Of a stretch of 53,646 bases of DNA, positions 1 through 53,646 are shown in pieces. The notes beneath the pieces were generated by a model. That model saw nothing but the letters and a program-made list of their open reading frames with translations. It was not told the DNA's origin and made no database searches. The DNA lies in assembly GCA_009885285.1 (NCBI GenBank), contig VFKX01000093.1, positions 1 through 53,646 on the forward strand. The letters run 5' to 3'. Source of the stretch: Candidatus Falkowbacteria bacterium (GTDB lineage Bacteria > Patescibacteriota > Patescibacteriia > Patescibacteriales > UBA12465). The stretch's first letter is position 1; every line of letters starts with the position of its first letter. The position numbers and the translations under genes are program-made.

Positions 1-539
1 TCCCAGACATGCTCCATGATCGCCTGACGTGACATGACTAGCCCCTTATGCTGTAAAAGATATTCTAATAGAGTAAATTCTTTTGCTGACAAGAATATTC
101 TTCGGCCGCGTTTTGTCACCAGAAATTTGTCAGGATCTAACTCTAAGTCATTGATTTTGAGCAGGCGGCCTTCCCATTTTTTTGGACGCCTCAGGACAGC
201 GCTTATTCTGGCTAATAATTCGGTGGTGGCAAACGGCTTGGTAAGATAATCATCGGCGCCGATATTTAACATGTCGACTTTCTCGTCAATCTCACTGTGG
301 ACCGTCAACATAATGATGGGGGTTGATAAGCCGAGCTGGCGGATATTCTTGATTACTTCTCGGCCATTCATTTTCGGCAGGTTATAATCCATTAATATCA
401 GGTCAAAGTTATTTGTCTGGGCAGCTAAGAGACCACCTTCTCCATCCTGCACTGCCTGGGCGACATATCCAGCTTCTTTGAGAGAAGGGAGTAGGGAGTT
501 TACTATGTCGACGTCATCTTCGACTAATAAGATTTTCAT
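1..539 (-). CDS. OmpR/PhoB-family DNA-binding response regulator (3' end outside window; missing from the ORF track)
   Basis: Manual translation from ATG 539: MKILLVEDD...FDLILMDYNLPKMNG...PIIMLT...GADDYLTKPF...LSAKEFTLLEYL...VMSRQAIMEHVW, i.e. receiver plus winged-helix motifs. Confidence 0.92.
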   Translation of the reverse strand, partial: MKILLVEDDVDIVNSLLPSLKEAGYVAQAVQDGEGGLLAAQTNNFDLILMDYNLPKMNGREVIKNIRQLGLSTPIIMLTVHSEIDEKVDMLNIGADDYLTKPFATTELLARISAVLRRPKKWEGRLLKINDLELDPDKFLVTKRGRRIFLSAKEFTLLEYLLQHKGLVMSRQAIMEHVW

Positions 540-681
540 ATGGTTTATAACTATAGTGAATATATATTTGGCAAAACTCACTTTACTGTCATTATAGAGT
601 ATCGGTGATAAATTAAAAATAAATAAATTATAAATATTAAATAAAATATGAAATAATTAAGTAAATTTGTCCAATCTAACC

Positions 682-710
682 TTGCCATTCCCCCCTATCC
701 AGGCTAAAAT
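682..710 (+). promoter_or_regulatory. sigma70-type promoter of PBP2 gene
   Basis: TTGCCA(682-687)-17 nt-TAAAAT(705-710); ATG at 721. Confidence 0.6.
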
Positions 711-720
711 CTTAACAGCT

Positions 721-2811
721 ATGCGTTTTAACTTCTTCAAAAATCGCCGGAAAAGCCGCTTAATCGAGTCCTTACAGGAAACCAAAGAGGATGTCTTTTT
801 GGTTAAGGAAGGGAAATTCAACTTCGGCGACATGAAGAATTCCTGTTATCAGACCGAATGGACGGAGGAATCTTTTTTGGCTGACGCTGGCCATAAAGTC
901 ATGGTAAGCCGTTCCTTTGAATTTGCCCGCCTCCGCCTTTTTATTATCTGTGCCTGTCTGGCCCTCGTTATTATTATTGCTCGAGTTTTTTGGCTCCAGG
1001 TTAATAAATATGAATATTATAGTCTGCTGTCTGAAAATAACCGCTTACGGGCGGAAGTCGTTGAGGCCAAGCGGGGAATTATTTATACCCGTGACTTACA
1101 GCCTTTGGTCCGCAATAAAGCCAACTTCGTTTTGTATTTTAAACCCATAAATTTACCGAAAGATGAGCTGGTGCGCGACGACATGCTGCGCCGCTTAAGC
1201 CATATCATTGAGACCGGGGCCACTTCGACGAGCTTAGCAAGCCCAACGTCTGACAAAATGTCAGTCGAAGCTGATAATGCCACTTTTTATCAATTGAAGG
1301 ATGCTTTGGCAAAGGTGAAAATCGGTTCCTTAGAGTCGTACCAGCCACTATTTGTCGCCGATAATATCGAGTATGATAAGGCGATGGCGATTATTCTTGA
1401 TTTGCCGCAGTGGCCGGGCGTCTTTTTGTCTAATAAAATCAAGCGTGAGTATTTACTGGGAACTTCTTCAAGCACGCCGCTAATCTTGGGGGCGAGTAGT
1501 TTTTCCCATCTCCTGGGCTATACCGGTAAAATCAACGCGGAAGAGCTAGCCGAATTGGGTAAAGATTATTCCCCGATTGATTATATCGGCAAAATGGGTA
1601 TTGAATATTATTGGGAAAAAGAATTGAAGGGTGTGCCTGGAAAAAAGAATATTGAAGTTGACGCTCTCGGCCGTCAGAAAAAGATTATTAATGAAGAGCC
1701 GGCCCGCGATGGTTATAACCTGCAATTATCTTTAGACATGGGCTTACAGAAAAAGGCCGAGGAAGTGACAAATGCTTATTTAGAAAAAGCCGGCTTGCAT
1801 CGAGCCAGCGTTATTATTATTGATCCGCGTAATGGAGAAATACTGGCTCTAGTCAGTTTGCCAGGCTATGATAACAACGCTTTCGCCAGCGGTATCGGAC
1901 AAGAACAATATTCCGCCTTCTTAAACGACCCTAACCGGCCTTTATTTAATCGAGCGGTGAGCGGTGAGTTTCCGTCAGGGTCCACTATTAAGCCGCTCTT
2001 TGCGGCCGGTGCTTTGCAAGATAATATAATTACGGCTGCCACAACGGTTCTTAGTACTGGCGGCTTGCGTATTGGCGAATGGGTTTTTCCTGACTGGAAG
2101 GCTGGCGGTCATGGCACGGTTGATGTTAAAGACGCGCTAGCCTGGTCGGTTAACACCTTTTTTTATTATATCGGTGGCGGCTATGGTGATTTTCAGGGCT
2201 TGGGTGTCGCAGGGTTGATCAAATATTCCCACTTATTCGGGCTGGGCGAAGTAACAGGCGTCGACTTGCCCGGTGAGAAGGCTGGTTTTGTTCCGACCGT
2301 TAAATGGAAAGAAGAGGTTAAAGACGAACCTTGGTATATCGGCGACACCTATCATTTCGCTATTGGTCAGGGAGATGTTTTAGTGACCCCATTGCAGGTG
2401 GCAAATTATACGGCGGCGCTCGCTAACGGCGGTACGCTGTATGTACCTCACTTAGTAGCTAAGATATTAGAGAAAGATAACCGAGTGGTTAGGGAAGTTG
2501 CGCCGCAAATTGTGCGCCGTAATTTTATTTCTCCGGAGAATATGGAGATTGTCCGCGCCGGTATGCGCGAAACCGTGACTTTAGGCAGCGCCCGGTCAAT
2601 GGCCGCCTTGCCGGTTGAAGCGGCCGGCAAAACAGGAACCGCTCAATGGTCATCTAAGAAAGCGCCGCATGCCTGGTTTATCGGCTTTGCTCCGTATGAT
2701 AATCCGGAGGTGGCGATTACTGTGCTGGTTGAAGAGGGTGTTGAGGGCAGTGCCATTGCTGTGCCCATCGCCAAAGACATTTTGAATTGGTATTATAGTG
2801 GGAGGAAATAA
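721..2811 (+). CDS. mrdA: Penicillin-binding protein 2 (class B transpeptidase); start moved from TTG 667 to ATG 721
   Basis: Single TM, RG-I-x-R, LLGYTG and GKMGIE dimerisation-domain motifs; SxxK (GSTIK), SxN (WSVN) and KTG (GKTGT). Confidence 0.93.
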   Translation: MRFNFFKNRRKSRLIESLQETKEDVFLVKEGKFNFGDMKNSCYQTEWTEESFLADAGHKVMVSRSFEFARLRLFIICACLALVIIIARVFWLQVNKYEYYSLLSENNRLRAEVVEAKRGIIYTRDLQPLVRNKANFVLYFKPINLPKDELVRDDMLRRLSHIIETGATSTSLASPTSDKMSVEADNATFYQLKDALAKVKIGSLESYQPLFVADNIEYDKAMAIILDLPQWPGVFLSNKIKREYLLGTSSSTPLILGASSFSHLLGYTGKINAEELAELGKDYSPIDYIGKMGIEYYWEKELKGVPGKKNIEVDALGRQKKIINEEPARDGYNLQLSLDMGLQKKAEEVTNAYLEKAGLHRASVIIIDPRNGEILALVSLPGYDNNAFASGIGQEQYSAFLNDPNRPLFNRAVSGEFPSGSTIKPLFAAGALQDNIITAATTVLSTGGLRIGEWVFPDWKAGGHGTVDVKDALAWSVNTFFYYIGGGYGDFQGLGVAGLIKYSHLFGLGEVTGVDLPGEKAGFVPTVKWKEEVKDEPWYIGDTYHFAIGQGDVLVTPLQVANYTAALANGGTLYVPHLVAKILEKDNRVVREVAPQIVRRNFISPENMEIVRAGMRETVTLGSARSMAALPVEAAGKTGTAQWSSKKAPHAWFIGFAPYDNPEVAITVLVEEGVEGSAIAVPIAKDILNWYYSGRK

Positions 2812-2827
2812 ATAAACTTTATAATAT

Positions 2828-3325
2828 ATGCATATCCCTTTAGTTATTCATTTATCCATCCATTTTATCTTGGCAGTTCTGGCCGGATTTTTAGTCGGCA
2901 AACATTATCATAAGATTAATGTTGGTGTAATCGCCGGTATTATGGGCGGATTCCTGATTGATCTGGACCACGTCTTGGAATATTTTTTTACTTTCGGGCT
3001 CCGCTTCAATTTCACGTATTTTTTTCAGGGACGCCAATTCTTGCTCAGTAACCGCACTCTCTCAATTTTTCATGCTTGGGAATATATTCCGGTTATGATA
3101 ATCATTATTTACATATTCCGTCGTCGCCAGACTCTTAAGGTTTTCCTAATGGCCCTGACCTTGGGAGCGACTGTTCATTTAATCTCCGACTGCTTCTTGA
3201 ATAATTATCCAGCCAGGAATTACTCCATTATTTACCGGGCCTCAAAAGGCTTTAACTCTTCCTTAATGCTGGACGCGGACCAATTACGTTTTAATAACCA
3301 GTTGAAACAAGACTTGGGTATTTAG
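2828..3325 (+). CDS. Membrane protein, putative membrane-bound metal-dependent hydrolase (YdjM/YbcI-like)
   Basis: Four hydrophobic segments with HxxxH, IDLDH, FHAWE and HLISD metal-ligand pattern. Confidence 0.55.
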   Translation: MHIPLVIHLSIHFILAVLAGFLVGKHYHKINVGVIAGIMGGFLIDLDHVLEYFFTFGLRFNFTYFFQGRQFLLSNRTLSIFHAWEYIPVMIIIIYIFRRRQTLKVFLMALTLGATVHLISDCFLNNYPARNYSIIYRASKGFNSSLMLDADQLRFNNQLKQDLGI

Positions 3326-3360
3326 TCGCGGACCGGCCATATTTATCGATTTTTTTGTAA

Positions 3361-3387
3361 TTAGCACTCTCTTGACTTGAGTGCTAA
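3361..3387 (+). promoter_or_regulatory. CIRCE operator (HrcA binding site)
   Basis: Perfect TTAGCACTC-N9-GAGTGCTAA directly upstream of hrcA. Confidence 0.97.
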
Positions 3388-3400
3388 TTTTGTTTATAAT
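3372..3400 (+). promoter_or_regulatory. sigma70 promoter of the heat-shock operon, with -35 inside the CIRCE spacer
   Basis: TTGACT(3372-3377)-17 nt-TATAAT(3395-3400); ATG at 3409. Confidence 0.85.
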
Positions 3401-3408
3401 GGGTTTAT

Positions 3409-4101
3409 ATGATTTCCGACCGTAAAAAATTTATTCTAGACACGATTATCCAGGAATATGTGAAAACCGCGACGCCGGTTTCTTCTGGCGCGCTGGTCGA
3501 AAAATATAATTTGGATATCTCTCCGGCGACGGTCAGGAATGAAATGATGGAACTCGAAGATGAGGGCTATATCTATCAGCCGCATACCTCTTCTGGACGT
3601 ATTCCGACTGAGGCGGCCTATGAATTATTTATCGCTGGCCTAAGGGACGCAAAAAAAAAGAAGGGGCTGCGCGATTCCGAAGATAAACTTTTAGAAAAGA
3701 TTTTCGGAGACGACGAGGTTGCTCGTAAACTGACTGCCAAAACTATTGCCGAATTATCGAGCGCCGCCGTCTTCTGGGCCTTCCATAAGAACGATTTGTA
3801 TTATACCGGACTGAGCAATCTCTTTTCCCAGCCGGAGTTCCGCCAAGTGAACGCTGTCTGCGATGTCTCCGGAATCATAGATAGACTGGAAGAGATAATT
3901 GACGAAATCTTTGAAAATTTAGAGGACGGGGAACAAGTTTTGATCGGTTCTAAAAATCCCTTTGGAAACTTTCTCAGTGCTGTCGTCGTTAAGTATAAGC
4001 ATAATAATCAGAGCGGCGTCTTAGGCATTCTCGGACCGATGCGCATGGACTATGAAAAGAACCTGGCTCTGGCGGAATTTATTAAAAAGAAATTTGCATA
4101 A
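3409..4101 (+). CDS. hrcA: Heat-inducible transcription repressor HrcA (short form)
   Basis: IIQEYVKTATPVSS, SPATVRNEM, QPHTSSGRIPT and C-terminal GILGPMRMDY; CIRCE upstream. Confidence 0.95.
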   Translation: MISDRKKFILDTIIQEYVKTATPVSSGALVEKYNLDISPATVRNEMMELEDEGYIYQPHTSSGRIPTEAAYELFIAGLRDAKKKKGLRDSEDKLLEKIFGDDEVARKLTAKTIAELSSAAVFWAFHKNDLYYTGLSNLFSQPEFRQVNAVCDVSGIIDRLEEIIDEIFENLEDGEQVLIGSKNPFGNFLSAVVVKYKHNNQSGVLGILGPMRMDYEKNLALAEFIKKKFA

Positions 4102-4106
4102 ACATT

Positions 4107-4727
4107 ATGAGTGAAGAAATAAAAAAAGGCGTCTATCACCATTATAAGGGCAATGAGTACCGCATCTTAAATGAAGCTAAAGATTCTGAGTCTCAAGCTG
4201 ACTTGGTCGTATATCAAGATATCTCTGACGAGCATAAAATTTGGACTCGCTCAAAAGAAGCATTCATTGAGGAGGTTGAGGTAGAGGGTAATAAGCAGCC
4301 GCGCTTTGAATTTATCCGTGATGAAGAGATTGAAAGCGGCGAACAAAAATACCTGCGCGCTTTAGCGGACTATCAGAACCTTTTAAAAACTACCGCCAAA
4401 GATAGGGAAGATTTTGTAAAATACGCTATCTCTGATTTCTTGCAAGATCTCTTGCCGATTTATGATCATTTAAAAATGTCTATTGCCGGCCTAAGCGAAG
4501 CAGAAGCGAAGAACCCCTGGGCGGTCGGCGTCGGTTATGTCTTAAAGCAATTTAAGGATTTATTGGAAGCAAAAGGCGTAGAAGAAATAAAAACAGTGGG
4601 CGAGCCGTTTGACCATGATTTAATGGAAGCGCTCGATGGCCAAGGCGATATTGTCAAACAGGAAATTGCTTCCGGTTACAAGCTTCGAGGCAAGGTTATT
4701 CGGCCAGCCAAAGTTATTGTCGGTTAA
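4107..4727 (+). CDS. grpE: GrpE nucleotide exchange factor with N-terminal DUF1653-like domain
   Basis: C-terminal YLRALADYQN...LLPIYD...GEPFDHDLMEA...GYKLRGKVIRPAKV (GrpE); N-terminal GVYHHYKGNEY...LVVYQ...WTR...F...PRF (DUF1653 pattern). Confidence 0.9.
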   Translation: MSEEIKKGVYHHYKGNEYRILNEAKDSESQADLVVYQDISDEHKIWTRSKEAFIEEVEVEGNKQPRFEFIRDEEIESGEQKYLRALADYQNLLKTTAKDREDFVKYAISDFLQDLLPIYDHLKMSIAGLSEAEAKNPWAVGVGYVLKQFKDLLEAKGVEEIKTVGEPFDHDLMEALDGQGDIVKQEIASGYKLRGKVIRPAKVIVG

Positions 4728-4795
4728 AATCATTAATTTTTCCTCTTGTCTTTACTTGGTTATTATCAAGTTTTACCAGAGGATATCTATAATTT

Positions 4796-5227
4796 ATGTC
4801 ACTAATCAAATGGACGCCATTCTTCTCCGAGTTTGATGACATGGAGAAAGTAATGTCAGATATGACACCGGCCGTACGCGGTAATCAATTCGGGTTTACG
4901 CCAGCCATCGACATGTATGAAGACAAGGACAATGTCGTGGTGGAAACCCAGCTGGGCGGTATTGATCCGGAGAAAGTCGACATCTCCATTGAGAATAACG
5001 TCCTGACTATTAAAGGGGAGAGTGAGAAGAAGAGTGAGGTTGAGGATAAAAACTATTATCGCAAAGAGATCCGCCGTGGTTCTTTCTTTAGATCAATCCC
5101 GTTGCCGACGAAAGTCGACGGCGATATGGCGGTGGCGGTCAACGACGAGGGCATGCTCAAGGTGACTATTCCTAAGGCTCCGGAAATTAAGCCTAAGACC
5201 ATTAAGATATTCGCTAAGCAGAAATAA
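4796..5227 (+). CDS. Hsp20/alpha-crystallin small heat-shock protein
   Basis: PAIDMYE, NVLTIKGE, EIRRGSFFRSIPLP, GMLKVTIPK. Confidence 0.93.
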   Translation: MSLIKWTPFFSEFDDMEKVMSDMTPAVRGNQFGFTPAIDMYEDKDNVVVETQLGGIDPEKVDISIENNVLTIKGESEKKSEVEDKNYYRKEIRRGSFFRSIPLPTKVDGDMAVAVNDEGMLKVTIPKAPEIKPKTIKIFAKQK

Positions 5228-5313
5228 TTGTTACCTGAGACTAGCCCTGATACAGTGCTAGGGATGAGGTAATAATTTAAATTTATAATCATTTATTAAG
5301 TTAAAAAAATCAT

Positions 5314-7227
5314 ATGTCAAAAATTCTAGGAATCGATCAGGGAACGACCAATTGCGCCATGGCGATCATGGAAGGCGGCGCTCCGAAGATCTTGGAGAAC
5401 ATCGAAGGCAATCGCACGACTCCGTCGATCATCGCGATGTCAAAAAACAACGAACGCATTGTCGGCCAGTCCGCTAAGCGTCAAGCTGTTATTAATCCAG
5501 AGAACACTGTTTACGCCGTGAAGCGTTTAATCGGCCGTCATTTTTCTGAAGACGAAGTGCAGCGTGATTTAAAGACTGTGCCATATAAGATCGTGCAGTC
5601 CGGAGAAGGTGTGAAGGTAAAAATGGGAGATAAAGATTATTCTCCTGAGGAAATTTCTGCCATGATCCTGACTAAGCTTAAGGCTGACGCTGAAGCAAAG
5701 ACTGGTGAGAAGATTACCGAGGCCATCATTACGGTGCCTGCCTATTTTAATGATGCGCAGCGCCAGGCCACTAAGGATGCTGGTACGATTGCCGGTCTCG
5801 ACGTGAAGCGTATTATTAATGAGCCGACCGCGGCTGCCTTAGCTTATGGCTTTGATAAAAAGCAGGGCCAGAAGATTGTCGTTTATGATTTAGGCGGCGG
5901 CACTTTCGATGTTTCCGTACTGGATATTTCCGCTGATACGGTTGAAGTAAAAGCCACTAACGGTGATACTCATTTGGGCGGCGAAGATTTTGACCAGCGC
6001 ATTATTAACTGGATTATTGAAGAATTTAAGAAAGACCAGGGCATCGATTTATCTAAGGATACTTTGGCTTTGCAACGCATTAAGGAGTCTGCCGAAAAAG
6101 CCAAGATTGAATTATCAACCGCTCAAGAAACTGAAATCAATCAGCCCTTTATTACCACTGATGCTAACGGTCCGAAACATTTAGTGATGAAAATATCCCG
6201 CGCCAAGTTAGAATCTTTAGTGATGGATCTTGTTGAAAAAACTATTGAGCCATGCAAAAAGGCCTTGGCTGATTCCGGTTTTCAATTAAACGAAATTAAT
6301 GAAGTCGTGATGGTTGGCGGCATGACCCGTATGCCTTTAGTGCTACAGAAGGTTAAGGAGTTCTTCGGTAAAGAGCCAAACTTAAGCGTTAACCCTGACG
6401 AAGTAGTGGCTTTAGGCGCCGCGGTTCAGGCCGGTGTTTTACAAGGCGACGTCAAAGATGTCTTATTACTTGACGTTACCCCGTTGACTTTAGGCATCGA
6501 AACTTTAGGCGGTGTGGCTACTCCGCTGATTGAAAGAAATACTACTATCCCTACTTCTAAGTCCCAGGTTTTCTCGACAGCCGCTGATGGTCAAACTGCT
6601 GTAGAAATTCATATCGTCCAAGGCGAACGCCCGATGGCGAGCGATAATAAGACTTTAGGCCACTTCACTTTAGACGGTATTCCGTCTGCTCCGCGCGGAG
6701 TTCCGCAGGTTGAAGTTAAATTTGATTTAGATGCTAACGGTATTTTAAATGTTTCTGCAACGGACAAGGCAACCGGCAAACAGCAGAAAATTACCATTAC
6801 CGCTTCTTCCGGCTTATCTAAAGAAGAAATCGAGAAAATGAAGAAGGAGGCAGAAATGCATTCTGAAGAGGATAAGAAAAAGAAGGAAGAAGTAGAAATC
6901 AAGAATCAGGCTGATGCCGTCGGTTTCACTATGGAAAAGATGATCAAGGAATCCGGCGACAAGATGAAGCCAGAGGATAAGAAAGAACTGGAAGATAAGA
7001 ATGCTGAACTGAAGGCCGCTAAAGATTCCGGTAATCTTGATGACATGAAAAAGAAGATGGAGGAAATTAACACCATCGCGCAGCGCATCGGTGCCGCTAT
7101 GTATCAGCAACCGGGGGCCGGTGCTCCAGGAGCCGAACAGGCTAGCACTACTGAGGCCGGGGCTGAAGCTGGCGAAGCCAAGAAGGACGAAAATGTAGTT
7201 GAAGGAGAGGTTGAAGAAAAGAAATAA
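5314..7227 (+). CDS. dnaK: Chaperone DnaK (Hsp70)
   Basis: GIDx[43 protein letters not shown]. Confidence 0.99.
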
Positions 7228-7239
7228 TTTAACTCTTAT

Positions 7240-7284
7240 AGATCGCCTCTTCATTTATCCGCCTACCGGCGAAAGGGGCGATTT
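7240..7284 (+). terminator. Stem-loop between dnaK and dnaJ (weak terminator or mRNA stabiliser)
   Basis: GATCGCCTCTT...AAGGGGCGATT arms followed by a short T run. Confidence 0.5.
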
Positions 7285-7303
7285 GTTAAGAATTAAATAA
7301 ACT

Positions 7304-8392
7304 ATGTCCAAAGACTATTACAATATCTTAGGCGTCGATAAGAGCGCCTCTCAAGATGAGATTAAAACGGCTTTTCGTAAGAAAGCTCATGAACACCATC
7401 CCGATAAAGGCGGTGATGCTGAAAAATTCAAAGAACTGAATGAAGCGAATCAGGTGCTTGGTAATCCTGACAAACGGAAACAGTATGATCAATTTGGCTC
7501 TGCTTACCAAAACGGTCAAGCGGGCGGTGCCGGCGGCTATGGTGCTGGTTATGGCGGCTTTCAGGGCGGTGGCCAGGGTTTTGATTTTGAAGACTTGGGA
7601 GAAATGTTTGGTGGTTTCGGAGATATCTTCGGTTTTGGTGGTAATAGCAGTCGCGGTGGATCTAGAAAACAATCTCGCGGCCGTGATTTAGAAATGAAAA
7701 TTAATTTAGAATTTTTGGAAGCGGCTTTTGGTTTGGAGAAGGAAATCAGCTTTTCTAAAAATGTCACCTGTAATCATTGCAAGGGTAATGGCGCTGAACC
7801 GGGTGCTAAAGTTGATACTTGCACGACCTGTCACGGCTCGGGTCAAGTTAGCCGCATTCAGCGAACTATTCTTGGTAATATTCAGACGCAATCACCTTGC
7901 CAGTCTTGCAGTGGCGAAGGAAAAATATATTCCAAGAAATGCACGAAGTGCGAGGGCAGTGGCGTGAGTCATGAGCATGTCAGCTTCAAGGTTAAGATCC
8001 CGGCCGGAATTAATAACGGGGAATCAATTAGGTTATCCGGGCAAGGCGAAGCTGGCGAAAAGGGTGCTCCGGCTGGCGACCTGTTCTTACGGGTCAGCGT
8101 TAAGGACCATAAGAAATTTATCCGTGAGGGGTATGACATCAGGACTGAAGAAACCATCAGTATCAAGCAAGCCATTCTGGGTGATAAGATCTCTGTCGAT
8201 ACCATTCATGGCGAGTTTAACCTGAAGATTCCGGAAGGAACGCAGTCTGGTACTGTCTTCAAACTCAAGGAGAAGGGGGTTACTAAATTGAATAACCGCG
8301 GTATCGGCGACCAATATATCCGGGTCGTGGTAGAGATTCCTAAAGGCTTGAATAAGAAAAAAGCGCAGCTCTTGGCGGAATTGGATATCTAA
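7304..8392 (+). CDS. dnaJ: Chaperone DnaJ
   Basis: J domain with HPD, G/F-rich region, four CxxCxGxG repeats. Confidence 0.98.
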
Positions 8393-8415
8393 TCACAATT
8401 TGCTAAAATATACCT

Positions 8416-9267
8416 ATGTTTATCGATACTCATGCCCATGTAAATTTTGCCGCTTTCAAAGACGACGCCGATGAGGTGATTCGCCGGTCTTTGGATAATA
8501 ATACCTGGATGGTACTGGTCGGCTCTGAAATGAAAACATCGAGCCGCGCTCTCACTTATGCTAATAAATATGAGAAAGGCGTTTACGCGGCTATCGGTCT
8601 GCACCCAGTCCATCTTGAAGAAGGGCCGGTTGATACCGGCGAAGAGGGCGCTAATGCTAATTTTACCGCTCGGGCAGAAGAATTCGATTACGGCAGTTAT
8701 GAGAAATTAGCTAAGTTTGAAAAAGTGGTTGCCATCGGTGAAATCGGCCTGGATTATTATCATCTCGATCCAACAAAAGACATGCAGGCAATTAAAAAGA
8801 AGCAGGCCGAAGTCTTTGCTCAGCAATTATTATTGGCTCGCAGCCTGGATTTACCGGTCATTATCCATTGCCGCCAAGCGCACGACGATTTGCTTGTCAT
8901 CCTGACTGAATTCAAAAAAGAATACGGTCATTTAATTAAGTCTGATCGTCCTTGGGGTGTTATTCATTGTTTTCCCGGAGACGAGGATTTGGCCTGGAAA
9001 TATTTCCGACTCGGCTTAATAATTTCATTTACCGGGCTGATTACTTTCAGTCAGCAATGGGATGATCTTATTCGCAAGATTCCTCTGGATAAGCTGATGA
9101 TTGAAACCGACACACCTTACATGACTCCAGAGCCATATCGCGGCCAACGCAACGAACCGGTGCTCGTCCAGTATGTGGCTAACCGCATCGCCGATATCCG
9201 GGGAATAAACCTGGAGAAAGTGGCGGAAATCACGACTGCCACCGCCCGTAATTTCTTTAAGATTTAG
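8416..9267 (+). CDS. tatD: TatD-family DNase
   Basis: DTHAH, IGLHP, AIGEIGLDY, IIHCR, IHCF, ETDTPY. Confidence 0.95.
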   Translation: MFIDTHAHVNFAAFKDDADEVIRRSLDNNTWMVLVGSEMKTSSRALTYANKYEKGVYAAIGLHPVHLEEGPVDTGEEGANANFTARAEEFDYGSYEKLAKFEKVVAIGEIGLDYYHLDPTKDMQAIKKKQAEVFAQQLLLARSLDLPVIIHCRQAHDDLLVILTEFKKEYGHLIKSDRPWGVIHCFPGDEDLAWKYFRLGLIISFTGLITFSQQWDDLIRKIPLDKLMIETDTPYMTPEPYRGQRNEPVLVQYVANRIADIRGINLEKVAEITTATARNFFKI

Positions 9268-9279
9268 GGGCTAAAACAA

Positions 9280-9331
9280 CCAAGTGTTAAAATTTGAGAG
9301 GGTTGACACTTAGGTTTTTTTGCGTTATAAC
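9280..9331 (+). promoter_or_regulatory. tatD terminator hairpin overlapping the -35 box of the atp operon promoter
   Basis: AAGTGTTAA/TTGACACTT arms then GGTTTTTTT; TTGACA(9303-9308)-17 nt-TATAAC(9326-9331). Confidence 0.6.
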
Positions 9332-9356
9332 TGAGTTGTTAAAATAATAGAAATTT

Positions 9357-9635
9357 ATGAAAAATGAAACCTGGAGTTTAGCCTTAAAAGTAATGGCTAA
9401 TATTTCAGGCTGGATTGCGTTTCCAGTCATTATTGGCCTATTCCTGGGTAGATGGTTGGATAGGCGCTACGGCACTGAGCCTTGGCTATATTTAGCCACA
9501 ATTGGTGTCTGTTTCATGGTTTCCATTTTTGGACTAGTTAGAACATCCTTAAAAGAATTTAAAAAAATAGAAAAAGACTTTGCCGCCCAGAAGGAAAAGG
9601 AAGCGGCGGAGAAACAGATAATTAAACAACAATAA
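9357..9635 (+). CDS. AtpZ/AtpI-family (ATPase gene 1) membrane protein
   Basis: GLFLGRWLDRRYGTEPW motif, 2 TM, first gene of the atp operon. Confidence 0.85.
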   Translation: MKNETWSLALKVMANISGWIAFPVIIGLFLGRWLDRRYGTEPWLYLATIGVCFMVSIFGLVRTSLKEFKKIEKDFAAQKEKEAAEKQIIKQQ

Positions 9636-9636
9636 A

Positions 9637-10452
9637 ATGGCAGGAGAAGAGATTATCCACGAAAATACTTTGTACGCCGAACCGATAGCCCATATCGGTC
9701 ATTTTGAGATTACTAACGCCTTGGCGACCTCAACCGTCGCTTTGGTTATTATCGTCATTCTCGGTATCGTCATTAACCGCAATATCAAGAAAGTACCGAC
9801 GGGCCTGCAGAATGGCTTAGAGATGATTATTGAAGGCTTCTTGGGTATCTTTGACGGTATTACCGGTAGCCGTAAGAAATCTTTGCAGTTCGCTCCAGTG
9901 GTTTTGGCTTTCTTCTTTTTCATTCTGATAAATAATTGGATGGGATTATTACCTGGTGTCGGTTCAATCGGTCAGATTGTGGAGGAGCATGGTCAGCTTA
10001 TTTTTATTCCATACTTGCGCGGCGCTACCGCTGACTTAAATACTACTTTAGCTCTGGCAACTTTAGGCGTAGTGCTGAGCCATATCATGGGCGTACTCGC
10101 CATCGGCTGGTGGAAGTATTTGAATAAGTTCATTAATATCAAGGCGTTCTTGGAAATTCCGAAGAAGATCAAGAAAGATCCGATGGTTATTCTGGTTAAT
10201 CCGATTAAAGCTTTCGTCGGCATCATTGAAGTAATTGGTGAAATGGCCAAGATTGCTTCACTCTCCTTCCGTTTATTCGGTAACGTTTTTGCCGGGGAAG
10301 TATTACTAGCCTCGATGTCGGCTATTTTAGCATATGGCGTTCCGATTCCGTTTATGTTTCTGGAAGTTCTGGTCGGCCTGATTCAGGCGCTTATCTTTGC
10401 GATGTTAATTCTCACATATTTGACTATTAACACGACAGCAGAAGAACATTAA
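9637..10452 (+). CDS. atpB: F0 subunit a
   Basis: NNWMGLLPG, TADLNTT, SLSFRLFGNVFAGE, LIQALIFAML. Confidence 0.97.
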   Translation: MAGEEIIHENTLYAEPIAHIGHFEITNALATSTVALVIIVILGIVINRNIKKVPTGLQNGLEMIIEGFLGIFDGITGSRKKSLQFAPVVLAFFFFILINNWMGLLPGVGSIGQIVEEHGQLIFIPYLRGATADLNTTLALATLGVVLSHIMGVLAIGWWKYLNKFINIKAFLEIPKKIKKDPMVILVNPIKAFVGIIEVIGEMAKIASLSFRLFGNVFAGEVLLASMSAILAYGVPIPFMFLEVLVGLIQALIFAMLILTYLTINTTAEEH

Positions 10453-10467
10453 TTAAAATGTAAATAA

Positions 10468-10722
<255 letters not shown>

Positions 10723-10734
10723 TACTTTGACGGA

Positions 10735-10768
10735 TTTCTCCTGTCCGCCAGCTGGCGGACGGGAGAAA
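10735..10768. repeat. GC-rich palindrome (REP-like) between atpE and atpF
   Basis: TTTCTCCTGTCCGCCAGCTGGCGGACGGGAGAAA with perfect 18-bp core GTCCGCCAGCTGGCGGAC. Confidence 0.75.
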
Positions 10769-10814
10769 GCGCTAGATTATTATCAATCACCAAGCATATT
10801 AATCATATATCTAT

Positions 10815-11303
10815 ATGGAGTCATTAATTTCAACTTTCCACGTCGACATTAAGTTATTAGTCGCCCAGCTCGTAAATTTCGCGATCGTTTTTTGCGTCCT
10901 GTATTTCTTCGCTTTTAAGCCCTTAGTCAAAGTGATGACTGAACGGACAGCGACGATTGATAAGAGCTTAAAAGATGCTGACGCCATCGAGAAGCGCTTG
11001 GCTTTGACTGAAACTGAACGCGATGAGATTATTGTAGCGGCTAAGAAACAGGCTAACCTGATTATTGAAGAGGCCGATAAGCGTGGCGAAGAAAGGAAGG
11101 GTGAGTTAATCGCTAAGGCGAAAGAAGAAATCGGCCAGGTCATTAATGCTGAGAAAGCCAAGTTAACCAGCGAGAAGGCGGAAACACTGAAAGAAATCAA
11201 GAAGGAAACTGCCGAACTGGTCATTCTGACGGTTGAGAAATTATTGAATGAAAAGATGACAGCCGATAAGGATAAGGAATTAATCAAGAAGCTAGTTAAG
11301 TAG
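10815..11303 (+). CDS. atpF: F0 subunit b
   Basis: AQLVNFAIVF...KPL...ER...I single TM plus long coiled coil; operon position. Confidence 0.95.
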   Translation: MESLISTFHVDIKLLVAQLVNFAIVFCVLYFFAFKPLVKVMTERTATIDKSLKDADAIEKRLALTETERDEIIVAAKKQANLIIEEADKRGEERKGELIAKAKEEIGQVINAEKAKLTSEKAETLKEIKKETAELVILTVEKLLNEKMTADKDKELIKKLVK

Positions 11304-11304
11304 T

Positions 11305-11706
11305 ATGAAGATATCCATACAACAATACGCTCAAAGCTTATATGACTCTGTTGTCGGTAAGTCCGATCAGGAGGCTAAAGAGATTTGTAAAAATTTCGCT
11401 GCCATTTTAGATCGGAATCATGATCTGAATAAAGAAGAGGCGATTATTGCCGTCTTTAATGATCTTTGGAATACCGCTAATGGGGAAGTGGCCGCCACTT
11501 TATCTAGCGCCCGGGAATTAGATAAGGCTGCTCGTCAGGATGTAGTTGAATATCTGAAAGCTAGGACTGGAGCTCAGAGCGTTTCCTTGGCAGAGAAGAT
11601 TGATAAGGGGCTGATTGGCGGATTCGTTCTCCGGTACGGCAGTAAAGTGCTTGACGGTAGCCTGAAGAATAGCCTGGATAATTTAAAAAATAAGATTAGT
11701 AATTAG
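11305..11706 (+). CDS. atpH: F1 subunit delta (short form)
   Basis: YAQSLY N-terminus, LIGGFVLRYGSKVLDGSLK C-terminus; operon position. Confidence 0.9.
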   Translation: MKISIQQYAQSLYDSVVGKSDQEAKEICKNFAAILDRNHDLNKEEAIIAVFNDLWNTANGEVAATLSSARELDKAARQDVVEYLKARTGAQSVSLAEKIDKGLIGGFVLRYGSKVLDGSLKNSLDNLKNKISN

Positions 11707-11729
11707 TTAAAATATTTTAGTATAAACGT

Positions 11730-13253
11730 ATGTCAACTACAAAGGATTTCATCGTCGATCAACTGAAAGCGGAAATATCCGGATTCAAAGCTGAGGTGAG
11801 CGAAAAATCAGTCGGAAAAGTTTTGAAGGTTTCCGACGGTATTGCTCTCGTCTCCGGTTTGGCTGAAGCGATGATGAGCGAAATTTTAATCTTTAAGACT
11901 GAAACCGTTGAAGTTACCGGCGTGGCTTTGAATCTCGAAGAAAACCAGGTTGGCGCTATCATTCTCGGAGACTACACCGCCATTAAGGAAGGTGACGAGG
12001 TTATTGCTACTAAGAGAATTTTGGAAGTTCCGGTCGGTGAAAATATGATTGGCCGCGTGGTTAATCCATTGGGCGAACCGATGGACGGCAAGGGTAAGAT
12101 TGAAACAACTAAATTCTATCCGGTAGAAAAAATCGCTCCGGGCGTTATTACTCGCGCTCCTGTCAAAGAGCCTGTTCAAACCGGTGTTAAGGCTATTGAC
12201 GCCATGATTCCGATTGGTCGTGGCCAGAGAGAACTTATTATTGGTGACCGCCAATTAGGGAAGACCGCTTTAGCAGTTGATACCATTATCAATCAGAAAG
12301 GCCAGAACATGAAATGTATTTATGTGGCTATCGGTCAGAAGGAATCCAAGGTGGCCAATATTGTTACTAAACTAACTGAGGCTGGCGCTATGGCTTACAC
12401 TACGGTCGTTTTAGCTGGCGCTTCCACTCCTGCTTCTTTGCTGTATATTGCTCCTTATGCCGGTTGCGCCATGGCTGAGTACTTCTGCGATAAGGGTGAG
12501 GATGTTTTGATTATTTATGATGATTTATCTAAACATGCTGTTTCTTACCGTGAAATTTCCTTATTGCTCCGTCGCCCACCGGGTCGTGAAGCTTATCCTG
12601 GCGATGTCTTCTATCTCCATTCCCGTTTATTGGAACGTGCTTGCAAATTAAACAAGGATTTTGGCGGCGGTTCTATTACCGCTTTACCAATCATTGAAAC
12701 CCAAGCTGGAGACTTATCCGCCTATATTCCGACTAACGTTATTTCCATTACCGATGGTCAGATTTTCTTGGAACCAGACTTATTCTATAAAGGCAATCGT
12801 CCGGCTGTTAACGCCGGCTTGTCAGTTTCCCGCGTCGGCTCTTCCGCTCAGATTAAGGCTATGAAGAAAGTAGCTGGTAAGATGCGTTTAGAAGCGGCTC
12901 AATACCGCGAACTGGCCGCTTTTGCCCAGTTCGGCTCTGACCTTGATTCTGAAACCCAGAAGAAGCTGGAGAGAGGCAAACGTTTGTATGAAGTCTTCAA
13001 GCAAGATCAGTACCAGCCATTATCAGTTGCTAAGCAGGTTGTTTGCTACTACGCTTTGATTAACGGCTTCATGGATAATGTTCCGGTAGAGAAGATTCGT
13101 GAATTTGAAGCTGGCTTATATAAATACGCTGATTTAAATGATGCGGCTCTGAAGTTGATCGACACTGTTAAAGAAATCAATGAAGAAGTTGAGAAGGGAA
13201 TTAAGAAATTGATTGAAGATTATAAGGCGACTGTTGACTATCTTATAAAATAA
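11730..13253 (+). CDS. atpA: F1 subunit alpha
   Basis: [31 protein letters not shown]. Confidence 0.99.
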
Positions 13254-13259
13254 GTAACG

Positions 13260-13361
13260 GATTGAAACATATTTTGGAGCGCAAATGATTTCGTAAAGGA
13301 AAAATTAATAAAATTATTTTTTTCCACAGAAATCATCTAAGCGATAAAATATGGTTCAATC
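13260..13361. other. About 100-nt imperfect inverted repeat between atpA and atpG
   Basis: Nested arms GATTGAA/TTCAATC, CATATTTT/AAAATATG, ATGATTTC/GAAATCAT, GGAAAAA/TTTTTCC. Confidence 0.75.
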
Positions 13362-13367
13362 AATAAT

Positions 13368-15697
<2,330 letters not shown>

Positions 15698-15730
15698 GAA
15701 GCTCTTTTAGTGATTTTGGATAATAAACCT

Positions 15731-16174
15731 ATGGCAACGAAAATAATTAAATTTGAAATCGTGACTCCGGAGCGGATAGTTCTGTCTCAGGACATCATGC
15801 AGATTAGCGTCCCAACGACCAGCGGGGAAATTACTATTCTACCTGATCATATCCCCTTGGTTTCAGTTCTGAAACCCGGCGTTATGGAAATAAAATTAGC
15901 TGATAATACTTTAGAAGTCATTTCTGTTTCCGGAGGGTTTATTGAAGTTATGAAAGATAAGGTAGTTATTTTAGCAGACACTGCCGAGCGAGCGGAAGAG
16001 CTTGACGAAGAGCGTGTTAAACAAGCGCATCTACGGGCCGAGAAGCTTAAGGAAGAAGCTCATAATATTGATGACGTCCAGTTTGCCGCCATGGCCGCTA
16101 AGATTGAAAAAGAAATGGCTAGGTTGCACGCGGTTAACCGCTGGCGGAGGCTGAAGGGAATAAATCAGAAATAA
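15731..16174 (+). CDS. atpC: F1 subunit epsilon (start at ATG 15731)
   Basis: FEIVTPE, GEITILPDHIPL, VSGGFIEV. Confidence 0.95.
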   Translation: MATKIIKFEIVTPERIVLSQDIMQISVPTTSGEITILPDHIPLVSVLKPGVMEIKLADNTLEVISVSGGFIEVMKDKVVILADTAERAEELDEERVKQAHLRAEKLKEEAHNIDDVQFAAMAAKIEKEMARLHAVNRWRRLKGINQK

Positions 16175-16208
16175 TTAATGATTATATATAGTACCTTGTA
16201 AATATTTT

Positions 16209-17168
16209 ATGTCTAACTTTGAAAATATCAATATGAAGAACATGAAAGAAGAATTGATCGATGAAGTAGCTGATGAAGCAATCATACTTGGTGAAGAAAT
16301 CCAGGTTCAAGAGAAGGCTGATTTTCAAGCTGATCATCACGAACGTCCGGCCGGACATGAGCACGGAGATAATAAACACGACCAGCATGATGAATCTTTA
16401 TTTGACGCGGCTTGGGAAAAATCTAGCCGCCATCCTTTAATTGAAGGTCTGAAAGCCGGTAAAAACATTGAAGATTTATTGGAGGCAATGACTGGATTCA
16501 AAGAGGCGTTCAGCCAAGAATCTCTTTTAAATAATCCTAATTGCTGCTTTGAATGTTCTGATGAACGCGTTAAGACCGGAGACTCAGTTAAGGGTGTTAA
16601 AGTTGCCTTGGCTGGGGAAGGCTTATTATTAAGTGCTGCTGATAAAGCTATTTTAGAAAAAGCTTTAGCTGGTAAGAATATTAAGATTACCGGACATGAG
16701 GGCTGCGGAGCGGCTAAATTAGCTCATCCTCATGAGAATGACAGTGATTCTTTCGGTTATTCTGATGCGGAAAAGTTAGCTAAAGAAACCGGCAATGTTT
16801 ATGAAAAGGTAACCAAGGAAAAATTCCGAAGCCCAGTTCATGATGGCCGAGCTTTAGTAGTTGACGGCACTTTATGTTTCAATTCCGCTTATCTAGACGG
16901 CTTTCCGGCATCTTTTCGCACTGATGCTCCAGGCTTAGGTTTGAGTGACGAATATGTCGTTACTGAAATTAATGCATTAACGAATATTGCTCTAGGTGAT
17001 CATGGGCTTGGAAAACGGTTCACCCAGGAAAGTCCATTTTACGTGATAATTTCTGCAGCCGGCCAGGAGCAGCTTGATAATTTAATGACATTAGCTAATA
17101 CTGCTATTCAGTCATTTAACGGTAGAGCTCAAGTTAAGGGTTTTATCGCTCCTCCGGTTAAAGAATAA
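16209..17168 (+). CDS. Hypothetical protein with beta/zeta carbonic-anhydrase-like metal site and His-rich N-terminus
   Basis: CSDERV (CxDxR) and GHEGCGAA (HxxC); DHHERPAGHEHGDNKHDQH. Confidence 0.55.
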   Translation: MSNFENINMKNMKEELIDEVADEAIILGEEIQVQEKADFQADHHERPAGHEHGDNKHDQHDESLFDAAWEKSSRHPLIEGLKAGKNIEDLLEAMTGFKEAFSQESLLNNPNCCFECSDERVKTGDSVKGVKVALAGEGLLLSAADKAILEKALAGKNIKITGHEGCGAAKLAHPHENDSDSFGYSDAEKLAKETGNVYEKVTKEKFRSPVHDGRALVVDGTLCFNSAYLDGFPASFRTDAPGLGLSDEYVVTEINALTNIALGDHGLGKRFTQESPFYVIISAAGQEQLDNLMTLANTAIQSFNGRAQVKGFIAPPVKE

Positions 17169-17186
17169 GACATAGTAAGAATAATG

Positions 17187-17214
17187 AAAGGCCGTTACTA
17201 CAACGGCCTTTTTT
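17187..17214 (+). terminator. Intrinsic terminator
   Basis: AAAGGCCGTT-ACTAC-AACGGCCTTTTTT. Confidence 0.85.
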
Positions 17215-17246
17215 ATAGCTATATTACTTCGATTATTGCCTATTAC

Positions 17247-17275
17247 TTGACAATTATACTTAAATATGATATATT
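17247..17275 (+). promoter_or_regulatory. Strong sigma70 promoter of accessory unit
   Basis: TTGACA-17 nt-TATATT with TGn extended -10. Confidence 0.75.
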
Positions 17276-17386
17276 TAATTTATCAATAGATCTTTAATAA
17301 TATTGTTTAAATTGGATTAATTATTAAATCCGCCTAAGTTAGGCGAACTTATAGTTAATCTAATTATTCATTAATAACTTATAATC

Positions 17387-17623
17387 ATGGCAACAGGAAA
17401 TTGTCCCCATTGTGGAGCTTATAAAACTGGTCTTGAACCGAATAAAACTTACGAGTGCTGCAAATGCGGCAAAGACTACTCAACGTTCTCTAATTATAGA
17501 ACTGAAAGCTCAGTCATGGAAAGTCAGCGCCAGTCAATTGCTTCTAACTTTACAAAGCTTGAAAAAGCTCTGGAAATTGTCAGCGGTGCTTGGGTGATGA
17601 ACAAAATATGGAAGAGTCTTTAA
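17387..17623 (+). CDS. Small zinc-ribbon-like hypothetical protein
   Basis: CPHCG...CCKCG; has its own promoter and terminator. Confidence 0.65.
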   Translation: MATGNCPHCGAYKTGLEPNKTYECCKCGKDYSTFSNYRTESSVMESQRQSIASNFTKLEKALEIVSGAWVMNKIWKSL

Positions 17624-17642
17624 ATAGAGTCACAAAATTGCG

Positions 17643-17673
17643 AGGGAAGGACTAGTAATAGCCTTCCTTTTTT
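17643..17673 (+). terminator. Intrinsic terminator
   Basis: AGGGAAGG-ACTAGTAATAG-CCTTCCTTTTTT. Confidence 0.8.
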
Positions 17674-17680
17674 ATTTGTA

Positions 17681-17708
17681 TTGACAAAAATGTGTAATAT
17701 TATATAAT
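17681..17708 (+). promoter_or_regulatory. sigma70 promoter
   Basis: TTGACA-16 nt-TATAAT. Confidence 0.7.
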
Positions 17709-17739
17709 TTTTTCATATAATACCTTAATAATTTATTTA

Positions 17740-17970
17740 ATGGAAAAGCTTTGGAAAGTCTTGATAATGGTATTTCTGATATTATTTTGTCTGGGAATAC
17801 TCTCATTTATTAGTTCTTATGCCCTAGATTTGATGTTTGGTGCCCAGGCCCATATGTGCATGTGTCTGAATGAAATTGGTATCGCCGTCGCTAGCGTTTC
17901 AGTAATAGGAATATTAGTAGCCACCTCGAAGTATCTAGTCCATCTCTATGGTTCAAGAAGGATCGGATAA
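17740..17970 (+). CDS. Small 2-TM membrane protein
   Basis: Two hydrophobic helices; lies between a promoter and a terminator. Confidence 0.65.
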   Translation: MEKLWKVLIMVFLILFCLGILSFISSYALDLMFGAQAHMCMCLNEIGIAVASVSVIGILVATSKYLVHLYGSRRIG

Positions 17971-18000
17971 GATTAACTTTTACTAGAGTACTTACAGTAA

Positions 18001-18029
18001 TAGCCGCCTAGTATAGAGCGGCTTTTTTA
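18001..18029 (+). terminator. Intrinsic terminator
   Basis: AGCCGC-CTAGTATAGA-GCGGCTTTTTTT. Confidence 0.8.
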
Positions 18030-18058
18030 TTGACAAAAATGGGCAAATACCGTAAAGT
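18030..18058 (+). promoter_or_regulatory. sigma70 promoter abutting the terminator
   Basis: TTGACA-17 nt-TAAAGT; a second TATAAT at 18064-18069. Confidence 0.65.
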
Positions 18059-18116
18059 AGGGCTATAATAATTGATATATTGTCCCTTAACATAGTAATA
18101 ACTAAATATTCGTACC

Positions 18117-18455
18117 ATGAAGACAAATGTGTTCACTAATGAAGATGTTAAACAGGCGAATCTAAAGTCCATTAAATTGCGCCAAGAATCTAAAGAGAGT
18201 CTCGATCGTTTTAAGAGGTATTTCCGCCAGTGTTTATTAATTGTTTCAACTGTCGCTCCGCTCACTTACTTAATTATCTGGTTGATTGATAAGTCGTTTC
18301 AGCTGAATGAGATATTGATTTCAGGATCTTACATATTTTTGGCTGTAATCGTCATTGTTCTGATAATCGCGCTAATCGGTTTAAACGCTAATATCCACCG
18401 GTTAAATAAACAGAACAGAGGAACGTCAGTCACGCCGCTTGATGATTCTTTATAG
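18117..18455 (+). CDS. Small 2-TM membrane protein
   Basis: Charged N-terminal helix followed by two TM segments. Confidence 0.7.
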   Translation: MKTNVFTNEDVKQANLKSIKLRQESKESLDRFKRYFRQCLLIVSTVAPLTYLIIWLIDKSFQLNEILISGSYIFLAVIVIVLIIALIGLNANIHRLNKQNRGTSVTPLDDSL

Positions 18456-18487
18456 TCAATAATAATCATAATTAAACTTGTGTAAGA

Positions 18488-18790
18488 ATGAAGAAAAAGA
18501 AAGTTCGCCAGCCGGATATTTTGACGGCCAAGAGGTTTAATAATGCTCATTTGCGGCTGCCCGGGGTAATTAATAAATCACAGATAGTTATTGCCTGCAT
18601 GTTCTTTATCAGCAGTATTTATCTGGCTCTGAGTGCAGTCTTTAGTGCGTGGTCTCTGAATTGGCCACTGATATTTATTCTCGCTCTACTTCTTGTCGTT
18701 TATGTAGCGCTGAGAATAAAGGCTAGGCGTCTACGCAGTCTGATTGCTTGGAAACGTGTTAATGACGGCCTGGGTATCAGGTTGAAATAG
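18488..18790 (+). CDS. Small basic 2-TM membrane protein
   Basis: Two TM segments with basic termini. Confidence 0.65.
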   Translation: MKKKKVRQPDILTAKRFNNAHLRLPGVINKSQIVIACMFFISSIYLALSAVFSAWSLNWPLIFILALLLVVYVALRIKARRLRSLIAWKRVNDGLGIRLK

Positions 18791-18818
18791 ATTTAGTGTT
18801 TATCTAATATTGTAAGTA

Positions 18819-19187
18819 ATGAAAGAGAATGACAATGAACAATTGGGTGACAATGAAGTTGAGGAGTCCGAGCTTGAGAGCCGAACTAAATACCAGAGTT
18901 ATGGAGCAAAACTGTTCGAATTAACTCAGCAAGCTTATTCGGGCCTAAAGCTGGTGAGAAGCTATAAAAAAAGAGATAAGGTTTTTAGAATAACCCTTAT
19001 ATCTTTATTGACAATCGCTATATTGCTTATCAGTGTCGATAAGTTGCTCACCGATTTAGGTCTGTGGGCTTATCGCTGGCCCGTCATTCTGATGCTTAGT
19101 ATTCAAGCCATTAGGTTTGTCGATCTGGTAATTTTGAACCGGAGCTTAGATAATTTGCATAGTAGTCCTCGGAAGCCTGTAAAATAG
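18819..19187 (+). CDS. Small 2-TM membrane protein
   Basis: Acidic N-terminus then two TM segments. Confidence 0.7.
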   Translation: MKENDNEQLGDNEVEESELESRTKYQSYGAKLFELTQQAYSGLKLVRSYKKRDKVFRITLISLLTIAILLISVDKLLTDLGLWAYRWPVILMLSIQAIRFVDLVILNRSLDNLHSSPRKPVK

Positions 19188-19236
19188 CTCGTAATAATCC
19201 CTAGTCAATGGAGTTTGTGGGAATTAATTTATTGTT

Positions 19237-19264
19237 TAGCCGTTATTTAAATAGCGGCTTTTTT
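19237..19264. terminator. Terminator between convergent genes
   Basis: AGCCGTTATTTAAATAGCGGCT-TTTTT. Confidence 0.75.
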
Positions 19265-20072
19265 ATTTCCAGAAAAGCCAGACAGTAACAATAATACCCA
19301 GAACTATTCGGTACCAGCCGAAGGCACTGAAGTTATTTTTTTGGATGAATTTTAAGAAGAATTTTATACCCAGAATCGCGGTTATAAACGCGGTGATAAA
19401 ACCGATAGCCCAGATAAATATTTCCTGGCCAGTTAGGCTCATTAATAAATCGCGGCTTTTGAGCAAGTCGAGAGCGGTGGCGGCGGCCATAGTTGGAATA
19501 GCTAGCAGGAAGGAGAACTCGACAATATTTTGTCGGCTGATACCCAGACTGAGGCCACCAAGAATGGTGGCGGCTGAACGCGATACGCCCGGAACCATGG
19601 CTAGCGACTGGCAAGCCCCAATGGCTACGGCTTGCTGGTAAGTGATAGCTTTTAGTTCTATGTTGACTGGTGCAGTGGCCTTATCAATTTCTGATAATTT
19701 TTTGGCATGATATCTCTCCAGGAGAATGATAGCGATGCCGCCTAGGAAGAGGGCGCCGGCAATCAGGGGTAAGTCTTCCATCAGATAAGTCTTAACTAGT
19801 TTATACAGCCCTAGGCCGATAATGGAGGTGGTGGCAAAGGCTGCGCCAATCTTAAAGATCAGATTCCAGGAACTCCAGATTTTTTTCCAAAAGAGGATTA
19901 ATACGGCTAGAATGGCGCCGAGCTGGATGGAAATAGTAAAAGTCTTTAAAAAGTCAGTGGCGGGAATTTTTAGCCAGGCGCTCGCGATGATTAAATGAGC
20001 GGTTGAGGAGACGGGAATAAACTCGGTCAACCCTTCGATAATACCCAAAATCAGGCTGTGGAAAATAGTCAT
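19263..20072 (-). CDS. uppP: Undecaprenyl-diphosphate phosphatase
   Basis: IIEGLTEFIPVSSTAHL, IQLGAILAV, PGVSRSAAT, FGWYRI. Confidence 0.96.
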   Translation of the reverse strand: MTIFHSLILGIIEGLTEFIPVSSTAHLIIASAWLKIPATDFLKTFTISIQLGAILAVLILFWKKIWSSWNLIFKIGAAFATTSIIGLGLYKLVKTYLMEDLPLIAGALFLGGIAIILLERYHAKKLSEIDKATAPVNIELKAITYQQAVAIGACQSLAMVPGVSRSAATILGGLSLGISRQNIVEFSFLLAIPTMAAATALDLLKSRDLLMSLTGQEIFIWAIGFITAFITAILGIKFFLKFIQKNNFSAFGWYRIVLGIIVTVWLFWK

Positions 20073-20216
20073 AATGTAATTATTATATCTCTATTTTACT
20101 ATATTATTTTAACTGGCGATAGCTTGACATGGATAAGATAAATTGTCATCTTAAATCATTTTTATTTTGCTTGCTTTTTTGCTATAATAAGCTTATCTAA
20201 TTCGTATTCTTTCTTT

Positions 20217-20711
20217 ATGAAAAAAACTCCTAAAATTGATAAGCAAGATATTAGAAAGTCGGTTGTTGTGGCTGTTTCCGGGTATTTTAATCCGCTTCAT
20301 GTCGGCCATTTGGAAATGATCCAGAAGGCTAAAAAACTGGGCGATGAGCTGGTCGTGATTATTAATAACGATATTCAGGTCGCCTTGAAGGGCAGCGTTC
20401 CGTTTATGCCTTTAGCTGATCGTATTAAGATTGTTAAAGCCTTGCGCGATGTTGATCGAGTTTTTGTTTCTATCGATAAGGATAAGACTGTGTGTAAGTC
20501 ATTAATTAAAGTTCGTCCGAATATCTTTGCTAATGGTGGCGATCGCCACAGCATCGGCGATGTCCCGGAATATCCGCTTTGCCAGAAATATGACATTAAA
20601 ATGGTTGACGGCTTGGGTAGAAAAATCAGAGCCAGCTCACAATTAATTGCTAATGCGGCCGCCCTGAAAGAACAGCAGGCAAAAATTGAAAAAAAACGAA
20701 ATAAGGTTTAA
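20217..20711 (+). CDS. Cytidylyl/adenylyltransferase family protein (HxGH; TagD/RfaE/FAD-synthase-like)
   Basis: SGYFNPLHVGH, FANGGDR, RASSQLI. Confidence 0.85.
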   Translation: MKKTPKIDKQDIRKSVVVAVSGYFNPLHVGHLEMIQKAKKLGDELVVIINNDIQVALKGSVPFMPLADRIKIVKALRDVDRVFVSIDKDKTVCKSLIKVRPNIFANGGDRHSIGDVPEYPLCQKYDIKMVDGLGRKIRASSQLIANAAALKEQQAKIEKKRNKV

Positions 20712-20713
20712 TT

Positions 20714-21661
20714 ATGAAGAAATTAGTCAAATACTTTTCCATCGCGGCCGCCATATTCTTTGCCACTTCGCTGGTTATTGCTTTGTTTTATATCCGGTTT
20801 GTCTATCAGGCTCTGGTCTCTAATAATGAAGGCAAATTGCCGCCAGCTATCGTTCGTCTGATTGAAAAATTTTCTAAAACTAAACCAGCTCCAGCTCCCC
20901 AATTGCGCGCTGAGGAAACTATCCGTGTCCTAGAGGGCTGGACCACTAGGGATATCGGGCAATATTTTGCGGCTGAAGGAAAATGGACGGAAAAAGAATT
21001 TCTGGATGAGTCCGGCTGGCCAATGATTGATTACCGCAACAATAAAAAAAAGCCGGAGCTCCGCGACTGGTCAAACGATTTTCCATTTCTACAGGACAAG
21101 CCTGAATATTACGGCCTGGAAGGATATCTGTATCCGGATACTTATCGGATTTATGCCAGCTCAACCATTTCAGAGGTGATTGAAAAAATGCTGGGTAATT
21201 TTGACTCGAAGCTGGATGACAAAATGCGAGCAGATATTAAGAAACAGGGGAAGAGTATCTATGAAATAGTGACGATGGCTTCAATCATTGAGAAGGAAGC
21301 GCCGTTAAACTACGCGACTGGAGATAATCGCGAAGCACGTATTATTTCCGGTATTTTTTGGAACCGTCTGGAAATCGGCCAAGGACTGCAATCTGATGCC
21401 ACTTTAACGTATATCTTTGGCGATAATAATCCGGCTCATTCCGGCAAGGATTTAGAGATTGACTCTCCTTACAACACTTATAAATACCGCGGCCTGCCGC
21501 CAGGACCGATTGCTAATCCAGGTATCCTAGCCATCCAAGCGGCCATTTATCCGATTGCGACGGACTATTATTATTTTTTAACTTCCCCTGGCGATAATAA
21601 TGTTTACTATGCCCGTAGCTACGATGAGCATTTGAAAAATAAGTATAAATATTTAAAATAA
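20714..21661 (+). CDS. mltG: Endolytic transglycosylase MltG (YceG family)
   Basis: LEGYLYPDTY, ASIIEKEA, LQSDAT, DSPYNTYKYRGLPPGPIANPG. Confidence 0.95.
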   Translation: MKKLVKYFSIAAAIFFATSLVIALFYIRFVYQALVSNNEGKLPPAIVRLIEKFSKTKPAPAPQLRAEETIRVLEGWTTRDIGQYFAAEGKWTEKEFLDESGWPMIDYRNNKKKPELRDWSNDFPFLQDKPEYYGLEGYLYPDTYRIYASSTISEVIEKMLGNFDSKLDDKMRADIKKQGKSIYEIVTMASIIEKEAPLNYATGDNREARIISGIFWNRLEIGQGLQSDATLTYIFGDNNPAHSGKDLEIDSPYNTYKYRGLPPGPIANPGILAIQAAIYPIATDYYYFLTSPGDNNVYYARSYDEHLKNKYKYLK

Positions 21662-21665
21662 GCTT

Positions 21666-24041
21666 ATGTTCTCCGAACCATCAACCATTCTTTCGTCAGA
21701 GCTCGGTTCTCCGGCTCCGGTTGCTTCATCGGGAATACCGGATGCACCGTCGGAATCGCCAATTAAGAAGATTGTCGTGATTATCGGCGTGATTATCTTG
21801 GTCGTGGCCTTAGTGACGGGTATAATCTGGGCCGTTAAGAAGCTGATGGCTCCAAAAACGGAAACACCAGCGGTAATTGATACCGCTACGACGACTATCG
21901 GTCAGGTTCCGACCACTTTACCAAATTTAAATGGATCTGATAACGCTAGTTCAACTCAAGAGACAGCCTCTTCTTCTCTTCTGGCTATTGAATACTTATC
22001 CTTCGCTGACTTTTATAAAGCGCCGGATAATGCCATTGTGCCGAAGCTGAATGATTATCAACTGCCGCTTAATATTAAGATGGATGTGATGAATTATTAT
22101 GACGTCTCACGGAAATTAAGCTTAGATAATGTTCTTGATAAAATAAATAATAATGGCTTTGCCACGATTGATAATCCCTGGGCAAAACAAGCGACGGATT
22201 TTTATGCTGTCTATGCTAGTCTAGATGATAAGCAATTACCTCTCATGATTACCTCAGACTTCATGATTTACTATTATCAGAATATCATGAAGAAGACTTT
22301 TAAAGACGTGGAGGAAAATGTTTTCTACGATAATCTCTGGGATATTAATAAGGAGTTGTATGACACTGCCAAAAACCGCTATGAAACCCGCCTAGCCGCC
22401 ATCGGCAATGTTAATGATTCAATTTTGGAAGGGGAGCGTTTGGAGATGGCCTATTTTGCCGTGGCTCTCGAGTTGATGAAGCCGGCACCGAATCAGATGC
22501 CGGGGGTCCAAACAAATTCTAGTACTGGAGTATTCAGCGTGACCGATGTTGATCGTTTTTATTTCGTCACCCCGCCTTACCTCAAGGAAGATGTACTGGC
22601 CGAAGTCAATCTTATCCGCGAAGCGAAGCTGGCGGTTAAGTCTCCGGTCATGCTTTATAGCCGTGATTATAAAGGCTTCCAGGTGCCGTTTGACTATCGC
22701 ACCAATGCCAAACTTAATAATTTTTATTTGACGACTGCTTGGCTTAATTCTGTTTTTCCTTTGAATTATCGGAGCAAAGATTGTCAGACTTGTTTGATTG
22801 ATGTCGCTGATTGGCGAAATAATATGATTGCCGCCACTTTCATGGCTCAAGATTTTTCTAAGCTGCCGGGCCTGAAGAATAAATGGGCCCGCATATACAA
22901 AGTGATGTCCTTCTTTAAGGGTCTGCGCGACGATTTAAATTATGTGCAGTACCGCGATGCCATGATTGCTCTTTTCGGCAATGATTATGTGATTGAAGAT
23001 ATCTTTGCCGACAGCAATAAAGAGGCGGCGGCGAATCTTGAAAAATTACGATCAAAGGTAGCAGCAAATAAATTTTCGGAAATTTCTGGAGGTTTAAGTA
23101 AGTCAGACCCAACCCTGAAACCGCAATTAGGCTTTAAGCTGCTGGCAGAAAATTATTGGCCGAATAATTATATTTTCAGTAAATTAACTTATCCGAGCGT
23201 GGGCCTCTTCCAGGGCACAAGTACTAAAATTACCAATATTACAGCCTGCCGGACTAATACCGGTCAGATTCGCTGTAATGGCGTGGCCCTGGACATTGTC
23301 AGTCTGATTTATCCTGTTCCGACGAGCAACTATTTGGCGGAAAATATAAATTATAATGGCTATAGTAAAGCGCTGACTGGTTTGCAGGGGGAATTACAAC
23401 CTAGTATCTGGCACTCAAATAATTACTGGGCTAATTTAAGTCTGGTTAAATCAATGCTGACTATCAACAGTAGTAATCTGCCACTGTTTGCCCGGTCCGC
23501 TGCCTGGCAGGACAAATCTTTAATTACCGCCGCCGGAGCCTGGATAAATCTACAATTACCGCCTGATAAATTTTCGGTCGCTCCGACTGTTAAGAGTGCC
23601 GGTTTTGAAAATGCCGTCCACTGGAATGAAAATTCTTATGTCGAACCGAACTTGAATCTGGTAAATGAGTTGATAGCTAATGCTGCTATGATGACCGAGA
23701 TGTTCTCGGCCTTACAGTTAGAAACTGAAGTACGTTTTGCTTTGCAAGACTTACGCAATTTCTCTACCACTATGGAGGCGATGAAAGCGATTGTACTTAA
23801 GGAGTTGAACGGGGAAGAATTGAATTCAGCTGATAATGAAGCGATTGCTGCTTTCACTAAGCAATTTAAAACCGAAGCCGCCACCGCCTCAGAAAAGCAA
23901 TTGAGCATTAAATTACCGAATCAAAAAAATCCCCTGAAAGAGGATTTGAGCCGCTTGAAATTATTATTGATTGTCCATCAAGAAGGGGCTAATAAGATAT
24001 TTTCAGTGGGTCCCGTCTGGGATTATCAAGAGAGCCGCTAG
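21666..24041 (+). CDS. Membrane-anchored DUF3160-like extracytoplasmic protein
   Basis: N-terminal TM plus S/T-rich linker; PLMITSD, L-TA-GAW-L, YVEP and C-terminal VGPVWDYQE recalled as the DUF3160 pattern. Confidence 0.65.
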   Translation: MFSEPSTILSSELGSPAPVASSGIPDAPSESPIKKIVVIIGVIILVVALVTGIIWAVKKLMAPKTETPAVIDTATTTIGQVPTTLPNLNGSDNASSTQETASSSLLAIEYLSFADFYKAPDNAIVPKLNDYQLPLNIKMDVMNYYDVSRKLSLDNVLDKINNNGFATIDNPWAKQATDFYAVYASLDDKQLPLMITSDFMIYYYQNIMKKTFKDVEENVFYDNLWDINKELYDTAKNRYETRLAAIGNVNDSILEGERLEMAYFAVALELMKPAPNQMPGVQTNSSTGVFSVTDVDRFYFVTPPYLKEDVLAEVNLIREAKLAVKSPVMLYSRDYKGFQVPFDYRTNAKLNNFYLTTAWLNSVFPLNYRSKDCQTCLIDVADWRNNMIAATFMAQDFSKLPGLKNKWARIYKVMSFFKGLRDDLNYVQYRDAMIALFGNDYVIEDIFADSNKEAAANLEKLRSKVAANKFSEISGGLSKSDPTLKPQLGFKLLAENYWPNNYIFSKLTYPSVGLFQGTSTKITNITACRTNTGQIRCNGVALDIVSLIYPVPTSNYLAENINYNGYSKALTGLQGELQPSIWHSNNYWANLSLVKSMLTINSSNLPLFARSAAWQDKSLITAAGAWINLQLPPDKFSVAPTVKSAGFENAVHWNENSYVEPNLNLVNELIANAAMMTEMFSALQLETEVRFALQDLRNFSTTMEAMKAIVLKELNGEELNSADNEAIAAFTKQFKTEAATASEKQLSIKLPNQKNPLKEDLSRLKLLLIVHQEGANKIFSVGPVWDYQESR

Positions 24042-24059
24042 CCATAACATTGGATATTT

Positions 24060-24093
24060 AAAAAGAGCCAGAATTTTCATGCCTGGCTCTTTT
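24060..24093. terminator. Bidirectional terminator
   Basis: AAAAAGAGCCAG...CTGGCTCTTTT between convergent genes. Confidence 0.8.
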
Positions 24094-24103
24094 CTGTTTT
24101 GCG

Positions 24104-26077
24104 CTAGCGTTCGTATTTGAAGACAAAGACTTCATTGTTTATCGTCCACCATTTATCTGCTTCTAGCTTGGCTTCATTGATAATCCGGCCGCTCTGATAC
24201 CAGTACTTATTGATTACTAAATAGCCTGCATTAACCCCGGTCAGGTCCATCGCTTCGTTTATACGTGACTTGTTTGGGCTTTTGTAAACCATATCCAGAT
24301 AATAGGCGTAGAGCGGACTGCCGGTGGGGATCGGATAGAAATACAGTTCGCCGGCCTTGGTCTGGTAATAATGATTGAAACCGAAAGTTGCCAGAGCGCC
24401 AGCGCTGACTTGCTGATTAGCTAAAACTATATACGGTTCGCGCGCTTCATTTTCGATCGACGATACTGCTGCTAAATCATTGGCACTGGTGCTATAGCCG
24501 CGGCTATTATAATACTGATCAATTCGCGGATAGGAAATGTATAGGGCGGCGCACAGGAAGCTCGTCCCGAAGGCCAGCCAGATGATAATAGTTATAGTCT
24601 TTCTTTTTAAAATTTGGCCGATTAAATCATTTAAGGAAATAATTATTAGCGGTAAGAGGAAAATGATAATAGCAACTTGCAGGCGCTCGGCAAAACCGGA
24701 TTGCTCGTAATAGATAATATTGTTAAAAATAATCTGACTGCTTAAGAAATAGGCTACCAAGAGGGCGGAGCTGAGGGAAATCAGAATGGGTCTGATGGCC
24801 AGTAGGCTACTGTTCGCTTTTAGCTTACGCGCGCTCAAGTATATGGACAGAACAATAATTATGATTATTAAGAAATGGTAATTATAAGCTATCAGGTAAA
24901 TGAAATTCAGGACCAGGCTTTCTTGTCCGGAGCTATTGGGATGGCCGAAGATATTTAAGAATGAGACTAATAATACTTTAAACCCTCCGACATTCTTCAA
25001 GTTTGAGCCGGAGCTCAAGAAGAGCGCTAGAGGAATGGCGATAGCAGTGAATAGCCAGATAAGCGCGGCGATACATTTTCTGACTACAGGTTTAATACCG
25101 TCTTTATAGTTGTTAAGGGTAAGAGCAGCTGTTAAAGCTAGGGCTGGTAAGCCGGCTAAGGGATGGATGGCGGCGGAGGCCAGGGATAGGACGGCTACAC
25201 GTTTATAGTTGTCACTGGCAGCGGCTGATAAGACGGCCAGGACTAAAAAGAGGTAGCTGAGATTCTGGGGAGTGGTGGCAATAAACGGTGAGAATGTTAG
25301 GGTTAGTAAAAAGAGGATTGATAAGAAGATTGCTGGTGTATTCCCGAGTCGTTTATTTGAGAAGTTGAATATGGCTGCTGGAAGAAATATTGCGGCAAGA
25401 GCCGGTACTAAAAATATATTAATGGCATGAATACCAAGGCCGAAAACTCTATGAAGAATGGTGATTAAGCCATATTCGCCGAGATAATATGGAGTCTTAG
25501 GGAGAATATATCCCTGGACGGAAATTATTTCCAGAGCAGCTTGATGGATAAAAGGATCAAAGCCATAACCGATCTTATAAATAATGGCGGCTACGCTGAA
25601 GGAGAGAAAATAGAAGATAGAAACTAAAAATAACTTGAGGCGACGAGAGACAGGCGGTCTGGCGAGAGTAAGACATAATGATACGGCGCTTAGTCCGTAT
25701 GCCCAGAAGAAGCGGGGGTTAACTGTTTGCCAAGGGGATATTAAGGCTCGGTCACTAACTCCGGCCAGTAGATATTTACCAGCCAAAAATACTGACGATA
25801 GGAAAATAATTATTAAGGCATGGCTGAGAATCGCTGTTTTGGCTTGAGGGATTAATTTCGCCTCGTCCTGATCAGTGTTAATGAAGAATCTTTTAGTTGC
25901 CCAGAAGCTGACTCCAGTTAAGACTAGGGTTAAGATTATTCCTATGGCGTTAAGGGCGTATAGGTAATAGATAATGGCGCTCCAGATGATAACTAATGAG
26001 CATAAAAGCAGGGCATGATCCAGCCCAAAACTCTTAATGGGCAGATATTTTTCCAGTATTTTCAGGTATTTTGACAT
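24104..26077 (-). CDS. Polytopic membrane protein, possibly GT-C-fold glycosyltransferase; start moved to ATG 26077
   Basis: More than 12 TM segments, GYGFDPFIH loop, soluble C-terminal domain; TGcTATCAT box 8 nt before ATG 26077. Confidence 0.6.
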   Translation of the reverse strand: MSKYLKILEKYLPIKSFGLDHALLLCSLVIIWSAIIYYLYALNAIGIILTLVLTGVSFWATKRFFINTDQDEAKLIPQAKTAILSHALIIIFLSSVFLAGKYLLAGVSDRALISPWQTVNPRFFWAYGLSAVSLCLTLARPPVSRRLKLFLVSIFYFLSFSVAAIIYKIGYGFDPFIHQAALEIISVQGYILPKTPYYLGEYGLITILHRVFGLGIHAINIFLVPALAAIFLPAAIFNFSNKRLGNTPAIFLSILFLLTLTFSPFIATTPQNLSYLFLVLAVLSAAASDNYKRVAVLSLASAAIHPLAGLPALALTAALTLNNYKDGIKPVVRKCIAALIWLFTAIAIPLALFLSSGSNLKNVGGFKVLLVSFLNIFGHPNSSGQESLVLNFIYLIAYNYHFLIIIIIVLSIYLSARKLKANSSLLAIRPILISLSSALLVAYFLSSQIIFNNIIYYEQSGFAERLQVAIIIFLLPLIIISLNDLIGQILKRKTITIIIWLAFGTSFLCAALYISYPRIDQYYNSRGYSTSANDLAAVSSIENEAREPYIVLANQQVSAGALATFGFNHYYQTKAGELYFYPIPTGSPLYAYYLDMVYKSPNKSRINEAMDLTGVNAGYLVINKYWYQSGRIINEAKLEADKWWTINNEVFVFKYER

Positions 26078-26164
26078 ATACGTTAATGATAGCAAATTCT
26101 TGCTAAAATGGGCAATTTCGGATAACATTAAGGCAGATTCAGTCTGAATTACTTCAATAATTAC

Positions 26165-27955
26165 ATGTTTTTCAAAAAATATCTTAATCTAATCATCGTG
26201 ACCTTTTTAGCGTTAGGCTTCTTTGCGGCTACCGCTAGTTTTAATTATTTTAGTCAAGAAAATGATTATGTAAAATGGACCTCGCCTGATGAAACGGCTA
26301 ATTATTTCTTCACTAAGAATTTTGCCATGACCGGAGAGCTGGCTGTCATGGAAAAAGCTAACTTACTGGGTAATAACCTGGTCGTGCCGCGTAGCGTCAG
26401 GAGCGATCAGGGCTTCATAAAACCGGTCAGCTTCTTAGGCATTAGTTTGATTTATGGGACAATCGCTGCATTAACTGATATCTCAGTTATCCCGTATCTT
26501 ACTCCCTTTTTCGCCGCTCTAGGAATTATCGTTTTCTATCTTACCATCCGCCGAATATTTTCCGATCGGGTTGGTCTCTGGTCCGCCTTTATGTTAGCGG
26601 TCTTTCCAGCCTATACGTATTATACGGTCCGGAGTATGTTCCATAATGTTTTGTTTATTGTCATGCTGCTCTTCGGTTTATATTTTTTCTTATTGTCCCT
26701 CGCTGAACGAAGAGAAAAGATTTATTGTCGTTTTTTGACCTGGAAGTTGCCGGTCAGGACTTGGTTGGAATTTTTAGCGGCGGCTTTATCCGGTATTTTT
26801 ATCGGACTGACTGTCATCACTCGCACTTCGGAGATACTCTGGCTCTTGCCGTCGCTTTTAATTATTTGGGTATTTTATGCGCGGCGCTACGGACTGGTTA
26901 AGACTTTGATATTTATCGCCGGATTAGCCTTGCCGTTGCTTTGGGTGGCTTATTACAATCAGATTCTTTACGGCTCCTTCTGGTATGGCGGCTACAATGA
27001 AATGAATAAATCGCTGGAAGATATTGCCAAGTCTGGCGGAGCGATTCTGCAGTTCGGCTTAGGCATGGATAGTTTAGCTTATTATCGCGATTATTTTCTG
27101 ACTATCGCGAAAAATATTTTTTACTTTGGTTTTAATCCGGGATTATCTAAGTCCATGTTTATCAATTACGTGGTTAAGATGTTTCCGGTCCTATTTTATG
27201 CTGGTCTGGCCGGATTATTGTTCTTGATTGTTCAGAATTGTCGCCGCTTTAAGAAGAAGCACCTGGTCTATGTTTTGGTCTGGCTACTATTTAGTACTTT
27301 CTTGATTGTTTATTACGGCAGTTGGCGCTTTAATGATAATCCGGACGTTACCCGCTTCACTATCGGTAATTCCTATACCCGTTATTGGCTACCCTTCTAT
27401 CTCGGCTTGATGCCGCTCGCTTCCTTAGCCTTAATCCGCGTTTCGCGAGCGCTCCTACTGATGAGTTCGAAAACCGTTTCGCGGGTGCGCCGATGGGCAG
27501 CGACGGGATTGCAGGCTATGGCCACAGCAGTCTTCGCCGCAATTTCTATCCTTTTCGTTCTATTCGGCTCGGAAGAGGGCTTAATGTATCTTTATTATAA
27601 TAACCTGGCCGAGAGGGATAATACGCGCCTGATCTGGTCTTTAACTGAGCCGTCAGGCATCATTATTACGCGGTATTATGACAAGTTTTTTTGGCCGGAA
27701 CGCCGGATTATTATGGGCGCTTTGCCGGATGACGGGATTCTGCGGGCCGTCCAGCAGCTAGTTAATTATTACCCAGTGTATTATTATAATTTTTACTTGA
27801 AGCCGGTGGACGTCGATTATTTGAACAATAGTAAATTCACTCCATATTATTTAAGGATGAGTGAGGTTAAAAAAGTTAATCCGAAATTTGGCTTATATAA
27901 ATTAGAGCTGGCGACTAGCACTCCAGCTACCAGCACTTCTATGCTTAAGAAATAA
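26165..27955 (+). CDS. GT-C superfamily (PMT_2/GT39/ArnT-like) membrane glycosyltransferase
   Basis: SPDETANY (xDE) after the first TM, many TMs, RYWLP near the C-terminus. Confidence 0.7.
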   Translation: MFFKKYLNLIIVTFLALGFFAATASFNYFSQENDYVKWTSPDETANYFFTKNFAMTGELAVMEKANLLGNNLVVPRSVRSDQGFIKPVSFLGISLIYGTIAALTDISVIPYLTPFFAALGIIVFYLTIRRIFSDRVGLWSAFMLAVFPAYTYYTVRSMFHNVLFIVMLLFGLYFFLLSLAERREKIYCRFLTWKLPVRTWLEFLAAALSGIFIGLTVITRTSEILWLLPSLLIIWVFYARRYGLVKTLIFIAGLALPLLWVAYYNQILYGSFWYGGYNEMNKSLEDIAKSGGAILQFGLGMDSLAYYRDYFLTIAKNIFYFGFNPGLSKSMFINYVVKMFPVLFYAGLAGLLFLIVQNCRRFKKKHLVYVLVWLLFSTFLIVYYGSWRFNDNPDVTRFTIGNSYTRYWLPFYLGLMPLASLALIRVSRALLLMSSKTVSRVRRWAATGLQAMATAVFAAISILFVLFGSEEGLMYLYYNNLAERDNTRLIWSLTEPSGIIITRYYDKFFWPERRIIMGALPDDGILRAVQQLVNYYPVYYYNFYLKPVDVDYLNNSKFTPYYLRMSEVKKVNPKFGLYKLELATSTPATSTSMLKK

Positions 27956-27956
27956 T

Positions 27957-29294
27957 ATGAAGAAAAATAAAACCTACCACATTATTACTATCGGTTGCCA
28001 GATGAATCAGGTTGACAGCGAACGATTGTCTGCCTTTTTGGAGTCTTCTGGTTATAAATCATTGCCTGATTTTAAGAAGGCTGGTGTCGTAATTGTCAAT
28101 ACTTGCGGTATCCGCCAGATGGCCGAAGATCGAGCCTATGGCTTGGTTAATCAAGTCAGAAAATTCAATCCGGCCGCGCAAGTGGTCGTTACCGGCTGCC
28201 TAAGCAAACGAGCGGATGTCAAGAAACGGCTGGACGGGCGGGCAGACATTTTTTTGCCCATCAGTGAAATTATGCAGCTGCCAGGACTGCTCGAAGGTTT
28301 TGAATTTGAACCGCATTTCAGTCTCGATGAAGTTCGTTTAGAGCAGGGCGAAAAATATCTCGGCATTGCTCCGAACCATGAGAGCAAGTTTACCGCCTAT
28401 GTGCCGATTGGTAATGGTTGTAATAATTTTTGTGCTTACTGTGTCGTCCCTTATGCTCGCGGGCGGGAGGTCTATCGCCGCCAGGCTGATATTCTGAGGG
28501 AAGTCCGGGGGCTAGTTAAGAAGGGCTACAGGGAAATTATTCTTATCGCTCAGAACGTCAATAGTTATCATGATGAAGAGAAGCGCTTCCCGGGACTACT
28601 GCAGGCCGTCGTCAAGATTCCCGGCAAATTCTGGGTGCGTTTTTCATCCAGTCATCCGAAGGATATGAGCGACGATTTGATTAATGCCTTAGGGTCTTCT
28701 CCAAAACTTTGCCCGCATCTTCATTTAGCTGTGCAAGCTGGGGATGATGAAATTTTAAAAAAGATGAACCGGGGTTACACCTCAAAGCATTATCAAGGTC
28801 TGATTAAGAAGGTTCGAGATGTCCGACCAGGTATTTCTATTACGACCGATGTGATTGTCGGTTTTCCCGGAGAGACGAAAGCGCAATATGAAAATACAGT
28901 TAAGTTATTCAAGGTGGTTAAATTTGATTTAGCCTATATTGCCCAGTATAGTCCTCGCCCGGGGACAGTGTCGGCTGGTATGAAGGATAACGTTTCTCAA
29001 GATGAGAAGAAACGCCGTGCTAAGGAATTGAATGAAATTCTAAAAATCACGGCGGCCGCCAATAATCAAGCCTATCTCGGTAAAACTATCGAGGTGCTTA
29101 TTGAGGGGATTGATAAGCGCGGCCATTATTACGGCAAAGCCGGCTCTTATCAGACAGTGCGGATAAATACGGATATTAAAAAGGATAAGCGGTCCGGCTT
29201 GATTGGAGAATTTGCTTTGGTGATTATTGATAAGGCTTTACCTTTTGGCTTGGAGGGGGAATTAGCTCCAGTCGTCAAATCTTTGAAAAAATAA
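27957..29294 (+). CDS. miaB: tRNA methylthiotransferase MiaB
   Basis: GCQMN, NTC, TGC; radical-SAM CNNFCAYC; IVGFPGET; TRAM-like tail; adjacent to miaA. Confidence 0.93.
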   Translation: MKKNKTYHIITIGCQMNQVDSERLSAFLESSGYKSLPDFKKAGVVIVNTCGIRQMAEDRAYGLVNQVRKFNPAAQVVVTGCLSKRADVKKRLDGRADIFLPISEIMQLPGLLEGFEFEPHFSLDEVRLEQGEKYLGIAPNHESKFTAYVPIGNGCNNFCAYCVVPYARGREVYRRQADILREVRGLVKKGYREIILIAQNVNSYHDEEKRFPGLLQAVVKIPGKFWVRFSSSHPKDMSDDLINALGSSPKLCPHLHLAVQAGDDEILKKMNRGYTSKHYQGLIKKVRDVRPGISITTDVIVGFPGETKAQYENTVKLFKVVKFDLAYIAQYSPRPGTVSAGMKDNVSQDEKKRRAKELNEILKITAAANNQAYLGKTIEVLIEGIDKRGHYYGKAGSYQTVRINTDIKKDKRSGLIGEFALVIIDKALPFGLEGELAPVVKSLKK

Positions 29295-29296
29295 AT

Positions 29297-30244
29297 ATGG
29301 TTAAAAAAAATATAAAAAAAAATAAGCCCAAAATACTAGCTATCTTAGGTACAACTTCAGCTGGTAAAACTGGCGTAGCGGTTAAATTGGCAGCTAAATA
29401 TAATGGGGAAATTATTAGCGCTGACAGCCGCCAGGTTTATGTTGGCCTGGATATCGGGACCGGCAAGGACTTGGCAGAGTATAAGATTGGGCGAAAAAAA
29501 ATTCCATATCATTTGATTGATGTGGCTTCGCCCCAGACACAATTTGATTTGGCTAAATTTCAGAAACAGGCTTTAGTGGCCATTGAAGATATTTTGCAAC
29601 GCGGAAAATTGCCGATCGTTGCGGGCGGCAGCGGTCTTTATCTTCAGGCCTTGGTTGATAATTTTGATTTGTCGGAGGTAGGAGCTCATTCGGCGCAGCG
29701 GGATAAATGGGAGGCGCTCGGCGCCGTAAAATTATACGAGCTTATCACCAAGAAGAATCCGGATTTTGCCGGACGCTTGAATAATAGCGATAAGCACAAC
29801 GCCCGCCGCTTATCTCGGTATTTAGAAATAATTGAAAACGGCGACTTGAAAAAAGTTGGCAAGCAGTCAAGTTCTTATGATTGGCTCATTCTTGGCCTGG
29901 AGTGGCCTGATGATATTCTGCGCTTGCGGATTATTCAACGCTTGCTTGATCGCTTAGAAAAAGAAGGGTTGGTGGCAGAGGTGAAGAGGCTTAACGAAGA
30001 GGGTGTTTCCTCGGAGCGTTTGCAGGCTTTTGGCTTGGAATATAAATTCGTGTCGCGCCATCTGCTTGGCGAATTAAGCTATCCGGAATTAGTGGAGAAA
30101 TTGGGCTTTGCTCTATATCGTTTCGCTAAGCGCCAGAAAACCTGGTTTAGGCGCTGGGAGAAGCAGGGAGTTAAGATTGATTGGGTTAATGATCTTACTG
30201 TAGCGGAGAAGTTGATTGATGAGTGGCGAGTTGACTCTAAGTAA
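29297..30244 (+). CDS. miaA: tRNA dimethylallyltransferase
   Basis: GTTSAGKT, ISADSRQVY, GGSGLYL, FAKRQKTWFR. Confidence 0.96.
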   Translation: MVKKNIKKNKPKILAILGTTSAGKTGVAVKLAAKYNGEIISADSRQVYVGLDIGTGKDLAEYKIGRKKIPYHLIDVASPQTQFDLAKFQKQALVAIEDILQRGKLPIVAGGSGLYLQALVDNFDLSEVGAHSAQRDKWEALGAVKLYELITKKNPDFAGRLNNSDKHNARRLSRYLEIIENGDLKKVGKQSSSYDWLILGLEWPDDILRLRIIQRLLDRLEKEGLVAEVKRLNEEGVSSERLQAFGLEYKFVSRHLLGELSYPELVEKLGFALYRFAKRQKTWFRRWEKQGVKIDWVNDLTVAEKLIDEWRVDSK

Positions 30245-30281
30245 TCTCAACTCTGACACCGCTGGATTATTTTTAGATAAG

Positions 30282-30309
30282 AAAAAAAGCTATCTAATGG
30301 ATAGCTTTT
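30282..30309. terminator. Bidirectional terminator
   Basis: AAAAAAAGCTATC-TAATG-GATAGCTTTT. Confidence 0.8.
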
Positions 30310-30319
30310 ATGGTTATTG

Positions 30320-30571
30320 CTACAGGTAATACTTTTCCGTTTTCTTTCTAATTACCGACAGGTATACTGGATGATTTGATTTCCTGATCTTAATGTAAAT
30401 TCTGTTTAAAATTTGAAAAGGGAACTTAGCTATCGCCATAGCGTTAGTCAGCACCTCCTTTGTCCTAAACATTAGGTCAATTGAATTGGCAATATACTCT
30501 GGACTGGCGCCGTTCGCGTGTCCAGGCAGAAGCTCTTGAATAACTCTCTTCTGTTTTTGGCTGAATTTCAT
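30320..30571 (-). CDS. Hypothetical protein
   Basis: 83-aa ORF starting 2 nt after the upstream stop and followed by a terminator. Confidence 0.55.
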   Translation of the reverse strand: MKFSQKQKRVIQELLPGHANGASPEYIANSIDLMFRTKEVLTNAMAIAKFPFQILNRIYIKIRKSNHPVYLSVIRKKTEKYYL

Positions 30572-30573
30572 AA

Positions 30574-30819
30574 TTATTCTTCCGGCTCGTTATCTCCTGA
30601 CTTTGTCTCCGGTGTCTTTGGCAATGCTTCGATTATCCGTACGATGGGATAGAACATAAAACTGGATAAAACAATAATTGAGAGAATCATGACAAAGAAG
30701 GGCACCTTGGTGCAGACAGCGAAGACTTCTGACAGGGCAATAACGGTAAATGCAGCTAAAAGCATGGAAATTGTCCAGCTAAAGCTGAGTACAAGTGGAT
30801 TGATTTTTTTCTTATTCAT
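30574..30819 (-). CDS. Small 2-TM membrane protein
   Basis: Two TM segments; promoter TTGACA(30876-30871)-17 nt-CATACT upstream. Confidence 0.65.
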   Translation of the reverse strand: MNKKKINPLVLSFSWTISMLLAAFTVIALSEVFAVCTKVPFFVMILSIIVLSSFMFYPIVRIIEALPKTPETKSGDNEPEE

Positions 30820-30914
30820 CTTTTATATTTTAAAGTTCGATGCTAATAGTATGGTACATACTTTGGATAATGTCAAGTTATATGTAAAATTGCTAGTAAT
30901 TTTAGCTAAAATAT

Positions 30915-30944
30915 AAAAAAGCCATACTTTAAGGTATGGCTTTT
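30915..30944 (-). terminator. Intrinsic terminator
   Basis: AAAAAAGCCATAC-TTTAAG-GTATGGCTTTT. Confidence 0.8.
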
Positions 30945-30960
30945 GCATTTTTTGATGAAT

Positions 30961-31290
30961 TTAAGCACTTTTTTTGATTGATTGTTTATCAAGTAGCTTA
31001 GTTATTGGATTGATAAGTAGCACGTCGATGACAACTGCTGGGACTATTATCATATAAACTGGGGTATTCAATATAAACTGACGAGGATTTGGTAATATTA
31101 GCATGAAAATTATAAACAAAGCTATTGTTAAAATTAATGCATAGCATATTGCTATAATCATATTATCAAAGTGTTTACGTTCTTTTTTGGTTTCTTCTAA
31201 TTCCTCTTTCCACATATCAGCCATATCTCGGCCATGGTTTATCAGTATTTTTACAGAATCATTATCTTCTGTTAATTCTTTCTTTTCCAT
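30961..31290 (-). CDS. Small 2-TM membrane protein
   Basis: Charged N-terminus then two TMs; promoter TTGACA(31371-31366)-17 nt-TATGAT. Confidence 0.7.
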   Translation of the reverse strand: MEKKELTEDNDSVKILINHGRDMADMWKEELEETKKERKHFDNMIIAICYALILTIALFIIFMLILPNPRQFILNTPVYMIIVPAVVIDVLLINPITKLLDKQSIKKSA

Positions 31291-31375
31291 TTTTTGAATT
31301 ATTTAATTGTTAATAATACGAAATTTCTTATTTATTGATTATATCATATCATTTATCTGGTATTTTGTCAAGGCA

Positions 31376-31407
31376 AAGAAAAAGCCTCAGTTTAGTGAGG
31401 CTTTTCT
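31376..31407 (-). terminator. Terminator after gatB
   Basis: AAAAAGCCTCA-GTTTAG-TGAGGCTTTT. Confidence 0.8.
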
Positions 31408-31419
31408 TGATTCTTTGAC

Positions 31420-32943
31420 TTATTTTAAAGCTTTTTCCAGTGCTTCCTTGGCGAGTTTGGGATTGGCCTTACCTTGGGTTTCGGCCATCAGCTTGCCAAG
31501 CAGGAACTGGATGACATTAACCTTGCCGGCTCTATATTGGGCAGTTTGATCGGGATTGGCATCCAGAACTTTCTGGGCGGCTTTGTCCAAAGTAGCGCTA
31601 TCATCAATCTGCTCGAGGCCGGAATCGCGCATAATGTCAGTGGGGTCGCCACCTTTGGCATACATTTTTTCTAAAATATTCTGACCGGTGGTGGAATTAA
31701 TCTTGCCTTGGTAGATTAGGCAGGTTAATTCGGCGAAATTTTCCGGTGTGATTTTCAGGTCGGCAATGTTTTTATTATCGGCATTCAAGTGCTTAAGCAG
31801 AGGACCGCTGATCAGGTTGGCAGCGGCTTTGGCTAGGCGCCTTTCCTGACGGGCTTCATCATCGCCGTTTGCTTCTATCCAGGCATCAAGCTCAGATATT
31901 ACTTCCTCGGTCCAATTGGCCAGTTTCTTGTCGCTAGTTAAAACATCGGACATTTCGGGAGAGAGCTTGTATTCTGAAATGAAGCGTTGTCTCTTGGCAC
32001 CGGGCATTTCCGGCAATTCTGCGGTCAGGCGTTCCAGCCAGGCATCGTCAATAACTAGAGGAGGAATATCTGGTTCAGGGAAGTAGCGGTAGTCAGCGGC
32101 CGTTTCCTTGACGCGCTGGCTGACAGTTTGGGATTTATTTTCATCCCAGCCTCTGGTTTCAGCGACTATTTTTTCTCCAGCCTCGAGCGCTTCTGTCTGC
32201 CGCTTGATTTCAAAATTAATGGCTTTTTCAACGGAGCGGAAGGAGTTAATATTCTTAACTTCTACCTTCGGGTTCAGTTCATTAGTTCCGCCAAAAATAC
32301 TTTTTTTCTTCGGAACAATCAGCCCATCCTTATATTCCCAGCTGCCGGCTTTCTGCACACTGACATTAGCTTCGCAGCGCATCTCGCCTTGTTCCATATC
32401 CGCGTCGCTGACGCCGAGGTAGCGCAGGACTTGCTGGAAGGCTTGGCAGAATTTCTTGGCTTGCTCGGCGCTCGCAATCACTGGCTCGGTGACCATCTCC
32501 ATTAGCGGCGTACCGGCCCGGTTAAAGTCGAGCAGGGTATAATCAGAATCTTTTTTATGGGTCGATTTACCAGTATCCTCTTCTAAATGGATACGGGTAA
32601 TTTGGATATTATCGCCGTCCACTTCCAGGCTTGCCTCGTAAACCAGGGGCTGGTCATATTGGGTAATCTGGTAGCCTTTAGGCAAATCCGGATAGAAATA
32701 ATTCTTGCGGTCGAACTTGGACGAACGGTTAATCTTGCCGTGCAGAGCTAGGCCTGTGAGAATGGTCGCGTCAATTGCTTTGATGTTCGGGACTGGCAAA
32801 GTGCCTGGATGACCGAGGCAAATCGGGCAGACAGCAGTATTGGCAGCCAGGCCAGCAGAGTCGTTATTGCAGGAGCAGAACATCTTGCTCTTGGTTTTTA
32901 ATTCGGCGTGGATTTCCAGGCCGATGATGGTATCGTATTTCAT
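31420..32943 (-). CDS. gatB: Asp/Glu-tRNA amidotransferase subunit B
   Basis: IGLEIHAEL, FDRKNYFYPDLPKGYQITQ, IHLEEDTGK, NRAGTPLMEMVTEP, DYRYFPEPD. Confidence 0.98.
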   Translation of the reverse strand: MKYDTIIGLEIHAELKTKSKMFCSCNNDSAGLAANTAVCPICLGHPGTLPVPNIKAIDATILTGLALHGKINRSSKFDRKNYFYPDLPKGYQITQYDQPLVYEASLEVDGDNIQITRIHLEEDTGKSTHKKDSDYTLLDFNRAGTPLMEMVTEPVIASAEQAKKFCQAFQQVLRYLGVSDADMEQGEMRCEANVSVQKAGSWEYKDGLIVPKKKSIFGGTNELNPKVEVKNINSFRSVEKAINFEIKRQTEALEAGEKIVAETRGWDENKSQTVSQRVKETAADYRYFPEPDIPPLVIDDAWLERLTAELPEMPGAKRQRFISEYKLSPEMSDVLTSDKKLANWTEEVISELDAWIEANGDDEARQERRLAKAAANLISGPLLKHLNADNKNIADLKITPENFAELTCLIYQGKINSTTGQNILEKMYAKGGDPTDIMRDSGLEQIDDSATLDKAAQKVLDANPDQTAQYRAGKVNVIQFLLGKLMAETQGKANPKLAKEALEKALK

Positions 32944-32961
32944 ATATTTTTAACGCAATTA

Positions 32962-34299
32962 TTAAAATTGACCGGTGCTGCCGAAGCCGTCAGCTTGACG
33001 GTCGGTAGAGTCAATGATTTTTTCTTCACTGACAATCGGCGAGGCAATCGGCTGGATTAAAATTTGAGCAATTTTCTGTTCCGGCACGATATTGAAAATT
33101 TCTTCGCTTAAATTCTTGACGATTACTTTAACCTCGCCGCGGAAGCTAGCATCAATGACTCCGCCCATCAGCGTTATACCTTGCGAGGCTAATCCGCTCT
33201 TATCCCAGATTAAGCCGACATGGCCGTTAGGGATAGCTATTTTGATGCCCGTACTGACCAATTCTTGGCTATAAGGAGGGATGGAATAATAATCGTTGGC
33301 GTAAAGGTCGTAGCCGGCATCATGAGTATATGCCTTGAAAGGTAATTTGGCACGGGGATTAGTTTTTTCAATAATTAATTTCAGTGGGGCGGTGACCGTT
33401 GGGATGATTGGATTATTATTTACTGTCTTCGGGATATCGACGCTAATTGTTTCAGTGATGGAAACTCGGTCCACAATTTTTTCTGCCATTACTTCCGGCT
33501 TCTGAGCTGGCTTATTGCCTTCAAAGATTAACTCTCGGTTATTGATAATCTGGCGATTAGAGCCGATGATATTGCTAATAGCCTGGAAGCCGGTGCCTTG
33601 GAAATTTTCACCGACGATAATCCTCTTAACTACCGGCCAGACTAACATACTTATTTCCTCACGGCTGAGGATTTCATTATTGCGGGTACAATTGATTAAA
33701 CGGAAATTCGGAAAGCTATTGGTGATTTCCAGGTAAACTCTCTCGGCTCTTTTCAGATGCTCAAGATTATCTTCATGGATATCGGTTTTTTTACCTTCCC
33801 AGTCTTCCCGGGCTCGGTTCTTCGCCATTTTCTGAGCAATGTCGGCTTCGACGTGGAGAATGATAGAAATATCCGGTCTCGGGATTTCAAAAATCTTATA
33901 CTCCAGATCATAGAGCCAATTGAAATATACTTTTCGCTCCAGTGGATTTTCAATCTTGCAGCCTTGGTGTCCCATGTTGGCGCTGGTATAGCGATTGGAT
34001 AAGACTATCTTGCCTTCAGATAACCATTGCCGAATTTTAAAGCTGGCGTCATAGCGATCAACGGCATAAAAGATGGAAGCTTTATATGGCCCGACTTCAT
34101 CAGCTTGGCCAAATTTTCCTGACAAGTATTCTTCAACCAGGCCGGCTGACTTAGTATTGTATTGCGGGAAATCCGCCAGAGCGACATCATAGCCATCTGC
34201 TTCCAGGCGCGCCTTAAGCAAAGCGAGCTGCGTTGATTTGCCGCTCCCGTCTGTGCCGTCGATGACGATAAATTTTCCGGATAATTCATTCTTGATCAT
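32962..34299 (-). CDS. tmk: Thymidylate kinase-dUTPase fusion protein (Tmk-Dut)
   Basis: N-terminal FIVIDGTDGSGKSTQ, FP, SNRY, PDISI; C-terminal AGYDL, WDKSG, GVIDASFRGE, KIAQI, GFGSTG in one frame. Confidence 0.9.
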   Translation of the reverse strand: MIKNELSGKFIVIDGTDGSGKSTQLALLKARLEADGYDVALADFPQYNTKSAGLVEEYLSGKFGQADEVGPYKASIFYAVDRYDASFKIRQWLSEGKIVLSNRYTSANMGHQGCKIENPLERKVYFNWLYDLEYKIFEIPRPDISIILHVEADIAQKMAKNRAREDWEGKKTDIHEDNLEHLKRAERVYLEITNSFPNFRLINCTRNNEILSREEISMLVWPVVKRIIVGENFQGTGFQAISNIIGSNRQIINNRELIFEGNKPAQKPEVMAEKIVDRVSITETISVDIPKTVNNNPIIPTVTAPLKLIIEKTNPRAKLPFKAYTHDAGYDLYANDYYSIPPYSQELVSTGIKIAIPNGHVGLIWDKSGLASQGITLMGGVIDASFRGEVKVIVKNLSEEIFNIVPEQKIAQILIQPIASPIVSEEKIIDSTDRQADGFGSTGQF

Positions 34300-34323
34300 A
34301 AATCTGGGCTGCTGGTAAATTGG

Positions 34324-34890
34324 TTAAGCTTGAGTCTGGTTTTCTGTTTCGTTAATTATTTTATCAATTTGAGCATAAAGATCTTCCACACTGCCGTTAT
34401 TATTGAGGTGATGCTTGGCAGTGGCCATGACCTCAGGAATAGTTAATTCTGTTTCTTTTTGGTGGTCGGCTAGAAAATCTTCAAAGGTCTTATTGCTATC
34501 GCCGATATTTTCATTACGGAAACGGGCTCTGTCAAAACGTATTTTTGGGTCAGCGTCTATGCTAATCAGGATAAATCCTGGAATACGGTTCAGATATTCT
34601 AAGTCCGGGAGGCGCCTGACACCATCCACTACTACGAGGGAGGCAGGGGAGTTGTTGGCGTCGCTGGCTATGACTTTAGCCAGTAGGTCTTGGCCGAAAG
34701 TCTGTCTGGCCCAAGTTGATAAAGTGATAATGTTTTCCCGGCTCGTCGGCACACTGAGGCGGTTTAAGACATCGCGTAAGATGCTGGAAAAGCGGAAGCT
34801 CTTAGCCTCATATTTGCTTTCCAGATATTTCTTGCAGACATCCTTGCCGCTCGCGATTGGGCCAGTAAAGCCGAGGATAATTTTAGGCAT
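34324..34890 (-). CDS. P-loop nucleoside/nucleotide kinase (dephospho-CoA-kinase/dNMP-kinase-like)
   Basis: GFTGPIASGKD, VVDGVRR, RFDR, NNNGSVEDL. Confidence 0.75.
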   Translation of the reverse strand: MPKIILGFTGPIASGKDVCKKYLESKYEAKSFRFSSILRDVLNRLSVPTSRENIITLSTWARQTFGQDLLAKVIASDANNSPASLVVVDGVRRLPDLEYLNRIPGFILISIDADPKIRFDRARFRNENIGDSNKTFEDFLADHQKETELTIPEVMATAKHHLNNNGSVEDLYAQIDKIINETENQTQA

Positions 34891-34892
34891 AA

Positions 34893-36182
34893 TTATTTTT
34901 GGATGATATCCGCTAAGCCGCGACGGATATCCCAGTCGTCAAGCCCTAAATCGGAGTATAGTTTTAAATTAGGAAATTTTTCAGTGACGGCTTGATGCAT
35001 CTGGTGGGCAATATGTCTGAGTGACGGATGAACTGTCTTGTTTGACCGGAGCTCGATGACATAGGCCACGGCCGGCAGCGGGAAGGTGAAGCGGCAGGCA
35101 ACATTAAAGCCGATGGCCGTATAATATTGTTTAATTTCTGGAGTAGTCTCCAGTTTGTTAATCAGTTCTGTCTGAGCATTGATAAGGGTTTGAGCGCTCG
35201 CGCGGAGATCGTCCGGAAGTTGCTGCAAGTACCAGTCATGGAAGCCGAGGTCAGTAGTTAAGAGGGGCATGCGGCAGAGGCCGCTGCGATGGCGCTGGAT
35301 ATCGCGGAAAGACCCGTAGTCCAGGATGAAGTTAAAGGTGCAAGTTCCCAAGTCGCCTAAGAAATTTGGCAATGCAGTTTTCATCGGCCGGCTGTCTATT
35401 ACCTCCTGGTATTTCTGTAATTCATCCTTGCCGATGGTGGTCGTCATGGAAAAAGCCACGGGATTGGCCGGTGAAAAATATGAATATTTCCCGACAGTCG
35501 CGGCGCGGTAAGTTTCTTGGTCGTCCTGCTCGACATGGGAAAAGCTATGGGAATATTTTTCTTTTAATTTAGCAATCATTAATTCCGCGGTGGTCCGGGT
35601 TTCCTGGAGAGGGTGATGGCGGAGTAGCGCGAGGTGGTCCCAGGCTTGCCGGAGATTGGTATGCCAGCTTAATTGGGTTGTGATCCCGGCCGGCAGGAAA
35701 CCGCGCATAATATCAAAGCCGCGCGCTTTAATAGCTTTGGTATAGACGGTTTCATCTTCGTTCTCTTGGCGAGGATATTTTTCCTTGAGATACTGCTGAA
35801 TTTTTTCTTGATTGTTGTTATAGAACGCCATCCAGTTATTCAGTATCTGTTTTGACTCAGTAGTTCTGAGCGGATCAATGATAGCGCGGCGCCCCATATC
35901 GATATAGCGGGTGCTGGTTTCTTGGCCGCTATAGAGCTGCCAGTCCTGGATAGCCTTATCACTCAGGATGCTGATGTCTTCAATAAATATAGTAGTACTG
36001 CCGCAGTCAGCAATGCTTGCATGGCCATAACCGACATAGAAAGTGGCCATGAATTTTCCGGAGCCGCTCTGCTTAACTTTCTCGACGTGCTCGGTGACAC
36101 TTTTCGGACTCCGGGAATAGAGAGCCTGCATCATAGCCACATCCTCCGGACCGAATTCATCGTAGATATAAATATTGGACAT
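34893..36182 (-). CDS. thyX: FAD-dependent thymidylate synthase, double-length ThyX type
   Basis: YGHASIAD, QETSTRY, RGFLPAG..T, FRDIQRHRS. Confidence 0.85.
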   Translation of the reverse strand: MSNIYIYDEFGPEDVAMMQALYSRSPKSVTEHVEKVKQSGSGKFMATFYVGYGHASIADCGSTTIFIEDISILSDKAIQDWQLYSGQETSTRYIDMGRRAIIDPLRTTESKQILNNWMAFYNNNQEKIQQYLKEKYPRQENEDETVYTKAIKARGFDIMRGFLPAGITTQLSWHTNLRQAWDHLALLRHHPLQETRTTAELMIAKLKEKYSHSFSHVEQDDQETYRAATVGKYSYFSPANPVAFSMTTTIGKDELQKYQEVIDSRPMKTALPNFLGDLGTCTFNFILDYGSFRDIQRHRSGLCRMPLLTTDLGFHDWYLQQLPDDLRASAQTLINAQTELINKLETTPEIKQYYTAIGFNVACRFTFPLPAVAYVIELRSNKTVHPSLRHIAHQMHQAVTEKFPNLKLYSDLGLDDWDIRRGLADIIQK

Positions 36183-36207
36183 AAGTTCTTATTTATTCGT
36201 TGCTGAG

Positions 36208-36717
36208 TTATTGATCCTGATAAGTGGTTGTCTCGGAGCTGATCAAGGAATATTCGATGTTGGCTTCTTGAAAGATTTCTTTGCTCCTGGAGCCGGCATG
36301 GTAGTCCTGGGCGCAAACGATGCGCTTGATACCAGCATTAATAATCATTTTGGCACAGGCATAACAAGGAGTCATTTTGCAGTATAAGGTGCCGCCTTCG
36401 AGCGCGATACCCATGCGGGCCGCTTCACAAATCGCATTCTGCTCAGCGTGGGCAGTTCGGATGCAATGCCTGGTCTGAGTGCCGTCGTGATGAGTGACGG
36501 TATGCATTTCATGGCCGACTTCATCGCAATGGGGCAAACCGACCGGAGATCCGGCGTAACCGGTGGAGACAATACGGCGATCGCGAGTAATAACACAGCC
36601 CGCTCGACCCCGGTCGCAAGAACCACGACTACCGACCATTTCTACAATTTTCAAGAAATACTCATCCCAGGAAGGGCGGTGATAAGGAACGGATTCAAGC
36701 TCGTTTTCTGTGGTCAT
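36208..36717 (-). CDS. dCMP deaminase (ComEB family)
   Basis: RPSWDEYF, HAEQNAI, PCYACAKMIINAGI. Confidence 0.92.
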   Translation of the reverse strand: MTTENELESVPYHRPSWDEYFLKIVEMVGSRGSCDRGRAGCVITRDRRIVSTGYAGSPVGLPHCDEVGHEMHTVTHHDGTQTRHCIRTAHAEQNAICEAARMGIALEGGTLYCKMTPCYACAKMIINAGIKRIVCAQDYHAGSRSKEIFQEANIEYSLISSETTTYQDQ

Positions 36718-36884
36718 AAAATATATATTAAGTCCTAGGAATCACCTCTATTTTAACCTATTATCCAAATTATTAAAATCTTGACAGATGTGTTTTTATG
36801 TTATTGCGGCCTTTTAAAATGCTTAAAAAGAGGATAAACTATAGGCATATCCGAGGATGATGCGGTTTACCCCCTTTTTAATAT

Positions 36885-37151
36885 ATGATGACCAAATATC
36901 GAGATAAATTAGCTAATAATAAAGAACTGTATCTTAGCGTCAAGGTTTTGACCGGAGCCAGTAAAACAGCCTTAATGGAAGTTATGGCTGATGAGACCTT
37001 AAAGATTGCCGTGGCGGCTGTTCCGGAGAAAGGGAAGGCTAATACTGAGTTGATTAAGTTCTTAGCTCGGGAACTCGTGGCCGACAAGGGAGATATTAAA
37101 ATTATCAGCGGCGGGAGCGACAGGCATAAGCTGATTAAGATTATTAAATAA
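36885..37151 (+). CDS. DUF167/YggU-family protein
   Basis: LKIAVAAVPEKGKANTELIKFLA, IISG..RHK. Confidence 0.85.
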   Translation: MMTKYRDKLANNKELYLSVKVLTGASKTALMEVMADETLKIAVAAVPEKGKANTELIKFLARELVADKGDIKIISGGSDRHKLIKIIK

Positions 37152-37157
37152 TTATCT

Positions 37158-37994
37158 ATGGACCTCTCAATCATTATTGTGTCTTGGAACGTTAAAGATA
37201 AGCTCAAAGCTAACTTAGAGGCTCTTTTTAATTCAGAAGGAGTAGCTCATTTTGAAGTTTTTGTAGTTGATAATAAATCTGATGATGGCAGCGCGGCCAT
37301 GGTTAGAGCTGATTTCCCACAGGTCAGGCTAATTGAAAATCAAGAAAATCTGGGCTTTGCCAAAGCCAATAATCAAGCTATTAAATTAGCCAGTGGCCGC
37401 TTTATCTTATTGCTTAATCCGGATATGCGCGTCCGGCCGGATACCTTGAAAAATATTTTGGTTTGGATTGAAGATAATATGCCGGTTACCGTCTGCGGCT
37501 GCAAGTTAGTTGATGAGCAGGGTGCTGTCATTAAGCAGGTCCGCCGCTTTCCGAAGTTATTTGATCAATTAATGGTCACCTTAAAAGTTCCGCATATTTT
37601 TCCAGGAGTAATTAATTCCTATTTGCAAAGTAAATTTGATTATAGTCAGGCGGCTCGTGTTGATTCTATTCGCGGCGCTTTTTTCTTGATTAATACTGAG
37701 GCTTATAAGAAAATCAGTGGGTTGGATAAACCGTTTTTAGATGAAAGCTATTTTGTGTGGTTTGAAGAAGTTGATTTTTGCCGAGAAGTTTATCGCCTGG
37801 GCGGGGAAGTCTGGTATACGCCGACGGCTGAATGCGTTGATTATGTCGGAGCTAGTTTTAATCAATTGAAGAAGGGCAAGGCTCAAGAATATTTCAGCGA
37901 TTCCATGCTCAAATATTTTCAGAAATGGGAGCAGAGAGGTGATTATCTGATATTGCAAGCCGCCTGGAAAGCCGTTAGATTGCTGATAAAATAA
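37158..37994 (+). CDS. GT2 glycosyltransferase (WbbL-like)
   Basis: SIIIVSWN, VVDNKSDDGS, NLGFAKANN, LLNPD, FEEVDFC. Confidence 0.9.
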   Translation: MDLSIIIVSWNVKDKLKANLEALFNSEGVAHFEVFVVDNKSDDGSAAMVRADFPQVRLIENQENLGFAKANNQAIKLASGRFILLLNPDMRVRPDTLKNILVWIEDNMPVTVCGCKLVDEQGAVIKQVRRFPKLFDQLMVTLKVPHIFPGVINSYLQSKFDYSQAARVDSIRGAFFLINTEAYKKISGLDKPFLDESYFVWFEEVDFCREVYRLGGEVWYTPTAECVDYVGASFNQLKKGKAQEYFSDSMLKYFQKWEQRGDYLILQAAWKAVRLLIK

Positions 37995-38000
37995 ATATTT

Positions 38001-39068
38001 ATGAATAAAAAAGTCGGAATTATCCTGATTAACTACAAAGACTACGCGGCCCGCTTCTTGGAAGCCTGTCGCGATTCTTTGCGTGCTCAGGATTATCCAG
38101 CCGAGCTTACTAAGATTTACATAGTCGATAACGCTTCGACTCTGGAAACTGAGAAATACCTGCATGATATTTATCCTGAGGTTATTGTTTTGACCCGCTC
38201 TGACGGTAACTATGCGGCCGCTAATAATCTTGGCTTTTATCGAGCCATGCAGGATGGCTGCGAGTATTTGGTAACGGCCAATATGGACACAGTGATGGCT
38301 TCCGCCTGGCTTTCGGAGTTAGTTAAGGCTCTAAATGATAACCTGGAGGCCGGCATTGCCCAGTCAAAAATATTATTATTCCCGCGCACTGAGGAAGAGA
38401 AGAAGAGTCCGCGCCTCAATAGCCTCGGCAATATTATCCATTTTTTAGGCTTCGGCTTTACCTCTGGCTATGGCGAGCCTGATAGACAAGTTGCTGGTTA
38501 TCCGGAAATCAAAGGTTATGCCAGCGGTTGCTCATTTATTATTCGGGCAGAAATTTTTAAAACAATCGGCGGCTACAGCGAGGAATTCTACATGTATCAC
38601 GATGATTTGGAATTAAGTCTCAAGGTTCGCTTGGCAGGGCATAAGATAATCTTGGCGCCGCAATCAATAATATTTCATAAGTATGAATTTTCCCGCAGCG
38701 TCCGCATGCTCTATTATATGGAACGAAATCGTTATTTGACTATTCTAATATATTACCCGAATCGCCTGTTCTGGCTGATTTTGCCGCCTCTACTCGCTAT
38801 GGATCTAGTGATGCTTGCTTATTCGCTGGTAGCGGGCTGGTCAAAAGAGAAGCTGAGGATTTGGCAATACTTCTTGCGCCATGAAAACTTCGAAAAAGCA
38901 CGGCTGGTGCGTGAGGGGGTGAATAAATATAAAGTTATAAATTTTTCCGATATCGCCAACGATTTTGCCGGTCGAATTGAATTTCAGGAAATTGCGAATC
39001 CGCTTTTGAGATATATTGGCAATCCTCTCATGGCCGGGTACTGGAAACTAATCAAGAAAATTATTTAA
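38001..39068 (+). CDS. GT2 glycosyltransferase
   Basis: ILINY, IVDNAS, AANNLG, ANMDT, SGCS, MYHDDLELS. Confidence 0.9.
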   Translation: MNKKVGIILINYKDYAARFLEACRDSLRAQDYPAELTKIYIVDNASTLETEKYLHDIYPEVIVLTRSDGNYAAANNLGFYRAMQDGCEYLVTANMDTVMASAWLSELVKALNDNLEAGIAQSKILLFPRTEEEKKSPRLNSLGNIIHFLGFGFTSGYGEPDRQVAGYPEIKGYASGCSFIIRAEIFKTIGGYSEEFYMYHDDLELSLKVRLAGHKIILAPQSIIFHKYEFSRSVRMLYYMERNRYLTILIYYPNRLFWLILPPLLAMDLVMLAYSLVAGWSKEKLRIWQYFLRHENFEKARLVREGVNKYKVINFSDIANDFAGRIEFQEIANPLLRYIGNPLMAGYWKLIKKII

Positions 39069-39077
39069 GGTAATTAT

Positions 39078-39893
39078 ATGGATTTATCAATTGTGATTGT
39101 AAATTATAAGAGCCGGGATAAGCTTTTGAATTGCTTGAAGTCAATCGCCGGAATGACGAGTCCTGATATTGCTTATGAAGTAATAGTGGTTGATAACGCT
39201 TCTGGCGATGATTTGAGCGGTTTAATGGAAGTCTATCCTGAGCTGCAATTAATTGAGAGTCCGAATAATCTGGGTATGGGCGGCGGAAATAATCTTGGTA
39301 TCACGGCCGCTCAGGCTCCCTATGTTTTTATTCTTAATCCGGATACAGTTATTCAAGGAGAGGTGATTTCCGTATTGTTTAATTACCTTAAGGCTCATCC
39401 GACTGTCGGTCTGGTAGGGCCGAAATTATTATATCCTGACGGATCCCTGCAATTATCTTGCTCCCGCTTTCCGAGTTTCTTTATGCCGCTCTTGCGGCGG
39501 ACTTTCTTGGGTGAATATTTTAAGACGGCACGTGACCGCTTTACTATGACGGATTTTGACCATAATTCCATTAAGCCGGTTGACTGGCTCATGGGCTCAA
39601 GTCTAATGTTCCGTAAAGAGATTGCCTTAGCCGACGGCAGTCAGTTCTTGCCGCGGTTTGATGAGCGTTACTTTATGTATTTTGAAGATATCGATCTGGC
39701 TCGTCAGTTCTGGACAAATGGTTTTCAGGTGGTCTATAATCCAGAGGCAGTCATTATCCATGACCATCAGCGCCAGAGCGCCAAATATCCTTGGTATATT
39801 GCCGTCATCGTCGATCGGTCCGCTTGGTGGCATATTCAGTCCTGGCTTAACTATTTTGCAAAATGGGGGTTAAGATCCCATAAAAATAAATAA
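39078..39893 (+). CDS. GT2 glycosyltransferase (WbbL-like)
   Basis: VIVNY, VDNAS, NLGMGGGNN, LNPD, FDERYFMYFEDIDL. Confidence 0.9.
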   Translation: MDLSIVIVNYKSRDKLLNCLKSIAGMTSPDIAYEVIVVDNASGDDLSGLMEVYPELQLIESPNNLGMGGGNNLGITAAQAPYVFILNPDTVIQGEVISVLFNYLKAHPTVGLVGPKLLYPDGSLQLSCSRFPSFFMPLLRRTFLGEYFKTARDRFTMTDFDHNSIKPVDWLMGSSLMFRKEIALADGSQFLPRFDERYFMYFEDIDLARQFWTNGFQVVYNPEAVIIHDHQRQSAKYPWYIAVIVDRSAWWHIQSWLNYFAKWGLRSHKNK

Positions 39894-39894
39894 T

Positions 39895-40767
39895 ATGAAA
39901 AAAATTCGCAAAGCAATATTCCCAGTAGCCGGCTTTGGTACCCGTTTCCTGCCAGCCACTAAAGCTCAGCCGAAGGAGATGCTGATGGTGGTTGATAAGC
40001 CGGTTATCCAGTACTTGGTGGAGCAGGCGGTGGCGGCTGGTATTGAAGAAATTATCTTCGTGACGGGACGCGGCAAACGCGCCATTGAAGATCACTTCGA
40101 TTATTCTTTTGAATTAGAAAAGACCTTGGTAGAGAAAAATAAGCTCGACTTATTGCAGAAGGTTAAGGAAATCGAGAACCTAGCGAAGTTTTCATATGTC
40201 CGCCAGCCTATTCCATTAGGAGACGGGCATGCGGTTCTATGCGCGGCTCATTTAGTTGAGGAGGATGAGCCGGTGCTTATCATGTTCGGCGATACTTTGT
40301 ATGATGCGGCTGTCCCGCCGATTAAGCAAGTTATCGATCTCTATGAAAAATATGGCGATCCGGTAGTGGGATTATCCGAGGTTGATAAGAGCGAAGTGAA
40401 TAGGTATGGAGTAATTTCCGGAACTGATTTAGGAGAGGGGAACTTTGAAATCAAAAAGTTTATAGAAAAACCTAAAGTCGAGGAAGCTCCGTCAAACTTA
40501 GCGGCTGTCGGCATTTATGTTATTACTCCAGAGGTGCTTACTGTCTTGGGAACCATGCAGTCAGGTAAGTCTGGCGAAATCCGTTTGGCTGATGCCTTTG
40601 ATTTGATGTTGGAAAATAATCGTCCGCTGTACGGCAAGAAAATTGAAGGGGAATGGCTGGATACCGGTAATAAATTTAATTTTTTGAAAGCTTCGATTAA
40701 GTTCGGCTTGAAGGATGAAGAAATCGGTAAGGATTTGCAGAAATTGATCAATGAGCTGGCGAAATAA
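39895..40767 (+). CDS. galU: UTP-glucose-1-phosphate uridylyltransferase
   Basis: KAIFPVAGFGTRFLPATKAQPKEML, VRQPIPLGDGHA, GEIRLAD. Confidence 0.95.
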   Translation: MKKIRKAIFPVAGFGTRFLPATKAQPKEMLMVVDKPVIQYLVEQAVAAGIEEIIFVTGRGKRAIEDHFDYSFELEKTLVEKNKLDLLQKVKEIENLAKFSYVRQPIPLGDGHAVLCAAHLVEEDEPVLIMFGDTLYDAAVPPIKQVIDLYEKYGDPVVGLSEVDKSEVNRYGVISGTDLGEGNFEIKKFIEKPKVEEAPSNLAAVGIYVITPEVLTVLGTMQSGKSGEIRLADAFDLMLENNRPLYGKKIEGEWLDTGNKFNFLKASIKFGLKDEEIGKDLQKLINELAK

Positions 40768-40798
40768 TTAGTGGAATTAAAATACATTCTTAGGCAAT

Positions 40799-40826
40799 AA
40801 AAAAGCTACTGAAAACAGTAGCTTTT
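40799..40826. terminator. Bidirectional terminator
   Basis: AAAAAGCTACTG-AAAA-CAGTAGCTTTT. Confidence 0.85.
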
Positions 40827-40861
40827 AAGTGTAAATTTAATTTGTTTTAAATAATATCACT

Positions 40862-41311
40862 TTAAGGATTAGTAGTTCTTGGTCGAAATATCATCGATCC
40901 ACCGCCATCCTTTAATGTGAAAATAAGATAGTCATCATCAATTCGATAACTTTCCGTGTTCATGATGCCGTTCATGTATTCGTATTCCTGACTTTCTTCG
41001 CAACCATCAGTATCAGCACCAGTGAAGGAACCGAAAGATATTTTATCCCCGTTTAGTTGATATTGGGCTCTGTAATTATTGCAATCGGACGTGCAGAATA
41101 TGGTGTCATTCATATTAAAGAATAGTCCGAAAGAAGCGGCTAGTTTTGGTCTGATCGAGCCAGTACCGCTTTTATAAAAACTGACCCATTGCCAACTGGT
41201 GTTCTGTATCGAAGTTACCGGTTTTCTTTGGCTGGTCTGGCTGTAGGCTGATGAACCTAACGGCATAATAGCGAATAGAGCTATTACTAAAAAAATCATT
41301 CGAATTCTCAT
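40862..41311 (-). CDS. Secreted META-domain (HslJ-like) protein
   Basis: Signal peptide; W.W, DCNNY...Y, ISFG, C, Y.I...L, GGSMIF pattern; own promoter TTGACA(41375-41370)-17 nt-TATAAA. Confidence 0.75.
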   Translation of the reverse strand: MRIRMIFLVIALFAIMPLGSSAYSQTSQRKPVTSIQNTSWQWVSFYKSGTGSIRPKLAASFGLFFNMNDTIFCTSDCNNYRAQYQLNGDKISFGSFTGADTDGCEESQEYEYMNGIMNTESYRIDDDYLIFTLKDGGGSMIFRPRTTNP

Positions 41312-41375
41312 GGTATCTCTTTTTAGAATGTTAAATAACTGTCAACTTTATATCATTTATAACTGATATTGTCAA

Positions 41376-42704
41376 TTATTGTAAAATAATCTTATAGACT
41401 CCAGACTCCTGTCCCTGCCGTGCCCAGAAATAGAGGATATTTTCTTTCTTGTCTAAAACTGTGCCAGAAATTTTGTCAGTCGCATATACCTTAGTAGCCG
41501 TATTCATTTTCATATCAAGAGCATTTAGGCTATTGGCGGTTGAGAAAATCAAATAATTATTGTCGCCGTTCCAGATTATTTTTGTAATCTCTTCACCGAC
41601 GCGGGTTAACAAATCAGAGCGGCCAGCATTGAGGCTGAAACGAAAGATTTCCCATTTATTATGGTAGAGCAGAGCTTCATCGTCAAGCCATTGCCAGCTG
41701 ACGGCATTCTTGATCGTCTGGCTGCCGCTATGGAGGTTGTTAGGGTTTAATAAATACAGGGTCTGGTTCTGCAAGTCGTAAAGGACTAGTGATTGTGCGC
41801 TATCGGAACGGAATTCGTATTGGCCAACTGCTGGAAGATTTAACTCATCGACAATCTTCATGGCTGTTAATGAATATTTTTTGACAGAAGTCCGGCCGTT
41901 ATTGGTCGAGACGTAAAACAGGTCATTACCTCGCGGCTCATAAGTTTCAAATGTTTCGCCGCTGACAGCGGAAACACTAGTTTTGCTCGATAACTTTAAA
42001 TAGCTGATAGCATTCTTGTTCTGGTAGTAGAGGCGATTTTCACTTTCATCATAGAACCAATTATCAGTACCTGCGCCGATTAATTTTTCATAGTCAAGAT
42101 CATCTGCCGCGTCAGCGCCGTAAATATTGCCGGCTGATAATAGTTTATCGCTATTGTTTAGCCAGGCTGCTTTGTCGCTGTCAGTCGGGATGATCCGAGT
42201 GGTATTATTTTTTAGGGTAATCATGGCTTTAGTTGCCGGAATATAGAGATGTTTTCGGCTCGCACTCAATTGCGGTTCTGTTTCCGAACTGGCTAAAAGA
42301 AGCATCGGGGTGTCATTCTTGAAGAGGTTAATATCTTCGACGAAGCTGGTTTGGCCGGAATAGACATTTATTTTTTTTTGAAATGGCCAATAGCCTTCGC
42401 GCTCGAGGCGCAAGGTATATTCTCCCGGCAGGACATTTTTTACTTTGGCGGCTGTAGTTAAGTACTCGGTCTTAAAAGGGTTGAGTGAGAGGTTTGATTG
42501 CGGGACATCGTTTAAGAAAACGACGGCGCCGCTCGGCACAGAGTCAACGGCAATCATGCCAGTTTTAATAAGCAGGCGGTTTAGCTTCGGCGGCCAGCTC
42601 AGGTTAAATTTATATCCGGAGGCATAGAGGGAAATCAGGATAGTACCCGTGACAAAAAAGAATATGAAAAAATAAAAGATGTAATCCCTGGTTTTTTTGG
42701 TCAT
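41376..42704 (-). CDS. PEGA-domain membrane-anchored protein with beta-propeller-like C-terminus
   Basis: YASGY...KTGMIAVDSVPSGAVVFLN...LPGEYTLRLEREGYWPFQKKI. Confidence 0.8.
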   Translation of the reverse strand: MTKKTRDYIFYFFIFFFVTGTILISLYASGYKFNLSWPPKLNRLLIKTGMIAVDSVPSGAVVFLNDVPQSNLSLNPFKTEYLTTAAKVKNVLPGEYTLRLEREGYWPFQKKINVYSGQTSFVEDINLFKNDTPMLLLASSETEPQLSASRKHLYIPATKAMITLKNNTTRIIPTDSDKAAWLNNSDKLLSAGNIYGADAADDLDYEKLIGAGTDNWFYDESENRLYYQNKNAISYLKLSSKTSVSAVSGETFETYEPRGNDLFYVSTNNGRTSVKKYSLTAMKIVDELNLPAVGQYEFRSDSAQSLVLYDLQNQTLYLLNPNNLHSGSQTIKNAVSWQWLDDEALLYHNKWEIFRFSLNAGRSDLLTRVGEEITKIIWNGDNNYLIFSTANSLNALDMKMNTATKVYATDKISGTVLDKKENILYFWARQGQESGVYKIILQ

Positions 42705-42712
42705 ATATTAGT

Positions 42713-43987
42713 TTATTCAACACGTTTGATATCGGCGCCTAATTGTCTTAAGCGTTCGTCGAGTTTTTCATAACCGCGGTCGATTTGATAGATGTTATCG
42801 ATTTCGGTTGTGCCCTCGGCGATAAGAGCGGCAATGACGAGAGCAATACCGGCTCGGATATCGGGGCTGATTAAGCGCTTACCGGCTAAACAAGTTGGGC
42901 CGGTAACAACGACGCGGTGCGGATCGCACATGATAATACTACCGCCCATCTGACAAAGCATGTCTGTCCAAATCAAGCGACGGTCATAAATAGTTTCTTG
43001 AATCAGGGAGGTGCCATGTGCCTGGGTCATTAAGACGACATAAGGAGACTGGAGGTCTGTCGAGAAGCCCGGGTATTCATGAGTCTTTAAGTCATAGGCT
43101 CGAATATTCGCTGATTTTTTCATGGCAATCCAATCGCTGCCTTTTTCATAGTTGACGCCGATTTTATCAAAGATAGCGAGCAGACTCAGGAGGTGTTCCG
43201 GATTGCAATGAGTAATTTTAATTTCAGAATTAGTGGCCGCAGCCATTAAGGCAAAAGACCCCGCTTCAATGCGGTCAGGAATAATATGACAATCGCCAGC
43301 GTTCAGTTTTTTTACACCTTCAATGACAACGGTCGGAGTGCCGGCTCCGACGATCTTAGCGCCCTGAGAGTTTAAATAGTTAGCCAAGGCTTCTACTTCC
43401 GGCTCCATGGCGCAATTTCTTAAAACTGTTCGGCCTTTAGCTAAACAGGCGGTCATAATCAAGCTCTGAGTGCCGGTCACAGTGGCTGTGGTAAAGAAAA
43501 AGTCACAGCCGGTTAATTGCTTGGCCTTGATTTCATAAAAATTGTCTTTGATTTCCACTTTAGCACCGAGAGCAGTAAAGCCTTCTAAAAAGAGGTCGAT
43601 TGGCCGTCCAGCGGCCCCAATAACACAGCCTCCTGGGTGCGGAAAGCGGACTTGGCCGAAACGGGCCAGCAGGGGGCCGACAAACATGACTGAAGTCCGG
43701 AATTTATCGGCAATCTTCTTATCAAGCTCAGTTTTGGCGATATTTTCGCAATTAATTTTGATATCTGCCCCGTTATCCTCAATTTTTGCCCCTAAATCGG
43801 CTAATAATTCCAAGGATTTTTCAACCCCATCAATTCTGGGCACATTATGGAGGCTAATGGTGCCTGCCGATAATAGGGCGACAGGCAGCATAATCTGGGC
43901 ATTATTCTTGGCTCCACCAGTGATAATCTCGCCTTTTAGCTCATTCTGACCGTTAATAATGAATTTTGGCATATTTGTAAAGCGCAT
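42713..43987 (-). CDS. murA: UDP-N-acetylglucosamine 1-carboxyvinyltransferase (start may be ATG 43972)
   Basis: GAKNN, PGGCVIG..RPID (active-site Cys), PDRIEAG, YPGFSTDLQ, DIRAG, IDRGYE. Confidence 0.96.
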   Translation of the reverse strand: MRFTNMPKFIINGQNELKGEIITGGAKNNAQIMLPVALLSAGTISLHNVPRIDGVEKSLELLADLGAKIEDNGADIKINCENIAKTELDKKIADKFRTSVMFVGPLLARFGQVRFPHPGGCVIGAAGRPIDLFLEGFTALGAKVEIKDNFYEIKAKQLTGCDFFFTTATVTGTQSLIMTACLAKGRTVLRNCAMEPEVEALANYLNSQGAKIVGAGTPTVVIEGVKKLNAGDCHIIPDRIEAGSFALMAAATNSEIKITHCNPEHLLSLLAIFDKIGVNYEKGSDWIAMKKSANIRAYDLKTHEYPGFSTDLQSPYVVLMTQAHGTSLIQETIYDRRLIWTDMLCQMGGSIIMCDPHRVVVTGPTCLAGKRLISPDIRAGIALVIAALIAEGTTEIDNIYQIDRGYEKLDERLRQLGADIKRVE

Positions 43988-44022
43988 TTATAAGTTATTC
44001 TAGCTTCACTATAACCCATTTG

Positions 44023-44050
44023 TTGACATTTTTCAAATATTTGTTATCAT
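44023..44050 (+). promoter_or_regulatory. rplU promoter, overlapping the divergent murA promoter
   Basis: TTGACA-16 nt-TATCAT with TGn; the opposite strand has TTGAAA-17 nt-TATAGT. Confidence 0.65.
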
Positions 44051-44100
44051 TATGTTAGTTCAGAGATACATCTGATTTTTTATTAAAAAAATTCGCTAAT

Positions 44101-44409
44101 ATGTCAAAAATTGCAGTAATTAAAACCGGAGGCAAACAGTATAAAGTCCAAGTTGGGGACACTATTAAAGTTGAGAAACTGGAAGCCGAAAACGGTACTA
44201 AAGTTAAGTTCGACACCCTTCTGATCGTTGATGGTGAGAAATTAGAAGTGGGTGAACCGAGCCTGGGTGAAAAAGTTGAAGCTGAAGTTATTGAAACTGC
44301 AAAAGGTAAAAAAGTTACCGTTGTTAAATATAAGAACAAGACCAGATACAAGAAAACTGTCGGCCATCGTCAGCAGTTTACTGCCGTTAAGGTTGTGAGC
44401 ATTGCTTAG
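44101..44409 (+). CDS. rplU: 50S ribosomal protein L21
   Basis: AVIKTGGKQYKV, KKVTVVKYK, GHRQ. Confidence 0.98.
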   Translation: MSKIAVIKTGGKQYKVQVGDTIKVEKLEAENGTKVKFDTLLIVDGEKLEVGEPSLGEKVEAEVIETAKGKKVTVVKYKNKTRYKKTVGHRQQFTAVKVVSIA

Positions 44410-44432
44410 TGCCAATCAAACTTCTATAAATT

Positions 44433-44463
44433 AAAAACCGTTCTTTATTGGAACGGTTTTTTT
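44433..44463. terminator. Bidirectional terminator
   Basis: AAAAACCGTTC-TTTATTG-GAACGGTTTTTTT. Confidence 0.8.
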
Positions 44464-44789
44464 GTTGATCTAAAAGTTTTTCTGAGTTTAGCTAGGCTCT
44501 GCTGGCGCCGCGCTACTCTCTTTATCCTTCGTTCTTGCTGCTTAACCTTCAACCTCTTCAAGATTTTTATCAATAATAATTTTCTCTTGCGAGGAAATAT
44601 TTTGACTAAAATCTTCAGTCGTGAGGGCAGGCGCTTAATGTTTTGCCAGTTCATTTTTAATGTCCTGGCAAAGCTGATAATAAATATAACCTTGATAGCC
44701 ATCTTTCGGTTGAATAGGCCGATGAAGGCCATAATACCAAATGCTATTAAGGCTACAACAATCAGAGCTATTACTGACATGGTTACCAT
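44445..44789 (-). CDS. Highly basic membrane-anchored hypothetical protein
   Basis: N-terminal TM, K/R-rich body; AAGGAG a few nt upstream of ATG. Confidence 0.55.
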   Translation of the reverse strand: MVTMSVIALIVVALIAFGIMAFIGLFNRKMAIKVIFIISFARTLKMNWQNIKRLPSRLKILVKIFPRKRKLLLIKILKRLKVKQQERRIKRVARRQQSLAKLRKTFRSTKKPFQ

Positions 44790-44803
44790 TTCTACTCCTT
44801 TCT

Positions 44804-45403
44804 TTATTTAGTCATTTCACTTCTATATTTTAAGGCATTGGCCAGCGTTAATTCATCGGCGTATTCCAGGTCGGAACCGGCCGGCAAGCCTTTAGCCAAG
44901 CGGGTAATTTTGAGGCGGTCTTTAAGAATCTTAGTTAGATAGAGAGAAGTAGTTTCGCCCTCGAGAGTAAAATTTAAAGCCAGAATAATTTCCTTGACCT
45001 CGCCAGTCTTAATTGTTCTTAAGAGTTTTTCTATGTTGAGGTCGTCGGGGCCGACGCCGCTAATAGTATTGATTAATCCGCCGAGAATATAATAACGGCC
45101 GTCGTATTGCCGAGTTGATTCAATGGCGTTTAAGTCCTGGATATTTTCCACTACACAAAGGACGTCACGACGCCGGGCCGGATCAGAGCAAATCGGACAG
45201 GGATTCTGTTCGCAGATGCTGAGGCAGTTATGACAGATGATAATTTTTTCTTGAAGTTCGGAAATCGCTTGGCCGAAACTTTTTAGCCTGTCCGGAGACT
45301 GCCGCAATAAATAAAAAGCATACCGCTCAGCGGTTTTTGGTCCGACGCTGGGCAGGTTGGATAATTTATCTATTAAAGTTTGGAGAGCGGTCGGATATTT
45401 CAT
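44804..45403 (-). CDS. recR: Recombination mediator RecR
   Basis: LPSVGPKTAER, C4 zinc finger, TOPRIM CVVE..D, EGETT, GSDLEYADELTL. Confidence 0.97.
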   Translation of the reverse strand: MKYPTALQTLIDKLSNLPSVGPKTAERYAFYLLRQSPDRLKSFGQAISELQEKIIICHNCLSICEQNPCPICSDPARRRDVLCVVENIQDLNAIESTRQYDGRYYILGGLINTISGVGPDDLNIEKLLRTIKTGEVKEIILALNFTLEGETTSLYLTKILKDRLKITRLAKGLPAGSDLEYADELTLANALKYRSEMTK

Positions 45404-45421
45404 TGATTTACTATCGGGATA

Positions 45422-45697
45422 TTAGCTTAAGCCGGGAATACCGCCCATCTCCTGAAGTTTTTTAGCCATTAATTTTTGAGCGCTTTTTAGGGCTCCAGTG
45501 AAGCATTCTTTTAAGGCTTCTTCTTGTGCAGCTTTATTTAATTCGCCGTTAAGTTTGATTTCCAATACTTCCATATTACCGTTGAGGACGATTTTAACGC
45601 CGTTCTTTTCTTCGGTAACCGATTCTTGCGCTAAGGCAGTCTGCATGACTTTAGCCTGACTGCGTAAATCCTTAAATTGTTTTAATTTGCTGAACAT
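45422..45697 (-). CDS. ybaB: YbaB/EbfC nucleoid-associated protein
   Basis: QAKVMQ..L....V...GVKIVLNG pattern; adjacent to recR. Confidence 0.85.
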   Translation of the reverse strand: MFSKLKQFKDLRSQAKVMQTALAQESVTEEKNGVKIVLNGNMEVLEIKLNGELNKAAQEEALKECFTGALKSAQKLMAKKLQEMGGIPGLS

Positions 45698-45739
45698 ATT
45701 TTTTAATTATTTTTTAAAATATTTATTAATTAATAAGGG

Positions 45740-47134
45740 TTAGAATTCTATCGGCGGGGAATCGTTTGGCATCTTGGCGAGATTCTTAAAGTTAGCGGTA
45801 TTTTCGTCAAAGAATAAGCTGATCATGCCGGTTGGTCCGTTACGATGCTTGGCGATGTGGATTTCCGCCTTATAGCGTTCGTCTTGCGGCAAGTCATTCG
45901 GATTATAGCCGCGATCAGCAGCTTTACGGTAAATGAACATGACGACGTCGGCGTCCTGTTCGATGGAACCGGAGTCGCGCAAATGGGAAAGTTTCGGAAT
46001 GGCCGGGTGGGTTAGTTCGACGGCGCGGGAGAGCTGAGCCAGAGCGAGAATCGGGATGTTGAGTTCGCGGGCGATAGATTTCAGACCGCGGCTGATTTCG
46101 GCGATTTCTTGAACGCGATTATCGCCGTATTTGCCTCGTCCTTCCATTAACTGCAAGTAGTCGATAACAATCAAGCCTAAGCCTTTTTCCATCTGTAAGC
46201 GGCGGCATTTAGCCCTAATTTCCATGATTGATAAAGTGCCTGAGTCGTCGATATAGATAGGCGCTTCAGCGAGCTTGCCCATGCCGTCATTTAACTTCAT
46301 GAAGTCTTCGTCGCTCAGGTTACCGGTTCTCATTTTCCATAAGCTGATATTGGACTGAGCGCAGAGCATACGATCAACTAATTGTTCCTTGCTCATTTCC
46401 AAAGAGAAGATACCGACGCCCTCTTTGCTTTTAATCGCAGCTTGGCGGGCGATATCGAGAGCAAAGGAAGTTTTACCAACGGAAGGGCGGGCAGCTAAAA
46501 TAACTAGATCAGATTTCTGTAAGCCGGCTAAAAGATTGTCTAATTCACCAAAACCGGTGGACAGTCCGCGGAGCTTGCCGCCACCGCCATACTTATGCAG
46601 GTCATCGATGCGGTCAAAAGCTGAGCTCAGCAAGTTATCGATCGGGACGAAAGCGTTCTTTAAGTATTTACGGGAAACTCCGAAGACCTTCTTTTCAGTT
46701 TCATCAAGAATCTCATCGATCTCTCGTTCTTCATTAAAGCTCATGGAGGAAATCTCGGCCGCTGCTTGTTGTAAGCGGCGGAGAGTCGCCTTTTTTTGAA
46801 TAATGGAAGAATAATGGACGATATTGCCGGATGTAGCGACGGTGTTGGATAGTTGTGCAAGATAGGCCCGGCCGCCAATGACCGCCATTTTTTTCTTATC
46901 TTCCAGGCGGTTGGACAGGGTGATAATATCGATCGGCTCCTGGTTCGCATATAATTCCTTAATGGAATCATAGATGATTCTATGAGCGTCCTTATAGAAA
47001 TCCTGGCTCATGATTGTGTCCGCGACTTTAATGATGGCGTCCTTATCAATCAAAAGGGAACCGAGTAATGATTCCTCGGCTTCTAAGCTGTGCGGCGGTA
47101 CTTTAGCGATGATATTGTCGTCGTTGCTAGTCAT
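45740..47134 (-). CDS. dnaB: Replicative DNA helicase
   Basis: PPHSLEAEESLLG, AARPSVGKT, FSLEMS, IDYLQLM, QLSR, LRDSGSIEQDADVV, KHRNGPTG. Confidence 0.98.
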   Translation of the reverse strand: MTSNDDNIIAKVPPHSLEAEESLLGSLLIDKDAIIKVADTIMSQDFYKDAHRIIYDSIKELYANQEPIDIITLSNRLEDKKKMAVIGGRAYLAQLSNTVATSGNIVHYSSIIQKKATLRRLQQAAAEISSMSFNEEREIDEILDETEKKVFGVSRKYLKNAFVPIDNLLSSAFDRIDDLHKYGGGGKLRGLSTGFGELDNLLAGLQKSDLVILAARPSVGKTSFALDIARQAAIKSKEGVGIFSLEMSKEQLVDRMLCAQSNISLWKMRTGNLSDEDFMKLNDGMGKLAEAPIYIDDSGTLSIMEIRAKCRRLQMEKGLGLIVIDYLQLMEGRGKYGDNRVQEIAEISRGLKSIARELNIPILALAQLSRAVELTHPAIPKLSHLRDSGSIEQDADVVMFIYRKAADRGYNPNDLPQDERYKAEIHIAKHRNGPTGMISLFFDENTANFKNLAKMPNDSPPIEF

Positions 47135-47180
47135 CTTATTTTATGGGTTAGTCCGGTAATTTACGGATTTCAATATCCTT

Positions 47181-47209
47181 ATCTTAGCTCATGCTTACCA
47201 ATTTTTCAA
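47181..47209 (-). promoter_or_regulatory. dnaB promoter
   Basis: TTGAAA-17 nt-TAAGAT on the minus strand. Confidence 0.6.
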
Positions 47210-47215
47210 TCAGTT

Positions 47216-47259
47216 GTTATTAACTGTTTATTAACCATTTATCAACTGTTTATGGGCAG
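47216..47259. repeat. 11-bp-periodic tandem array of DnaA-box-like motifs
   Basis: GTTATTAACTG TTTATTAACCA TTTATCAACTG TTTATGGGCAG. Confidence 0.6.
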
Positions 47260-47283
47260 TTTTATGGTTTGACGACCGGCAGT

Positions 47284-47913
47284 TTAAATGATGATGGTAA
47301 TATCGTAGGAGTATTTTTTTCTGTATTCGTCAATCCAGGTTAATATTGCTTTTAATAATTTAGTGTCAGGATAATTGATAGTGATGGTGCCATATTTTGA
47401 TTTATTTCTATAGGTGCCCTTTTTCCCCTCTTGAAGGAATGATTTGTAAAAGTTGCAGAGTGGTATACCAGTGGTTCTTGTCCAGAACTTAATTAGCTTG
47501 GCTTCGTTATGATCTGGGTAAATATGAATTAGGGCTTTTAATCGACTCTCGTCTACACCGCAGATTACTCGCAAAAAATCCAGAAACAACCTAATCATGG
47601 CCGGGTCGCTATTAGTGAATTTAACAACGTTCATTGTTTTAGCGCCCTCGCCCCAATACAGCATGATTCCGGCAGTCTTTAAATTAGCATCCGTGTCAGT
47701 TATTATGGTCTTTAATTGAAACGGCTTCTTATTCTGCTTGATGGCATACCAGTAGTTAATAGCCTCTGAACGTGACCTTCTGGGCGTACCTGATTTGTCC
47801 AGATGGTATCTAATTGTTGAAACTGACAGCTTTAGCTTCGACGCTATTTGAGCCATCGACATTTTCTTGCTTAAATACATGTCAGGAATTGTTTTTGCGA
47901 TATTTTTGTTCAT
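47284..47913 (-). CDS. HTH plus LAGLIDADG-like protein (tRNA-adjacent type)
   Basis: N-terminal MSMAQIASKLKLSVSTIRYHL HTH; AGIMLYWGEGAK and FTNSDP motifs. Confidence 0.75.
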   Translation of the reverse strand: MNKNIAKTIPDMYLSKKMSMAQIASKLKLSVSTIRYHLDKSGTPRRSRSEAINYWYAIKQNKKPFQLKTIITDTDANLKTAGIMLYWGEGAKTMNVVKFTNSDPAMIRLFLDFLRVICGVDESRLKALIHIYPDHNEAKLIKFWTRTTGIPLCNFYKSFLQEGKKGTYRNKSKYGTITINYPDTKLLKAILTWIDEYRKKYSYDITIII

Positions 47914-47976
47914 ATAGTGCTATTATAGCACAACTATGGTTATGAGATAAATAGATATACTATAGAACAATATATA

Positions 47977-48012
47977 TAAAAAAATCGCCTAGGTAATACC
48001 CAAGCGATTCTT
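47977..48012 (-). terminator. Terminator after tRNA-Thr
   Basis: AATCGC...GCGATT arms with A-run (U-run on the minus strand). Confidence 0.7.
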
Positions 48013-48017
48013 CTGGG

Positions 48018-48090
48018 AGCCGACTGTCGGACTTGAACCGACGACCTGATGCTTACAAGGCAACTGCTCTACCAGCTGAGCTAAGTCGGC
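48018..48090 (-). tRNA. tRNA-Thr(UGU)
   Basis: GCCGACT/AGTCGGC acceptor stem, AGCTCAGCTGGTAGAGC D arm, CT-TGT-AA loop, GTTCAAGTC T loop; CCA not encoded in register. Confidence 0.95.
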
Positions 48091-48205
48091 TTAACTGACT
48101 TCATTAATATAAAAGATTTTAATAATTTTAGCAAGGGGTAATAAAAAAGGAGCCTGGCTGTAATGGATAATATACAAAAAAACAGGTAAAAACCTGTCTT
48201 TTCTG

Positions 48206-48278
48206 TGCGCCCAGCTGGATTCGAACCAGCGACCATCAGCTTAAAAGGCTGTTGCTCTACCAACTGAGCTATAGGCGC
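48206..48278 (-). tRNA. tRNA-Lys(UUU)
   Basis: GCGCCTA/TGGGCGC acceptor stem, CT-TTT-AA loop, GTTCGAATC T loop; no encoded CCA. Confidence 0.95.
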
Positions 48279-48369
48279 TCGTATAATAAAACGGCCATAT
48301 AAATGAGCTAGTTTTATTACAAAGTTGATAATATCAAAAGTTTTCCCATTTGACAAGGGCTATAGAAAT

Positions 48370-48397
48370 AAAAAAGGCCTAATTTATACTAGGCCCT
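48370..48397 (-). terminator. Intrinsic terminator
   Basis: AAAAAAGGCCTA-ATTTATAC-TAGGCC. Confidence 0.75.
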
Positions 48398-48428
48398 TTG
48401 CTTGAAGATTTGCTATTAGTCGCGCTTA

Positions 48429-48749
48429 TTACATGCCGCAAGAATAACTGACTGTTTCATTAGACTTAATGACGACGTTGGCGGTGCTGCAGCCTGTGCC
48501 GTCGTTGCCCACTAATTCCCAGACATATACCCCTGGACAGAGCTTGATGTCCTTCTTTTCGCCAGGTGTAAGCGTTCCTTTGTTTTCGCCGTTGACAATA
48601 ATCTGCTGGGTAACGCTTCTCGTACTAGTGTTGGTCAGGCTAAGCGTTCCTTGAACGCAGGGGTTAATCTTTTCCTTTTCGCAACCATTACTGAAAATGG
48701 TTAAGGCAATGATAGTTGTTAATACGAGTAAAATCTTAAATTTATTCAT
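48429..48749 (-). CDS. Putative lipoprotein, paralog of 50411-50740
   Basis: Basic N-terminus, hydrophobic core, FSNG-C-EKE lipobox; small Cys-containing beta-rich domain. Confidence 0.75.
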   Translation of the reverse strand: MNKFKILLVLTTIIALTIFSNGCEKEKINPCVQGTLSLTNTSTRSVTQQIIVNGENKGTLTPGEKKDIKLCPGVYVWELVGNDGTGCSTANVVIKSNETVSYSCGM

Positions 48750-48803
48750 GATTACGACTTTTTAAGTGATACTATTAATTGTTAATTTGCTTGAAGACAT
48801 TAT

Positions 48804-50183
48804 TTATTCGTATCGGGCCAGACTGCCATTAAGGCTCTGTCCAGTTTGCAATTTATCCTTTCTGATAACTGTTTGTCGAACAAATACCCTCTTGATGATA
48901 TCGCCATTTTCGTCCCGCAGGTGGCGGAAGTGGCCGCGCCGCAGATGGGGAGGCATCTCCCGGCCAGTATTTATTTTTATCTTTTGCCCTTTACTTCTTT
49001 TTTTCGGGGCAGTGATATAGGTAATACTGCTGCTTAAAACCTCAAACCACTTTGGTTTCTCGGTTATTAGCGCATCCTGAGTGATAGCGCTTGGTTCCAT
49101 ATAACTGTCGGCTATTTCGGTTTGTTCGGTCAGCTCACCTAAATCGGAGCAGTCATAGAGTTTGATGTTCTGAGGCGGTTCATAGTCGGCAAATAGTTTC
49201 CCGATACCGTTTAAAAGAAAGGGGAGAGCGTTCCAGGTCCAATCTTCTCTAATTAGGCGGAAGACAGCTTCACTGGAATCAGCTTCTTGGTAGACCAAAC
49301 CTCTCAGGGTTTCTATGAGATCGATGGAACCTAAGGAATAATTTTGGTCATAGACCAATAATTTTCCGGTCGACATATCAAGCTTCATTAGACTGAATTC
49401 AGAGACTAGATTGTTATAGCACTGATTTGATACAAATAGTTTGTTGAGTGCTCTTAAAGCTTTAGCGCTATTTGTTTTCTTAGACAGGCCATAAATTTCT
49501 TTAACGGCATCATGCTGGGCTTCGTTTAGGAGGACATCTTTGACATCTCCGGGAATGGAAAACATTGTTAAGATATTTTCTTCTCTGCAGATTACGTGAG
49601 TGCTGTAGTAACCGAAATGAACTGCTTCTTGACGGTTATCGTCGACATAAGTTTTTTTCAGCGGTTTATCCAACGTCAGGATAAAATTATCGTATGGCAG
49701 ATAAGCTAAGTAATTTTCCTTCCCAGGGTCGGCTAACGGAATATTTTCCGGGTGAGATATTTCACATATTTTTTTTCCTTTTAGCCACTTTTCCAGATAA
49801 ACGGGAATCAAGAATCTTCCAACGCTAGATATATCTTGATAAATTGACTCAATAAAATCTAGTTTAGTCGAAAACTTATCCCGCCAGCTTTTAGGAATGC
49901 GCGGCAGAAATTGCTCAGGATTAAAACTTTGCTGTGTGTCGAGAAAGCTGCGTAGGCGCTTATATCCTTCAATTCCTCGTCCCAGGGTAAATATGCCGGT
50001 GAGTTCTGAGCCGGTCAGTGTGCCGTGATTTATTCTATTTTCCTCATTGTTCAGACTCGCATGGTTTGGCAAAATTTTCTGACAGATATAGAATTTTAAA
50101 TCTCCTAAGAAATTAAATTCTTCCCAATATTGCAGGCATTGCTGTAATTGGATAAGTGATAGCAATTCATCAATTCTTTTCAT
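48804..50183 (-). CDS. Hypothetical protein with C-terminal PHLRRGHFR motif
   Basis: 459-aa ORF with its own promoter (TTGACT-18 nt-TATATT); HxRRGHxR motif. Confidence 0.75.
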   Translation of the reverse strand: MKRIDELLSLIQLQQCLQYWEEFNFLGDLKFYICQKILPNHASLNNEENRINHGTLTGSELTGIFTLGRGIEGYKRLRSFLDTQQSFNPEQFLPRIPKSWRDKFSTKLDFIESIYQDISSVGRFLIPVYLEKWLKGKKICEISHPENIPLADPGKENYLAYLPYDNFILTLDKPLKKTYVDDNRQEAVHFGYYSTHVICREENILTMFSIPGDVKDVLLNEAQHDAVKEIYGLSKKTNSAKALRALNKLFVSNQCYNNLVSEFSLMKLDMSTGKLLVYDQNYSLGSIDLIETLRGLVYQEADSSEAVFRLIREDWTWNALPFLLNGIGKLFADYEPPQNIKLYDCSDLGELTEQTEIADSYMEPSAITQDALITEKPKWFEVLSSSITYITAPKKRSKGQKIKINTGREMPPHLRRGHFRHLRDENGDIIKRVFVRQTVIRKDKLQTGQSLNGSLARYE

Positions 50184-50361
50184 TATTTGCTTTTATTTAG
50201 TTACCGCAGGGAGTTTTTGTAACCTCTCTCCGGCAACTAAATAAAAGTAATTTTTAAAGGACTGTGACCAAAAAATATAGCATAATCTCCCGCTTTAAGT
50301 CAATAATGAGGAATAATATTAATGATACGTGATTAATAATGCGGGATCTATGTCTTTAAAT

Positions 50362-50391
50362 AAAAAACCCTCATTATTTGCTAATGAGGGT
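50362..50391 (-). terminator. Intrinsic terminator
   Basis: AAAAAACCCTCATTA-TTTGC-TAATGAGGGT. Confidence 0.8.
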
Positions 50392-50410
50392 GGGGCATAA
50401 AAAGGGTCGA

Positions 50411-50740
50411 TTACTTACCGCTACAAGAATAGCCTTGATCTTCGCAAGCCACGATATTTACCTTAGCAGCACTGCAGCCAGTACCACCACTTAAACCAAC
50501 TAATTGCCAGTCATAAGTGCCGGGAGTGAGTTCGATTGATTTTTTATTGCCGGGATCCAGCGATCCATAGTTCACGCCATTGATCATGATACGCTGGACA
50601 GTGGTCAAGCTTTTATTTGTCAGAGTGAGCGTACCTTTTCCAGTACAAGGGCTGGCATCCAGTTTATCGCATGACAAATTAATGGACAGGGCAGCTATAA
50701 ATATGGCTGCCATTAGCAAAGCAAAATTAATTTTTTTCAT
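50411..50740 (-). CDS. Putative lipoprotein, paralog of 48429-48749 (start at ATG 50740)
   Basis: MKKINF...INLS-C-DK lipobox; aligns without large gaps to the 106-aa protein. Confidence 0.75.
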   Translation of the reverse strand: MKKINFALLMAAIFIAALSINLSCDKLDASPCTGKGTLTLTNKSLTTVQRIMINGVNYGSLDPGNKKSIELTPGTYDWQLVGLSGGTGCSAAKVNIVACEDQGYSCSGK

Positions 50741-50856
50741 CGCTACGTCTTTTAAATTAATACTTGAGTTTTTAACTAACTGCCTAAACGCTACCATATC
50801 TAAGTATAATTGTAAATAGGGAATGACTGGATGCGCCGAGTAGCTCTTTTAGTTAT

Positions 50857-50894
50857 AAAAAAGGCCTTGAGATAAATGTATTATCCTAAGGCCT
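50857..50894 (-). terminator. Intrinsic terminator
   Basis: AAAAAAGGCCTT...AAGGCCT. Confidence 0.7.
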
Positions 50895-50911
50895 GGCATT
50901 TGTGCGAGTGT

Positions 50912-51463
50912 TTAATGTTTTTTCCAGTAGTACCAGAAGGGCTTTTTCTGTTTGAATGGCACTTCTTTTTTTTCACCATAGATATCGACTCCTTGTGGGA
51001 CGTGATTCACAGGCTCTTTACCCCAATACACTAAATTGAGCGTAATGGAAACGAGGGCTGATCCGGTCAATGCTCCGCCTAGGTCGTACTTTAAATCTTC
51101 GCGGCTGTAAAATCCGCCGTTGTTCTGGTCGTGGACTTCTTTTAAGTGTCCGGCAAGGGAAGTTAGTCCAATGCCTAGTCCAGCCCCAATAAGTCTGCTC
51201 TGCCACCACTTTAAGCCAACTTTATTGTATAAAACTTGCTGGCTTAGCATCTCTATGCTAAATGAAGACATAGTGCAAATAGTGAAATGGTTAAACTTAT
51301 CTTCGGGCATTCCTAAGTAGGTTTTGTCTTCAGATATAACTTTACTGTTGTAGGCTAAGCTGTTAAATTTGAGCGCTGGGTCGTTGAAATTCGTTTCGGT
51401 GAACTGGGCGCTGGTTGTTATAACAAGTGCCAATAATACTAAAGTAAACGCGAACTTTTTCAT
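50912..51463 (-). CDS. Secreted/membrane YfiM (DUF2279)-like protein
   Basis: Signal peptide ending TSA-Q; DKFNHF, KEVHD, GGFYSREDLKYDLGG motifs. Confidence 0.65.
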   Translation of the reverse strand: MKKFAFTLVLLALVITTSAQFTETNFNDPALKFNSLAYNSKVISEDKTYLGMPEDKFNHFTICTMSSFSIEMLSQQVLYNKVGLKWWQSRLIGAGLGIGLTSLAGHLKEVHDQNNGGFYSREDLKYDLGGALTGSALVSITLNLVYWGKEPVNHVPQGVDIYGEKKEVPFKQKKPFWYYWKKH

Positions 51464-51671
51464 TTTTATTTATTTTTGATTATTAATGAATGATTAGACA
51501 AAGGTCGGGGTCATAAAATTAAGGCTCCGGCCTTTGTCTAATCTCCAAAATATCAAATTTGTGAAAGGGCTAGTCTTGATTAAATTAGCATTGTTTACGG
51601 ATATTGTCAAGAGCTGGGCGGGACAGGAGCAGATCTGAGGGATATTTTGACTTGGCGTTAAAATAGGTAAT

Positions 51672-51700
51672 AAAAAGCAGACACTTTCGTGTCCGCTTTT
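51672..51700 (-). terminator. Intrinsic terminator
   Basis: AAAAAGCAGACAC-TTTC-GTGTCCGCTTTT. Confidence 0.8.
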
Positions 51701-51715
51701 CGGGGCATAGTTTAA

Positions 51716-52129
51716 TTAAGCTGCCTTTTTTGCAGTTTTGCTAATAATCATTTTTATTCTCTCAATGAAATCATCATTATTAATACCTTTTTGGATATAT
51801 TCAGTTATCGCAAACTCCTTCATCCATTTTTCTGACTCGAGTGATAAATCTGAGTTGGTAAGTAGGACTATCGGAATATTGGCGGTTTGAGGCTCTTTCT
51901 TCAGTCTACTAGAGGCAGTGATGCCGTCTACTATTGGCATTTCTATGTCCATTAAGATGAGGTCGGGTAGAAAACGTCTGGCTAATTCGCGCCCTTGGAC
52001 TGCGTCCGGAGAATATATTACTTCATATCCTGCTTTTCCGAGCAAACTACCATAAAGTCGGCGCATTACCTCGTCGTCGTCGATAATTAAAATATGTGGT
52101 TTTTTTACTGGTTCATTAACATCATTCAT
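51716..52129 (-). CDS. Stand-alone response regulator receiver protein
   Basis: ILIIDDD, PDLILMDIEMPIVDG, LLTN, YIQK. Confidence 0.92.
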   Translation of the reverse strand: MNDVNEPVKKPHILIIDDDEVMRRLYGSLLGKAGYEVIYSPDAVQGRELARRFLPDLILMDIEMPIVDGITASSRLKKEPQTANIPIVLLTNSDLSLESEKWMKEFAITEYIQKGINNDDFIERIKMIISKTAKKAA

Positions 52130-52171
52130 ATTATTTAGGGTTAATAAAATAGTGATTAATTATTTGTGGCT

Positions 52172-52552
52172 CTAGTTATCTAAATATTCATTTACTTTTT
52201 TTACGACGTCTCGATATTCCCAGTCGCTTTTAACCATGAAATCCAGGATGCCAATTTTTTTGGCTCGAGACATTGTGCTTGAGTCATGAGAATTACTCCA
52301 CATCACGACTGGAGCCCCCTTACCCCACTTGTCGGCCCGAAGTTTCTCCAGGAAATAGAAACCATCGGTGTTGGGCATGAGGCTATCGACGATAATAAAG
52401 TCCGGATGTTCACTGAGTGCCTTATTCAAACCATCTTGGCCATTAGTTGCTTGAGTTACCAAGAATCCATCATGGGTAAATTTATCTGAAATACCATTTA
52501 AAAGCGACACCTCGTCCTCGATGATCAGTATTCTTTTTTGTATAGTACTCAT
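52172..52552 (-). CDS. Stand-alone response regulator receiver protein
   Basis: ILIIEDE, PDFIIVDSLMPNTDG, WSN, FMVK. Confidence 0.92.
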   Translation of the reverse strand: MSTIQKRILIIEDEVSLLNGISDKFTHDGFLVTQATNGQDGLNKALSEHPDFIIVDSLMPNTDGFYFLEKLRADKWGKGAPVVMWSNSHDSSTMSRAKKIGILDFMVKSDWEYRDVVKKVNEYLDN

Positions 52553-52556
52553 AGTA

Positions 52557-53646
52557 TTAATGTTTTAATTCTAATCTTTTTGTACCTTCTTTCTTCTTCA
52601 TACCGCTAATCGGAGTGGTTACGTAAAATGTTGATCCTTTATTTTCCGTGGATTCAAACCAAATTTTTCCACCTGTTTTATCTAAGGTCGATTTAATTAT
52701 GTATAGTCCTAGTCCGGTCCCGTCAGGATCATTGACCCGAGCATTATCAGCTCGGAACATTTTGGTAAAAATTTTCGATTGGACGTTTTTGGGAATGCCG
52801 TAGCCTGTATCAGCCACTGAAATAAGAATATTATCCCCATCCTTTTTGATGTTGATATTAATTTTTCCGCCCGGAGCCGTATATTTTAACGCGTTGGTAA
52901 ATAGGTTCTGAAAAACCATTCTGACAATATTTAAATCGGCATTGATAATTGGGATATCTTTTTCAAATAAAGTTTCCACCAGCAGTTTTTTTTCCATAAC
53001 TCGCATTTGTAGATCTTTTAGGGCGTTTTCTGCCACACTTTTTAAATCTACAGGCTCTGGTTCAACAATAAATACATCAAGATCCACTCGCGAAACATTG
53101 AGGAGGGCTGTAATCAGACCAATCATGCGGTCATTGGCATTTTTTATTTCTTTTAGGTATTCGTTCTGCTTTTGGTTTACCAGCCCAGCATCGCCATCAA
53201 GAAGCATGCCTGTGTATCCTTTTATGGCTGTTAGGGGAGTACGGAGTTGGTGAGAGGCGATAGAAACGAATTCGTCTTTGGCCGCATCAAGCTTTCGTAA
53301 TTCTTCATTTATCAATTTGGTTTTTCGGGCAGTGGCGGCTAGTTTTTCGGCAGTCACTAAAAGTTTACGTCTGACACTCTCTTTTTCTTTAGCGGTTACA
53401 GCCAGTTTATTTTTAACGACCTCTGCTTCTTTGGCAGTTACGGCTAATTTCTTAGCGGTTACAGCCAGTTTATTTTTAACATCTTCCGCCTCTTTGGCGG
53501 TTTTGGCTAGTTTCTCGGCAGTCACGACTAGTTTACGTCTCACATCCTCTTTTTCTTTAGCGGTCACGACTAGTTTACGTCTCACATCCTCTTTTTCTTT
53601 AGCGGTTACAGCCAGCTTATTTTTAACATCTTCTGCCTCTTTGGCA
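52557..53646 (-). CDS. Sensor histidine kinase (HisKA plus HATPase_c) with N-terminal heptad repeats; 5' end outside window
   Basis: H box SIASHQLRTPL, N box NLFTNALKY, G1 DTGYGI, G2 GTGLGL; the frame stays open to the window edge. Confidence 0.93.
   Translation of the reverse strand, partial: AKEAEDVKNKLAVTAKEKEDVRRKLVVTAKEKEDVRRKLVVTAEKLAKTAKEAEDVKNKLAVTAKKLAVTAKEAEVVKNKLAVTAKEKESVRRKLLVTAEKLAATARKTKLINEELRKLDAAKDEFVSIASHQLRTPLTAIKGYTGMLLDGDAGLVNQKQNEYLKEIKNANDRMIGLITALLNVSRVDLDVFIVEPEPVDLKSVAENALKDLQMRVMEKKLLVETLFEKDIPIINADLNIVRMVFQNLFTNALKYTAPGGKININIKKDGDNILISVADTGYGIPKNVQSKIFTKMFRADNARVNDPDGTGLGLYIIKSTLDKTGGKIWFESTENKGSTFYVTTPISGMKKKEGTKRLELKH
53325..53646 (-). repeat. Coding tandem repeat of 21/42-bp units (at least 15 heptads)
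   Basis: Units KL[AVL]xTA[KER] and E[AK]ExV[KR][NR]; exact 42-bp duplication at 53521-53562 and 53563-53604. Confidence 0.92.

Follow-up and report, generated by a model that had tools for sequence, protein, structure and literature searches.

The 53,646-nt stretch of DNA analysed here (the window) contains four regions, at 17.2-19.2, 30.3-31.4, 40.8-41.4 and 48.4-51.6 kb, that are probably islets of accessory genes within a small chromosome of the Patescibacteria. Promoters are given below with their scan score out of 12, leader motifs in bits, and terminators are scan hits unless said to be recognized by eye. On the + strand of the first region, unit 1a (17247..17673) has a promoter at 17247-17275 (11/12), a leader motif at 17288-17307 (14.7 bits), a hairpin at about 17310-17365 (z -3.0), an ORF at 17387-17623 for a 78-aa protein with a CxxC...CxxC pattern and no Pfam match, and a terminator-like hairpin at about 17645-17673, by eye only. 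Unit 1b (17681..18029) comprises a promoter at 17681-17708 (12/12), an ORF at 17740-17970 for a hydrophobic 76-aa protein, and another terminator-like hairpin at about 18002-18029, likewise by eye only. Unit 1c (18030..19259) has promoters at 18030-18058 and 18040-18069 (10/12 each), a weak leader motif at 18081-18100 (11.0 bits), three ORFs at 18117-18455, 18488-18790 and 18819-19187 (112, 100 and 122 aa, all containing hydrophobic stretches), and a terminator at 19238-19259 that separates the last ORF from the convergent uppP.

The units of the remaining regions lie on the - strand. Unit 2a (30917..31406) is bracketed by terminators at 31406-31379 upstream and 30944-30917 downstream, with a promoter at 31371-31343 (11/12), a leader motif at 31319-31300 (12.7 bits) and a 109-aa ORF at 31290-30961. 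Unit 2b (30285..30876) runs from a promoter at 30876-30848 (10/12) through ORFs at 30819-30574 (81 aa) and 30571-30320 (83 aa) to a terminator at 30309-30285. In unit 3 (40802..41375), a TTGACA element at 41375, paired with the weak -10 TATAAA, precedes the best leader motif of the window (41340-41321, 16.5 bits), a 149-aa ORF at 41311-40862 with a META domain and a signal-peptide-like N-terminus, and a terminator at 40825-40802. Unit 4a (50857..51698) has an upstream terminator at 51698-51675, TTGACA at 51610 paired with the weak -10 TAATTT, a leader hairpin at 51543-51492 (z -4.9), a motif at 51492-51473 (12.4 bits), a 183-aa ORF at 51463-50912 with a weak YfiM-like match below that family's cut-off, and a terminator-like hairpin at about 50894-50857, by eye only. 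Unit 4b (50367..50816) consists of a promoter-like site at 50816-50788, a lipoprotein gene (50797-50411 as the listed ORF, with a likely start at 50740) and a terminator at 50391-50367. Unit 4c (48372..50303) consists of a promoter at 50303-50274 (10/12), a leader hairpin at 50250-50187 (z -5.8), an ORF at 50183-48804 for a 459-aa protein of a rare unnamed family, a lipoprotein paralogue at 48749-48429 and a terminator at 48399-48372.

Of the 13 cargo proteins, 12 fall in no Pfam family. The product of 18819-19187 matched none of 68 genus genomes and, among 5.8 billion clusters, only itself; that of 31290-30961 likewise matched none of the 68 and, among 1.84 billion representatives, only itself. 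The sequence-only reading had described the cargo as orphan, which holds for the proteins searched in this way; the META, lipoprotein and 459-aa cargo have relatives. The META ORF has paralogues on contig C27 (32% identity), the unit 4b lipoprotein is 48% identical to the product of 48429-48749 and 63% identical to its orthologue in the closest relative (G007), and the 459-aa protein has 12 homologues at 28-43% identity, and one of 68 other genus genomes matches it marginally at the C-terminus (E 2.9e-4). An AcrVA2-like lead for this last protein was not confirmed, its recognition value being low (1368) and Pfam, PDB sequence and fold searches giving no support. None of the cargo could be traced to a donor.

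Compared for gene order with 8-12 genus genomes, the first three regions prove to be insertions at conserved junctions. The backbone is collinear with the examined loci from about 8.4 to 47.1 kb, and at these junctions most relatives have a gap of just 10-140 bp, with one terminator in most of the spacers displayed. At site 1, between the gene at 16209 or atpC and uppP, the gap is 80-120 bp in six of the ten spanning loci; the other four gaps, of about 0.56 kb (G010), 0.77 kb (G007), 4.4 kb (G014) and 5 kb (G018), all carry unrelated genes, and G010 has an additional 2.3 kb with groES-groEL-like genes on the opposite side of uppP. The gap is 10-100 bp in 6/8 loci at site 2 (miaA/gatB) and 12-119 bp in 7/8 at site 3 (NTP-transferase/PEGA). 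The 48.4-51.6 kb region is an insertion only in part: synteny with all relatives stops after dnaB, and G007 has both tRNAs and a lipoprotein orthologue there. The proposed interruption of a housekeeping backbone is therefore borne out at three sites and partly at the fourth. The inserts are AT-rich (GC 0.33-0.36 vs 0.425 for the genome), and across relatives' intergenic DNA alignment is limited to terminator tails, the rest being too diverged for breakpoints. Compared with G007 across the genome, 13/39 convergent, 19/409 co-directional and 4/40 divergent junctions hold 300 bp or more of extra DNA, part of which consists of long ordinary-looking genes.

The layout common to the units is best seen as the expression grammar of the whole genome rather than as a dedicated capture device. 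Six of the eight promoters named in the sequence-only reading (17247, 17681 and 18030 on the + strand; 30876, 31371 and 50303 on the - strand) score 10-12 of 12, and the two at 41375 and 51610 are absent from the scan list. Promoter-like sites are in excess at 16.5-32 kb (65 vs 36.7 +/- 6.6 in shuffles) and not at 36-53.6 kb (39 vs 40.4 +/- 6.0). Promoters of at least 10/12 stand upstream of 29% of genes of up to 130 aa (n=198), 33% of those of 131-300 aa (n=202) and 25% of those above 300 aa (n=190). They are somewhat commoner before accessory than shared genes (75/179 vs 84/285, odds ratio 1.7, p 0.007), where accessory status is defined against one relative, G007, and gene calls are crude (longest ORF, codon-score filter), so that fast-evolving genes are possibly misfiled and some starts misplaced; at the 11/12 level the difference is not significant (26/179 vs 31/285). 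Apart from the three recognized by eye, the flanking terminators were recovered by the scan, including one at 17187-17211; terminators here end in a T-run followed by ATT, a tail also visible in most relatives' spacers. The long leader hairpins hold up in part, with strong folds in three of the five leaders folded.

A 20-nt boxA-like leader motif (AGTTCTTTAACAATTTAATA) is real and occurs more often than chance. Genome-wide it lies just upstream of the start codons of some 45-100 other genes, at a median of 12.5 nt from motif end to start codon, inside the unit and away from its boundaries; a start codon on the same strand lies within 40 nt of 40 of the 44 strong sites. In 356 upstream regions, its core TTTAACAA has 18 sense and 4 antisense occurrences (shuffles 2.2 +/- 1.5). 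A 14-base core is commonest within the genus in this genome (24 matches vs 4 control), with 434 matches against 300 control summed over 68 other genus genomes. C[CT]TTAA follows the -10 within 40 nt in 5/8 units vs 24/329 other promoters, a pattern picked after the units had been seen; an unbiased 12-mer test gave 6/7 units, a value reached by one of 60 random promoter sets. The motif and the T(-1) start context of the lineage are mutually exclusive: T at -1 is found in 2/13 shared and 8/37 accessory motif genes, compared with 76% of 568 conserved genes. Motif genes more often have an SD-like word (29% vs 10%) and a signal-like N-terminus (18/38 vs 76/357).

The sequence-only reading took shared promoter, leader and terminator modules to be short homology anchors or recombination sites between which foreign ORFs are slotted, and the outcome it envisaged is supported. 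The cargo at the same junctions is not identical but differs between genus genomes, it is orphan where tested, and the leader motif is far from equally frequent before core genes, with a four-fold enrichment before accessory ones (32/179 accessory vs 13/285 shared genes, odds ratio 4.6). Two of the three results that would have told against that reading were thus not obtained. The promoters at 17247(+) and 50816(-) share 15/17 spacer bases upstream of unrelated genes, a pair among the three best of about 1194 promoter-like sites (reversed-spacer control 0), and across the genome 18/735 spacers match at 60 bits or more, vs 0 in shuffles, though none lies in the window. The integron-like mechanism itself is unsupported, and we consider it extremely unlikely. 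Apart from the leader motif and that promoter pair, the spacers of the units are at chance level (best BLASTN hits 26-34 bits vs 24-30 bits shuffled), and homology around the motif does not extend beyond it; the motif sits within the transcript rather than at insert boundaries, no repeats bracketing cargo were found in the units, and conserved genes are preceded about as often by promoters of equal quality. As had been claimed, a recombinase gene search of the contig found no integrase or transposase; the six tyrosine recombinase matches in the bin include none on this contig and one on a lineage contig, none being dedicated to the lineage, and there were no rve matches above cut-off and no resolvase matches. 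Contigs of three runs from one study, a weak test of alternative junctions, had the cargo in place and no other joint, and housekeeping genes (groES-groEL-like, G010) occur at the same junctions in relatives. Like integron gene cassettes, the islets hold orphan ORFs of unrelated functions at defined places with hairpin-forming sequences between them; unlike integrons, they have no IntI beside their sites, their hairpins are T-run terminators or leader stems not repeated elsewhere, and their units have their own promoters, in mixed orientations at dispersed sites rather than in one array.

A mobile element that once integrated next to tRNA-Thr and tRNA-Lys could have left 47.2-51.6 kb as its remnant, as suggested by the adjoining tRNA genes, the loss of synteny past dnaB, a 209-aa helix-turn-helix protein (47284-47913) missing from that position in G007 and weakly similar at its N-terminus to phage HNH-endonuclease PHROGs (E 3e-6), and the nearest neighbours of the 459-aa protein in language-model features, mostly viral AcrVA2-like clusters (score 0.97). 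It remains an unlikely reading, given the unconfirmed AcrVA2 lead, the lipoprotein conserved next to the tRNAs in G007, and a region devoid of integrase, tRNA-end direct repeat and phage structural genes. The small ORFs might also be non-functional, having arisen by chance or only recently in AT-rich spacers: the majority are short and hydrophobic, as T-rich sequence readily yields, their codon-model scores are low (5-15), and two proteins lack any homologue. We regard this as improbable, as each ORF or group lies between a near-consensus promoter and a terminator, both correctly oriented, the ORFs take up the room in between, and some cargo has relatives; moreover, these 1-2 kb have no counterpart in the short ancestral-type spacers, and therefore the DNA did not grow in place. 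Genes already present in the ancestor of the genus, and later deleted from the relatives compared, would suit the reduced genomes of the group (0.5-1.2 Mb) and the long ordinary-looking genes within the extra DNA. Such differential loss is nevertheless very improbable: three cargo proteins lack a clear match (one is marginal) in 68 genus genomes, the empty junctions look like simple intact spacers, composition sets the inserts apart, and only 1/13 cargo genes has the T(-1) context.

We thus favour ordinary accessory islets together with an interesting lineage-specific leader. Foreign or otherwise new DNA with short genes, mostly of membrane, lipoprotein or secreted types, would be kept where insertion is harmless, between convergent genes downstream of their terminators or beside tRNA genes. 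Such DNA may be taken up and recombine via the conserved genes on either side, or be joined illegitimately, and is predicted to be read as ordinary mono- or oligocistronic units with a sigma-70-type promoter, an A/U-rich leader mostly without a Shine-Dalgarno sequence, and an intrinsic terminator. Gene-turnover hotspots that contain no mobile elements, and where recombination occurs at the core genes on either side, have been described (Oliveira, Touchon, Cury, Rocha 2017, PMC5635113); as in the portions of that study drawn on here, the islets are variable genome-specific genes between conserved core flanks, with different cargo per genome at the same spots and no integrase or transposase, and the DNA-uptake genes ComEC and DprA are present here. 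Compared with those portions, our islets, known from sequence comparison, are tiny (0.6-3 kb, 1-5 short genes), lie in a roughly 1-Mb symbiont-type genome and are strongly biased to convergent junctions.

At the RNA level, the leader motif may provide genes without the usual T at -1 with an alternative signal for translation initiation or for regulation. The sharing of one 20-nt leader by unrelated genes (38/50 motif genes have no paralogue among the others) speaks against the favoured account. BoxA, the binding site of NusB/NusE (S10), occurs in mRNA leaders (Baniulyte et al. 2017, PMC5725501). GTTCTTTAACA is part of the motif consensus and agrees with the GYTCTTTAANA given in the part of that paper used here; the motif is found no more than 50 nt from start codons, like the sites in the screen reported there, and NusB is encoded in this genome. 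Unlike boxA, for which the same part gives 0-7 sites per gamma-proteobacterial genome, the motif has 5 exact matches up to 50 nt upstream of a called start and 44 sites of at least 16 bits in looser form, its conserved core joins TTAACAA to an A/T-rich 3' half, boxA C4 and T5 being variable, and the 16S leader of G007 matches at only 11.9 bits. The 'group B' genomes of GeneMarkS-2 (PMC6028130), in the account consulted, have non-Shine-Dalgarno A-rich ribosome-binding motifs before most genes. As there, SD is rare here (an SD-like word in 11% of robust genes, the 16S rRNA of G007 having a standard anti-SD tail) and an A/T-rich element lies from a few to about 20 nt before the start; unlike that account, the 20-mer precedes a minority class, and most genes here have T at -1.

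The four regions at about 17.2-19.2, 30.3-31.4, 40.8-41.4 and 48.4-51.6 kb, in which promoter-to-terminator units carry 13 ORFs, are ordinary accessory islets, and the parts of this DNA that are worth following are a leader motif found before start codons and a dichotomy in the base that directly precedes the start codon. The window is one entire contig (C8) of a 1.43-Mb bin (G000; 118 contigs, GC 42.5%) whose genus relatives have genomes of 0.5-1.2 Mb. Its long genes have housekeeping functions (PBP2, hrcA-grpE-dnaK-dnaJ, the F-ATPase operon, uppP, an mltG-like gene, miaB, miaA, gatB, tmk-dut, thyX, glycosyltransferases, murA, recR, ybaB and dnaB). The units are AT-rich (GC 0.34-0.40 per kb), and a search of the window with Rfam returned nothing beyond two tRNAs.

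Comparison of the window proteins with the relatives' loci by tblastn (12 loci covering the first half and 8 the second) revealed collinearity from about 8.4 to 47.1 kb. The units had been described as interruptions of the housekeeping backbone, and this description is accurate for the first three regions, each of which lies inside a conserved gene junction. At site 1, flanked by the 16209 gene or atpC on one side and by uppP on the other, 6 of 10 spanning loci have only 80-120 bp; the corresponding spacers are 10-100 bp in 6 of 8 loci between miaA and gatB (site 2) and 12-119 bp in 7 of 8 between the NTP-transferase and PEGA genes (site 3). The larger gaps at site 1 measure about 0.56 kb (G010), 0.77 kb (G007, the closest relative), 4.4 kb (G014) and 5 kb (G018), and G010 has an extra 2.3 kb across uppP from this site. 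As the sequence-only reading anticipated, cargo varies at the same junction: the relatives' larger inserts carry unrelated genes, including a membrane protein, groES-groEL-like genes, a Fib_succ_major lipoprotein and others, and all three sites combine the conserved core flanks and differing content of a hotspot. When 18 short spacers of relatives were printed, 13 had a single hairpin followed by a T-run and the 5 shortest did not; an attempt to map breakpoints at the nucleotide level against spacers of relatives aligned terminator tails alone. For the fourth region (47.2-51.6 kb) the description holds only in part. Synteny stops past dnaB, and G007 has tRNA-Thr, tRNA-Lys and an orthologue of the lipoprotein (63% identity) at that position, so this region is only partly new.

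Genome-wide, 36 of 488 conserved junctions contain extra DNA relative to G007, comprising 13 of 39 convergent, 19 of 409 co-directional and 4 of 40 divergent junctions. This excess at convergent junctions is what retention at harmless sites predicts; our search of the literature on insertion at convergent genes found nothing relevant. Considering this pattern together with the ComEC and DprA genes encoded here and the gene-turnover hotspots without mobile elements described in PMC5635113, the likeliest route of entry would be DNA uptake followed by recombination through the conserved flanks, or illegitimate joining. The islets show a reduced, highly syntenic Patescibacteria genome gaining orphan membrane and secreted proteins, candidates for host-interaction functions, as tiny self-contained units chiefly at convergent terminators.

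The proposal that such units form an integron-like capture system, which would have been remarkable if true, is unsupported: no machine was found, no repeats were seen at the unit boundaries and each unit has its own promoter. In integrons, an IntI-type tyrosine recombinase adjoins the array, whereas none adjoins the units on C8. Tyrosine recombinase matches (PF00589) occur at 6 places in the bin and none of these is on C8; only one (on contig C1) lies on a contig sharing genes with G007, the other 5 being on contigs that share few or none, and the bin has no rve match above the cut-off and no resolvase match. Integron cassettes are bounded by attC sites, imperfect inverted repeats with conserved ends, whereas no repeated boundary element was found around the units (a very divergent attC could escape such a search), and the hairpins between unit ORFs are terminators with T-runs. 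Furthermore, integron cassettes are promoterless and lie in one orientation under a common Pc, while the units have their own promoters, on both strands, at four separate loci. In contigs from three runs of one study, which probably contain the source sample, the cargo sits at its sites and pieces bridge four junctions. None of the alternative junctions that the sequence-only reading had suggested seeking was seen, although this is a weak test, given that the material consists of contigs and the depth is low (about 3-8). The same contigs show short loose ends near 31283 and 31317.

The transcription signals attributed to the units are largely real. Our scan gives scores of 10-12 of 12 to six of the eight promoters named in the sequence-only reading; the sites at 41375 and 51610 combine TTGACA with a poor -10 hexamer. 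Terminator-like hairpins do flank every unit, three of them recognised by eye only. The long leader hairpins are strong in three leaders (z = -5.8, -4.9 and -3.0) but not in two other folded leaders. The layout of sigma-70 promoter and intrinsic terminator, in which -35 and -10 hexamers 16-18 nt apart precede the genes and a GC-rich hairpin followed by a T-run comes after them, is present in the units, as consensus sequences with predicted ends. This layout is not special to them. Promoters scoring at least 10/12 precede 29% of genes of up to 130 aa, 33% of those of 131-300 aa and 25% of longer ones (n = 198, 202 and 190; our own crude gene calls, genes with at least 60 nt upstream), non-coding DNA holds 89 promoter-like sites of at least 11/12 genome-wide, and the terminator tail of a T-run followed by ATT is seen likewise in most relatives.

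Units with unrelated cargo had also been thought to share non-coding sequence, and this did not withstand the comparison proposed for it, in which 735 spacers from the whole genome were searched against one another by BLASTN (word size 7), with dinucleotide shuffles as the control. The median best match of the spacers was 28.2 bits versus 26.3 for the shuffles; unit spacers gave best matches of 26-34 bits, like shuffles, and the sole unit-to-unit top match was 19 nt. Neither this comparison nor Rfam revealed a near-identical multicopy element (MITE or REP-like) in the unit spacers. Within the bin, repeated non-coding modules are seen most clearly on contig C2, where a 4.8-kb segment absent from G007 (about 37369-42181) contains three long genes (342, 460 and 512 aa) whose upstream spacers have 83-85 nt in common at 92-94% identity. 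Spacer repeats of 60-144 nt are also common to contigs C9/C82 and to C56/C39/C59.

The boxA-like leader element is more than chance. Its seed, CTTTAACAA, has 19 of 49 occurrences in non-coding DNA (18% of the DNA), and an iterated weight matrix started from this seed gave the consensus AGTTCTTTAACAATTTAATA; in non-coding DNA this motif has 44 sites at a threshold of 16 bits and 103 at a threshold of 11 bits. The motif is oriented, with 18 sense versus 4 antisense occurrences of the core (shuffles 2.2 +/- 1.5), and for 40 of the 44 strong sites a start lies on the same strand no more than 40 nt away, the motif ending a median of 12.5 nt upstream of it. Five of the six window matches lie inside the units; the only other is a weak copy (11.5 bits; 45723-45704, minus strand) before a conserved ybaB-like gene. 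The suspected enrichment of a shared module upstream of ORFans was recovered for this motif, which at 13 bits or more precedes 32 of 179 accessory genes (absent from G007) and 13 of the 285 that G007 shares (odds ratio 4.6, p 4e-6, with kinship and crude gene calls as caveats) on the 38 contigs (877 kb) that alone behave as chromosome of this lineage. In a Pfam scan of 32 motif genes, 22 had no family; the others have surface-type domains (Fib_succ_major, PKD, GHL15), and also ProRS, HAD hydrolase and phosphoribosyltransferase assignments. Of 50 motif genes, no more than 12 belong to a paralogue group. At the 16-bit threshold G000 has 55 sites and G007 has 9, and a 14-base core pattern has 24 matches in G000 versus 4 for a reversed control, and 434 versus 300 summed over 68 other genus genomes. 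In the accessible parts of the literature on promoters, Shine-Dalgarno sequences and leader motifs, we found no description of such a leader in Patescibacteria or the candidate phyla radiation (CPR).

Genes with this motif also differ in start-codon context. A T directly before the start codon, T(-1), occurs in 76% of 568 conserved genes versus 24% for all ATG trinucleotides, and at 68-83% of long ORFs in seven relatives; in the window TATG is found at nearly every conserved gene start (for example 5314, 11730, 29297 and 31420-32943 (-)). A T at this position fits four-base pairing of the transcript with initiator tRNA. Among motif genes T(-1) is at background (2 of 13 shared, 8 of 37 accessory), and the motif therefore marks a separate start-site class, which would point to an RNA-level role. 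Only 1 of the 13 window cargo genes has T(-1), if 50740 is taken as the lipoprotein start, and Shine-Dalgarno-like words precede 11% of robust genes versus 29% of strong-motif genes. Two start-site grammars are thus present in one genome, U(-1) in about three quarters of conserved genes and a 20-nt leader in a minority, mostly accessory; together with the gain of orphan genes, this bears on gene calling, on CPR gene expression in surrogate hosts and on translation initiation in lineages that rarely use Shine-Dalgarno sequences.

The motif was compared with boxA. The boxA consensus is GYTCTTTAANA in PMC5725501, and the leader-motif consensus is compatible with it, but no window leader is an exact match. 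Exact matches number 25 genome-wide, only 5 of which lie no more than 50 nt ahead of a called start, and the conserved core of the motif is not that of boxA; for these reasons we do not assign the motif to boxA, although a NusB gene is encoded in the bin. In G007 the 500 nt before the 16S gene give a best motif score of 11.9 bits. The 16S gene was found by the Rfam model in G007 and G005 and is absent by that model from the bin and from G016; a conserved 16S word had revealed no rRNA gene in the bin or G007, though the Rfam model later found that of G007. Pairing of the motif with this 16S rRNA was considered and gave trivial 7-mers only. A bolder and, in our judgement, rather unlikely reading is that the leader AGUUCUUUAACAAUUUAAUA constitutes a second expression route, a start-proximal RNA signal that is independent of U(-1) and portable with, or favoured on, incoming genes. 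NusB/S10, S1 or a dedicated RNA-binding protein might recognise such a leader, which would enable translation or co-regulation of new genes, mostly for surface or secreted proteins, and its portability could explain why dozens of unrelated genes in one lineage have it. If true, this second route would be a soft, recombinase-free form of "plug-and-express".

Where it was searched, the cargo deserves its description as orphan, with 12 of 13 proteins having no Pfam family and the thirteenth being a META-domain lipoprotein; searches of the cargo with PHROGs, NCBIfam and PADLOC gave nothing above curated cut-offs, only weak helix-turn-helix and membrane-protein noise. Genus-wide and global searches covered three proteins. 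Neither the protein at 18819-19187 nor that at 30961-31290 matched anything in the other 68 genomes of the genus, and among 5.8 billion clusters and 1.84 billion representatives, respectively, each found only itself. The third, a 459-aa protein (48804-50183, minus strand), has one marginal C-terminal match in these genomes and belongs to a rare unnamed family of 12 relatives (28-43% identity), in which a C-terminal basic motif is conserved. Language-model features place the protein closest to mostly viral AcrVA2-like clusters; sequence and fold searches did not confirm this identity, which remains a lead. The protein has no Pfam match even at E 5, and the family profile matched no PDB sequence. 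Its AlphaFold model (mean pLDDT 76.6) had no Foldseek match in the PDB at E 0.001 or better, and the top match in BFVD (E 1.9e-3) was to uncharacterised phage proteins (TM 0.2-0.3). A 209-aa protein with an N-terminal helix-turn-helix is encoded between dnaB and tRNA-Thr (47284-47913, minus strand), a position without a gene in G007. It shows a weak similarity to HNH-endonuclease PHROGs of phages (E 3e-6), and its paralogue on contig C62 is 40% identical.

Numerous contigs of the bin (e.g. C9, C72, C104, C99, C105 and C39) have no gene in common with G007, and foreign or mobile DNA is probably part of the bin. Within the housekeeping backbone of the window, a 429-aa Thy1 (ThyX)-domain protein (34893-36182, minus strand) has counterparts 71-79% identical in the syntenic loci of G005, G014, G011, G006 and G018. 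It has no tblastn match in G007, G016 and G010, where a gap of about 1.35-1.4 kb persists and an unrelated gene may have been swapped in place. The GrpE protein (4107-4727, plus strand) carries an N-terminal DUF1653 domain.
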